A DNA stretch of 35,766 bases from Gemmatimonadota bacterium (GTDB taxonomy: Bacteria > Gemmatimonadota > Gemmatimonadetes > Gemmatimonadales > GWC2-71-9). Positions 1 through 35,766 of this stretch are shown piece after piece. Below the pieces are notes generated by a model that was not told the DNA's origin, made no database searches, and saw nothing but the letters and a program-made list of their open reading frames with translations. The translations under genes and the position numbers were made by a program. The stretch lies in the NCBI GenBank assembly GCA_036679565.1, contig JAZDDC010000124.1, forward strand, positions 1 to 35,766, given 5' to 3'. How positions within the stretch are numbered: position 1 is the first letter of the stretch; every line of letters starts with the position of its first letter.

Positions 1-104
1 TCGACCCCCCGGCGTCTCGCAACCTGCGCGAGCGCACTCATCCCTGCTCCGGCGATGCCCATGAAATGGACCGGCCGGGGATCCTTCGGGTCGAATAGCC
101 GCAT
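1..104 (-). CDS. murC: UDP-N-acetylmuramate--L-alanine ligase MurC, first 34 codons only (gene runs off the left edge)
   Basis: Not in the ORF track (too short). The reverse-strand ATG at 104 translates MRLFDPKDPRPVHFMGIAGAGMSALAQVARRRGV, which is the HFxGIxGxGMS N-terminal nucleotide-binding motif typical of MurC. Its position right after murG matches the canonical dcw order. Confidence 0.7.
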   Translation of the reverse strand, partial: MRLFDPKDPRPVHFMGIAGAGMSALAQVARRRGV

Positions 105-133
105 CGACCGTCAAAGTAAGGCTAAGTTGAGGT

Positions 134-1231
134 TTACGAAAGACTTTGGCCGTCTAAGAGGGCCGCCAACCGACCGGCAATATCTGCCGCGGCGTTCGGC
201 GTTGCCCCCGCACGAGCCGCTTTTTCCATCCTGGCTCGCACCGAAGCATCCTGGAGGATCCGGCCAACCTGACGGGCTAGCACGTCCGGAGTCAACTCGC
301 TTTCCGGTAGGTGCATCGCGGCCCCCGCCTCCTCAAGGGCGTTCGCATTCGCCGCCTGATGGCCTTCAGCCGATGTTGGAAGTGGTACGAGAATCGATGG
401 CAGACCCCACGCCCGAAGCTCGGCAATTGTCATCGCTCCCGCGCGCGCAACGACGAGTTGCACCGATTGATACGCGGACGCGATTGGATTCCAAAACGCA
501 CGTACCTGCCGAAGAGGGGGGTCGTGATGCCGACGATACTGTTCGTACGTGGTGTGGCCGGTGCTCCAGAGGAGGGCAACGTTTTCCAGCAGCCCGTCAT
601 CGAGGGCCGCGGATACGGCCTCGTTAATAGCGCGTGCGCCCTGACTCCCGCCCATGACGAGAAACGCGGGCGTGTCATCGGGGACTTTTGGCGTGGTTGC
701 GCCGACTGGTACGGCGGTGGGCGGCGCAATAGGATTGCCGGCGATGATGACCTTGCCGCGTTTTTTTGGGAGGTGATCGACAGCTTCTTCAAACGCACTG
801 TAAATCTCGGTTGCCCATCTGGCCAAGATCCGTGTTGTGAGCCCCGGATAGGCGTTTTGTTCCTGTAGGGCGATGGGTACACCGGCCCTAAACGCAGCGT
901 ACAACACCGGCCCGGCCGCGTACCCCCCGGTTCCCACAGCCAGCACCGGCTTTTCCTCGGCAACCAAACGACGACACGTAAGGGCGAGGCGGGGGCCCCG
1001 CACAACCCAACCGGCGTTGCGCCACCATTGTCGACGATACACCGGTCCCACGTCTAGCAAATGAAAACGGTAATGTGGTTCTCGTTCCGGGAGGATCGAT
1101 GCTTCAATGCCACGCTGTGCCCCAACCATTACGGGATCGACATCGGGGCGCAACGTACGAAGCGCATCGGCAAGCGCCAATGCCGGCATCAAGTGTCCAC
1201 CGGAGCCACCTCCGGCAAACAGTACCCTCAA
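134..1231 (-). CDS. murG: Undecaprenyldiphospho-muramoylpentapeptide beta-N-acetylglucosaminyltransferase MurG
   Basis: 365-aa ORF. The N-terminus MRVLFAGGGSGGHLMPALALADAL is the MurG G-loop. The C-terminal half has GGSQGA and ARAGAMTIAEL..PSILVP motifs. It lies between ftsW and murC, and its start overlaps the ftsW stop. Confidence 0.95.
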   Translation of the reverse strand: MRVLFAGGGSGGHLMPALALADALRTLRPDVDPVMVGAQRGIEASILPEREPHYRFHLLDVGPVYRRQWWRNAGWVVRGPRLALTCRRLVAEEKPVLAVGTGGYAAGPVLYAAFRAGVPIALQEQNAYPGLTTRILARWATEIYSAFEEAVDHLPKKRGKVIIAGNPIAPPTAVPVGATTPKVPDDTPAFLVMGGSQGARAINEAVSAALDDGLLENVALLWSTGHTTYEQYRRHHDPPLRQVRAFWNPIASAYQSVQLVVARAGAMTIAELRAWGLPSILVPLPTSAEGHQAANANALEEAGAAMHLPESELTPDVLARQVGRILQDASVRARMEKAARAGATPNAAADIAGRLAALLDGQSLS

Positions 1232-2376
1232 CGCTCGGATCGCTTGGGGATCGGAACCCTCCGTTGCATACCGATATTGATCAAAATACCGGTGGCGGCT
1301 AACGAGACGAGGAGGTTGGAACGTCCATAGGAAATGAACGGAAGTGGAAGACCTGTCGTTGGCACGAGATCAAGCGTCACCGCAATATGCAGCATGGCGG
1401 TCACCAGAATCATGGCAGTGATGCCTACTGCCAGCAGCGATCCGTATAGATCCGGGGCGGTTTTGGAAATCTCCAGGCCTGCCCAACCGAATATGCCAAG
1501 ACACAGGAGCAAGATTGAGACGCCAAGGAATCCGAGTTCTTCGCCGATGGTACTGAAAATGAAATCGGAATATGCGTACGGGAGGTATCCAAGTTTTTGC
1601 ATGCCGACCCCGAACCCCTGCCCAAACAACTGACCGGAACCGAGCCCAATGACCGACTGGTTGACCTGCCAACCCGACTCTGCAAGATCCTTACTCCGCG
1701 AGAAGAACTCGTAAAACCGGGTAAATTGGTACGACTCCGTCAGCTCCCAAAGCGAAACAAATGCTACAGCCATGACACCCAGGATCAAGAAGTGTCCGAG
1801 CTTGGCACCCGCGGCAAAGAGAATCACGCCGACAAGTACACAGTACAAAAACGCGGTGGAGAGATCCGGCTCCAGCAGTATAAGTAACGCGGTGGGTGCG
1901 ACGACCACGGCGAATGGAAGGATGCCACGCCGGAATTCCCCCAGCACTTCTTCGTCCCTCTTTTTGGTAGCGAGTTTTGCCGCCCACATTACGACCGCTA
2001 GCTTCGCGATTTCGGACGGTTGAAAGCTGATGTTTGCCAGCGCCAGCCAACGGGTGGCGCCGTTTCGTTGCAACGCAAAGTCGCTTGTTATGGGCATGAT
2101 GAGCATCAAAAGCATCACGGTCACAACGGCCATGATCCACCATGCCCAGCTCTGCCATATGTGATAATCCAACCGCGACACGACCATGACGACAACGGCG
2201 CCAACCAACGCGCCCATGAGTTGTTTAATGGCGAAGGTCGATCCAGGATCACCTTGCCGGACCGCAACGATACCCGATGCACCGTAAACGGCGGCGATGC
2301 CAAAGACGACGAGAATGGCCGTCACGACGATCAGTAGTCGTGTTTCGTAATGCGGATATATTCGCCCAGATGCCAT
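1228..2376 (-). CDS. ftsW: SEDS-family peptidoglycan glycosyltransferase / cell division protein FtsW
   Basis: Polytopic membrane protein with SEDS motifs (QPSEIAKLAVVMW, GLPLPFISYGRSNLL). I chose the ATG at 2376, 2 nt after the murD stop, rather than the ORF-track start at 2454, which would overlap murD by 76 nt. Confidence 0.9.
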   Translation of the reverse strand: MASGRIYPHYETRLLIVVTAILVVFGIAAVYGASGIVAVRQGDPGSTFAIKQLMGALVGAVVVMVVSRLDYHIWQSWAWWIMAVVTVMLLMLIMPITSDFALQRNGATRWLALANISFQPSEIAKLAVVMWAAKLATKKRDEEVLGEFRRGILPFAVVVAPTALLILLEPDLSTAFLYCVLVGVILFAAGAKLGHFLILGVMAVAFVSLWELTESYQFTRFYEFFSRSKDLAESGWQVNQSVIGLGSGQLFGQGFGVGMQKLGYLPYAYSDFIFSTIGEELGFLGVSILLLCLGIFGWAGLEISKTAPDLYGSLLAVGITAMILVTAMLHIAVTLDLVPTTGLPLPFISYGRSNLLVSLAATGILINIGMQRRVPIPKRSER

Positions 2377-2378
2377 AG

Positions 2379-3755
2379 TCACAGTTGCCGTGCGAGGGTG
2401 CGGAACGCCTTTCCTCGATGCATGTAATTCTCGTACTGATCGAAACTTGCGCAAGCGGGCGAAAGCAAAACGGTGTCACCCGCCAACGCAAGCCGCCCGG
2501 CGCGTGTCACTGCATCGTCCAGAGTGTCAACTTGTGCGACGGACACAGGCCGTAGCTGACGTGCAATGATCGGCGCGGCCTCGCCGTATGCCAACACGGC
2601 GCGAGCGCGCGAACCCAAGACATCGGCGAGCAATCCGAAATCTTCACCCTTGCCCCGCCCCCCAACGATGAGCACCACGTTTCCGGTGACGGCTTTCAAC
2701 GCAGCGGTTGCGGACGCCACATTGGTCGCCTTGGAATCGTTCACCCAGCGAACGTCATTGTGGATACACACCGTCTCCAAGCGGTGTGGCAACGCGATCA
2801 TCGTACGTAATCCATCCCCGATTTGCGATGTCGTCAGCCCCACACGTTTAGCAACGAGTATCGCCGCAAGTGCGTTTGCAACGTTGTGATCACCCAAGAG
2901 AGAGTAGGAAGCTCGATCAACGATTTCTTCGCCCATTGACACGAGGGCATTCCGAGGTCGGTCAAACCAGGCATCCGCATTCCTTTGGACGCTAAAACGT
3001 TCGACGATGCCGTTGACCCCGGCAATCATCTTTGCAACGCGATCATCATCGTCGTTGACAACCCAATACGACGAAGGTTTGGCATGCATGAACATGCGTT
3101 GCTTGTCGGCATAGTACTCGGCAGCCGATTCGTACCAGTCCATATGATCCGGAGCCAAGTTGGTGAGCACTCCAATGGAGGGGTTCAAACGCTGAGAATA
3201 GTGGAGTTGGAATGACGACAGTTCTACAACAAACCAGTCTATCGCGGAATTCTGCGCCGCTACGATCAAGGGTGTGCCAATGTTGCCTGCCGCTACGGAC
3301 GCAACACCCGAGTGCCGGAGAACATGATCGATCAATGCCGTTGTCGTTGTCTTCCCGTTGGTACCCGTGACCGCGACCATGTTACGGTCGGTGAGGGAGA
3401 GGCTAGCAAGATCGATCTCCGACCAGACCTCTTTTCCGGCCGCTAACGCTGTGCGTACGGGCGGGGTGTTGGGTGGGACACCGGGAGACACGACGACCGC
3501 TGTTGCGCGCCCGATCCTTTCGAGGTCATGTGTACCGCACTCGGTTGCCACACCCATGCCCTCGAGATCCTTGGCCGACGAGCGCACAGTGTCATTCGTA
3601 CCCAGATCCGAGGCGTAAACCGACAGACCCGCCGATGCGAGTGCTTTTCCAACGGCGACACCGGTGGTTCCGATCCCAATGACGGCGATCTCACCGGTTT
3701 GCCAGCTGGCCGGGATTACCGGATCTTGAGCGTTGCCAGCGCGACGAGCGCACAC
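2379..3755 (-). CDS. murD: UDP-N-acetylmuramoylalanine--D-glutamate ligase MurD
   Basis: N-terminal Rossmann motif IAVIGIGTTGVAVGKAL and Mur-ligase P-loop VTGTNGKTTT. The position is canonical. The only canonical start before the conserved N-terminus is the GTG at 3755, which overlaps the mraY 3' end by 40 nt, so the exact start is uncertain. Confidence 0.9.
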   Translation of the reverse strand: MCARRAGNAQDPVIPASWQTGEIAVIGIGTTGVAVGKALASAGLSVYASDLGTNDTVRSSAKDLEGMGVATECGTHDLERIGRATAVVVSPGVPPNTPPVRTALAAGKEVWSEIDLASLSLTDRNMVAVTGTNGKTTTTALIDHVLRHSGVASVAAGNIGTPLIVAAQNSAIDWFVVELSSFQLHYSQRLNPSIGVLTNLAPDHMDWYESAAEYYADKQRMFMHAKPSSYWVVNDDDDRVAKMIAGVNGIVERFSVQRNADAWFDRPRNALVSMGEEIVDRASYSLLGDHNVANALAAILVAKRVGLTTSQIGDGLRTMIALPHRLETVCIHNDVRWVNDSKATNVASATAALKAVTGNVVLIVGGRGKGEDFGLLADVLGSRARAVLAYGEAAPIIARQLRPVSVAQVDTLDDAVTRAGRLALAGDTVLLSPACASFDQYENYMHRGKAFRTLARQL

Positions 3756-4749
3756 AGGAGACCGAGGATGTAAAACCGGATGACGATCTTCGACTCAGTC
3801 CAACCGGAAAGTTCGAAGTGATGATGAAGCGGCGCCATGCGGAAAAAGCGATTCTGACGTGCGTACTCTATGCCATGCCGTCGTTTCCGCCACTTAAATA
3901 CACTCGTTTGGATGAGAACCGATATCGTCTCGGCGACAAACACACCGCCAATCAAAAGCAAGAGAAATTCTGACTTGAGGAGTATGGCCACGGTCCCAAG
4001 CGCGCCACCAATAGCCAAACTACCGGTATCGCCCATCATGATTTCTGCCGGGTGTGAATTGAACCAGAGAAATCCGATGGCTGCCCCCATTAAACTCGCA
4101 CAAAACACCGACAGCTCCCCTGCACCAGGGATGTAGTAGATCAGTAAGTACTCCGACGCGACGGTGTTACCGATCAGATACGCAAAGATGGCAAACGCGG
4201 CGGCCGCAATCACAGTCAAACCGGACGCAAGTCCATCAAGTCCGTCTGTAAGGTTTACCGAATTACTGGAAGCTGTCATGATGAACGTGACAAACATCAT
4301 GAACAAAATTGGTGGCAATGAGAAAGAAAAATATTTGAAGAAAGGAACCGTTGTCTCGTTAGGTGCCAAACTCCCGGTGTCGAGGGGTATGAACAGCAGA
4401 TAGGCCGCCAAGATCAGACCAAACGTTACCTGTCCAATGAGTTTGTAACGTGCGACCAAACCACGGGGCTTTTTTTGTACGACTTTCAAATAGTCGTCGA
4501 GAAACCCAGAAGAATGATCAGCCCACCCATCGTGGGCGTGCCCTGCTTCTCACGGTGCCCTTCCGGAGCGTCCTCTCTGATGACCTGACTGACCTTGCGC
4601 GCACGTAGCGTGCGAATGACCCACGGTCCGGTCACAAAAGAGAGAAGCATGGCGGTGACAGTGGCACCAGCCGCGCGAAAAGAGATGTACGTGAAGACGC
4701 CGAGCCCCGGGATTGCATCAGCAAACGGCGGAAGGAGGTGATAGAACAA
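3716..4749 (-). pseudogene. mraY: Phospho-N-acetylmuramoyl-pentapeptide transferase MraY, interrupted by an internal deletion plus frameshift and split into 87-aa and 257-aa ORFs
   Basis: The N-terminal ORF (4486..4749) ends ...GTPTMGGLIILLGFSTTI*. The C-terminal ORF (3716..4489) is in another frame, which when extended upstream reads ..HSSGFLDDYLKVVQKKPRGLVARYKL. In MraY proteins the TPTMGG motif and the GFxDDY motif are about 30 residues apart (E. coli has 31 residues, two short TM segments). Here they are adjacent at 4498..4510 and out of frame. The rest of the protein is intact (NLTDGLDGLA, MGDTGSLAIGG, APLHHHFE). Confidence 0.85.
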
Positions 4750-4755
4750 AGAGGC

Positions 4756-6090
4756 TCAGTTCGCTACGAGAATGGGAATGATGCGTTCGAGTCCAACACC
4801 ACGAGACGCTTTGAGCAACACAAGCTCGCCGCCTCCGAGGCGCCGGCGCAAGGCTCGGCCCAGGTCTTCAACGTGGTTGGCTGTTATGAGGCGGTTGGGC
4901 GGTTGGACATCTATGCTTCCAAGTACCTCGGCAAAGTCACCAATTGCGCCAATGATATGCGGTTCCATTTCCACGATCGTCACGGCCGCTTCGCGGTGTA
5001 GACTGTCGCTTTCCTCACCCAGCTCAAGCATGGACCCAACGACGATGACCAGTTTGCGACTGGCTCGCAGCGTCTGTGCAAGTTGCAATGCTGCGTGGAG
5101 CGAAGCTGGGTTTGCGTTGTACGTATCGTTCACGATAGTCAACGACCCGTGTTGCATGACTTCGCAACGACCGCCGGGCAAGGTGACTTTTGAAAATGCG
5201 TTCGCAAAGTTGCCATTGAGGTGCATGAGACGCGCGGCACCCAGCGCCAACAACGCATTGGAAATCTGGTGTTTACCCGCAACACTGAGTTGGACATCCT
5301 CTCCCATGTAGGTAAACCGCCCACACCCCTGCGAGTCCAACTCCCAATCCTCGGGCCTCACATCCGCTTGCGGTGACATCCCCGCAACGAGGACACATGG
5401 ACAGAGTTTACTTGCCCGACCGCGTAGTTCCGGCGGGTATTCTCCCACCACCGCATTGGAAAGGCCTCGTAGCAGCGTGGTCTTTTCGTCGAGCACCCCC
5501 GCGACAGAATCGAAACCATCGAGATGACCCGCAGCCACGTTGGTAATCACAGCCACCGTTGGCTCGATGATGTCACGCAGCAAACTGATTTCACCAAGTT
5601 CGTTTGCACCCGCCTCAACGACCAACGCCTCGGTGTCATCCGGAGCTTCCAGAATCGTGAGCGCAACCCCAACACGATTGTTGTTATTCAATCTTGTGCC
5701 GTGCGTTTTCCACCTCGTTCGCATCAATCCGAGCACCATCTCCTTTGTACTTGTCTTCCCATTGGTTCCGGTGATTGCGACGACAGGCCCATCCATCATG
5801 CGCCGGCGATATCTGGCCAACATCCCATATGCGGTGAGCGTGTCCTCGACTTCGAACAGCGTCAACCCCGCAACCGGCGTTTGACCCGATTGTACGACGG
5901 CACCCGTTGCACCGCCATCGCACGCCGCGTTGAGAAATGCATGTCCATCAAATCGTTGGCCGACCAACGCGACAAAAAGTGAATCTGGCATCAACGTTCT
6001 TGTGTCGGTCATGACACCGCTGAACGACTGCGTGGCCCCGGACGAAATCCCCAGCGCGGTGGCAACCGTTTCGGCCGTCCACAACGTCAT
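4756..6090 (-). CDS. murF: UDP-N-acetylmuramoyl-tripeptide--D-alanyl-D-alanine ligase MurF
   Basis: 444 aa with the Mur-ligase P-loop AITGTNGKTSTKEM. The ATG at 6090 immediately follows the murE stop (TAAATG). Canonical dcw position. Confidence 0.93.
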   Translation of the reverse strand: MTLWTAETVATALGISSGATQSFSGVMTDTRTLMPDSLFVALVGQRFDGHAFLNAACDGGATGAVVQSGQTPVAGLTLFEVEDTLTAYGMLARYRRRMMDGPVVAITGTNGKTSTKEMVLGLMRTRWKTHGTRLNNNNRVGVALTILEAPDDTEALVVEAGANELGEISLLRDIIEPTVAVITNVAAGHLDGFDSVAGVLDEKTTLLRGLSNAVVGEYPPELRGRASKLCPCVLVAGMSPQADVRPEDWELDSQGCGRFTYMGEDVQLSVAGKHQISNALLALGAARLMHLNGNFANAFSKVTLPGGRCEVMQHGSLTIVNDTYNANPASLHAALQLAQTLRASRKLVIVVGSMLELGEESDSLHREAAVTIVEMEPHIIGAIGDFAEVLGSIDVQPPNRLITANHVEDLGRALRRRLGGGELVLLKASRGVGLERIIPILVAN

Positions 6091-7572
6091 TTACGATTGC
6101 CGTTCCCGCATCGCGTCCGCGACGATTTCACATTCATCAAACGGAACCCGTTCAGTTCCTATCACTTGATAGGTCTCGTGACCCTTGCCAGCGAGCAACA
6201 AGCAATCGTGGGGTTGCATCATCCCAACGGATCGATGAATGGCCTCGCGACGATCGACAATGCGGAGATAGGCCTTTCCATCCATGCCCTCTTCCACGTC
6301 GTTGACGATCTTTTCGGGATCCTCCGTGCGGGGATTGTCCGATGTCACGACCGCAACGTCAGCACCCCGTACGGCAATGCGTCCCATCGGCGCACGCTTT
6401 CCGGCATCACGGTCACCCCCGCAACCAAACAAAACGATGAGGCGTCCTGTTGTGACCTCGCGTGCCGCACCAATGGCCCGTTCCAACGCATCGGGTGTAT
6501 GCGCGTAATCACGCAGCACAAGGAGCCCATTGGAACCAATCTGCTCCATCCGCCCGGGCACCTGTGGCACGTCAGCAAGTCGTGCTCGCAATATGTCAGG
6601 CGGCAGACCCAGCGCCAAAGCGGCTGAAGACGCGGCAACCGCGTTGCTCACGTTAAATGCCCCTAAAAGCGGCGAGCGAAGTTCGAGTGTCTTTTCATCA
6701 TCATTGGTGGCGGATAGCGTATAACGCAGATCGAGCAGGGCGCCGTCATGGGTTACCGTCTTGACGGTGGCCAACACGTCGGCGGAACCGCGTGTGCCGT
6801 ATCGCAATCGGTGCTGCCCGCTGGGCAAAGGGAGCGTACTCCACGCCACGTGGTCCACGTTCACTACTTGATACCCCGCTTCGGAGATGTGACCGGCCAG
6901 GCTCATCTTTGCCGCGAGGTAGGCCTCGAACGTGCCGTGATAATCGAGGTGATCTCGCGTGGCGTTGGTGAAAATGCCGGCGCTGAACGTTACGCCGTAA
7001 AGACGGTTTTGATCCAAAGCGTGGGATGAAACCTCCATCACCACCGTGCGGGTTCCGCGACGTCGTAACGTTGCCAACGTCTCGTGCAACGCCGCAGCAC
7101 CGGGTGTAGTCAATCTCTCCTCGTAAATCGCGATACCGGCACCATCGAACGCACCCAAGGTTCCCACCGCTGCCACATCGTCGTCCTGGTTCAGCAGGTG
7201 ACGGAGGATATTGACGGTCGTGGACTTACCATTCGTGCCGGTCACCCCAACCATCAATAAATCGTCCGCGGGACGACCGTGATATTCCGCCGCGGCTATC
7301 GCTGTTGCGATTCGGGCATCCGCCACGACGACTTCATCCGCCGCGTCTTGCGAATCAGTTACCAAAAACGCACGGGCACCCCGTTCACGCGCTTGCGCGA
7401 TGAATGCATGGCCGTCCGCCACTGTCCCCTTGATCGCACAGAACAACGAGCCAGCCACGACACCGTTCGTGTGATCAACGACACTGGAAAGTGATGTGGG
7501 AGGATTTTCGGGAGCTTTGAGAAGCTGACCCTCGCGCGCCAACGCGGCGAGAACCTGAGAGAATTTAACCAC
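6091..7572 (-). CDS. murE: UDP-N-acetylmuramoyl-L-alanyl-D-glutamate--2,6-diaminopimelate ligase MurE
   Basis: P-loop VGVTGTNGKSTT and DNPR motif (TSDNPRTEDP), which is characteristic of meso-DAP-adding MurE. I moved the start to the GTG at 7572 (VVKFSQVL..., 493 aa). The ORF-track start at 7737 would overlap ftsI by 173 nt and adds a Cys/Arg-rich non-homologous extension. Confidence 0.92.
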   Translation of the reverse strand: MVKFSQVLAALAREGQLLKAPENPPTSLSSVVDHTNGVVAGSLFCAIKGTVADGHAFIAQARERGARAFLVTDSQDAADEVVVADARIATAIAAAEYHGRPADDLLMVGVTGTNGKSTTVNILRHLLNQDDDVAAVGTLGAFDGAGIAIYEERLTTPGAAALHETLATLRRRGTRTVVMEVSSHALDQNRLYGVTFSAGIFTNATRDHLDYHGTFEAYLAAKMSLAGHISEAGYQVVNVDHVAWSTLPLPSGQHRLRYGTRGSADVLATVKTVTHDGALLDLRYTLSATNDDEKTLELRSPLLGAFNVSNAVAASSAALALGLPPDILRARLADVPQVPGRMEQIGSNGLLVLRDYAHTPDALERAIGAAREVTTGRLIVLFGCGGDRDAGKRAPMGRIAVRGADVAVVTSDNPRTEDPEKIVNDVEEGMDGKAYLRIVDRREAIHRSVGMMQPHDCLLLAGKGHETYQVIGTERVPFDECEIVADAMRERQS

Positions 7573-9496
7573 CGCCGCTTGTCGCGGTACACACCAACGT
7601 AACCGTGGAGCCCGATGGCAATGAAGTTCCCGCAGCAGGTTGTGTGACACAAGACCGGCCCCAACCCTCGACCTGGACTTGAAACTCGAGGTTGTGCAGC
7701 TTACGCGCCGCAAGACGAATTGGATCTCCACTGACATCGGGAATCTCTTTGTCGTACACGGGAACGTCCTCTTGTTCTCTTGGCAACCGCAGATGAAAAG
7801 GAGCGGTGCCGGGATCCACCACGCGCGGAGATTCTTCGATTGGATCCGACGACACTAACAGTGAAGCGCGGTCGAGCACCGGTGTTCGACCGGCCAACAG
7901 TTGTTCGAGCATCGAACGTGTCAGCGGAACCGCACTCACGGCGGAATAGGTGCCGGCCGGATCATCGAGTTTCACGACCATTACGAACTGCGGATCCGAT
8001 GCAGGAAACAGGGAAATGAACGTAGCGGTGTGCGAACCTGGCACATAACGACCATCTATCACACGTCTTGCCGTTCCGGTCTTCCCCGCCACCTCGTATG
8101 TCGCCAACGCCGCGGCCTCGCCAGTACCACCGTCGTAAACCACCGCGCGTAGCATCCCACGCAACTTGTCTGCGTGTGCCGCGGAGATCACCCGTCTCAC
8201 GGGTCGTGTTTCATGACGATAAATGACTTGCCCGGACGCTGAAACGACACGCTTGATAAGTGTTGGCTGTACCATGACGCCATCGTTGGCCAGCACGGCA
8301 TACGCCTGCGCCAGCTGTAGCATGGTGGTGGCTACCTCGTAGCCCATGGCAAGACTGGCGGAGCTTGTCATCGACCACCCGTCCGGGCGGCGCAAGATGC
8401 CCGGGGACTCCGCAGGGAACTCGATCCCGGTTGGCATTCCCAAACCGAAATCCCGGAGCATCGCAAATTGTTGCGGTCGTGTCAGCCTACTGGACAGTTT
8501 TGCGATTCCGATATTGCTAGAGCGACGAATAACATCGAACAAGGTCATCCAACCCTCGTTGTGATCGTCCGTTATGGTCCGATGTGGTGTCTTGTATTCG
8601 CCGTCCTCTCCCCAAACAGAATCGCTTTGTGCTACGAGACCCCTATCGAGCAACGCCGCAGCAGCAAAAATCTTGGCGGTAGACCCGGGCTCGAATGCTG
8701 ATGTGAACGAGCTGACGGTGGAACTCGACTCGCGTGAACGAGAGGCCACCGCCAAAATCTCCCCCGAACGGGGGTCCATGATAACAACGTTGCCCGAAAG
8801 CGCTTCGAGCTTTTCCATGGCGTCGCCCAACGAGCGCTCAACAAGATCTTGCAAGTCGATGTCGAGGGTAACATGTACGTTGTGGCCCGGGGTCGGGAAT
8901 GCATCCAACCGCCCAGGTGATTGATAGGTGCCACCGACGTGATCTCGAAGTACCACGGCACTGCCGGGTGTTCCCTGTAACAACGTGTCCATCACTCGTT
9001 CGATGCCGCTGGCCGCGATGCCGCTGCTCGCCGGCCGACCCAGAACCGCCGCCGCAAGACTACCGTGGGGATAGAAACGGTTCAAACTGGAGTTGACATA
9101 AACGCCACGTAGCGAGCGGATGTCATGTACACGGTTAGACGAATACGGACCGGCCAGATAGCCGAACTGTTTCCGCAGCTCCCGACTCAAACGGGCCGAG
9201 GAAATACCAAGCGCGGCCCGGATCTGTTTGGCGGTTTCGGCGGAGTCAACAAATTCACTGGGTGTCAGATCAATACTGTAACTCTCTTGCGACACAGCGA
9301 GCTGATTGCCCCAACGGTCGAGAATCGCACCCCGCGGCGCCGGGAGTTCCTCCCGCTCCGTCCGAACTGCCGCGGCCGTGGCTGCGTGTTTTGCGCCATC
9401 TAACAGCTGTACCTGGGCGGCGCGCAACAGCAGCACACAAAGCCCCAACACGGCGATGGCCCACACCGCACGTATGCGAAGATCAGGTTCTGCCAT
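7565..9496 (-). CDS. ftsI: Class B penicillin-binding protein / peptidoglycan D,D-transpeptidase FtsI with a C-terminal PASTA domain
   Basis: N-terminal TM helix and the transpeptidase triad SxxK (STAK), SxN (SSN) and KTG (KTGT). The C-terminal ~60 aa, IPDVSGDPIRLAARKLHNLEFQVQVEGWG..VTQPAAGTSLPSGSTVTLV, fit the PASTA consensus. Canonical dcw position. Confidence 0.9.
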   Translation of the reverse strand: MAEPDLRIRAVWAIAVLGLCVLLLRAAQVQLLDGAKHAATAAAVRTEREELPAPRGAILDRWGNQLAVSQESYSIDLTPSEFVDSAETAKQIRAALGISSARLSRELRKQFGYLAGPYSSNRVHDIRSLRGVYVNSSLNRFYPHGSLAAAVLGRPASSGIAASGIERVMDTLLQGTPGSAVVLRDHVGGTYQSPGRLDAFPTPGHNVHVTLDIDLQDLVERSLGDAMEKLEALSGNVVIMDPRSGEILAVASRSRESSSTVSSFTSAFEPGSTAKIFAAAALLDRGLVAQSDSVWGEDGEYKTPHRTITDDHNEGWMTLFDVIRRSSNIGIAKLSSRLTRPQQFAMLRDFGLGMPTGIEFPAESPGILRRPDGWSMTSSASLAMGYEVATTMLQLAQAYAVLANDGVMVQPTLIKRVVSASGQVIYRHETRPVRRVISAAHADKLRGMLRAVVYDGGTGEAAALATYEVAGKTGTARRVIDGRYVPGSHTATFISLFPASDPQFVMVVKLDDPAGTYSAVSAVPLTRSMLEQLLAGRTPVLDRASLLVSSDPIEESPRVVDPGTAPFHLRLPREQEDVPVYDKEIPDVSGDPIRLAARKLHNLEFQVQVEGWGRSCVTQPAAGTSLPSGSTVTLVCTATSGGG

Positions 9497-9785
9497 CAGT
9501 CAGCGCACTTTCTGAGTCCACCACAATATTGACGACTTCCGTATCCGCCGGTAGGCGCAGACCGAGCGACTCGGCACGCGGGATCAAACGTTCTCGGCTG
9601 CTGCTCCGACTGATCCGTCGCAAAAGATCATTTCGTGTTGATTGGAGCACACGACGTTCTTCCTGCAATGTGCGTAGTTCGGTTGCAGCAACCACAGAAG
9701 AAGTTTGACGCGCCGCCACAATCACCAACACACCAAAGAAAAACACAAGCCACACACTGACCCAAAACCGACCGCGGACCTTCAT
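9483..9785 (-). CDS. ftsL: Cell division protein FtsL-like (small bitopic coiled-coil protein)
   Basis: 100 aa with a single N-terminal TM (FWVSVWLVFFFGVLVIVAA) followed by a heptad-like region (LRTLQEERRVLQSTRNDLLRRI). It lies between rsmH and ftsI. Its start overlaps the rsmH stop by 4 nt and its stop overlaps the ftsI start by 14 nt. Confidence 0.7.
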   Translation of the reverse strand: MKVRGRFWVSVWLVFFFGVLVIVAARQTSSVVAATELRTLQEERRVLQSTRNDLLRRISRSSSRERLIPRAESLGLRLPADTEVVNIVVDSESALTDGRT

Positions 9786-10684
9786 GCCCTTCGAAAGACT
9801 CGCATTTTGGCAGAGCGTGCGCGAGGGTTAGCGGCCAACTCATCCGACCCTGGCGTGACCGGTGACTTTGTCACCACCGTACCCAGCGCCTTGCCTCGAC
9901 AGACGCAAACGCGGTGGGTGGGTGGACACACACACGACCGAGCCCAATCGCGGAATGCGTGTTTGACGATACGATCCTCACCGGAATGGTAGGTCAATAC
10001 GGCAAGCGAGCCCTCCGGTGTGAGCGCATCCCTCATTCGTGGCAGTCCGTCCTTTAACTGCTGCAACTCATCGTTTACCGCGATTCGCAACGCCTGAAAA
10101 AGCCGCGCGAAATCAGAAGGGCCGGCTCGCGACCCCAACACCGCCCTAATCGTGTTGACCAAGTCATCACTTATGACAAACATTTGCGTGGCACGACGGC
10201 GGCTAACCTCTGACGCCAGACGTCGCGAACGACGTTCGTCGCCATATTGATAAAAGATATCAGCTAGCTCCCCCTCCTCTGCTTCATTCAGAATATCCGC
10301 GGCCGTGGCACCAACACCGTCCATGCGCATATCGAGTGGGGCGCCGGAGCGAAACGTGAACCCACGGTCGATTTCGTCGATTTGCTGCGAGGAAATACCG
10401 AGATCCAAAAATACGAGATCCGGGTGGAATCCATCGATGATGGCTAATGCCTGCTCGGATCCGAAGGACAGGAAATGTAGGGCAACGATCTCACCAAACC
10501 GCGCCGTCAGGTCCTCACGGACATGTGGGTCACGATCGAAGGCCACCACCTGAGCGCCCGCATCGACAAATACCTGCAGATGCCCACCACCACCCGCCGT
10601 CCCATCGACGATGCGGGAGCGGTCACGGGCGAGGTCCGCCACTTGGACGAGCATTACGGGGGTATGTCGAACAGCCAAGGTCAC
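9782..10684 (-). CDS. rsmH: 16S rRNA (cytosine1402-N4)-methyltransferase RsmH (MraW)
   Basis: 300 aa. N-terminus HTPVML, SAM-binding DGTAGGGGH, and the HSGEDRIVK motif. It is the first gene of the dcw cluster here. GTG start at 10684. Confidence 0.93.
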   Translation of the reverse strand: MTLAVRHTPVMLVQVADLARDRSRIVDGTAGGGGHLQVFVDAGAQVVAFDRDPHVREDLTARFGEIVALHFLSFGSEQALAIIDGFHPDLVFLDLGISSQQIDEIDRGFTFRSGAPLDMRMDGVGATAADILNEAEEGELADIFYQYGDERRSRRLASEVSRRRATQMFVISDDLVNTIRAVLGSRAGPSDFARLFQALRIAVNDELQQLKDGLPRMRDALTPEGSLAVLTYHSGEDRIVKHAFRDWARSCVCPPTHRVCVCRGKALGTVVTKSPVTPGSDELAANPRARSAKMRVFRRA

Positions 10685-10695
10685 GATAGATAAAC

Positions 10696-10730
10696 ATAAC
10701 GCCCCGCTTGAAAATCAAGCGGGGCGTTAT
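10696..10730 (-). terminator. Perfect 15-bp GC-rich hairpin with a 5-nt loop; likely intrinsic terminator downstream of tRNA-Asp
   Basis: ATAACGCCCCGCTTG-AAAAT-CAAGCGGGGCGTTAT. On the minus strand it is followed by GTTTATCTAT, an imperfect T-tract. It lies 11 nt after tRNA-Asp and 11 nt before the rsmH start. Confidence 0.6.
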
Positions 10731-10741
10731 GGAGCCCTAGA

Positions 10742-10816
10742 CGGGGCTGACGGGACTTGAACCCGCGGCCTCCGGTGTGACAGACCGGCACTCTAACCAA
10801 ACTGAGCTACAGCCCC
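10742..10816 (-). tRNA. tRNA-Asp (anticodon GTC)
   Basis: The reverse complement GGGGCTGTAGCTCAGTTTGGTTAGAGTGCCGGTCTGTCACACCGGAGGCCGCGGGTTCAAGTCCCGTCAGCCCCG folds as a cloverleaf: 7-bp acceptor stem, D arm GCTC/GAGT, anticodon stem CCGGT/ACCGG with loop CTGTCAC, and T loop TTCAAGT. CCA is not encoded. Confidence 0.93.
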
Positions 10817-10872
10817 TTGCGTAGCCGCGAATTATACCGCCGGGGCTACTCGCGGATCAAGGACCAGTCTTC

Positions 10873-12633
10873 CTAGTTCGCGCAGGACAACTGTTGGCGG
10901 AACTGGGGAATCACCTGCTCGTACGCAGGATACTGCGTTCCAAGAAATTGCTCCGCAGTGACCTCGGATAACCCGCGACCAGCTTCCATGGCCGCTCTAC
11001 CGCGAGCCACATGACGCTCGTACATCGAAACCGCCTCACAACTGTTGGCTTCCTGCACCTCGGTAAACAGGTCTGAGAGATAGAAAATCGTGACAAAGCC
11101 GAGGAAGAATTGGGCCCGTTGGCGAGTGGCCTGTCGCACTGGATATTCCAAGCCCTTTGACAACCAATCTGCCGCCCACCTCGGGTTGCCGTTGGCCTGC
11201 AACTGCGCCATTCGCAAACCTGGGGTCACGTATAGACCGCCAACGCTGGCCGAGACACGCTCGTTGGACGACCTGCCTGCCACGGCGGTCAGGATTGAGT
11301 CGATCTCCATCGTTAGCACGGTATCGAGCGGTATTGTAGAATCAATGACTAGCTCGCCGACCAACACCTGTGCAACGGAGAGCGATGCTTGCGTGTTTTC
11401 GGGTTCTAAATCGAGAATGCGGCGGTTTATTGTCATCGCCGAATCGCTCAACCCAACACCGACCAACTGCACCGCGTGTGCGGTCAGATAGGAAACACGG
11501 TCGGAGAATTGCAAAACTGCGATGCCCGTCCATTTCAGCGAGCCCGTCGTGTCTCCAGCAAAATCAGCCGCACCAATCACACCTGCCAAAAACGTAGTAT
11601 CACTCGCCAAGTCCGGCTTGATCTCGTACCGGCGTTCGTACGCTTCAAACACACAGTCGAACCGGTTGTCCTCAACACATATCCCGGTTTTGACCAACAT
11701 GAGCCTGTCTTCCGCCTCACCGTCCAACAGGCCCTGCGCCTCGTCCAGCAAGACAATGGCGCTATCGACAAGGTTTGACTCAGCATACATCCGCGCAACC
11801 GTCTCTCGCTGTTCAACGTCGGTGGGATTCGCGTTCAGCTGGGCATGGAAGGTCCGGATTGCGCCTAACGTGTCACCCTTGGCAAGAAAAAGCTGGCTGG
11901 TACGTCTGGAACAACGATCATTCTGCGGGTCCCCGGCCGTACACTTTTGGTACGCCCAGATCAGACTGTCCTCAGGTTGCTGTGTGGCCTCGAAGACATA
12001 CGCCAGGCAAAGCGCCGCCCCCGGGTGATTTGGGTAAAGTGTAAACGCCCGATTGGCCCGCTCGCGGGCACCACGAAAGTCACTGCGGTCGCGCCGGTCA
12101 TTGCACTGCTGAACCTCACGGGCCGCGCGCACCTGACTTCTCAAGGTGTCGGCAACAAAATTCGCGAAATCACTGGCGTCTATCCCCGGCTCGCCAGTGA
12201 GTTCCATGACACCACCAAGACCGGAGCGCCCAAAATCCACCAACCGCATTTTTACCCGCGGGGCCGCGCCACCGTGAAATCGTCCGCTGATGTAGGAATC
12301 CGCAGAGACGAAACGTGCTAGCTGTTCGGTTGACGTTTCATCAAGGATCGTCGCACATCCAAAACCGGATGCCTCCAATGCCTCGCAATAGCGCTCATTG
12401 GTCACCACCCGCATTTGGTTGCGAACACGCCCGGCAAGACGGTCCCGCAACTCGGCGGCAAACTCGATCACAAAGGCTGAATCGGAATCACTCTCCGGCA
12501 ACGGAGGAGCGATGAGTATCTGCTTCAGGTTTTGCTGGTTCCGACGTCGCTGTGCCTCCGCCGCATGGGGCAGCAATGCCACCACAGTAGCCAAGACGAC
12601 AGTTAACTTGAACAACGACATGAACTTACGCAC
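10873..12633 (-). CDS. Secreted hypothetical protein, helical/TPR-like repeats, several Cys
   Basis: Long ORF. I chose the GTG at 12633 because a GGAGG lies 6 nt upstream. This gives MRKFMSLFKLTVVLATVVALLPHAAEAQ, a classical signal peptide with an AEA-Q cleavage site. I recognise no specific family; the helical repeat character is judged by eye. Confidence 0.65.
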   Translation of the reverse strand: MRKFMSLFKLTVVLATVVALLPHAAEAQRRRNQQNLKQILIAPPLPESDSDSAFVIEFAAELRDRLAGRVRNQMRVVTNERYCEALEASGFGCATILDETSTEQLARFVSADSYISGRFHGGAAPRVKMRLVDFGRSGLGGVMELTGEPGIDASDFANFVADTLRSQVRAAREVQQCNDRRDRSDFRGARERANRAFTLYPNHPGAALCLAYVFEATQQPEDSLIWAYQKCTAGDPQNDRCSRRTSQLFLAKGDTLGAIRTFHAQLNANPTDVEQRETVARMYAESNLVDSAIVLLDEAQGLLDGEAEDRLMLVKTGICVEDNRFDCVFEAYERRYEIKPDLASDTTFLAGVIGAADFAGDTTGSLKWTGIAVLQFSDRVSYLTAHAVQLVGVGLSDSAMTINRRILDLEPENTQASLSVAQVLVGELVIDSTIPLDTVLTMEIDSILTAVAGRSSNERVSASVGGLYVTPGLRMAQLQANGNPRWAADWLSKGLEYPVRQATRQRAQFFLGFVTIFYLSDLFTEVQEANSCEAVSMYERHVARGRAAMEAGRGLSEVTAEQFLGTQYPAYEQVIPQFRQQLSCAN

Positions 12634-12709
12634 GATTGAACCTCCAACCTTTAGCTCTTGTGCAGAGCCCAAAGAATGGGATGAGAAGCTACACTATTAA
12701 ATACCCCAA

Positions 12710-12784
12710 TGGGCGAAGAGGGATTCGAACCCCCGACTTCCTGCTTGTAAGGCAGGCGCTCTAAACCAACTGAGCTATTCGCCC
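12710..12784 (-). tRNA. tRNA-Val (anticodon TAC)
   Basis: The reverse complement GGGCGAATAGCTCAGTTGGTTTAGAGCGCCTGCCTTACAAGCAGGAAGTCGGGGGTTCGAATCCCTCTTCGCCCA folds as a cloverleaf: acceptor stem GGGCGAA/TTCGCCC, D arm GCTC/GAGC, anticodon stem CCTGC/GCAGG with loop CTTACAA, and T loop TTCGAAT. Confidence 0.93.
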
Positions 12785-12795
12785 GAGCCGCCACC

Positions 12796-12975
12796 TTACA
12801 ACGCCAAACCCACCGGGAACAGAATACAGTAGCCAAGCACCAGCAGCACTGGTGCCAGACCCGTCGAACCGGCCGCAAGTAGCAAGTATCCGGCGACAAG
12901 GGCTAAGACTGCGCCGCCCAAGAAGGCATAGTTTTTTGGGCCGAACTGTAGGCGGGCCGAGGAGTTTCCGGTCAT
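12796..12975 (-). CDS. Small (59-aa) two-TM membrane protein, DUF3098-like architecture
   Basis: Not in the ORF track (below the 60-aa cutoff). ATG at 12975 and TAA at 12796..12798. It translates MTGNSSARLQFGPKNYAFLGGAVLALVAGYLLLAAGSTGLAPVLLVLGYCILFPVGLAL. The F-x-x-KNY motif followed by two hydrophobic helices resembles the DUF3098 small membrane protein family, from memory and not searched. Confidence 0.5.
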   Translation of the reverse strand: MTGNSSARLQFGPKNYAFLGGAVLALVAGYLLLAAGSTGLAPVLLVLGYCILFPVGLAL

Positions 12976-13009
12976 GGGTGTGAGAGCCTAATCGTCTACG
13001 CCTAGGTCG

Positions 13010-13837
13010 TCAAGAAGTCGCGCCCGGTTCCTTCGGCACGATCCAGCTTTCATCGAGAGCTTCTTTGCGCGCACTGTTCACCTTTCGCCGGCGAAACCAC
13101 ACCAGTACCACCGCGCCACCCACCACACTCCAAAACATGCTAAACGACGTTGCCATGAGCAGCCAGCCATGACGGCTGCGGACATCCTTTCGCCACATCT
13201 CCTCAAACCCCTCCAAGGTGACATGGTATGTCGCACGAAGCGCTCCGTCAAAATCGCCGGTGACGCCGAGTCGGGTCACCAACGGTTCCAATCCGCGGTC
13301 TCCGCCGAGTCGTTCCAACATCAATACGGCGGACGTGGCAAACGCGTAAGCGGCGTTCGCGCGCGCCGCTCCCAGTCGCAATTCCCGGCTAATCCCTTCC
13401 AGGAGAGGGGCCCTACCCCGTACCAACGACCAATTGATTCGTAAGGCATCCAGACGTTTCCACTCTCCTGCAGCCCGACTGGCATACCCCTCGTCAAACC
13501 ATCTCGGTACAAACCGCACGTGACGGCGCAACGCGAGATGCGCCAGTTCGTGCACCAATACTTGATGCATGTCAGGCCCGAAAACGAGAACGATCGTGTT
13601 GGTTGCCGGAAACGCCGCACCGGCACCCCATCCGGGCAACCGGCCGCCTGTGACCGAATCGAAGACATGGGCACTGGGCGCGAGGACGAGCCGAATTCGG
13701 TAGTCCGACGGGTCCGTGAGACCAGGCCATTGATGCTCGGCGTCGGCCATCCGGGCCAGAGCCGCCGCAGGACCGGCATGTTGCGGCCAGTAGACGGCTG
13801 TCACTCGGCCGACTTGAACAGTCTGCGGTCCCTGCAT
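13010..13837 (-). CDS. Putative zinc metallopeptidase (HExxH, peptidase MA-like) with a C-terminal membrane anchor
   Basis: 275 aa. HELAH zinc motif followed by a downstream WFDEGYA glutamate (gluzincin-type third ligand). C-terminal TM helix MATSFSMFWSVVGGAVVLVWF followed by RRRK. It starts 23 nt after the preceding TPR gene. Confidence 0.7.
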   Translation of the reverse strand: MQGPQTVQVGRVTAVYWPQHAGPAAALARMADAEHQWPGLTDPSDYRIRLVLAPSAHVFDSVTGGRLPGWGAGAAFPATNTIVLVFGPDMHQVLVHELAHLALRRHVRFVPRWFDEGYASRAAGEWKRLDALRINWSLVRGRAPLLEGISRELRLGAARANAAYAFATSAVLMLERLGGDRGLEPLVTRLGVTGDFDGALRATYHVTLEGFEEMWRKDVRSRHGWLLMATSFSMFWSVVGGAVVLVWFRRRKVNSARKEALDESWIVPKEPGATS

Positions 13838-13860
13838 GAGGAGGGCGACAAAAAGGGTTG

Positions 13861-14718
13861 TTACGACAGGTCAGGCTCCTGACCATCGGAGATCGATTGG
13901 AGCGTTTCCTTGCATCTTTCTCCCCATGGGCTAAACGCGTTGGCGCTGACACCGCGTTGCCAGGCGTCCTGTGCACCTTCGCGGTTGTTGGAGAGCCATT
14001 TCGCTTTACCCAAGTGGTAAAAGGCCTCGATCATCATGGGTGCGCGTTCAATAGCCTTGTCGAAGAACGTCTCCGCATCTTCGAACATCTCGCGCTCGAA
14101 ATACACCAAACCAAGATAAAAGTGCGCATACAACGTTGCCTTCTGATCGTTGTCGAGTCGGATGGCCTTTGACAAATGTTCGATAGCTTCGCCAAAGATT
14201 CGTTTCTTGAGGCAAATATACCCCACATTCACACGAGCCATCGAGTTGGCCGGTTCCTTCAACAACACTTGTTGAAACGTAGCAAGTGCTTCGTCGTGGT
14301 CACCGTTTTTCATTTGCGCAGAGCCGAGTTGCGTTTCAGCCTTCACGTCTCCGGGTGACAACTCTAGCGCCTTTTTGGTTGCTTGAATCGCGCCTGCGAA
14401 GTCACCGAGGTTCATCAGGTTCCAACCCTTCTCGATGAACGTGGACGCGCCAAGGTGATCGGCGACCATGGGACTGGCAGACGGCGGTTGTGCATCACCA
14501 TCGTCCGTTTCTGCCAATTCCTTGTACTCATCCACCAACACACGGATGTGTTCCTTAAATTCCGTGAGGTCATCAATGCGTTGATCGACGCCCTTGAAAA
14601 GCGCGACGATATCTTGTTTGACTTCCGCGCGCTCGGCACCTTTTGGCTTGGCTTTTAGCCGTCCGGCAATTCGTTTGTATTGACTGCGGAGTTCCGCGAT
14701 TTCCGATTGTTCATTCAT
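13861..14718 (-). CDS. Coiled-coil plus TPR repeat protein (last gene of the Che/MglA locus)
   Basis: I chose the ATG at 14718 (MNEQSEIAELRSQYKRIAGRL...), which overlaps the cheW-like stop by 8 nt. The ORF-track extension to 14913 is Cys/Arg/Pro-rich and overlaps cheW. The N-terminal ~80 aa are charged and helical. The remainder is TPR-like (GDFAGAIQATKKALELSP, HDEALATFQQVLLKEP, FGEAIEHLSKAIRLD, FEDAETFFDKAIERAP). Confidence 0.75.
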   Translation of the reverse strand: MNEQSEIAELRSQYKRIAGRLKAKPKGAERAEVKQDIVALFKGVDQRIDDLTEFKEHIRVLVDEYKELAETDDGDAQPPSASPMVADHLGASTFIEKGWNLMNLGDFAGAIQATKKALELSPGDVKAETQLGSAQMKNGDHDEALATFQQVLLKEPANSMARVNVGYICLKKRIFGEAIEHLSKAIRLDNDQKATLYAHFYLGLVYFEREMFEDAETFFDKAIERAPMMIEAFYHLGKAKWLSNNREGAQDAWQRGVSANAFSPWGERCKETLQSISDGQEPDLS

Positions 14719-15202
14719 CCAAGACTCCGATTTCGACCGAACGCAGGGACAGCAGTTCGGTGGACGCAATGAGTTTCGCAATGGCCAACACAATAATCGG
14801 CGCGGTCTGGTGCGCCACGATACCGGCGACGTAGTCGGCGGCAAGGCCACGCACAACCGGTGGCGGCACAGCGATGGCGTTTGCCGGCACGGTTTGCAAC
14901 GACAACGCGGCATCGACGATCAATCCTACGTTTCCAAAACCGCCGGTTACAACGACGACACGCAAATCGTCTCCCGACTGGGCCGATACGGCAAACCGCT
15001 TGCGGAGATCCAACACGGGGATCATTTCGTCACCGAAGGGCATCATGCCCTCGAAATAATCCGATGATTTGGGAAGGGCGGTGACCGGTTGGTACCGTAC
15101 CACACGCTCGACATCCAAGACGTTGAGTGCAAAAATCTGATCCGCCACCCGGAACGTCACAAGTTGGATCCTGTCAGCACCCGTATCACCCAAGGCGTTC
15201 AT
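14711..15202 (-). CDS. cheW: CheW-like coupling protein
   Basis: 163 aa. QLVTFRVADQIFALNVLDVERVV...ALPKSSDYFEGMMPFGDEMIPVLDLRKRF...VGLIVDA fits the CheW domain consensus. ATGA overlap with the preceding cheW-like gene. Confidence 0.85.
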   Translation of the reverse strand: MNALGDTGADRIQLVTFRVADQIFALNVLDVERVVRYQPVTALPKSSDYFEGMMPFGDEMIPVLDLRKRFAVSAQSGDDLRVVVVTGGFGNVGLIVDAALSLQTVPANAIAVPPPVVRGLAADYVAGIVAHQTAPIIVLAIAKLIASTELLSLRSVEIGVLDE

Positions 15203-15639
15203 GACGCCACCGCTTGCGTATCATCGAGTTGCGCAACGACCGAACGGGTATCGACAACGGGCAGCGCACGTCCTTCGTACGCACCGGCTCCCAGCAGCCA
15301 ACGGCTCCGTGTATCGTTGTGCAACTCGTCAGTAAGGACTATCACCTCCAACACGTCATCCACCTCGAGCGCGACAGGTGTGTTGGCGGATTGAATGACA
15401 ACGACGGTCGTACTGCCGGCGCTTTCGGTTCCATCGGAAGCCACGATACGCGACAACGGGACGACCGCCACCACACCGCGTTCGTAACGCACCACGCCAC
15501 GGACAGACGGGGCAACACCCGGGACCGGTGTGATTACCACGTTGTCAAGCACTTCGATCACGTCGCGCACCGGCAGCCCGTACGGACGACCACCCACCAA
15601 GACGACCAGTACACTCGCACCGCGTAACGTTTGTTGCAT
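15199..15639 (-). CDS. cheW: CheW-like coupling protein (divergent)
   Basis: 146 aa. VLVVLVGGRPYGLPVRDVIEVL....TPVPGVAPSVRGVVRYERGVVAVVPL...VALEVDDVLEV fits the CheW domain pattern. It starts 1 nt after the PATAN-TPR stop. Confidence 0.8.
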   Translation of the reverse strand: MQQTLRGASVLVVLVGGRPYGLPVRDVIEVLDNVVITPVPGVAPSVRGVVRYERGVVAVVPLSRIVASDGTESAGSTTVVVIQSANTPVALEVDDVLEVIVLTDELHNDTRSRWLLGAGAYEGRALPVVDTRSVVAQLDDTQAVAS

Positions 15640-15640
15640 C

Positions 15641-17263
15641 TCAACCTCGTAACGCGTTCATGGTTTCGAGATTCGTTCTGGCAAGCTGATGCTGGGGATT
15701 TCGGCGTAACGTCTGTTCCCACATATATGCTGCCCGATCTTGATCCCGATTCTTATACGCGATATTGCCGAGCTTGAAATACACGTCATCGCCTAACTCC
15801 GGATCGATCTCAACGGCACGTTCGTAGGACTCCCACGCGTCTTCAAAACGCCCGTGGCGATAAAGAATATCGCCCAAATTTTTTGAAAGCTGTGGCAGGA
15901 CCAAACCCTCAGAAATTGCGGCTCGCAACTCATTCTCCGCTTGTTCCAGTTCCCCACGCAGTTCGAGAATCACCGCAAAGTTGTTTCGTAACACGGCACT
16001 GCGCGGATACAGTTTCAGACCTTCGTTTGCGTATTCCTCCGCCGTAACGAGATCATTGCGAGCGGCATGTGACAAACACATGGCCCAATACCAAATCTCA
16101 CTGAGCCGTCTTTCCCCCGCGGCTTCCTTCGCTGACTGCAGTCGGGTCTCAGCGACTTCAAATTTGCGTTGTCGTAACGCGATGGCGCCCCAACCTGTCA
16201 GGAACCGGGGGTCGGTACCACCGTTGGATGCCGCCTCACCGTAGGTCGTTTCCGCCTCATCAAATTTGCCGAGCTGTTCTAAACAAAAGGCGACATTGTA
16301 CTTCACCGCCGATGAGTCACCGCCAAGCGCTAGCACGCGTTGGAAAACTTCGAGCGCGTCATGCCATTCTTGGCGTTGCAGGCTTACCAGTCCGAGGTGA
16401 AAATGGGCTTCGGCGGCTTTGGGATCGAGATCGACGACGCGGCGAAACTCACGGGCGGCTTCATCGAGCATACCGGTTCGGTAAAACGCTACACCAAGAT
16501 TTCGGTGTTCTTCGATCTTCGCGTCCGTGGCCACCGTTTTGGTTGCCGTTTCGCTCACGCGAGAACGATGCACAAACCCAGCGGTAATCAGACCGTAAAG
16601 CGCCTTGCCCACGTCGAATTCACTCAAACCCGCGCGCTCGACAATCGTGGCGACTGAACGATCTCCATCAATCAGTGGGATGATGATCCGCTGAGGTTCA
16701 GTCAGTTCCACATCGGAGTTTTCCAAACGCGACCGATCAAGCGTAAATACCAAATCGAACGACGTTATCTTTTTCTCAATGAGACTCCACTCGTCAATGC
16801 GGCGGGCGCCTTCCAGCAGTAACGTTTCCGGGTTGATCGACAACAGAAAATCCTGTCGTTCCGGCCGGATATCGACTTCAAAATGAAAACTGCCACGTGT
16901 CCACGTGAAGAGGTGATAAATGGCTTCCTCAACCTGAACTCGCATGTAACGTTCCAACTCGTCGGATGAAATGGCGTCCAACTCAACAAGGATCTCACCG
17001 AGCTTCTTATCCCGATCAGAATCTTGTTGCGCGACGGCGTCATCGAGCTGCTCTTTGTTGACCTTGCCGCTGTTGAGCAGGATATCGCCGAGGCGGTCAC
17101 GTCTGTTGACGATGGCGGCGTACGTAATGCGACCTTGGTCAAAGTAGACGTATCCAAGGTTTGTGCGGTCAGTCAACGAAAGGCAACCGGTCTTTTGCCC
17201 CAAGGAAAGAAGTTGAAGCACGTCGGGTAGCGAAGCCTCCTTAAGGCTTCCTTTGATGGCCAT
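15641..17263 (-). CDS. PATAN (DUF4388) domain plus TPR repeat protein
   Basis: 540 aa. The N-terminus GSLKEASLPDVLQLLSLGQKTGCLSL...VYFDQGRITYA matches the PATAN/DUF4388 signature. There is a conserved EGARRIDEWS segment, and the C-terminal half is TPR (e.g. LDEAAREFRRVVDLDP, WHDALEVFQRVLAL, FDEAETTYGEA, FEDAWESYERAVEIDP). Its start shares 1 nt with the upstream stop (TGATG). Confidence 0.85.
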   Translation of the reverse strand: MAIKGSLKEASLPDVLQLLSLGQKTGCLSLTDRTNLGYVYFDQGRITYAAIVNRRDRLGDILLNSGKVNKEQLDDAVAQQDSDRDKKLGEILVELDAISSDELERYMRVQVEEAIYHLFTWTRGSFHFEVDIRPERQDFLLSINPETLLLEGARRIDEWSLIEKKITSFDLVFTLDRSRLENSDVELTEPQRIIIPLIDGDRSVATIVERAGLSEFDVGKALYGLITAGFVHRSRVSETATKTVATDAKIEEHRNLGVAFYRTGMLDEAAREFRRVVDLDPKAAEAHFHLGLVSLQRQEWHDALEVFQRVLALGGDSSAVKYNVAFCLEQLGKFDEAETTYGEAASNGGTDPRFLTGWGAIALRQRKFEVAETRLQSAKEAAGERRLSEIWYWAMCLSHAARNDLVTAEEYANEGLKLYPRSAVLRNNFAVILELRGELEQAENELRAAISEGLVLPQLSKNLGDILYRHGRFEDAWESYERAVEIDPELGDDVYFKLGNIAYKNRDQDRAAYMWEQTLRRNPQHQLARTNLETMNALRG

Positions 17264-19218
17264 CAGCCCATTTCCCCTATTATGTAGTCAACCGGATCGG
17301 GCCATTTCCACACGACTTTTTCTGCGGTTTCAATCCCACCGGACGGAGACATCACCACACCACTCGGCCGACCACGTGCAACGGCCGCAGACTCCCGCAA
17401 TGCCGTTGCACCCACAACGTCCTTGGCAGACTCTAACGTTGGTGTCTGACCACGCGCGTCGGCAGATGTGATTACCCGTTGCCCGAGTGCCAAGACTGAC
17501 CGCACGGATTCGGCACGTTGATCGGCCAGGTAATCGACCACGGCTTCCTCCACCGGATCTGTGATACGTTCCTCAAATTGACGGGTCAGGACCATCTTGC
17601 GAAGCTCGTAGTCGGGCGACTTGAGCGTTGCAAGCAACCCTCCCTCCAACCGGGAAACCAGACGATCGTCCAGACCTCGAATCTCGCGGGGACGACGAGA
17701 AGACGTGAACACGAGTTGTCGTTCGGATTCCAACAAGACGTTGAACAAGAAGAAAATCTCTTCTTGTATCCGGTCTTGACCTCCGATGAGGTCGACATTG
17801 TCCAGTAAAAACGCAGACGCCCGTCGATAGCGTGCTCGCCATGAGGGTACGCGATTCTCGTCAATGGCCGTTACAAGCTCGTCCATGAACACTTGGGCCG
17901 ATGTACATGCAATCCAACCACGGTCCGGAAGCTCCAAGCCCCGGCCAATCCCGTGGAGGAGATGTGTTTTCCCCACACCCGACGGACCGATAATCACGAG
18001 CGGATTGTATTGCGTGCCTGGTGCGGCCAAAACCGATTCTGCCGCACTCAAGGCCATCTTTGTCGATCGACTGCGGAGAAATGTATTGATCGAGAAAGAT
18101 CTTGATGGCCCGGGTGGCGGTTCAAAATCTTCCTGCGCGCGTTTGACCACAAGACGGGCCTCTTCGACACGCTCCGGGTCACGAAAGACCGGATCACCGG
18201 CACGCTCCGGGTTACACTCGGCAACGGCGGTTTGCAACTCGAGCAACTCCGTCACGGCGTCTTCGTAGCGATTCACGGCATCGGCAGCCTCGGCGGCGAC
18301 ACCGCCGTCCAGAGCCCGTTCTAGCCGCGCCGTGTTGTAACCACGCCGGGACCAACGATCGACTACATCGCGGAGATTTTGTTGCCACACATCGACCTGT
18401 TCGGTCACGGCCGCTGTCACCCCGCTCAAAAAAGCGCCGAACTCATCCGCCGACCCAAAGACGTCACTGGATCGACTGAGCGCTAATGCCTCGTCCGCAT
18501 CGCCGCCACTCAAGACGGCCCTTCCCGCCGCGAGTGTCAACGGGACATCACTCACCGTTTGAAACGCAATGATACGATTCAGATTGCCAAGTAATTCTCT
18601 GACATTTTCCGTGTCGCGTTCGGCGATCATCGCAAGAAGCTCGGCACCCAGTTCCGCACCTCGCTCGTAGGCACGTTGGCGCAGAATGGCCAATCGGTTG
18701 TCGAAATTGGGCGGTGCGATGTCCACCACGAGACCGCCATCGATCTTCTTCAACATGCGGTCGTCGAGTTCGGACAATTCGGGAGGCGGTTGATCGCTTG
18801 TGAGCACGACTTGAACGCCGGCATCTGCCAGATCTGCGACGAAACGCAAAAGCTCGTCCTGTACCTCCGGCCGCCGGGCAACGAACTGGACGTCGTCGAT
18901 CAAAACGAGATCGGACGTCAGGTACCGCTCGCGGAAGGACTCGAGCAATTGCTGACTTTCCGCGGCGCGGTACGCCTCCATGAAGTCATCGAGTGTCAGA
19001 TAGTGCACCACACGGTTCGGATCCACCGACAACGTTTCATGACCAACGGCCATCAGCAGATGTGTCTTCCCAAGTCCCGTGCCACTGTGCATGAACAGCG
19101 GGTTGTGCACCGACCCGGGGTGTTCGGCGACAGCATGGGCAGCGGTGACGGCGACACGGTTGCCATCTCCGATCACAAACGTATCAAACGTATAGCGTGG
19201 ATTGAACGCCGAACTCAT
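17263..19218 (-). CDS. Tandem double DnaA/Hda-type AAA+ ATPase, no DNA-binding domain IV
   Basis: 651 aa. Module 1 has [36 protein letters not shown] (Walker A), LVLIDDVQF (Walker B), VVLTSDQPP and [10 protein letters not shown]. Module 2 has [61 protein letters not shown] and ESVRSVL. Both copy DnaA domain III almost motif for motif. There is no DnaA N-terminal domain and no C-terminal HTH signature. The start overlaps the mglA stop (ATGA). Confidence 0.9.
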
Positions 19219-19814
19219 CCGGGCGGCGCCTCGCTCAGCTTCCTCAATACCATTTCTGAAATCGCCTTCAGGGTCTCAAAAACACCGGTGCCACCCAACG
19301 CGTCCGCGCCTATGTGGGGCACTCCGCGAAAATTTAACGCCTCATTCAGTTCGTCCGCCGTGAGGATCAACTCCTTTGGCAGACCCTGTTTGTTGTACTG
19401 GAAAACAATCGGCAATGTTCGCACGTCAACACCTTGCGCCAACAAATTCTCCTGAAGATTCTGCAAGCTTGCGAGATTTTCATCTAGCTGTCTGGCCTGG
19501 CTGTCCGCGACGAACACCACACCGTCGGCCCCCTGAAGCACCAGCTTTCGAGTGGCATTGTAGTATACCTGCCCTGGCACAGTGTACAATTGAAACCGCG
19601 TCGTGAAACCAGAAATTTTGCCGAGTTCCAAGGGGAGGAAATCAAAAAACAACGTCCGGTCCGATTGTGTTGCCAGAGAGACCATGCGCCCCCGCCGCGC
19701 CTCGGGCACCTTTTCGTATACGTACTGTAAATTTGTCGTTTTGCCGGAACGACCGGGTCCGTAGTACACGATTTTACACGTGATTTCACGCGTCGTGAAA
19801 TTGATTAGCGACAT
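19215..19814 (-). CDS. mglA: Ras-like polarity GTPase MglA
   Basis: I chose the ATG at 19814. [36 protein letters not shown]...[48 protein letters not shown]... is collinear and highly similar to Myxococcus and Thermus MglA as I recall them. The G4 motif reads NKQG instead of NKxD. Confidence 0.95.
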
Positions 19815-19815
19815 A

Positions 19816-20286
19816 TCAATCCTGAAAGAGCGAGGCGAGACTCTGGTTGAGTTCGCGCTCGAAGTCAGCCGCCAACACGGGCTCGGATGACACCGGCGCC
19901 GGATTGGCTTCATTCAATTCGTTGACGAACTCCTCAAAAAATAGGTGAACTAAACCCAAAGAGGATTCGCGCCCGTAAATGACGAGCAACACCATCGGTC
20001 CGGAAGGGCTTTCGAACGCCGACAAGAACACGCCGTGGGTTGGCCCCTGATGGTTTAACATCGAAAATGACGGTTCGCGAAGCATCTTCGTGATTTCCGC
20101 CGTTGACGACACGATGGCCGCGCCGAGCGCAGCCGCCGCCATGACGTCCACCGCCCGTGTGAAACCATGTTGCGCAAACACTTGGCCTGTTGGGTTCATC
20201 AGGAGAGCCAACCGCGCTCCGGATTCGGATATGAACATCTCCATGGGTTTCTCAGCCCACGGGTGCACCGCACGGACCCCGCTCAC
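19816..20286 (-). CDS. mglB: Roadblock/LC7 protein MglB (MglA GTPase-activating protein)
   Basis: 156 aa, immediately upstream of mglA with a 1-nt gap. It has the Roadblock pattern (...[14 protein letters not shown]...[28 protein letters not shown]) and an acidic/hydrophobic C-terminal tail ending LASLFQD, as in Myxococcus MglB (..TSLGLVRLRIKKASDEL.. / ..IDNLFSE). The GTG start overlaps the upstream stop (GTGA). Confidence 0.85.
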
Positions 20287-20633
20287 GCAAAAACCTCACC
20301 GGCGCGCAGCATCTCCAACCTCACCAGACCCACGTTCGTGTTGGTATCCGTAACAATGACTACAAGGACATCTTGATTTGTGGCCAAGACCAAAACCGCG
20401 CCCTCGGTGCATTGCATGTGAAGAAACCTGGGTTCGCCAGCCTTTGCGGTGCCCGAGACCCAGGTGAATTTACCAAACACACTAGCAGCGAGGGCGGCGA
20501 GAGCCTTTCCGCGCACGCCTTCCATCAAAGTCTCGGCGATGACCAACCCGTCGTCTCGGGCTACAAACATTGCCCCTTGGACACCACGGACCCGTGTCAA
20601 AACATCGAGCACTCCCTGTAACTGGTGTGTCAC
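20283..20633 (-). CDS. Roadblock/LC7 domain protein (MglB/MglC-like paralog)
   Basis: 116 aa. LDVLTRVRGVQGAMFVARDDGLVIAE....ALAALAASVFG...VLVLATNQDVLVVIVTDTNTNVGLVRLEM fits the Roadblock/LC7 consensus. GTGA overlaps at both ends. Confidence 0.8.
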   Translation of the reverse strand: MTHQLQGVLDVLTRVRGVQGAMFVARDDGLVIAETLMEGVRGKALAALAASVFGKFTWVSGTAKAGEPRFLHMQCTEGAVLVLATNQDVLVVIVTDTNTNVGLVRLEMLRAGEVFA

Positions 20634-21400
20634 GGGCGTTGTCCCTCCAACCAGCCACGGGCCGCGTCATTTGCTTTTTGCGCGAGAAAGGCCAGTCTCC
20701 CCGGCGGTACACTCCGATCTCGCATGGTGACAAGGCATGTTTCATTGGTTGGTTGCGTGAGATGAACATTTTGACTCGCCGACTCCGCGATAAGCCATTC
20801 CCATTTGCCCAGATCCAAGAGACGGGCCGTTCGTTCGGCCTCTCGCACAAGAGCGGCCACCCGCGCGGCCATTTCATCTGTGTTCGCGTTACCACCCAGA
20901 CGACCTGCCAGTACACGACCGGCGTCATCGACAAGTAACAGCCCGTGTTCGGCTCCCTCCAAACCTGCAAAGATATTCGGCTCCTCGTCGTCCTCTTCGA
21001 TCGTACGCGCCGTGGTACGAACCAGCTGAAACGCCTGTAATACGCTTTGATCGGTAGGATCAACGGCCAACGCTGTCTCGAGGTGCTCGAGCGCGGCATC
21101 GAGGTCGCCGCGCGAATAATAAAGGAAACCCAATCCCTTATGGGCGCCTTGATGCCGTGCGTCGCGCTGAAGGACCGTCTCCCAGACATGACGAGCTTCA
21201 TCGGGACGAGAAGCATCGAGTAAGAGTCGTGCGTACAGGTCCCTGGCCGCCGGCAGATCGGGATAACGTTCAAGACCGGACAATGCAACCGCGGTGGCGG
21301 ATTCCAGATCACCCTTGCGCCGCAACCCCTCACCCAATCTGAGAAATACAAGGCTGTCCGGATCACGCGCAAACTCCCGCGCCAGTGCTTGGATGTCCAC
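20630..21400 (-). CDS. TPR (N-terminal) plus Roadblock/LC7-like (C-terminal) fusion protein
   Basis: 256 aa. The N-terminal ~130 aa are TPR-like (LESATAVALSGLERYPD, PDEARHVWETVLQRDA, LDAALEHLETALAVDP), followed by an acidic linker (EEDDEE). The C-terminus GLLLVDDAGRVLAGRLGG....AARVAALVREAERTARLLDLGKWEWLIAES...CLVTMRDRSVPPGRLAFLAQKA has the Roadblock pattern. That domain call is by eye only. Confidence 0.65.
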   Translation of the reverse strand: MDIQALAREFARDPDSLVFLRLGEGLRRKGDLESATAVALSGLERYPDLPAARDLYARLLLDASRPDEARHVWETVLQRDARHQGAHKGLGFLYYSRGDLDAALEHLETALAVDPTDQSVLQAFQLVRTTARTIEEDDEEPNIFAGLEGAEHGLLLVDDAGRVLAGRLGGNANTDEMAARVAALVREAERTARLLDLGKWEWLIAESASQNVHLTQPTNETCLVTMRDRSVPPGRLAFLAQKANDAARGWLEGQRP

Positions 21401-21408
21401 GATCGAGA

Positions 21409-22551
21409 TCAGGCCTTGAGAAACGCGTCTAGCGTCTGCGCAGCCTTGATAGCGCTCTGCACATGCTCGGTCGTGGCGTCTTCTGCATCAGTTTCTTCAT
21501 TGAGTTGCAACCAATGACCCCACCACGCGCTAGCCTCTTTCAGCCGGCCCTGACGGGCGAGGGCGTCACCCAGGAGTCGATGACCGAGTGCCATGGAGGA
21601 ATCCAATCTGAGGGCGCGGCGCAACGTCTCCTCGGCGTCTTCGGCGCGTTCGGCAGCCAGATGTACACGCCCCATGGTCAACAGGAGTCGTGCGTCGTGT
21701 GGCTGATCAGAGAGTGCCATTTCGATCACAGAACGTGCGCCCTCGAGGTCTCTTTCGCGCAGTGCACCCTCGGCCTCGGCAATTCTTTGATCGGTGGTGT
21801 CTTCTTCGATGATAACGGGGTGGCTACTTGAGCGCCGTGCAAGGATGGTGACGATGCCGGCACTCTCCATGCCAAAGATCGTTCGCGCCACATCGAATTC
21901 CGACTTACTCAACGACTTTGCAATCCCTCTCACGTCGCGCAACCCATCGATCATCGCGAGTAGCTCCCACTCCGTTGGCAACAGATCGAGTTCGCCTTCT
22001 TCGCCGGCAACTGCCGCCGTCAGCGCCGGCACGACGCCCACGTGTGGAATTTTGCGTTCCATCCGCGACCACTCATCGATCCGCCGCGCACCCTCCATAA
22101 GCAATGCTTCAGTCCTGATGCGTGTCGATGCGTCCCCCGGGACTGATTGATCGTCTTCTTCGAAGGAGAAATAACCTTCGTGCCAACTCATCATCTCGAA
22201 GATTACTTCTTCCACTTGAAAACGAACTTGCCGCTCCAGCTCCCCCGCCGTGATCGCTCCGACGGAGATCAAGATTTCTCCGATCTTTCGAGAGTCACCA
22301 TGTTCTTGTTGGGTCCGTGCCTGTCGTAGATCGGCCTCGGCGACCTTCCCCGACCGCACAAGAAGCTCTCCCAACGGATGAGGGTTGCTACGGATCTCGG
22401 CATAAATCACCGACCCCGATTGTAGCCACACCGCACCCTGGTTGCGTCGGAGTTGGGAGGTTACCCGTAGGACACCAGTTTTCTTGCTCAAATCGAGCAG
22501 TTGAAAAACGTCGTGAATTCCGAGTTCCTTGAGCGGGCCCTCGATAGCCAT
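21409..22551 (-). CDS. PATAN (DUF4388) domain plus TPR repeat protein (paralog of 15641..17263)
   Basis: I chose the ATG at 22551, 1 nt after the upstream stop. MAIEGPLKELGIHDVFQLLDLSKKTGVLRV...VWLQSGSVIYA is the PATAN signature. It shares the EGARRIDEWS segment and the xIDGxR..xxIA....SEFDV middle region with the other paralog. The C-terminus is TPR. Confidence 0.85.
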   Translation of the reverse strand: MAIEGPLKELGIHDVFQLLDLSKKTGVLRVTSQLRRNQGAVWLQSGSVIYAEIRSNPHPLGELLVRSGKVAEADLRQARTQQEHGDSRKIGEILISVGAITAGELERQVRFQVEEVIFEMMSWHEGYFSFEEDDQSVPGDASTRIRTEALLMEGARRIDEWSRMERKIPHVGVVPALTAAVAGEEGELDLLPTEWELLAMIDGLRDVRGIAKSLSKSEFDVARTIFGMESAGIVTILARRSSSHPVIIEEDTTDQRIAEAEGALRERDLEGARSVIEMALSDQPHDARLLLTMGRVHLAAERAEDAEETLRRALRLDSSMALGHRLLGDALARQGRLKEASAWWGHWLQLNEETDAEDATTEHVQSAIKAAQTLDAFLKA

Positions 22552-22552
22552 C

Positions 22553-25234
22553 CTACGCTGCCTCGGTCCGAAAAATGTGACTGAGTTCGTCCGCGGATCG
22601 CAGGTGCCGGCGAGCCGAAGCCGCACGTGGACCGGACGGATCAAGACTCACGACACGTGTCCATGCGGCGGCCGCCTCACTGTATCGCCGCAACTTAGCC
22701 TGCGCCAAGCCCAGAAAATAATAGGCATCCACCTGACTCACCTCAAATGCCAACACGCGTTGAAACGCACTGGCCGCTTCGACAAATCTGCCATCGGCCA
22801 ACAGAGCCTCGCCCAACGCCAACATGGCCTGAATGTTCGTGGGGTTTCCGCGTACCAAATCCGCCAGCAGGTTGACCGCGCTCCGCGCAGCCCCCTGGCG
22901 GACACAAAGCCTCGCGAGCGGCAATGCCGCCTCAGACGACCCGGGTTCTGCATCCAACGCCGCACGGTAGGCGGCCTCGGCGGCGGCCAAGTCGTTACGT
23001 GCTTCATGTAATTCGCCGAGTTCCACGAGCAACGTCAATAATTTTGGGTCAAGTGTCAGCGCACCCTCGTAGGCCTTCAGAGCGCGCTCGTAGTTGCCAA
23101 GGTCAACGGCAATGGCTCCCTCAACCTTCAAGATGTCGGCACGTTGCGGTGCGCGCTTGTGCGCACGTTCAAGCACCTCCAGCGCGCTTGCGGGGTCCTT
23201 ATTGGCAAGTAACGCTTCGGCGAAAACGAGGAGCACGTCCGCGTCACCAGCGTGTTTATCCGCCCACTCTTTGGCCATATCGAGCGCTTCGCGGTTTTTC
23301 CCGGTGGCCAAGAGTGCTCGGATTTCACTAATTCCCAACGGAAGACGTTCTGGCCGGGACCGGCGCGCCTCGCGGAAACGTTCGAGAGCTTCGCCGTGCA
23401 GGCCGCGACGCGTAAAGATGCCTCCCAACAGGGCCTGGCCCTCACCGGGATCCGCACCCCGCACCAATGCGCGATTTGCCTCGGCAGCGGCCAGATCATA
23501 AAGACCCTTGCTGATATAATCACGTGCCAATCCGAAGGCATCATCGACGGGTTTCGACACCGTTGCGTCGGTTGACGCGCTCAGTTCCGAAAAAACATCC
23601 TCCAAGACCTTAGGATCGAAATCGAACTCCGCTGTGCCATCGGTGGATATATCCGCCGAAATCTCCGGAACCACCGTTATCGACGGATCCTCCAACTGAA
23701 GTTCGATCGAAAGTTGGAATTTTTGCGGAACGTAGTACGGGTCGATGTTTTGTGCGCGTGTCACGGCACGCAATGCCGCGTCGTAGTCGCCAAGCGCGGA
23801 CAGCGAGAAACTGAGATTGTAATGGGCTTCCGCTGAGTTCGGCTCGCTTTCGACGGCGCGGACAAACGCATTGCGGGCGTCTTCCTGTTGGCCAAGTTCG
23901 GCCATCACCAACCCAAGACCGTTCCACGCCGGGGCGCTGGACGCATTTCGTTCGATAACTTGCCGATAGGTCTGGGCGGCCACTTTCAATCGTCCGGAAC
24001 TCAATAACAACTTCCCCAAGTTGAGCACGGGCCGTTCCAGTTCTGGTCGCGAAAGCATGGCCTGGCGAAACGCAGACAGCGCTTCCGCATTTTTACCATC
24101 ATGCGCCAACGTCACCGCGAGATTGTTACTGGCCAGCGCGTAGTGCTCGTCATGATGCAACGCTTCTCGGTACGACTGCAACGCGTCTGTGTAACGACCG
24201 AGTTGATGTAATACGACGCCTCGTTCGTTCCAGAGCTTTGGCCGATCCGGCATTTCACGAAGCAAAGAATCGTACAGGTCGAGTGCGGCGGCATAATCTC
24301 GTTTGAGCGAGCTAACCTCCGCGATGGCTTCGATCACATGCCGGCGATCCTCACCATGGTCGAGTGCCAAACGAAATTCCCGCAGCGCGTCCGTCAGATA
24401 ACCTTGAGAACGGAACGCGACACCGAGGTTGTAGTGAGCCATGGGATCAGGATCCGATGGCACGCCCTCGTCGCCACCTGGAATCTCATATGCCGCATTG
24501 GATCGATCGCCGACGTAGGGTTCCAACGAGAGGTTGGTTTGCACGCGGCCAAATGACGGATTCAGACGTATCGCCTGGTTTGTTGCTTCGCGTGCTTCCT
24601 CATGCCGTCCTGAGTCGCCCAAGAGAAACGCAATCAGATAATGTGCTTCGGCGTTGTCGGGATTCAGCGTGACCGACCGCTCGAGTGAGCGCAGTGCCTC
24701 CTTTTTTGCGCCTTGATTGTACAGCACCTCACCGCGGTAAAAATGTCCAACCGTGCTTTCCGGGTCGATCTCCACGGCACGGTCGAACCACTCCACGGCA
24801 TCGTCCAAATTTCCCCGCCGCTTTTCGGCGAGCCCACTCTGTGTTACCGCAGCAACGTCATCCGGATTGAGTTCCAAGATGGATTGGAATTGCGCGATCG
24901 CGAGGTCAAACTGATTGAGGGAGGCGTACGCACGCCCAAGTTCCCATTGCGACTCACGTTCTGCCGGATCGTCACGAAGACGCTCTTGCAGTTGCGCCAC
25001 CCGCCGGTCGTAGAAACCGGTTTCTTCGTACGCGATTTCGAGGTTGCGTTGCGCCACGCGCATTTTGGGATCCAACTCGATGGCGCTACGAAATTCCTCG
25101 ATGGCCTCATCAATCAGACCCTTCCGAAAATACAACACGCCCAAGTTGTTGTGGGCGCCGGGATCTGACGGATCGATTCGTCTCGCGAAGGAGCGGAGAG
25201 TTTCTTTCTCAGCTTCAGATAGTGCTGCGGGCAC
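22553..25234 (-). CDS. Large (893-aa) TPR repeat protein
   Basis: There are continuous 34-residue TPR-like repeats across nearly the whole length (e.g. HNNLGVLYFRKGLIDEAIEEFRSAIELDP, QWELGRAYASLNQFDLAIAQFQSILELNP, AHYNLSFSLSALGDYDAALRAVTRAQNIDP). GTG start 2 nt after the cheC stop. The stop is 1 nt before the PATAN gene. Confidence 0.85.
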   Translation of the reverse strand: MPAALSEAEKETLRSFARRIDPSDPGAHNNLGVLYFRKGLIDEAIEEFRSAIELDPKMRVAQRNLEIAYEETGFYDRRVAQLQERLRDDPAERESQWELGRAYASLNQFDLAIAQFQSILELNPDDVAAVTQSGLAEKRRGNLDDAVEWFDRAVEIDPESTVGHFYRGEVLYNQGAKKEALRSLERSVTLNPDNAEAHYLIAFLLGDSGRHEEAREATNQAIRLNPSFGRVQTNLSLEPYVGDRSNAAYEIPGGDEGVPSDPDPMAHYNLGVAFRSQGYLTDALREFRLALDHGEDRRHVIEAIAEVSSLKRDYAAALDLYDSLLREMPDRPKLWNERGVVLHQLGRYTDALQSYREALHHDEHYALASNNLAVTLAHDGKNAEALSAFRQAMLSRPELERPVLNLGKLLLSSGRLKVAAQTYRQVIERNASSAPAWNGLGLVMAELGQQEDARNAFVRAVESEPNSAEAHYNLSFSLSALGDYDAALRAVTRAQNIDPYYVPQKFQLSIELQLEDPSITVVPEISADISTDGTAEFDFDPKVLEDVFSELSASTDATVSKPVDDAFGLARDYISKGLYDLAAAEANRALVRGADPGEGQALLGGIFTRRGLHGEALERFREARRSRPERLPLGISEIRALLATGKNREALDMAKEWADKHAGDADVLLVFAEALLANKDPASALEVLERAHKRAPQRADILKVEGAIAVDLGNYERALKAYEGALTLDPKLLTLLVELGELHEARNDLAAAEAAYRAALDAEPGSSEAALPLARLCVRQGAARSAVNLLADLVRGNPTNIQAMLALGEALLADGRFVEAASAFQRVLAFEVSQVDAYYFLGLAQAKLRRYSEAAAAWTRVVSLDPSGPRAASARRHLRSADELSHIFRTEAA

Positions 25235-25236
25235 GG

Positions 25237-25923
25237 TCAGTTCACGCGTATTGCATCAAAGATCGCCTGTAACGATGGCCCATCCGGCAAGAGGAGAAAG
25301 TGTCCCAAAAGACGTTGCTCAGCCTCTCGAAAGAAAAACTCCGTCTCGACACACAGGATCGTGTCGTGCTCGTCGGTGGGTTCGGCCAACGCCGATTTCA
25401 ACACCACCCCCGCCTCGTCCGCCACCAACGTCGGTACGGATGGAAGCAACATCATTCCCATGAAATCGGATAACGCATTGAGGTACGCCCCACCCAGGAT
25501 ATTTCCTGCCTCCTTGAGACTGGACTCCTCCAGTTCATTGAACGATGTGGTGGAGCCCGGTTCTTTTCGCATCAGCAGATCGCACAAAAGTCGCGCATCC
25601 GCGTCCGGCAACAAAAGAAGTGTCCGTCCGGTCAGATCACCCAGCATATGCATGAAAACGGCTATGACCCGTCCCGACGGGTCACCGAGCAAACCGGCGG
25701 CATCTTCGTACCGCGTCACGTTGATCTCGGGAATCGAAATCATGATGCTGCGGTCGGTCATTTGTGACAATGCCGTCGCCGCATGGCCGGCGCCAATATT
25801 TGCTACCTCACGCAGCGCATCGAGCTGCAGTGCCTTGAGACTTCGCACAGCGGACATCATGTCTTCCTCCTCAGACATCAGTCGTGTCGCTGTCGTAGCG
25901 ACCGAAAACCTACGACAAATCAA
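25237..25923 (-). CDS. cheC: CheC-family CheY-P phosphatase
   Basis: It has two CheC active-site ExxN motifs in the typical context (LDALREVANIGAGHAATALSQM and SSLKEAGNILGGAYLNALSDF). The start is uncertain: either the TTG at 25923 (TTGA overlap with the cheA stop) or the ATG at 25878. Confidence 0.85.
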   Translation of the reverse strand: MICRRFSVATTATRLMSEEEDMMSAVRSLKALQLDALREVANIGAGHAATALSQMTDRSIMISIPEINVTRYEDAAGLLGDPSGRVIAVFMHMLGDLTGRTLLLLPDADARLLCDLLMRKEPGSTTSFNELEESSLKEAGNILGGAYLNALSDFMGMMLLPSVPTLVADEAGVVLKSALAEPTDEHDTILCVETEFFFREAEQRLLGHFLLLPDGPSLQAIFDAIRVN

Positions 25924-27767
25924 ACCAGGCGAGCAGCGTCCAGAATGAGGACGGGTTCTCCCTCTCCAAGTACCGTGGCTCCACCAAAAAACGGCGCCGT
26001 CCCACGAGGCATATCGAACGCCCGAGCGACAATGTCTCGTTGCCCGACGACACGATCCACCACAAGTCCGGTCCGCCGCTCACCTACCTGCACGATGATA
26101 ACCGGCTGGCGGGTTGGGCCCGTCCCATCCAACTGCACAAGATCGCGTAACCGCGAGAGCGGAACCGTGCCATGCCTCACGGTAAGCCTGTCGGTCTCGC
26201 CATCGCGAGTTGTCGAACGCGCATCGAGATCAACCGTTTCGGCCACATGTGTGAGCGGAATGGCATACCGTTCACTTCCCACCTCCGCTATCAACGCAGG
26301 CAAGATGGCCAGTGTCGGCGGAAGTCGAAGCGTAAAAACTGTGCCTCGACCTACCTCAGACTCCATATCCAACGACCCTCCAATGCTCCGGAGGCGGGTC
26401 ATGACCACATCAATCCCCACTCCACGACCGGAAAGATCCGATACACTCGAGGCGGTGGAGAAGCCAGGCTGGGCCAAAAGCTCTAAAAGCTCTTCAGTCT
26501 TCAAGTTATCGGCATTTTGGCCCGGGATCTGGCGTTCCCTGGCTTTTCTCAGGATACGGTCCCGATCGACCCCCCGGCCATCGTCCCGCACCCGAATCAC
26601 GATCATGGCCCGCTCCCGGTGCGCCGAGAGCGTAATCCGACCGGCCGCCGGTTTTCCGCTGGCCACCCGTTCTTCAGGTGTTTCAATGCCGTGGTCTATG
26701 GCATTCCGCAATAGATGTAGCAACGGATCGCTCAGCTCATCCAGAATCGCGCGGTCCAACTCGATCTCACGACCCTCAATAGCGAGGACCACTTGCTTCC
26801 CATGCTCACGGGCGGCATCCCTGACACCACGCGGGAACCTGTCAAAAACCTGAGACACAGGCGCCATGCGAGCCTGAATAACTTCGTGTTGGAGCCCCTC
26901 GACCAGGTGCGAAACCTTCCGAGTCATGGCCTCCAACGTGGGATCAGAACGTCCTGCGGCCAACTCAATCAACCCGGCTTTGGCGGTCGTGAGTTCTCCC
27001 ACGAGCTTCATAATCGCGTCCAGCCGCCGCAGATCGACCCGCACGTGACGAGCGGCGGTCGACTCCTTGGTATCCGTTCCCGCTTCGGCAATCGTCACCG
27101 ACTCGACGTCGCCGGCTCCCCTGATCAACTCCTCGATTTCCAGGTCTGACTGATCGGTCTGTAGTCCAAAGCTGAACCGACCGTCAAAGGCCTGTGTCTC
27201 CATGGATGTCTGTGGCGGAGAAACCGCCAGGACGTTTCCGAGTGCAGCCACACGCTGAAGCACCAGGGCCGCACGGGCCCCCCGTAACAACGCGTCCCTT
27301 CGGATCCGGACTTCCAGACGACGGGTGCCGGCTGGGGCCGTGGGTGGCGATTCCGGTGGTTGACTTTCCGTTTCCGCGTCCACCGGTTGGAACGAACCGG
27401 CAAAACTGTCGAGCGGGGCGATGGCCTGGTTTACATCAGTGGATTCGCGACCGTTTACGGCATCATCGATGGATTGCTCAAGTCGGTCCGCCGATTGGAA
27501 CAAAAGCTGAAGCAATTCCTGATCTGGCGGATCGGGAGACGCCCGCACCAGATCGAGCACATTCTCAATGGCATGAGACAAGCGCGCGACGCCACTGAAC
27601 CCCATGGTGGCAGACATGCCCTTGAGATTGTGGACCGCGCGGAAGATGGCATCGACGGACCCCGTGGCGTCAGGTCGCCCTTCCAGCACGAGGAGCTGAT
27701 TGTTGATGACCGCGAGATGTTCGCGGCTCTCGTCGAGAAAAAGATCCGCGTACTTCGCGGGGTCCAT
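25920..27767 (-). CDS. cheA: Chemotaxis histidine kinase CheA
   Basis: 615 aa. Hpt/P1 with the phospho-His context IFRAVHNLKGMSATMGF, a dimerisation region (RVDLRRLDAIMKLVGEL), an HATPase N-box HLLRNAIDHGIE, G1 DDGRGVD, G2 GRGVGIDVV, and a C-terminal CheW-like P5 domain. Confidence 0.95.
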   Translation of the reverse strand: MDPAKYADLFLDESREHLAVINNQLLVLEGRPDATGSVDAIFRAVHNLKGMSATMGFSGVARLSHAIENVLDLVRASPDPPDQELLQLLFQSADRLEQSIDDAVNGRESTDVNQAIAPLDSFAGSFQPVDAETESQPPESPPTAPAGTRRLEVRIRRDALLRGARAALVLQRVAALGNVLAVSPPQTSMETQAFDGRFSFGLQTDQSDLEIEELIRGAGDVESVTIAEAGTDTKESTAARHVRVDLRRLDAIMKLVGELTTAKAGLIELAAGRSDPTLEAMTRKVSHLVEGLQHEVIQARMAPVSQVFDRFPRGVRDAAREHGKQVVLAIEGREIELDRAILDELSDPLLHLLRNAIDHGIETPEERVASGKPAAGRITLSAHRERAMIVIRVRDDGRGVDRDRILRKARERQIPGQNADNLKTEELLELLAQPGFSTASSVSDLSGRGVGIDVVMTRLRSIGGSLDMESEVGRGTVFTLRLPPTLAILPALIAEVGSERYAIPLTHVAETVDLDARSTTRDGETDRLTVRHGTVPLSRLRDLVQLDGTGPTRQPVIIVQVGERRTGLVVDRVVGQRDIVARAFDMPRGTAPFFGGATVLGEGEPVLILDAARLV

Positions 27768-27769
27768 CG

Positions 27770-28132
27770 TTACGCGAGAACTCGCTGTACCGCTTCGAGC
27801 ACACGCGACGGTTGAAACGGCTTGACCACGAAATCCTTCGCACCAGCCTGGATGGCTTCAACCACCAGCGCCTGTTGGCCCATCGCGCTACACATGAGCA
27901 CCCGCGCGGACGGATCGATTTTCACGATCTCACGGACCGCATCAATCCCACCCATGTCGGGCATCACAATGTCCATTGTCACGAGGTCGGGCTTCAGCTC
28001 CGTGAATCGGTCGACGGCCTCCACACCGGTCTCGGCCTCTCCAATCACGTCGTAATCCGCCTGCCTCAGAATATCGCCAATCATGGTTCGCATGAAGATG
28101 GCGTCGTCACACACAAGAACGGTTTGGCTCAC
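27770..28132 (-). CDS. cheY: Single-domain response regulator CheY
   Basis: 120 aa. Acidic pocket VCDDA, phospho-acceptor VTMDIVMPDM, and conserved S/T (CSAMG) and K (VVKPF). GAGGAGG lies 4 nt upstream of the GTG start, which overlaps the cheW stop (GTGA). Confidence 0.95.
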   Translation of the reverse strand: MSQTVLVCDDAIFMRTMIGDILRQADYDVIGEAETGVEAVDRFTELKPDLVTMDIVMPDMGGIDAVREIVKIDPSARVLMCSAMGQQALVVEAIQAGAKDFVVKPFQPSRVLEAVQRVLA

Positions 28133-28560
28133 ACCACCTCCTCAGATGGCATCACGGCTGTTGACAATACTACTGGGTCCAAAACAGCGAAGGAGACCTC
28201 GTGATGGACGCCGATCCCACTTACAAACGGCGACCGGATTCCCGGTAAAGCCGCTCGCGGCGAAAAATCACCCTCACCAACCGTCACCATGTCCACCACC
28301 TCATCCACAGCCAGCCCAAACCGGTGTCGGTCCGCTTCCAGTAGCACAATGGAGTATCGGTCAGTGCTAGTGTTCTGCTGAAGAGCGGCACGTGCGTCTA
28401 TCAGTGTCATGAGTTCGCCACGGACGCTGACCAATCCACGCACGGGGGGGTTGGCCCCTGGAATACGGGTCACGGGCAGCACCGGCAAGACCTCCCGCAC
28501 GCAGTTCACCGGTACCGCGCACGTCAGTTCATCAACTTTGAAAACAAGAAACCGCGCGAT
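28129..28560 (-). CDS. cheW: CheW coupling protein (5' end uncertain)
   Basis: The ORF-track start (GTG at 28509) truncates the domain. The same frame upstream reads IARFLVFKVDELTCAVPV-NCVREVLPVLPVTRIPGANPPVRGLVSVRGELMTLID, which is the canonical CheW N-terminal strands. There is no ATG, GTG or TTG between the in-frame TAATAG at 28573..28578 and 28509. I placed the 5' boundary at the ATC at 28560 as a candidate non-canonical start. Confidence 0.8.
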   Translation of the reverse strand: MARFLVFKVDELTCAVPVNCVREVLPVLPVTRIPGANPPVRGLVSVRGELMTLIDARAALQQNTSTDRYSIVLLEADRHRFGLAVDEVVDMVTVGEGDFSPRAALPGIRSPFVSGIGVHHEVSFAVLDPVVLSTAVMPSEEVV

Positions 28561-28575
28561 GGAAAACGCTGCCTA

Positions 28576-29583
28576 TTACTGGAAAAAGCCAAGATACTCG
28601 AGGGCCGAACGGCCAGCAACGACATGGTCCGGGGCCATCACGTCCGTGAGGGCAGGCAGGAGGTCCTCCGGCCAATCGGCGCGGCAGTCAATAACCTCGC
28701 CCGATACCGGATGATTGAACCGGAGCGCGGCGGCGTGGAGGGCCTGACGTGGCGTTTTGGCTTCCATGCGGGTCGCGGCAACGCGCCGGGCCGGGCCGAC
28801 CCGGCGGGCGCCTCCTCCCCCGTATACCCGATCGCCCACAATTGGATGACCCACATGCGCGAGGTGGACACGAATTTGATGGGTACGACCTGTTTCCAGC
28901 GTGACACGGAGGAGGTCACAGTCCTCGAATCGGGCGAACCGATAAACGATGGTCCGAGCCCGCCGGCCGGTCGCGAGGACGGTCATACGTTTTCGATCCG
29001 TGGGATGCCGCGCAACGGGGGCATCAATCGTTTCCTCATCATGCTTGAGGTGCCCCCAACTCAGGGCCGCATAGATGCGTTGGACATCATGTTTGGCCAG
29101 ATCCCGTGCCAACCGCTGGTGCGCCTGAGTCGTTTTTGCCACAATCAAGAGGCCGGATGTATCCCGATCCAAACGATGAACTATTCCGGGACGTCCGGTC
29201 GAGAGCTTCGAAAGCTCTGTACCTCGAGCAACCAACGCGTTGACAAGTGTGTCATCCCAATGTCCAGGAGCAGGGTGCACCACCAACCCGGCGGGTTTGT
29301 CAATCACCATCAAGTGCTCATCCTCGTAAACTACGTCGAGGTCGATTTGCTTGGGCCGCAACTGTCTCAAGGATGTGATTCGTGGAGGTGCCACAGAAAC
29401 GGTATCGCCACGCACCAAACGGCGACTCGCTCGCCCAACTTTGCCGTTAACCGTAACGACGCCTTCCGCCACAAGACGACCGGTCTGGCTTCGGGAATAT
29501 TCGAGTTGATCCGCAAGAAACCGATCGAGGCGTTCCGTACGGTCAACGGTGACTTGGAACGTCCGTTCCACGCTGCTGGACAC
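28576..29583 (-). CDS. rluD: 23S rRNA pseudouridine synthase, RluD/RluA family (S4 domain plus catalytic domain)
   Basis: 335 aa. N-terminal S4-like RLDRFLADQL..SRSQTGRLVAEGVVTVNG and catalytic motif HRLDRDTSGLLIVAKT. Located downstream of lspA, as in many bacteria. Confidence 0.92.
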   Translation of the reverse strand: MSSSVERTFQVTVDRTERLDRFLADQLEYSRSQTGRLVAEGVVTVNGKVGRASRRLVRGDTVSVAPPRITSLRQLRPKQIDLDVVYEDEHLMVIDKPAGLVVHPAPGHWDDTLVNALVARGTELSKLSTGRPGIVHRLDRDTSGLLIVAKTTQAHQRLARDLAKHDVQRIYAALSWGHLKHDEETIDAPVARHPTDRKRMTVLATGRRARTIVYRFARFEDCDLLRVTLETGRTHQIRVHLAHVGHPIVGDRVYGGGGARRVGPARRVAATRMEAKTPRQALHAAALRFNHPVSGEVIDCRADWPEDLLPALTDVMAPDHVVAGRSALEYLGFFQ

Positions 29584-29588
29584 GTTAC

Positions 29589-30098
29589 TTACCGCGCCGC
29601 GGGTGCGGTATCCGAAACTCCGTGGCTTCCTTCATTCCAAAGGATGACCGCAAGGGTAACTGCTCCGCAACTCACAGCGACGTCCGCGACGTTGAACGTA
29701 GGCCACCGATACGAACCAACGCCGATGTCGATGAAATCAACGACGCCACGAGCACTGCGAACACGATCGACGAGATTGCCCACAGCACCGCCACATACCA
29801 GTCCGAGGGAGAACAAACGTAATTTTTCTGCAGGTGGAGTCTGTACCATCATGGCACCAAGCACAACTAGCGCCACAGCCGCCAACACACCGAACACCAA
29901 TCGTGACTGCGGACCTACATGGATACCAAAGGCCGCGCCGGTATTGTAAACCAACTGGAGCGTCACCCAATCACCGACCACGGGGATCGGGAAACGGGTG
30001 AGTTTGGCAACGGCAATGGCCTTGGTCACGAAATCGACAGCAACGACAGTGGCCAAGATATACCAGAAGACGCGTCTGTTACCGACGCTGTTTTTCAT
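29589..30098 (-). CDS. lspA: Lipoprotein signal peptidase II LspA
   Basis: I chose the ATG at 30098 (MKNSVGNRRVFWYILATVVAVDFVTK...). Conserved YNTGAAFG and WPTFNVADVAVSCG motifs carry the catalytic Asp residues. The ORF-track N-terminal extension overlaps the upstream gene by ~120 nt. Confidence 0.9.
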   Translation of the reverse strand: MKNSVGNRRVFWYILATVVAVDFVTKAIAVAKLTRFPIPVVGDWVTLQLVYNTGAAFGIHVGPQSRLVFGVLAAVALVVLGAMMVQTPPAEKLRLFSLGLVCGGAVGNLVDRVRSARGVVDFIDIGVGSYRWPTFNVADVAVSCGAVTLAVILWNEGSHGVSDTAPAAR

Positions 30099-30465
30099 CT
30101 TCTTCCTTGGCCTTGCACTTGATGCAAAGACGCGCGTGCGGCAACGCGTCCAACCGATCGAAATCGATTGCATCCTCACATTCGTGACATTTCCCAAAAT
30201 CTTTGGGTTTTTTGTACAAGCGTCGCAGCGCTTCGTTCACATGCCAGAGGTATCGGCCCTCCTGCGACGCGAACAGGAACTGTTTTTCCCGTTCCATGGC
30301 GTCCGTACCCTGGTCGGCCATATGAAATGAATACGAGGACGGGTCGCCCTCGGCGCCCTCCAAGGTGGACGCGAACTGCTTGTCGTAATGACCGAGTTCT
30401 TTCATGACGCGACCACGCTCCTCGAGCAATCTTTTTTCAAGGTGCGTCAGCTGCTTTTTGTTCAT
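30079..30465 (-). CDS. DksA/TraR-family C4 zinc-finger protein (YlyA-like position)
   Basis: 128 aa. Coiled-coil N-terminus and the C4 finger CHECEDAIDFDRLDALPHARLCIKCK. It sits between ileS and lspA, as does Bacillus subtilis ylyA. Confidence 0.85.
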   Translation of the reverse strand: MNKKQLTHLEKRLLEERGRVMKELGHYDKQFASTLEGAEGDPSSYSFHMADQGTDAMEREKQFLFASQEGRYLWHVNEALRRLYKKPKDFGKCHECEDAIDFDRLDALPHARLCIKCKAKEEDEKQRR

Positions 30466-30514
30466 TCGTCGTCATCCCTGATCGAAGGTCCCATGAGGCC
30501 GTCGCGGTTAGTGC

Positions 30515-33500
30515 TCAAAAACGCGCCATCGATACAACGACGGCCTCCCCATCTATCTCCACCGGCCGGGACAGGTCCGCGGCCAGCGCTTCGGTACCGA
30601 TATGCAACTGGCGCGCCAATGTCTCGCGGGCGATGTAGTCCTTATGCGCTTCCACCGCTTCTAACACCACGGCCGAGCCCGTCAGGCCCAACGTGATACG
30701 TGTGGTGAACGTGTACCCCGCTTCTTTGCGGAGCTTTTGAATTCGGTTCACGACCTCTCTCGCCAAGCCTTCCATCCGGAGGGCACTCGAAATGGCCGGA
30801 TTGAGCGCGATGACAAAGGGCCCTTCGCTTTGCACGACCCAATCCGACTTTACCTGCCGCACCACGACAATATCCTCAGGCCTGTATGCAATCCGCGTTC
30901 CGTCAAGATCAATTGTCGCAGATTGGCCTTCTTCTAACCCGCGCAACTGTTCAGCCGTGAGATGTTTGGCCGCGGCCGCCACAACAGGAGTCTTGGACCC
31001 GTACACCTTGCCCAGAGATCGGAAGTTTGGCTTTGCGGCAAGCGAGACCAGATCAGCATCAGACTCGACGACTTTGATCTCTTTGACGTTCACTTCACGT
31101 CGCAACAGGTCGAGACACGCTTCCAGATCCCGCCCGCGATAAGACGCCGGAACCGCAACATGCATGGCCGCCAGCGGCTGGCGACCGCGGATGCTGGCCG
31201 ACTCCCTGGCTGTACGCGCCAAACCAACGAGCTTGCGCGCAACGGCCATGGAATCGTTCAGCACCGGATCCAAAAGCCCTGTGGTTTCCGGAAAACCAGC
31301 CAAATGCACTGACGTCCCCGTAAGACGACGATGGATCACATCAGCCATGAACGGCGCCGCCGGCGCCAAGAGACGAGCGAAGGTAACGAGGGTTTCGAAC
31401 AGGGTGTCCAGGGCTTCGGGATCCGCGCGACTGTCCGGCGCCCAGAACCGGGTCCGATTCAAACGTACGTACCAGTTCGAAAGATCTACATCGCAGAATT
31501 CAATCAGCTTACGTACACCAATCCGCACGTCATACCCGGCCCACGCCTCATGCACCTCGCCCACGAGTTGGTCCAACCGGCTGAGTAACCATCGATCGAT
31601 GAAGTGCGAGCGTGTGGCACGTTCTCCGGCCTTGGGTTCCCAATCCTGCGCGTAGTTGGCAAAGAAGTTGAAGACATTCTTCAACTGATTCAGGAAACCA
31701 ACAGCCATCTCGGGAATTGCATTCTTGTCAAAACGCTTCGGTAACCCCACCTGACCGGACCCCACGAGGTACAATCGCAGGGCATCAGCACCGAACTCTT
31801 CTATGACACCCCATGGATCGACGACGTTACCAACATGCTTCGACATTTTTTGGCCGGCGGCATCGAGCAGCAAGCCGTTGACGATCACATTACGATACGC
31901 GGATTGATCGACGACACCGGCCGCAATGGCAATCAGAGAATAAAACCAACCCCGCGTCTGATCGAGCGCCTCGCATATGTAGTCTGCCGGGAAATGCGCG
32001 TTGAATTCATCCTTGTTTTCGAACGGATAGTGCCATTGTGCAAACGGCATGGCGCCGGAGTCGAACCATGCGTCAATGACTTCAGGCACCCGGCGCATCT
32101 TTCCGGTGCATTGATCGCAGTCCAACAATACGTCGTCGATAAACGGACGGTGTGGGTCAAATTCCTTGTCGATCTGCAGACCGGACTTCTCCGCCAGCAT
32201 TTCGTAGGAACCGACAACGGTTTTGTGTTCGTGATCTTCCTGGCACACCCAAACAGGGAGAGGTGTTCCCCAATACCGGTCCCTCGACAACGCCCAATCA
32301 ACATTGTTCTCGAGCCATTCACCAAACCGCCGTTCGCCTACTTCGGGCGGTTGCCAATGCACCTCTTTGTTGAAGGCAACCATCTGCTCTCGGAAAGCAG
32401 TTGTTCGAACGAACCATGACCGACGAGCATAGTAGATGAGCGGCGAGTGGCAACGCCAGCAAAAGGGGTAAGTGTGTTCGTACCCTTTTGGTTGGTACTT
32501 CCCAAAGAGTTTACCCTCGTGTTCCAACCGCTCGGCAATTAATGGGTTTGCTTCAAAGACGGTCTTGCCGTTAATCTCGGCCCAAGCGGTCTTGCCAAAC
32601 CGACCAGCCTCATCCACAGGATTGACAAAGGCCATACCCTCACGCCGAATCACCTCATAATCATCCGCACCAAATGCCGGTGCCAAGTGTACGAGTCCTG
32701 TTCCGTCCTCGCGTGTCACAAAGTCCCCTGCTACAACACGGAACGCAGAGTCCTTTGGTACATCGACGGCGTCGAGTAACTGCGTGTACTTCCAACCAAT
32801 CAACTCACGGCCAGACCAGATTCGAAGGACGGGGCGGCTTCCGAGCGGTTCGCCATCCAGAACACCCGGTACCGTTTTCGACTCGGCAATGGTGCGCTCG
32901 ACGATGAGACCCGTGCCGTCAACATCGAGTTCCACGTATTCGAAGTCGGGATTGACCGCGACGGCAATGTTTGACGGAAGCGTCCACGGCGTCGTGGTCC
33001 ACACCAACAGAGCACGACTAACATTGTCCCCAACCGGGGATATGACGGGAAACTTTACATGAATCGAGGGGCTGCGGTGATCTGCGTAACCCTGCGCAAG
33101 CTCGTGGCTCGACAACGCCGTGCCACACCGTGTGCAGTACGGGAGGACTTTGCGCCCTTCGTACAAGAAGTCTTTTTTCCACAGCTCCGCTAACAGCCAC
33201 CACACGGACTCGATGTAATCGTTGGTATAGGTGACATACGGACGATCGTAGTCAAGCCAATACGCAGTTCGGTTAGACAGCGCCTCCCAATCTGCCTTGT
33301 ACCGAAGAACACTTTCGCGACAACGTCTGTTGAATTCGGCAATGCCCAGCGCTTCGATGTCGGCCTTACCACTGATGCCGAGTTCCTTCTCGACCGAGAT
33401 CTCCACGGGCAAACCGTGGGTATCCCAGCCAGCGATGCGCGTAACCTGTCGCCCACACATGGTCCGATACCGGCAAATGAGATCCTTGATGGTTCGGGAA

Positions 33501-33679
33501 AACACATGGTGAATACCGGGTTTCCCGTTTGCCGTTGGAGGACCCTCGTAAAACACAAAAGGCTCTCCATCCGCCGTGGCGCGCACGGTCTGATGGAACA
33601 GGCCTTCGTCCTCCCACTGTTGCAACGTTTCCTTTTCGAGTGAATCTGCGTCAACCAACGGGATAGGTTCGTACGTCAT
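30515..33679 (-). CDS. ileS: Isoleucine--tRNA ligase, long (type-2-like) form
   Basis: 1054 aa. Class I signature PPTANGKPGIHHVFSRTIKD (HIGH region) and KMSKHVGN (KMSKS), with a CP1 editing insertion. The length and the C-terminus without Zn-ribbon cysteines resemble type-2 IleRS. Confidence 0.96.
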   Translation of the reverse strand: MTYEPIPLVDADSLEKETLQQWEDEGLFHQTVRATADGEPFVFYEGPPTANGKPGIHHVFSRTIKDLICRYRTMCGRQVTRIAGWDTHGLPVEISVEKELGISGKADIEALGIAEFNRRCRESVLRYKADWEALSNRTAYWLDYDRPYVTYTNDYIESVWWLLAELWKKDFLYEGRKVLPYCTRCGTALSSHELAQGYADHRSPSIHVKFPVISPVGDNVSRALLVWTTTPWTLPSNIAVAVNPDFEYVELDVDGTGLIVERTIAESKTVPGVLDGEPLGSRPVLRIWSGRELIGWKYTQLLDAVDVPKDSAFRVVAGDFVTREDGTGLVHLAPAFGADDYEVIRREGMAFVNPVDEAGRFGKTAWAEINGKTVFEANPLIAERLEHEGKLFGKYQPKGYEHTYPFCWRCHSPLIYYARRSWFVRTTAFREQMVAFNKEVHWQPPEVGERRFGEWLENNVDWALSRDRYWGTPLPVWVCQEDHEHKTVVGSYEMLAEKSGLQIDKEFDPHRPFIDDVLLDCDQCTGKMRRVPEVIDAWFDSGAMPFAQWHYPFENKDEFNAHFPADYICEALDQTRGWFYSLIAIAAGVVDQSAYRNVIVNGLLLDAAGQKMSKHVGNVVDPWGVIEEFGADALRLYLVGSGQVGLPKRFDKNAIPEMAVGFLNQLKNVFNFFANYAQDWEPKAGERATRSHFIDRWLLSRLDQLVGEVHEAWAGYDVRIGVRKLIEFCDVDLSNWYVRLNRTRFWAPDSRADPEALDTLFETLVTFARLLAPAAPFMADVIHRRLTGTSVHLAGFPETTGLLDPVLNDSMAVARKLVGLARTARESASIRGRQPLAAMHVAVPASYRGRDLEACLDLLRREVNVKEIKVVESDADLVSLAAKPNFRSLGKVYGSKTPVVAAAAKHLTAEQLRGLEEGQSATIDLDGTRIAYRPEDIVVVRQVKSDWVVQSEGPFVIALNPAISSALRMEGLAREVVNRIQKLRKEAGYTFTTRITLGLTGSAVVLEAVEAHKDYIARETLARQLHIGTEALAADLSRPVEIDGEAVVVSMARF

Positions 33680-34501
33680 TCAGGGAAGTTGCTCCAACAC
33701 AGACGCTATCAAGGACGTGAGTTGTGGCTCTGCTTTGGCCGCAGTCGCAATGATTCTTTCAATGTCCACCGGTTCGAGCGCATCCGGCAGACAAGCGTCG
33801 GTGATAAGGGAGATACCAAGCACACGCATCCCCGCATGTATTGCAGCGATGACTTCCGGAACCGTGGACATGCCAACAACGTCGGCCCCGATACCACGCA
33901 GAAATCTATATTCGGCGGGGGTTTCTAAGTTGGGACCGGTGACCGCTACGTACACACCCTCGTGCAGCACGATGGCATCTCGACGGGCCGTGGCTTTAGC
34001 CACGGACCGCAATTCGACATCATACGGTTCGGACATATCAGGGAACCGTGGACCGATGGTTTCATCATTGGGGCCGATCAGGGGACTGTCGCCAAGCAAA
34101 TTGATGTGGTCGGCAATGAGCATCAACTCGCCCGGTTGCCACAGTGGATTCATCCCACCACAGGCATTGGACACAATGAGAGTCTTAGCACCGAGCGCAC
34201 GCATGACACGAATGGGAAACACGATCTGTTGCATCGAATAACCTTCGTATCGATGAAACCGGCCTTGCATGGCCACAACTTTTTTCCCACCCAACCGACC
34301 AAACAAAAGCCTACCGGCGTGGCTTTCCACGGTCGAGAGCGGGAAGCCGGGCACTTGGTCGTACGGGATCTCAGCGACCGTATCGATCTCATCGACAAGA
34401 CCACCCAGACCAGTACCCAGCACAATGCCGAAGTCAGGAACCCAATCCGTTTGGCCGCGTACCGCATGCGTGGCGTTTTTGATTTCTTCGGCGAGGGTCA
34501 T
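33680..34501 (-). CDS. punA: Purine nucleoside phosphorylase (trimeric PNP/MTAP family)
   Basis: 273 aa. GIVLGTGLGGL, ESHAGRLLFGRLGGKKVVAMQGRFHRYEGY, LIVSNACGGMNP and GMSTVPEVI are characteristic PunA-type PNP motifs. Its stop directly abuts the ileS ATG. Confidence 0.88.
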   Translation of the reverse strand: MTLAEEIKNATHAVRGQTDWVPDFGIVLGTGLGGLVDEIDTVAEIPYDQVPGFPLSTVESHAGRLLFGRLGGKKVVAMQGRFHRYEGYSMQQIVFPIRVMRALGAKTLIVSNACGGMNPLWQPGELMLIADHINLLGDSPLIGPNDETIGPRFPDMSEPYDVELRSVAKATARRDAIVLHEGVYVAVTGPNLETPAEYRFLRGIGADVVGMSTVPEVIAAIHAGMRVLGISLITDACLPDALEPVDIERIIATAAKAEPQLTSLIASVLEQLP

Positions 34502-34503
34502 GT

Positions 34504-35004
34504 TCAGCCACGGTTCTCGACGTCGGGATTGCCATCACGTTCATGGGACGCCAACGCCTCGATCTCGGCCAGGTTCCGTTCCAGTAACGAGCGGAACGCC
34601 ACCAGGTAGCCATTGAACTGACGTTTTGCGTTGGCATGATCACGCCTCACATTCAACTCCTGTTGACTCGCTTCACCCACAAGACGTTCCGCCTCCGCAC
34701 GCGCATTGCGCACAATCTCCTCACCCTGTTTTGAGGCATCCGCCTCCGCATCGTGGCGTAGCTGCTGCGCAGTCACAAGCGCTTCGTTCATTGCCTTGTC
34801 GCGCTCTCGAAACGCCTTGAGTTGCTCTCGCAGGTTGAACACCCGCTCTTCGAGCGTCGCACGATCACGTAACAAGCGCTCCATTTCATCCGCGATCTGA
34901 TTGCGAAACTCTTCCACCGTCGCTGGCTCATACCCACGAAACGTCACTCGGAACTCATGGTTCCGAATGTCAACGGGGGTCAACCTAAATTCATCGTCTG
35001 TCAT
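34504..35004 (-). CDS. divIVA: DivIVA-domain cell-division/polarity protein
   Basis: 166 aa. The N-terminus [37 protein letters not shown] is the DivIVA lipid-binding domain signature. The remainder is coiled coil. The ATG overlaps the restored yggS stop (ATGA). Confidence 0.87.
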
Positions 35005-35581
35005 GATCGACGTTCTCCAAACAACACGGTCCCCAATCGGACCATGGTTGCACCCTCGGCCACCGCCGCTTCGTAATCACCCGACATACCCATCGACAGT
35101 TCGGGAGCCCGAAACCCCTTTGACTGCCCAACGCCACAAGGGCGTCCGGGTTGCACCCGCCCTTCTGCTGCTCACCGGCGACGTTGACCTGAATCAGAAC
35201 TCGTAACTTGTCGTCGTCGCCCGCGGTCTTCCGTGTGCCCCAAGCGACGTCCAAAGCGCGGACCAGTTTACCAGAATCTACGGAGTGTACGATGCCGAAC
35301 GTGCCCGGAATGTACTTGGCTTTGTTGGTCTGCAAGTGACCAATCAGATGCCATTTGACCGGTTGGTCCCCCACTTCCACTTTCTTGGACAGGCCCTCCT
35401 GCACCCGATTTTCACCAACATCGGTCGCTCCAGCATGTACGGCTGCTGCAACCGCGTCGGCGGTGTGACCCTTGGTCACGGCAATGACCGTGACCCGACC
35501 GACCAATCCCTCACGGGCTTGGATACGGGCAACGCCCTCTTGCACGCGTGCGAGGTTGGCTCGCACCGTCTCAAAGTCCAT
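35001..35581 (-). pseudogene. yggS: PLP-homeostasis protein YggS/YlmE, interrupted by an internal deletion plus frameshift
   Basis: The ORF from 35581 is YggS-like up to ..[24 protein letters not shown] (with VTKGH carrying the PLP lysine, GENRVQE and HLIGHLQTNK). It then runs into a Trp/Cys/Arg-rich tail. The conserved C-terminus [33 protein letters not shown] lies in a different frame (35102..35001) and ends with TGA overlapping the divIVA ATG. About 40-45 residues that normally lie between these parts (the ..GLMT.. strand region) are missing. Confidence 0.8.
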
Positions 35582-35630
35582 AGCCCTGGAAAGTAAATGT
35601 GAGCCGACAGGCGTTCAACCAGAGGTTGTG

Positions 35631-35766
35631 TTACGGATTCCCGTTTCCATCCGTGGCGGAATCGGACAATACCTCGGGCACGTCCCCGACCAACACCGCC
35701 GCCTCTGCCTGATCAAGTAAGCGACGTACCTCAGCACTTGGTGTGAGCTGATACACCATTTGGAGG
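35631..35766 (-). CDS. 3' end of an unidentified upstream gene (runs off the right edge)
   Basis: Open minus-strand frame from the window edge to the TAA at 35631..35633. It translates ..LQMVYQLTPSAEVRRLLDQAEAAVLVGDVPEVLSDSATDGNGNP*. I recognise no family, so this is weak. Confidence 0.3.
   Translation of the reverse strand, partial: LQMVYQLTPSAEVRRLLDQAEAAVLVGDVPEVLSDSATDGNGNP

Follow-up and report, generated by a model that had tools for sequence, protein, structure and literature searches.

In Myxococcus xanthus, the Frz pathway acts on MglA/MglB from separate loci (PMC4316618; PMC4546325), and MglA recruits the 14-TPR protein SgmX, which brings PilB to the pole and co-occurs with PATAN proteins (PMC11580455). 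The cyanobacterial Tax/Pix operons (PatA-type PATAN-REC, type IV pili) encode Che-like genes together with PATAN-domain proteins, and PATAN serves there as an output domain that binds the PilB1/PilC pilus motor in Synechocystis (bioRxiv 10.1101/2021.06.11.447907). The actinobacterial conservons (CvnA-D) likewise combine, in one operon, a histidine kinase with a Roadblock protein and a GTPase of the MglA family (PMC4316618), but the kinase is a membrane sensor kinase and not CheA, the GTPase falls into MglA group 2, and PATAN, TPR, Che and AAA+ genes are absent. Gemmatimonadetes are listed with group 1 MglA (Wuichet and Sogaard-Andersen 2014; PMC4316618). Some group 1 and group 5 mglA genes lie near PATAN genes (PMC4316618), and Table S2 of that survey, which records immediate neighbours alone, gives GAU_1115 of G. 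aurantiaca as 'MglB>MglA>' and GAU_1409 as 'PATAN>MglA>-PATAN>'.

The locus described here lies in a 35.8-kb stretch of DNA (hereafter the window) from a Gemmatimonadota MAG, representing a soil-type bacterium. It comprises Che genes and a nine-gene core encoding, in order, a TPR protein (TPR893), a PATAN-TPR protein (PATAN1), a TPR-Roadblock fusion, a Roadblock protein, MglB, MglA, a tandem DnaA-like ATPase (DnaA2x), a second PATAN-TPR protein (PATAN2) and a further TPR protein (ccTPR). Neighbourhoods of PATAN, MglA and Roadblock genes were reportedly noted by Makarova et al. in 2006. A literature search, which did not take in that 2006 study, found no paper on the full array of 15-18 genes, its Che flanks, DnaA2x or its phylum-wide conservation; the general PATAN-MglA-Roadblock association is already known, and the full array is apparently new. 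Like the Frz-MglA/MglB/RomR-SgmX system of Myxococcus, the locus combines a Che-type pathway with an MglA GTPase and a Roadblock GAP, together with additional Roadblock paralogues (cf. MglC) and TPR proteins that are likewise large (cf. SgmX). However, parts found there in separate loci (PMC4316618) form one conserved gene array here, with a plain CheA and a separate CheY, plus CheC and CheD, in place of a FrzE-type CheA-CheY fusion, no FrzZ and no in-locus receptor; RomR, RomX and RomY were not seen in the locus, and DnaA2x has no counterpart in Myxococcus. In contrast to the Tax/Pix operons, PATAN is fused to TPR and not to a receiver domain, CheY is separate, no receptor gene lies in the locus, and MglA/MglB, Roadblock paralogues and DnaA2x are present. 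We think it somewhat probable that the locus is the form taken in Gemmatimonadota by a conserved locus for the control of cell polarity, built from an MglA/MglB core with an accessory Che input.

All 15 ORFs were located on the minus strand at 13861-28560, as the preliminary description had them, and domain-profile and PDB searches bore out its domain assignments, the last protein being matched through its TPR families. Each overlap, junction and gap that it listed was also recovered from the sequence: the 4-nt overlaps read GTGA (28129-28132, 20630-20633 and 20283-20286) or ATGA (19215-19218 and 15199-15202), one junction reads TGATG (17261-17265), cheW3 and ccTPR share 8 nt (14711-14718), and gaps measure 1-2 nt (cheY/cheA, cheC/TPR893, TPR893/PATAN1, mglB/mglA, PATAN2/cheW2) or 8 nt (PATAN1/TPR-Roadblock). 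The overall range of junctions, from an 8-nt overlap to an 8-nt gap, holds for those listed but probably not for cheA and cheC. Although the longest cheC ORF runs to 25923, the gene most likely starts at an ATG at 25860 or 25857 behind GAGGAGG; this start gives a protein of 206-207 aa, as in relatives (206-208 aa), and cheA and cheC are therefore likely separated by about 59 nt and do not overlap.

Tight spacing and co-directionality are not peculiar to the 15 genes. Minus-strand coding extends over the entire window, and no junction between divIVA (35004) and the Peptidase_MA gene (13010) exceeds 49 nt; the first real breaks in spacing, of 337 and 188 nt, contain tRNA-Val and tRNA-Asp. The pseudouridine synthase gene rluD (28576..29583; Pfam PseudoU_synth_2 and S4), the constant upstream neighbour, lies 15 nt from cheW1 (66 nt should GTG 28509 be the start), and in relatives its stop falls 1 nt before the cheW1 ATG (alignment; junctions in L004 and L006). 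On the other side, 23 nt separate ccTPR from the gene for a membrane-anchored metallopeptidase with a HELAH motif and a C-terminal hydrophobic helix (13010..13837; Pfam Peptidase_MA_2, E 3e-9), which is the constant downstream neighbour in all relatives, including L020 and L087, and possibly belongs to the same transcription unit. With rluD and the peptidase gene joined as tightly as the genes between them, an operon of exactly 15 genes, as proposed from spacing, is not upheld, and because rluD is equally close to cheW1, tight spacing alone is no proof of shared function. In a scan of the sequence, promoter-like sites (5 against 5.7 expected) and terminator-like sites (19 against 21 expected) occurred at shuffled-sequence level. 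The arrangement is judged not to be due to chance because its order is conserved in about 20 independent contigs, not because of its spacing.

The same order from rluD to the Peptidase_MA gene was found in these roughly 20 other contigs at DnaA2x identities down to 33% (kept in L001, L004, L006, L007, L008, L013, L014, L016, L017, L019 and L088, from 97% to 33%), and all named homologues are from Gemmatimonadetes, Gemmatimonadales or Gemmatimonadaceae. Relatives thus do not scatter these genes, whose order is kept throughout the phylum. In the window, L004, L006, L087 and L088 alike, mglA overlaps DnaA2x by 4 nt and DnaA2x overlaps PATAN2 by 1 nt, and these three genes have kept their translational coupling. 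The usual locus, however, has 18 genes, in which cheR-cheD-cheB follow the second PATAN-TPR gene and precede the cheW pair. This is probably the ancestral form, and the 15-gene form, from which cheR, cheD and cheB are absent both in the window and in its 97% relative L001, is a lineage-specific reduction of it and not the unit originally described. The presence of cheR-cheD-cheB in the common locus makes the pathway receptor- and methylation-dependent. No pilus, gliding, flagellar or MCP genes were found in the window by domain search, in agreement with the preliminary description, and the 10-kb flanks in relatives contained no pilus, flagellar or receptor genes. The earlier remark that the circuit has no receptor is accurate for the window; it does not describe a receptor-independent design, since the common form needs methyl-accepting receptors encoded elsewhere.

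Losses within the phylum separate the two parts of the locus. The closest other relative, L087 (58%), has lost all Che genes and kept the nine-gene core, L016 has, like the window, lost Che genes in part, and on the L020 contig DnaA2x and the PATAN-TPR gene alone remain. The nine-gene core is vertically inherited and the Che genes are accessory; coupling of Che to MglA is not obligatory, because the Che module was lost without loss of the core. This revises the view of the Che phosphorelay as a built-in part of the circuit, and also that of the AAA+ protein as an added component, DnaA2x and the second PATAN-TPR protein being the most persistent pair.

A combination of CheC and CheD with CheR and CheB is typical of Bacillus/Thermotoga-type flagellar systems, not of Frz. 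The set encoded here (CheA, CheW, CheY, CheC, CheD, CheR and CheB) fits that type, and CheC is matched best by a Thermotogales model, though below cutoff (NCBIfam CheC_Thtogales, 154 bits against 250). Cultured Gemmatimonas cells carry a single polar flagellum (PMC9862903), and the Che part could therefore serve a flagellum. It may be, then, that the two modules are mere neighbours, with chemotaxis steering the polar flagellum through CheY-P at the motor switch, the core acting separately and the interleaving reflecting inherited synteny. The loss of the Che genes as a block in L087, and in part in the window and L016, with the core left undisturbed, and the equally tight junction of a housekeeping gene (rluD) to cheW1, are consistent with this scenario. 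We nevertheless regard it as rather unlikely, since Che genes flank the core on both sides with overlapping stops and starts (PATAN2/cheR by 1 nt, cheW/ccTPR by 8-16 nt), this split layout has been kept over very deep divergence (33-39% DnaA2x identity), flagellar genes are absent nearby, and cyanobacterial PATAN proteins are bona fide Che-like outputs (bioRxiv 10.1101/2021.06.11.447907).

MglA, a Ras-like polarity GTPase of 199 aa from ATG 19814 (19215..19814), has full-length PDB matches to the MglA proteins of M. xanthus (E 5e-73; 63% identity over 194 aligned residues) and T. thermophilus (E 1e-65); its P-loop, the arginine of TDRTLFFDF and the glutamine of PGQ line up with theirs, and identity across the phylum is 73-88%. 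MglB, a Roadblock-type GTPase-activating protein (19816..20286), matches PDB MglB 6h5b (E 3e-8) and Thermus MglB 3t1r (E 4e-5), and falls under the cutoff of the NCBIfam MglB model (E 9.5e-9). Its paralogue, the single-domain Roadblock/LC7 protein (20283..20633; Pfam Robl_LC7 E 1.4e-11), has PDB matches to Robl_LC7 7f8f/7f8m and weakly to MglB, and the adjacent TPR-Roadblock fusion (20630..21400) carries TPR_2 and other TPR families with Robl_LC7 at residues 153-224 (E 4e-9). The first core gene encodes the 893-aa all-TPR protein TPR893 (22553..25234; many TPR Pfam families), with an orthologue at 44-63% identity in every locus covering the position, and the last encodes ccTPR (13861..14718), a helical N-terminus with several TPR Pfam families, whose orthologues are 50-73% identical; both are also present in the che-less L087.

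DnaA2x (17263..19218; Pfam Bac_DnaA in two stretches, E 2.8e-88) consists of one DnaA domain-III AAA+ module at residues 1-250 and another at 375-606, a helical linker between them (259-364) and, at the C-terminus, a conserved disordered tail (607-651). It matches DnaA domain III in the PDB (8bv3, E 1e-54), which is also the best Foldseek match to its AF2 model (pLDDT 81.5). Its halves are 28% identical to each other (E 8e-29), and module 1 shares about 45% identity with domain III of B. subtilis DnaA. Both modules have the Walker A, sensor II and box-VII arginines of the DnaA/Hda family of initiator-clade AAA+ proteins, and alignment A2 shows no variation in either Walker A motif, in the first Walker B, in the sensor-II arginine of either module or in the domain-2 arginine pair. 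DnaA2x differs from that family in having two modules per chain with a family-specific helical domain between them, the linker family being narrow (195 representatives among 1.84 billion), and in always being encoded between mglA and a PATAN-TPR gene. DnaA domains I, II and IV are absent, with no Bac_DnaA_C found by Pfam, and, by eye, no clamp-binding motif stood out at the N-terminus. After Walker B, the second module has in most members a KERxQEE stretch, which may correspond to the single-strand-binding B-motif of DnaA.

This derivation from a replication initiator, with the initiator-type fold and putative B-motif retained, raises the question of whether the core controls polar growth, budding, the division site or chromosome-linked polarity, with DnaA2x coupling replication or nucleoid state to MglA. 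The genus name Gemmatimonas refers to budding, DnaA2x and PATAN2 persist without MglA in L020, and the locus invariably has the divIVA-ileS-lspA-rluD block on one side and the dcw cluster on the other. That position, from which a role in division had been suggested, is indeed phylum-wide, but it is synteny only and no evidence for a division function, as a fixed position in one phylum is expected from vertical inheritance. Considering also that DnaA2x has neither the DNA-binding domain IV nor the N-terminal domains, that the core is translationally coupled to no division or replication gene, and that characterised MglA and PATAN systems all act on motility organelles (PMC4316618; bioRxiv 10.1101/2021.06.11.447907; PMC11580455), we find this scenario decidedly unlikely.

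Both PATAN domains have a predicted c-di-GMP-binding insert of the MshEN type, that of PATAN1 being borderline. PATAN2 (15641..17263; Pfam DUF4388 E 8e-38, with TPR) lies directly after DnaA2x in all 18 loci with sequence downstream of DnaA2x. Its insert (residues 54-110; 16934..17104) scores 50 bits against a cutoff of 38 with NCBIfam NF053729 (c-di-GMP_motif, MshE-related), matches PilF 6f8l (E 2e-9) and MshE-N 5htl (E 4e-4) by phmmer and, in the AF2 model, fits the c-di-GMP-bound structures 5htl at 1.8 A and 8pdk at 0.9-1.0 A on superposition; G59, L73, Q80, G89, L103 and Q110 do not vary, and R57 hardly does. In PATAN1 (21409..22551; DUF4388 E 2e-32, with TPR), the MshEN-like helical insert (residues 59-111; 22219..22377) scores 37.9 bits against the same cutoff, and a PLG...Q / KIG...Q motif pair is visible in orthologues. 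As in MshEN domains of V. cholerae MshE and T. thermophilus PilF, a four-helix unit carries two 24-residue motifs of the form RLGxx..G..L...L..Q (motif definition in PMC5013675). The unit is inserted in a PATAN domain here, however, whereas it heads a secretion or pilus ATPase there, and in the window Asp takes the place of the second-motif glycine, and Lys is the first residue. The Tax/Pix PATAN domain similarly has a helical insert related to PilB/GspE ATPase N-terminal domains.

The input side of the window is reduced, with cheR, cheD and cheB gone and the cheW1 ATG lost. Of the three CheW copies, cheW1 (28129..28566; Pfam CheW E 2.8e-21, beginning at profile position 16) has no ATG, GTG or TTG at 28560, where the codon is ATC; CheW homology extends to about 28566, and upstream translation continues the domain without any of these codons. 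The ATG of relatives reads TAG in the window and L001 (alignment), and the first canonical start, GTG 28509, cuts about 17 CheW-domain residues. This may be a sign that the Che part is decaying in this lineage. By dN/dS against L001, all 15 genes are at or below 0.33, with cheW1 (0.33) the maximum, followed by cheW2 (0.24), cheA (0.12) and cheW3 (0.105), and the remaining eleven at 0.011-0.070; the CheW genes evolve fastest in the locus, under relaxed constraint, and purifying selection is still strong on CheY, CheC, MglA and the PATAN proteins. One could argue from the start loss, the missing genes, these four highest ratios and the che-less state of L087 that the Che genes are a decaying remnant and that the nine-gene core alone is functional, as in that sister lineage. 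We consider this unlikely: every Che ORF is intact with dN/dS well under 1, and the constraint on cheY (0.012) and cheC (0.011) is among the strongest in the locus. CheA (25920..27767; best NCBIfam match CheA_Halo, under its cutoff) retains five Pfam domains (Hpt-P2-dimerisation-HATPase-CheW) and the HxxKG phospho-histidine motif at H46. The single-domain CheY (27770..28132; Response_reg E 1e-29) has D9/D10, D54, S82 and K104 and is 78-90% identical across the phylum, and the CheY-P phosphatase CheC (25237..25860; Pfam CheC in two stretches) has both ExxN motifs. The divergent cheW2 product (15199..15639; E 5e-17) is 28-42% identical to its orthologues, and cheW3 (14711..15202; E 2.5e-25) is also CheW-like.

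The chemosensory genes surround the core: CheW, CheY, CheA and CheC are encoded ahead of it, and CheR, CheD, CheB and two CheW proteins behind it. The sequences show gene content, domain identities, order, overlaps, losses and selection; for the preferred reading, in which Che genes feed an MglA/MglB core, the protein-protein steps and output organelle that we infer would be as follows. Receptors encoded elsewhere would control CheA via the CheW proteins, CheA would phosphorylate the single-domain CheY, and CheC would provide the reset. CheY-P may then act on one of the Roadblock, TPR or PATAN proteins, shifting the MglA-GTP/MglB balance between the poles, and MglA-GTP would recruit TPR effectors, as with SgmX in Myxococcus. 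The PATAN-TPR proteins would in turn act on a polar motor, with c-di-GMP as a second input through the MshEN-type inserts. DnaA2x is probably, as a guess, an ATP-dependent oligomerising scaffold or switch paired with PATAN2. By analogy with the characterised systems, the MglA/MglB module probably steers a polar motility organelle, and the locus offers a new, apparently undescribed system for studying the link between sensing and cell polarity.

The 15 consecutive minus-strand ORFs proposed in the preliminary description were recovered between 13861 and 28560 when the junctions were recomputed from the sequence, with GTGA overlaps at 28129-28132, 20630-20633 and 20283-20286, ATGA overlaps at 19215-19218 and 15199-15202, a TGATG junction at 17261-17265 and an 8-nt overlap at 14711-14718. 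The tight, co-directional spacing that had been taken to set these genes apart is present, but it is not peculiar to them, as the whole window shares both properties. Junctions from divIVA to the Peptidase_MA gene (13010) are all ≤49 nt, with 66 nt between rluD and the first gene of the locus (cheW1) if the latter starts at GTG 28509, and about 59 nt between cheA and cheC if cheC starts at ATG 25860, its most likely start, which stands behind GAGGAGG and gives a protein of 206-208 aa as in relatives. The first real intergenic breaks measure 337 nt and 188 nt and contain tRNA-Val(TAC) (12710-12784, minus strand) and tRNA-Asp(GTC) (10742-10816, minus strand), which lie either side of the 599-aa TPR gene between the peptidase gene and mraW and are the first clear interruptions in an otherwise continuous gene array. 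An Rfam and tRNA scan of the window returned nothing but these two tRNAs, which lie outside the locus, with neither a riboswitch nor a leader among its results, and a motif scan placed promoter-like and terminator-like motifs at background level, with no enrichment over shuffled sequence.

To place the locus among its relatives, approximately 20 loci encoding a tandem DnaA-like AAA+ protein (DnaA2x; 17263-19218 in the window) were gathered from ENA, NCBI, JGI and Logan assemblies, and all window proteins were mapped onto them by tblastn. The metagenome scan used a Walker A peptide as its pattern, and most of its 80 loci were ordinary dnaA, with about 15 tandem DnaA2x; a contig scan with DnaA2x as query found only one 97% relative (L001, a MAG labelled Gemmatimonadota bacterium TC87O_Bin_23), together with a true dnaA (L002, followed by dnaN) and one weak match. 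Wherever a contig reaches far enough, the order is rluD, then cheW-cheY-cheA-cheC-TPR-PATAN-TPRRobl-Robl-mglB-mglA-DnaA2x-PATAN-cheR-cheD-cheB-cheW-cheW-TPR, then peptidase-TPR-mraW, and this order persists while DnaA2x identity drops from 58% to 33%. The gene order first described for the window therefore recurs across genomes, and no scattering of the genes was seen among the approximately 20 loci. Fifteen genes is not the general form, however, as the common locus has 18, with cheR, cheD and cheB between the second PATAN-TPR gene and the downstream cheW pair; judged by gene content, these three were lost from the window and L001. Five lineages share identical overlaps of 4 nt between mglA and DnaA2x and of 1 nt between DnaA2x and the second PATAN-TPR gene (PATAN2), and such conserved overlaps support coupling of neighbouring gene pairs.

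Gene loss among the relatives follows a modular pattern. For example, L087, the closest locus after L001 (58% DnaA2x identity), has zero Che genes and retains in order, between rluD and the peptidase gene, the nine genes from the 893-aa TPR protein to the final TPR gene (TPR893, PATAN1, TPR-Roadblock, Roadblock, mglB, mglA, DnaA2x, PATAN2 and ccTPR), hereafter the core. Likewise, L016 is without cheB and both downstream cheW genes, and the distant contig L020 (8528-14226) has between rluD and the peptidase gene only DnaA2x (605 aa) and a PATAN-TPR protein (539 aa), overlapping by 1 nt, and is without all Che, Mgl, Roadblock and other TPR genes. Because the Che genes are wholly absent in L087 and partly absent in L016, and because L020 keeps DnaA2x and PATAN2 only, comparative gene content identifies the Che genes as accessory to the locus. 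The layout of L087 (2831-15322) is a 166-nt gap after rluD, then the core, then the peptidase gene. Another locus, L013, carries an extra AAA_22-type ATPase gene (266 aa; 15910-16710) between cheB and cheW2, the first of the downstream cheW pair, and its CheW2 is longer at the N-terminus by about 90 residues.

The flanks are as previously described, with YggS, divIVA, PNP, ileS, a dksA-like gene, lspA and rluD upstream, and a metallopeptidase, a TPR protein and a dcw cluster running from mraW to murG downstream; no mraZ was noticed immediately before mraW. The Peptidase_MA_2 gene lies downstream of the locus in every relative, two-gene and nine-gene forms included, and may belong to the same unit. 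Its product (13010-13837, minus strand) has a HELAH motif and a C-terminal hydrophobic helix and is predicted to be membrane-anchored. Profile searches of the window bore out the reported absence of pilus, gliding and flagellar genes. A core that governs budding, division or nucleoid-linked polarity is one alternative to a motility function, and we regard it as doubtful. Within the dcw cluster, mraY (3716-4749, minus strand) is split into overlapping ORFs of 87 aa (with the MraY signature) and 257 aa (with Glycos_transf_4), the split falling at a run of seven A with the junction near 4470-4489. Since mraY is normally essential, this is probably a frameshift from an assembly error, and it should be noted that the window itself may hold such errors.

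The Che assignments of the preliminary description (three CheW, CheY, CheA and CheC) were all supported by profile search, the CheW proteins by Pfam CheW. CheY has an intact aspartate pocket with the phospho-acceptor Asp, CheA has Hpt, dimerisation, ATPase and CheW-like domains among its five domains together with the phospho-histidine motif, and CheC retains both ExxN sites, so that the components that define a Che-type pathway (the CheA domain set, CheW and CheY) are all present. Profile searches found no MCP in the window, in agreement with the reported lack of a receptor, and no CheR, CheB or CheD; most relatives have these three in their orthologous locus. As the common form includes cheR, cheD and cheB, the pathway is, by its composition, one built for methyl-accepting receptors encoded elsewhere. 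The CheC and CheD composition and the best NCBIfam matches, which both fall below cutoff (CheC_Thtogales and CheA_Halo), hint at a possible likeness to flagellar chemotaxis class F1 (Wuichet and Zhulin). The Che genes could serve a polar flagellum and merely neighbour the core, a reading favoured by the CheC/CheD composition and by the polar flagellum of Gemmatimonas (PMC9862903); the two-sided interleaving of Che genes with the core, with overlaps, speaks against mere neighbours, and we consider this explanation rather unlikely.

Selection and start codons bear on the state of the Che part in the window's own lineage. The first gene had been described as starting at 28560; its CheW homology stands, but the codon at that position is ATC. 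No ATG, GTG or TTG lies upstream of 28509, yet the CheW domain is in frame to about 28566. In two distant relatives cheW1 starts at an ATG 1 nt past the rluD stop, and in the window (28509-28578, minus strand) and L001 (715-840) this position reads TAG, directly after the rluD TAA, so that in the window lineage the gene could start only at ATC 28560 or, in truncated form, at GTG 28509. A sequencing error, suspected given the probable mraY frameshift, was rejected here, as the same TAG occurs in the independent assembly of L001. All 15 genes are under purifying selection against L001. The dN/dS values are 0.33 for cheW1, 0.24 for cheW2, 0.12 for cheA, 0.105 for cheW3, 0.056 for DnaA2x, 0.026-0.037 for mglA, PATAN1 and PATAN2, and about 0.01 for cheY and cheC, with the weakest constraint on the receptor-coupling side of the locus. 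This pattern indicates that the part made up of the kinase, CheY and CheC continues to be used, with constraint on the CheW layer loosening, and the window looks like an intermediate stage of locus reduction. That the Che part is a non-functional remnant in the window's organism, to which the altered cheW1 start and the loss of cheR, cheD and cheB could be referred, is an explanation that we think unlikely.

The polarity-switch assignments were likewise upheld. MglA matches M. xanthus MglA (6hjh/5ymx) with a phmmer E of 5e-73 and 3t12 with 1e-65 over residues 1-194, and its P-loop, intrinsic arginine (R53 in M. xanthus) and catalytic glutamine (Q82) align, the last of these within VPGQ. Similarity and active-site residues place it among the small GTPases of the MglA family, probably in group 1, and mglB stops 1 nt before mglA, giving it an adjacent MglB gene. 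All eight PDB matches of MglB are MglB proteins (best E 3e-8); the NCBIfam MglB model is its sole NCBIfam match, at 35.5 bits and so under the 200-bit equivalog cutoff, and the 18.8 bits obtained with Pfam Robl_LC7 fall short of that model's cutoff of 23. MglB can be classed as a Roadblock/LC7 protein with specific MglB similarity and is a putative GAP. Of the remaining adaptors, the TPR-Roadblock fusion contains TPR and Robl_LC7, the stand-alone Roadblock protein contains Robl_LC7, and the 893-aa protein is all TPR by profile search.

Both PATAN-TPR proteins carry DUF4388 (PF14332; 112 and 130 bits against a cutoff of 25) plus TPR, as first described. The AF2 model of the PATAN domain (pLDDT 78.7) contains the helical insertion of this family as a four-helix insert at residues 57-120. 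In PATAN2 the insert (residues 54-110; 16934-17104, minus strand) passes NF053729, the curated NCBIfam model of the MshE-related c-di-GMP-binding motif, with 50 bits against a cutoff of 38, and that of PATAN1 (22219-22377, minus strand) is borderline at 37.9 bits on the same model. The PATAN2 insert aligns to V. cholerae MshE-N (5htl) and T. thermophilus PilF, and of the residues corresponding to the two 24-residue MshEN motifs (R/L/G ... L...L..Q) defined by Wang et al. (PMC5013675), G59, L73, Q80, G89, L103 and Q110 are invariant in 24 sequences and R57 is nearly so. Superposition of the modelled insert gives 1.8 Å with MshE-N in its c-di-GMP-bound form and 0.9-1.0 Å with PilF GSPII-B. The insert looks like an MshEN-type putative c-di-GMP-binding unit, and the PATAN inserts suggest that the locus receives a second messenger as input. 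For the N-terminal model of PATAN2 taken whole, Foldseek gave no match at E ≤0.001; the best whole-domain matches for residues 1-240 (16544-17263) were weak ones (E 0.05-0.1, TM about 0.3) to Nprl2/Nprl3 of the GATOR1 Rag-GTPase GAP complex, and the model has a winged-helix-like unit at about 170-236. From this weak resemblance, PATAN may have a GTPase-regulator fold, an unsupported hint from modelling.

DnaA2x conforms to its first description as a tandem DnaA-like AAA+ protein (651 aa), with two Bac_DnaA ATPase domains and no DNA-binding domain. Sequence identity between the two modules is 28% (E 8e-29), module 1 shares about 45% identity with domain III of B. subtilis DnaA, and the top Foldseek matches are DnaA domain III. 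The AF2 model (pLDDT 81.5) has good domains, namely two lid-bearing AAA+ modules and a helical linker at 259-364, and ends in a disordered tail at 607-651; its pTM of 0.50 is too low to say how the two ATPase modules are oriented to each other. DnaA2x scores 437 bits on TIGR00362 against a cutoff of 344, a threshold that it passes because domain III is doubled. Profile searches gave no Bac_DnaA_C or DnaA_N match, the protein beginning at domain III and ending in the disordered tail. It thus shares the domain III AAA+ with the initiator and is without domains I-II and the DnaA-box-binding domain IV, so that by its domain content DnaA2x is not a replication initiator. Full-length homologues (about 650 aa) number in the thousands, and all named ones come from Gemmatimonadetes or Gemmatimonadales. 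Public annotation calls them 'chromosomal replication initiator protein DnaA' despite the missing DNA-binding domain, a systematic error that this locus exposes. The linker is family-specific, matching 195 proteins at E ≤0.001 among 1.84 billion representatives, and complete matches are of about 640-670 aa with the linker at the same place in each.

Conservation scored over 15 family members shows that both Walker A motifs, the first Walker B (D108, D109), sensor-II R207 and R573, and the box-VII arginine pair of module 2 (R519, R523) are invariant. In the second Walker B most members have DD and the window's clade has DN, and Lys takes the place of the second box-VII arginine of module 1 in the window. 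The tail (residues 607-651; 17266-17400, minus strand) has conserved R..SG... and EK.VW.WP motifs and a terminal IEE-like end (...VW.WP....IEExx-COOH). EEVD tails are ligands of TPR clamp domains, and the acidic end of DnaA2x recalls them, with four TPR-containing proteins encoded alongside; any connection is speculation. Two other readings of the locus were rejected. An Hda-like replication regulator present by chance is at odds with the invariant overlaps with mglA and PATAN2 and with the retention of DnaA2x with PATAN2 alone, and for an anti-phage defence system PADLOC gives generic AAA and TPR noise only. A bolder proposal, which we offer as highly tentative and think quite unlikely to hold, is that DnaA2x is a duplicated initiator ATPase module recruited to a small-GTPase polarity machine and that, with an obligate c-di-GMP-sensing PATAN-TPR partner, it makes up the part of the locus that is oldest and persists most. 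DnaA2x would form an ATP-driven filament or spiral, like DnaA domain III, that could mark a pole or tie nucleoid or replication state to the MglA switch, possibly docking to TPR proteins by its acidic tail. If true, DnaA2x would found a new class of polarity factors and show the DnaA fold put to a new use.

Set beside the observed parts list, conserved order and coupling, modular losses and purifying selection, the interpretation towards which we lean, by a small degree, is that of a polarity module built on MglA and MglB, in which TPR, PATAN and Roadblock proteins serve as adaptors and DnaA2x as an ATP-driven scaffold; c-di-GMP would tune it, as would chemosensory CheY-P in trans wherever Che flanks exist. 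By analogy with known systems, CheA would phosphorylate CheY and CheC would dephosphorylate CheY-P, which would act in trans on a core protein. MglB would stimulate GTP hydrolysis by MglA, and MglA-GTP would recruit TPR effectors by analogy with SgmX, one of the effectors through which MglA-GTP brings PilB to the pole (PMC11580455). The PATAN-TPR proteins may be a 'split' version of cyanobacterial PATAN-REC regulators; in Synechocystis, Che-like systems have PATAN domains as their output, and these bind PilB1 and PilC (bioRxiv 10.1101/2021.06.11.447907). The output here would probably be a polar motility organelle. We would like to emphasize that service to a flagellum, a role in budding or division and a remnant Che part exclude neither one another nor this polarity-module interpretation.

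By composition the locus is not a Frz orthologue, a PatA-type system or a conservon, although it may work like Frz. The Myxococcus Frz pathway is recognized by a FrzE-type CheA-CheY fusion, the cytoplasmic receptor FrzCD and the FrzZ/FrzX outputs; here CheA has no receiver domain, CheC is present (with CheD in relatives) and the locus holds no receptor. PatA-type regulators combine PATAN with a C-terminal receiver, whereas both PATAN proteins of the locus have TPR instead and no Response_reg match. The association of PATAN, MglA and Roadblock genes and group-1 MglA in Gemmatimonadetes were already known, with the G. aurantiaca neighbourhoods recorded only as 'MglB>MglA>' and 'PATAN>MglA>-PATAN>' (PMC4316618). 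Signalling from Frz to MglA is also known, but is encoded at separate loci in Myxococcus. In the literature on MglA/MglB with Gemmatimonadetes/Gemmatimonadota, DnaA, DUF4388 and CheA, no published description of the array or of DnaA2x was found, and DnaA2x is, as far as we could find, the one component without a described counterpart. An earlier paper put forward a past recruitment of MglAB by a chemosensory system (PMC4546325), and the locus is a physical example, in another phylum, of such a union.

Even in Myxococcus, where the parts are scattered, the route by which a chemosensory signal reaches MglA/MglB is only partly understood. Here a whole phylum keeps a kinase pathway, a GTPase switch and nine candidate adaptors in one array, and provides natural 'deletion experiments' that range from a complete Che set through a partial one to none, with a smallest form of two genes. 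Together, the array and these natural deletions supply a short, ordered list of proteins among which the missing links may be sought. The locus adds two unexpected players, one a tandem DnaA-type ATPase and the other a PATAN insert that putatively binds c-di-GMP. As there are Gemmatimonas species in culture, these questions are open to experiment.

Follow-up and report, generated by a model that had tools for sequence, protein, structure and literature searches.

A 35,766-nucleotide stretch of Gemmatimonadota DNA (the window) encodes a protein whose domain architecture is two DnaA-type domain III AAA+ modules without domain I or IV. We propose, at about even confidence, that this DnaA-derived AAA+ protein, which lacks a DNA-binding domain, serves as a fixed subunit, co-produced in stoichiometric amounts, in the Gemmatimonadota MglA/MglB-Roadblock-PATAN/TPR polarity module. 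It probably acts independently of DNA. The features of the locus are collected in Table 1.

Table 1. Features of the tandem-module gene and its neighbours in the window
Feature	Position	Strand	Evidence
Tandem DnaA-domain-III protein gene (651 aa + stop)	17263..19218	(-)	ORF; PF00308 matched twice
Module 1 (aa 5-236), complete DnaA-type AAA+ ATP pocket	18511..19206	(-)	TIGR00362 251 bits; 8bv3 E=1.3e-54
Helical WxxEGY domain (aa 256-374), one unit of ~95-aa repeat	18097..18453	(-)	AF2 and profile search
Module 2 (aa 375-614), DnaA-type AAA+	17377..18096	(-)	TIGR00362 189 bits; 8bv3 E=7.6e-36
C-terminal tail (aa 615-651), predicted disordered	17266..17376	(-)	pLDDT <50
ATGA overlap of mglA stop and tandem gene start (4 nt)	19215..19218	(-)	Read from sequence
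TGATG, tandem gene stop sharing 1 base with PATAN-TPR ATG	17261..17265	(-)	Read from sequence
mglA, 199 aa from the most likely start, an internal ATG	19215..19814	(-)	E=4.7e-73 to M. xanthus MglA 6hjh
mglB orthologue, 156-aa Roadblock protein	19816..20286	(-)	E=3e-8 to M. xanthus MglB 6h5b
Second Roadblock/LC7 protein, 116 aa	20283..20633	(-)	PF03259 E=1.4e-11
TPR-Roadblock fusion protein	20630..21400	(-)	TPR and PF03259 (Pfam)
PATAN (DUF4388)-TPR protein 1	21409..22644	(-)	PF14332 E=3e-32
893-aa all-TPR protein, first conserved-core gene	22553..25234	(-)	Kept in all loci reaching far enough upstream
Accessory che block upstream: cheC/X, cheA, cheY, cheW	25237..28509	(-)	
PATAN (DUF4388)-TPR protein 2	15641..17263	(-)	PF14332 E=7.9e-38; coupled to tandem gene
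Two cheW genes, accessory, downstream	15199-15639 and 14711-15202	(-)	Within 13861..15639
TPR gene, conserved core, downstream	13861-14913	(-)	

Two DnaA-type modules in one chain

An earlier note on this DNA had read two copies of DnaA domain III from the letters, and profile, sequence and structure comparisons all bear this out. The ten motif strings that it quoted were all located by translation and alignment. Pfam Bac_DnaA (PF00308) matches the protein in two stretches (E=2.8e-88, 295 bits). The note had also advised checking each half against Bac_DnaA, Hda and DnaC/IstB models: with the halves scanned singly, TIGR00362 (DnaA) was the best model for both, against 85 bits (module 1) and 70 bits (module 2) for the Hda model and still lower scores for IstB, which makes both halves DnaA-type. 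Module 1 is 41% identical to domain III of B. subtilis DnaA (8bv3), and the two modules align to each other at 28% identity (E=3e-29). In the AlphaFold model (pLDDT 84, pTM 0.52) both AAA+ modules are present, aa 259-364 form a helical domain and aa 615-651 a disordered tail; Foldseek finds DnaA domain III, with a TM of 0.92 to 8bv3. More than 120 full-length relatives were found; one public protein, P0001, is 97% identical to the window protein.

Pfam gave no match in the window protein to DnaA_N or to Bac_DnaA_C (PF08299; domain IV, DnaA-box binding). Domain I (PF11638) and domain II are absent, the chain beginning 4 residues before the NP(R)YTF segment of domain III. Foldseek returned no helix-turn-helix domain and no match beyond domain III, and Pfam at relaxed settings had no match in the linker or tail; by both methods these regions hold no DNA-binding domain, as the earlier note had said. 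It was also right that domains I and IV and an Hda-type clamp motif are absent: a regular-expression search of the window protein for QL[SDP]LF or QLxLxL found none, and no beta-clamp-binding site is conserved among 121 members.

Other identities were tried and rejected. A DnaC/IstB helicase loader is contradicted by PF01695, which scores 55 bits where PF00308 scores 295, with the NCBIfam IstB/DnaC models far below their cut-offs; a classical type II AAA+ unfoldase, by Foldseek (rmsd >22 Å, TM about 0.23-0.29) and by the membership of both modules in the DnaA family; and Hda/HdaA, by a whole-protein score of 148.5 bits with the TIGR03420/HdaA models, below the cut-off of 194.8, and by the missing clamp motif. 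With TIGR00362 the whole protein scores 436.8, above the cut-off of 343.9, because the two module scores add up, while each module alone (251, 189) falls below it. Because the two half-scores sum past the cut-off in this way, family members are often misnamed "DnaA"; pipelines assign "chromosomal replication initiator protein DnaA", and Gemmatimonadota genomes may seem to hold an extra or wrong dnaA.

Both modules share with DnaA domain III (PF00308, TIGR00362; 8bv3, 2z4r, 1l8q) the AAA+ fold and a motif set comprising the (N/F)P(R/K)(Y/F)TF segment, GxGKTHL, hhhhDD, box VII RxxxR and the sensor II Arg. Unlike DnaA, however, the window protein has two modules per chain and no domain I/II; without the domain IV helix-turn-helix it is predicted not to bind DnaA boxes; its gene lies in the mglA operon, not at dnaA-dnaN; and module 2 lacks the sensor I Asp while the module 1 finger varies. 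Like Hda/HdaA it is a DnaA-like AAA+ protein with a conserved arginine finger and no DNA-binding domain, but Hda is a single-module protein that works together with the sliding clamp and has an N-terminal motif for binding it (QL[SP]LPL / QLxLF). Two AAA+ modules per chain, often with one active and one degenerate site, likewise occur in type II tandem AAA+ proteins (p97/Cdc48, NSF, ClpB), whereas the modules here match the DnaA model rather than classical AAA and are separated by a helical insert of about 140 aa.

We took a residue census of 121 family members. The motif residues of module 1 are Walker A K51, Walker B D108/D109, sensor I D142, box VII R154 and sensor II R207, with K51, D108, D142 and R207 invariant (121/121). 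Its arginine-finger position, 158, is Arg in only 95 of the 121 and Lys in the window protein; that is, the finger is lost in 21% of members. In module 2 the corresponding residues are Walker A K417, Walker B D473-N474, box VII R519, arginine finger R523 and sensor II R573. Here K417, D473, R519, R523 and R573 are invariant (121/121), and the sensor I Asp is lost family-wide, its position being variable. The earlier note had rested an asymmetry between the modules on the Walker B Asn. That basis fails, as N474 occurs in 8 of the 121 members, all within the sub-clade of the window protein, and the other 113 have the canonical DD. The asymmetry itself is still supported, because the sensor I Asp is gone from module 2, the module 1 finger is variable, and the module 1 pocket and module 2 arginines are invariant. 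Phylogenetic placement of both modules, another of the checks that had been suggested, separated modules 1 and 2 into two clades whose internal branching is broadly alike, a pattern that fits a single ancient fusion and subsequent co-evolution.

The mglA operon and its conservation

The tandem gene overlaps mglA at its start, an arrangement of translational coupling, and the PATAN-TPR gene by one base at its stop, just as the earlier note had read them. The mglA product also matches T. thermophilus MglA (E=1.4e-65), and the mglB product T. thermophilus MglB. The start of mglA is most likely the internal ATG at 19814 rather than that of the 232-aa ORF, because relatives are called at 199 aa; PATAN-TPR protein 1 probably starts at the Met of MAIEG... 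at about 22551. For the second Roadblock/LC7 protein the best PDB matches are generic Roadblock structures. The helical insert of PATAN-TPR protein 2 contains tandem MshEN-like c-di-GMP-binding motifs (NF053729, 50 bits, cut-off 38), and such motifs in the PATAN proteins suggest a c-di-GMP input to the module. A response-regulator receiver domain had no Pfam match in the core proteins scanned.

The tandem architecture was confirmed in 434 stretches from GTDB species genomes. The best 80 of these 434 come without exception from Gemmatimonadota loci; two lie on contigs that are probably mis-binned. We compared 83 loci for synteny and found the gene order TPR893-PATAN1-TPR/Robl-Robl-MglB-MglA-gene-PATAN2-...-TPR350, with or without che genes, always with rluD on one side and the mraW end of the dcw division cluster on the other. 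The linkage to mglA, for which the earlier note had asked that other genomes be checked, is strict: mglA lies directly upstream of the tandem gene in 74 of the 74 loci with upstream DNA. An RTGA overlap with the mglA stop occurs in 73 of 74 related loci, and the 1-nt overlap with the PATAN-TPR start in 75 of 82. Where a related locus extends past the tandem gene, the gene for PATAN-TPR protein 2 is the next one downstream, and the TPR-Roadblock fusion is kept in all loci reaching far enough upstream. Five loci (L023, L036, L049, L067 and L069) retain the complete core, and our probes matched no che gene in them; in L023, L036, L049 and L067 the upstream che block is unmatched and the 893-aa TPR gene comes immediately after RluD. 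The likely partner of the tandem protein is the MglA/MglB/Roadblock/PATAN-TPR core, and the che genes are dispensable, so that the "GTPase/Che polarity module" of the earlier note does not hold for its Che part.

As in the M. xanthus and T. thermophilus polarity modules, the window locus has bona fide MglA and MglB, and its extra Roadblock paralogues recall M. xanthus MglC; the Bdellovibrio MglA-TPR-RomR hub is a further system to which the locus can be likened. To our knowledge an AAA+ ATPase is part of no described MglA module. A literature search found no published description of a tandem DnaA-domain-III protein with mglA, in agreement with the note's remark that no such architecture was known to it. 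TPR partners and PATAN neighbours of MglA modules were noted by Wuichet and Søgaard-Andersen (PMC4316618), and the window operon has both. Table S2 of PMC4316618 lists Gemmatimonas aurantiaca T-27 as "PATAN>MglA>-PATAN>"; this strain appears to carry the locus, and because it is so listed our hypothesis is probably testable in a cultured organism.

The linker repeat and the tail

The WxxEGY domain between the modules is predicted to be all helical (AF2 pLDDT 86.5), conserves W289, G293, Y294 and T296, and ends at its C-terminal side in a FRDPxR...PPPGPS connector. Neither Foldseek nor Pfam gave a match, and no Pfam model of the repeat was found. A profile search with the linker, however, reached 435 proteins at E<=1e-3 and identified it as one unit of a recurrent, unnamed helical repeat of about 95 aa with the consensus WxxEGYxVxxLE, contrary to the earlier view that the linker had no recognisable family. 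Large archaeal and bacterial proteins carry 3-22 tandem copies; for example, P0121 matches in 22 stretches (E=7.5e-65) and P0122 in 11. Some of the multi-copy proteins end with a single DnaA domain III and zinc ribbons, and per-repeat alignments of the units were made in L085. In both bacteria and archaea the repeat recurs beside ATPases of the DnaA and KaiC/RecA types.

The proteins that combine the repeat with DnaA domain III and zinc ribbons (uncharacterised; for example L085 gene 3424-7491, P0123, P0128, P0150 and P0281) resemble the tandem protein in having a WxxEGY unit directly N-terminal to a DnaA-type AAA+ module and no domain IV, and are likewise misnamed "DnaA" by annotation pipelines. 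Their differences are a larger number of units, four to eight where the tandem protein has one; an AAA+ module that is single and looks canonical, averaging 49% identity to DnaA; an additional domain at the N terminus and zinc ribbons at the C terminus; and genes that do not lie beside mglA. Because the linker repeat is fused to a single DnaA domain III outside Gemmatimonadota, the architecture is not a simple in-place duplication with a random spacer, as a tandem duplication of a DnaA paralogue had implied. Because those relatives are not beside mglA, the AAA+/repeat unit has a role that does not intrinsically need MglA, a point against the polarity role proposed below.

The C-terminal tail conserves a linear motif, R-x-SG...S-x-EK-x-V-W-x-W-P...(I/V)E(E/D)xx-COOH, in which E633, K634 and W639 never vary and 119 of 121 members have W637.

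Proposed role and alternatives

In the polarity role that we propose, modules 1 and 2 would act as an asymmetric pair with one composite catalytic site, formed by the module 1 pocket and the module 2 arginine finger, a pairing deduced from residue conservation. The module 2 pocket would bind nucleotide and hydrolyse it poorly, serving as a regulatory or structural site. Upon ATP binding the protein would probably assemble head to tail, in the manner of DnaA, to form dimers at least or short helical oligomers, because both AAA+ faces are conserved (module 1 R154; module 2 Walker A and sensor II). The WxxEGY domain and the aromatic/acidic tail would be docking sites for MglA and/or the operon's TPR proteins, and ATP binding and hydrolysis would gate both the formation of the polarity complex and how long it lasts, making the protein a scaffold or timer with no action on DNA.

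A rather unlikely alternative is an Hda-like regulator, one module of which docks on the AAA+ domain of canonical DnaA-ATP, modulates its hydrolysis or oligomerisation and couples replication initiation to MglA-dependent polarity or division. The DnaA model outscores every other AAA+ family for both modules, module 1 of the members averages 40% identity to DnaA domain III of three other phyla, and R519 and R523 are invariant; the locus also lies by the dcw cluster, with divIVA upstream in the window. Yet the clamp-binding motif is absent, the Hda score of 148 bits stays under its cut-off, the module 1 finger is lost in a fifth of members, and expression appears coupled to mglA and PATAN-TPR instead of dnaA/dnaN. 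The docking module of such a regulator would most plausibly be module 2, with its invariant arginine finger. We find it improbable, too, that the protein still assembles through its AAA+ modules, chiefly module 2, into a DnaA-like filament on single-stranded DNA or RNA, with the nucleoid or nucleic acid as the matrix that positions the MglA module. Module 2 keeps a GKER(T/S)QEE segment family-wide (K 107/121, R 115/121; GQDRIQEE in the window), whose K/R/T residues we take to be the single-strand-binding residues of DnaA; its retention makes nucleic-acid binding possible and so counts against the proposed polarity role. A segment of this type reportedly touches single-stranded DNA in E. coli and A. 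aeolicus DnaA (Ozaki 2008; Duderstadt 2011). Both modules match PF00308/TIGR00362, hence a DnaA-type fold is expected, and that fold supports helical, not ring, assemblies. Against such a filament, module 1 has an invariant Glu at the position of E. coli R245 and A. aeolicus R190, no duplex-DNA anchor (domain IV) is present to nucleate it, and the conserved core has no nucleic-acid-related gene.

Very improbable, in our judgement, is a component of a Che array, an ATPase adaptor linking CheA/CheW with MglA. Although most relatives, like the window, have cheA, cheY, cheC/X and cheW flanking the core, the five loci without a matched che gene keep that core in full; cheR, cheD and cheB are absent from the window and from L004, and no MCP gene was found among the window ORFs scanned against Pfam. 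Our most far-reaching reading, which we hold to be a long shot though better placed than the Che adaptor, is that a DnaA paralogue became a DNA-free, ATP-gated polymer or switch that contacts MglA and, AAA+ to AAA+ through the invariant arginine finger, genuine DnaA-ATP, with DnaA domain III plus WxxEGY as an old module that bacteria, and possibly archaea, have put to repeated use. Any replication or cell-cycle link of the tandem protein is speculation.

The tandem gene is fixed between mglA and PATAN-TPR, with overlapping codons, across the phylum, and an unnamed helical WxxEGY repeat has been brought to light. For protein evolution, the initiator AAA+ module would have been reused away from DNA; for cell polarity, an ATP-driven step in small-GTPase control would be new. 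If the DNA-free switch reading were true, one protein would couple replication-initiation status with polarity or division in Gemmatimonadota.

Domain composition of the tandem protein

The protein encoded between mglA and the second PATAN-TPR gene, here called the tandem protein, matched the Pfam model PF00308 (Bac_DnaA) twice (E=2.8e-88), with no Pfam match to the DnaA N-terminal domain or the C-terminal DNA-binding domain. Scanned alone, module 1 scored 251 bits against the DnaA model TIGR00362 and 85 bits against Hda, while module 2 scored 189 and 70 bits; in these separate scans the DnaA model stood far above Hda, IstB and DnaC for either half. Against the solved structure of B. subtilis DnaA domain III, module 1 matched at E=1.3e-54 and module 2 at E=7.6e-36. 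The two modules of the window's protein are 28% identical to each other. The earlier note had described two copies of DnaA domain III and had proposed profiling each half against these same families; the outcome supports its description.

We modelled the protein with AlphaFold, using 40 relatives as input (mean pLDDT 84, pTM 0.52), and obtained two AAA+ modules separated by a helical linker and followed by a disordered tail (see table). Foldseek matched the model to DnaA domain III structures (TM 0.92 to the B. subtilis structure 8bv3), and no domain IV-like structure was among its matches. Kinship with p97-type proteins was considered and rejected, the superpositions being only generic double-AAA ones with rmsd >22 Å. 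The linker, folded on its own with a pLDDT of 86.5, had no significant structural neighbour in Foldseek (best E=1.9), a Pfam scan relaxed to E<=10 gave no match for linker or tail, and the clamp-binding motif is absent from the protein. Because the helical domain has no match and the clamp motif is missing, we conclude that the protein contains no cryptic DNA-binding or Hda-type element. The lack of domains I/II and IV and of a clamp-binding motif, first noticed by eye, thus held in Pfam, Foldseek and motif searches alike, and the objection that a DNA-binding domain might be hidden in the linker or tail was answered by the Foldseek search of the linker and the relaxed Pfam scan of both. Without domains I and IV the protein is no orthologue of DnaA; with two modules, no clamp motif and a score under the Hda cut-off, it is not Hda; nor is it one of the classical type II AAA+ proteins.

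Positions of genes, domains and conserved residues; fractions are counts among 121 family members
Feature	Position	Detail
Tandem gene	17263-19218 (-)	651 aa (ORF translation)
PATAN (DUF4388)-TPR proteins	15641-17263 and 21409-22644 (-)	
mglA, mechanical ORF	19215-19913 (-)	232 aa
mglA, internal start	19814	199 aa
FtsI-type penicillin-binding protein	7565-9496 (-)	PASTA domain, aa 584-635
AAA+ module 1	aa ~5-236	AlphaFold model
All-helical domain (linker)	aa 259-364	AlphaFold model
AAA+ module 2	aa ~375-614	AlphaFold model
Disordered tail	aa 615-651	AlphaFold model
Walker A Lys, module 1; module 2	K51; K417	121/121; 121/121
Walker B, module 1	D108, D109	121/121, 120/121
Walker B, module 2	D473, second residue	121/121; D 113, N 8
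Sensor I Asp, module 1; module 2	D142;	121/121; lost, position variable
Box VII first Arg, module 1; module 2	R154; R519	118/121; 121/121
Arginine finger, module 1; module 2	158; R523	R in 95/121 (Lys in window); 121/121
Sensor II Arg, module 1; module 2	R207; R573	121/121; 121/121

The mglA locus

The window encodes a genuine MglA (E=4.7e-73 against the M. xanthus protein), and the 156-aa gene directly upstream is an MglB orthologue. Read from the sequence, the tandem gene starts in an ATGA over the upstream stop and ends in a TGATG shared with the downstream start, so both junctions claimed for it are present. Gene order was constant in 83 loci, as far as their contigs reach: an 893-aa TPR protein, PATAN-TPR 1, TPR-Roadblock, Roadblock, MglB, MglA, the tandem gene and PATAN-TPR 2, and further along TPR, a peptidase-MA-like protein, TPR and MraW. 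Linkage to mglA in other genomes, which the earlier note had asked about, is therefore a regular feature, and 73 of 74 loci show an RTGA overlap between the two genes; the tandem gene and PATAN-TPR 2 overlap by 1 nt in 75 of 82. That note had also placed the protein in a GTPase/Che module, and here only the GTPase part stands: five loci (L023, L036, L049, L067 and L069) keep the MglA/tandem-ATPase core without any matched che gene. The genes cheR-cheD-cheB, found in most relatives between PATAN-TPR 2 and cheW, are missing from the window and from L004, the relative closest to it (window 13861-17263 versus 13569-15947 in the related locus L001). The che genes are accessory to the locus.

In related loci that reach far enough, the block lies between rluD and the mraW end of the dcw cluster. 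At 9782-35004 of the window, the polarity cluster sits between divIVA-...-ileS-lspA-rluD and the mraW-ftsI-mur cluster, on a single strand throughout. The FtsI-type penicillin-binding protein in the dcw cluster has a C-terminal PASTA domain, a module more familiar from the PBPs and kinases of Gram-positive bacteria.

Going by its relatives and the solved structures, MglA starts at an internal MSLINF... methionine, one base past the mglB stop codon, and not where the mechanical ORF does. A survey of prokaryotic small GTPases gives 229 aa for G. aurantiaca MglA (Table S2, PMC4316618), probably the same over-extension. The survey found PATAN genes near some mglA genes and lists G. aurantiaca T-27, under locus GAU_1409, as "PATAN>MglA>-PATAN>" in that table (PMC4316618). 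We read the dash as an unclassified gene; if so, it marks the exact place of the tandem gene, overlooked there. Our full-text searches found no description of the tandem protein, in keeping with the earlier remark that no such architecture was known beside mglA.

Both PATAN-TPR proteins of the window carry, in the helical insert of PATAN, two tandem MshEN-like copies of the form RLGxxL(L/V)xxGxIxxxxLxxAxxxQ, matching the MshE-related c-di-GMP-binding model NCBIfam NF053729 (50 bits, cut-off 38). Judged by these motifs, c-di-GMP may be an input to the MglA module.

Two unlike ATP sites and a possible role

Residue counts show that the pocket of module 1 and the finger of module 2 are strictly kept as a pair, while the reciprocal pair is relaxed. 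This pattern suggests that a single composite site does the catalysis and that the other nucleotide site is regulatory or structural. The modules are thus asymmetric, as had been proposed, though not through the module 2 Walker B Asn to which the asymmetry was first ascribed; that residue occurs only in the sub-clade to which the window belongs (8 of 121 members), and we rejected it as a family feature. The tail has an acidic end and holds an EK-x-V-W-x-W motif that is invariant, plausibly a short site at which the TPR-rich neighbours dock.

The protein's identity and its linkage to mglA are much more certain than its mechanism. We propose, with the chances evenly balanced, that it would act as a scaffold or timer of the MglA/MglB/PATAN-TPR module, asymmetric, independent of DNA and gated by ATP. 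A role as regulator of the true DnaA, in the manner of Hda, is unlikely, given the differences from Hda already described. Assembly on single-stranded nucleic acid through module 2 draws on its retained canonical GKER(T/S)QEE segment (K in 107 and R in 115 of 121), which, like E. coli R245, contacts ssDNA in DnaA, so that module 2 could bind nucleic acid; in module 1 the residue matching R245 is an invariant Glu. We consider such assembly distinctly improbable. An adaptor for Che arrays is the most doubtful of these readings: the che-less loci contradict it, and with the core present in all five we rejected the protein as a Che-array component. The scaffold or timer remains our preferred reading.

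Distribution, the linker repeat and misannotation

The tandem protein has at least 120 full-length relatives (46-97% identity, 645-684 aa), and the named ones among those listed are all from Gemmatimonadota MAGs. Taking a single genome for each GTDB species, we searched with peptide patterns specific to the family, drawn from the module 2/tail alignment, and confirmed 434 stretches, the best 80 of which are all Gemmatimonadota-type loci (two on contigs binned elsewhere). Those two, DASWGQ010000203.1 (L037) and DATNBJ010000148.1 (L044), are short MAG contigs binned as Myxococcales and Thermoleophilaceae, respectively; each carries the complete locus at the usual identity (47%), probably through binning contamination. 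Among public contigs the nearest is JAZDDD010000466.1 (Gemmatimonadota bacterium TC87O_Bin_23; 98% identity). One relative, P0036, has a 17-aa internal duplication (AGKERTQEELFNLFNLL) within module 2 (columns 522-538 of alignment A1), which is a true micro-duplication or an artefact of assembly.

The linker and tail had been assigned to no recognised family, which holds for Pfam but not, for the linker, in profile searches. Against 1.84 billion representative proteins, the linker profile matched 435 at E<=1e-3, of two kinds: the ~650-aa tandem family, and large proteins in which a ~95-aa unit (W-x2-EGY-x-V-x2-LE ... (R/K)DPD), for which Pfam has no model, is repeated in tandem 3-22 times. Named sources of the latter are Thermoplasmata, Bathyarchaeia, Thermoproteota, Wallbacteria and Methylacidiphilaceae MAGs, and some of these proteins carry a DUF835 fusion or a KaiC/RecA-like ATPase annotation. 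Proteins built of the repeat, among them genes 3424-7491 and 7513-10503 of locus L085 and proteins P0121-P0125, P0143 and P0150, reach up to 3143 aa and up to 22 matched copies. P-loop ATPases of the DnaA domain III, KaiC/RecA-like and DUF835 kinds adjoin the repeat or are fused to it.

In at least eight clusters, a single canonical-looking DnaA domain III is found together with an N-terminal domain, four to eight repeats and C-terminal zinc ribbons, the last confirmed in some only, such as L085 and P0150 (examples: L085 gene 3424-7491, P0123, P0128, P0150). No mglA, Roadblock or PATAN gene lies on the contigs of these proteins. The idea that their N-terminal domain resembles PATAN, and so ties them to PATAN through a gene fusion, was unsupported (hhalign E=0.043, probability 1.2%). 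In a distance tree, modules 1 and 2 form separate clades with broadly similar internal branching, and the repeat-linked modules fall among canonical DnaA sequences. Mean identity to DnaA is 40% for module 1, 34% for module 2 and 49% for the repeat-linked modules; between modules 1 and 2 it is 33%. Since the repeat/DnaA-III proteins occur elsewhere, away from mglA and among canonical DnaA in the tree, the pairing of the helical repeat with a DnaA-type AAA+ domain is older and wider than the Gemmatimonadota protein.

The versions with repeat, domain III and zinc ribbon are annotated "chromosomal replication initiator protein DnaA". Relatives of the tandem protein appear as "DnaA/Hda family protein" or "hypothetical", and some wrongly under that same DnaA name, which many JGI entries of the family bear. 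The error arises because the scores of the two modules sum to 436.8 bits on TIGR00362, past the cut-off of 343.9 that neither module passes alone. The family is thus a systematic annotation trap, in which pipelines give the name DnaA to a protein without a DNA-binding domain.
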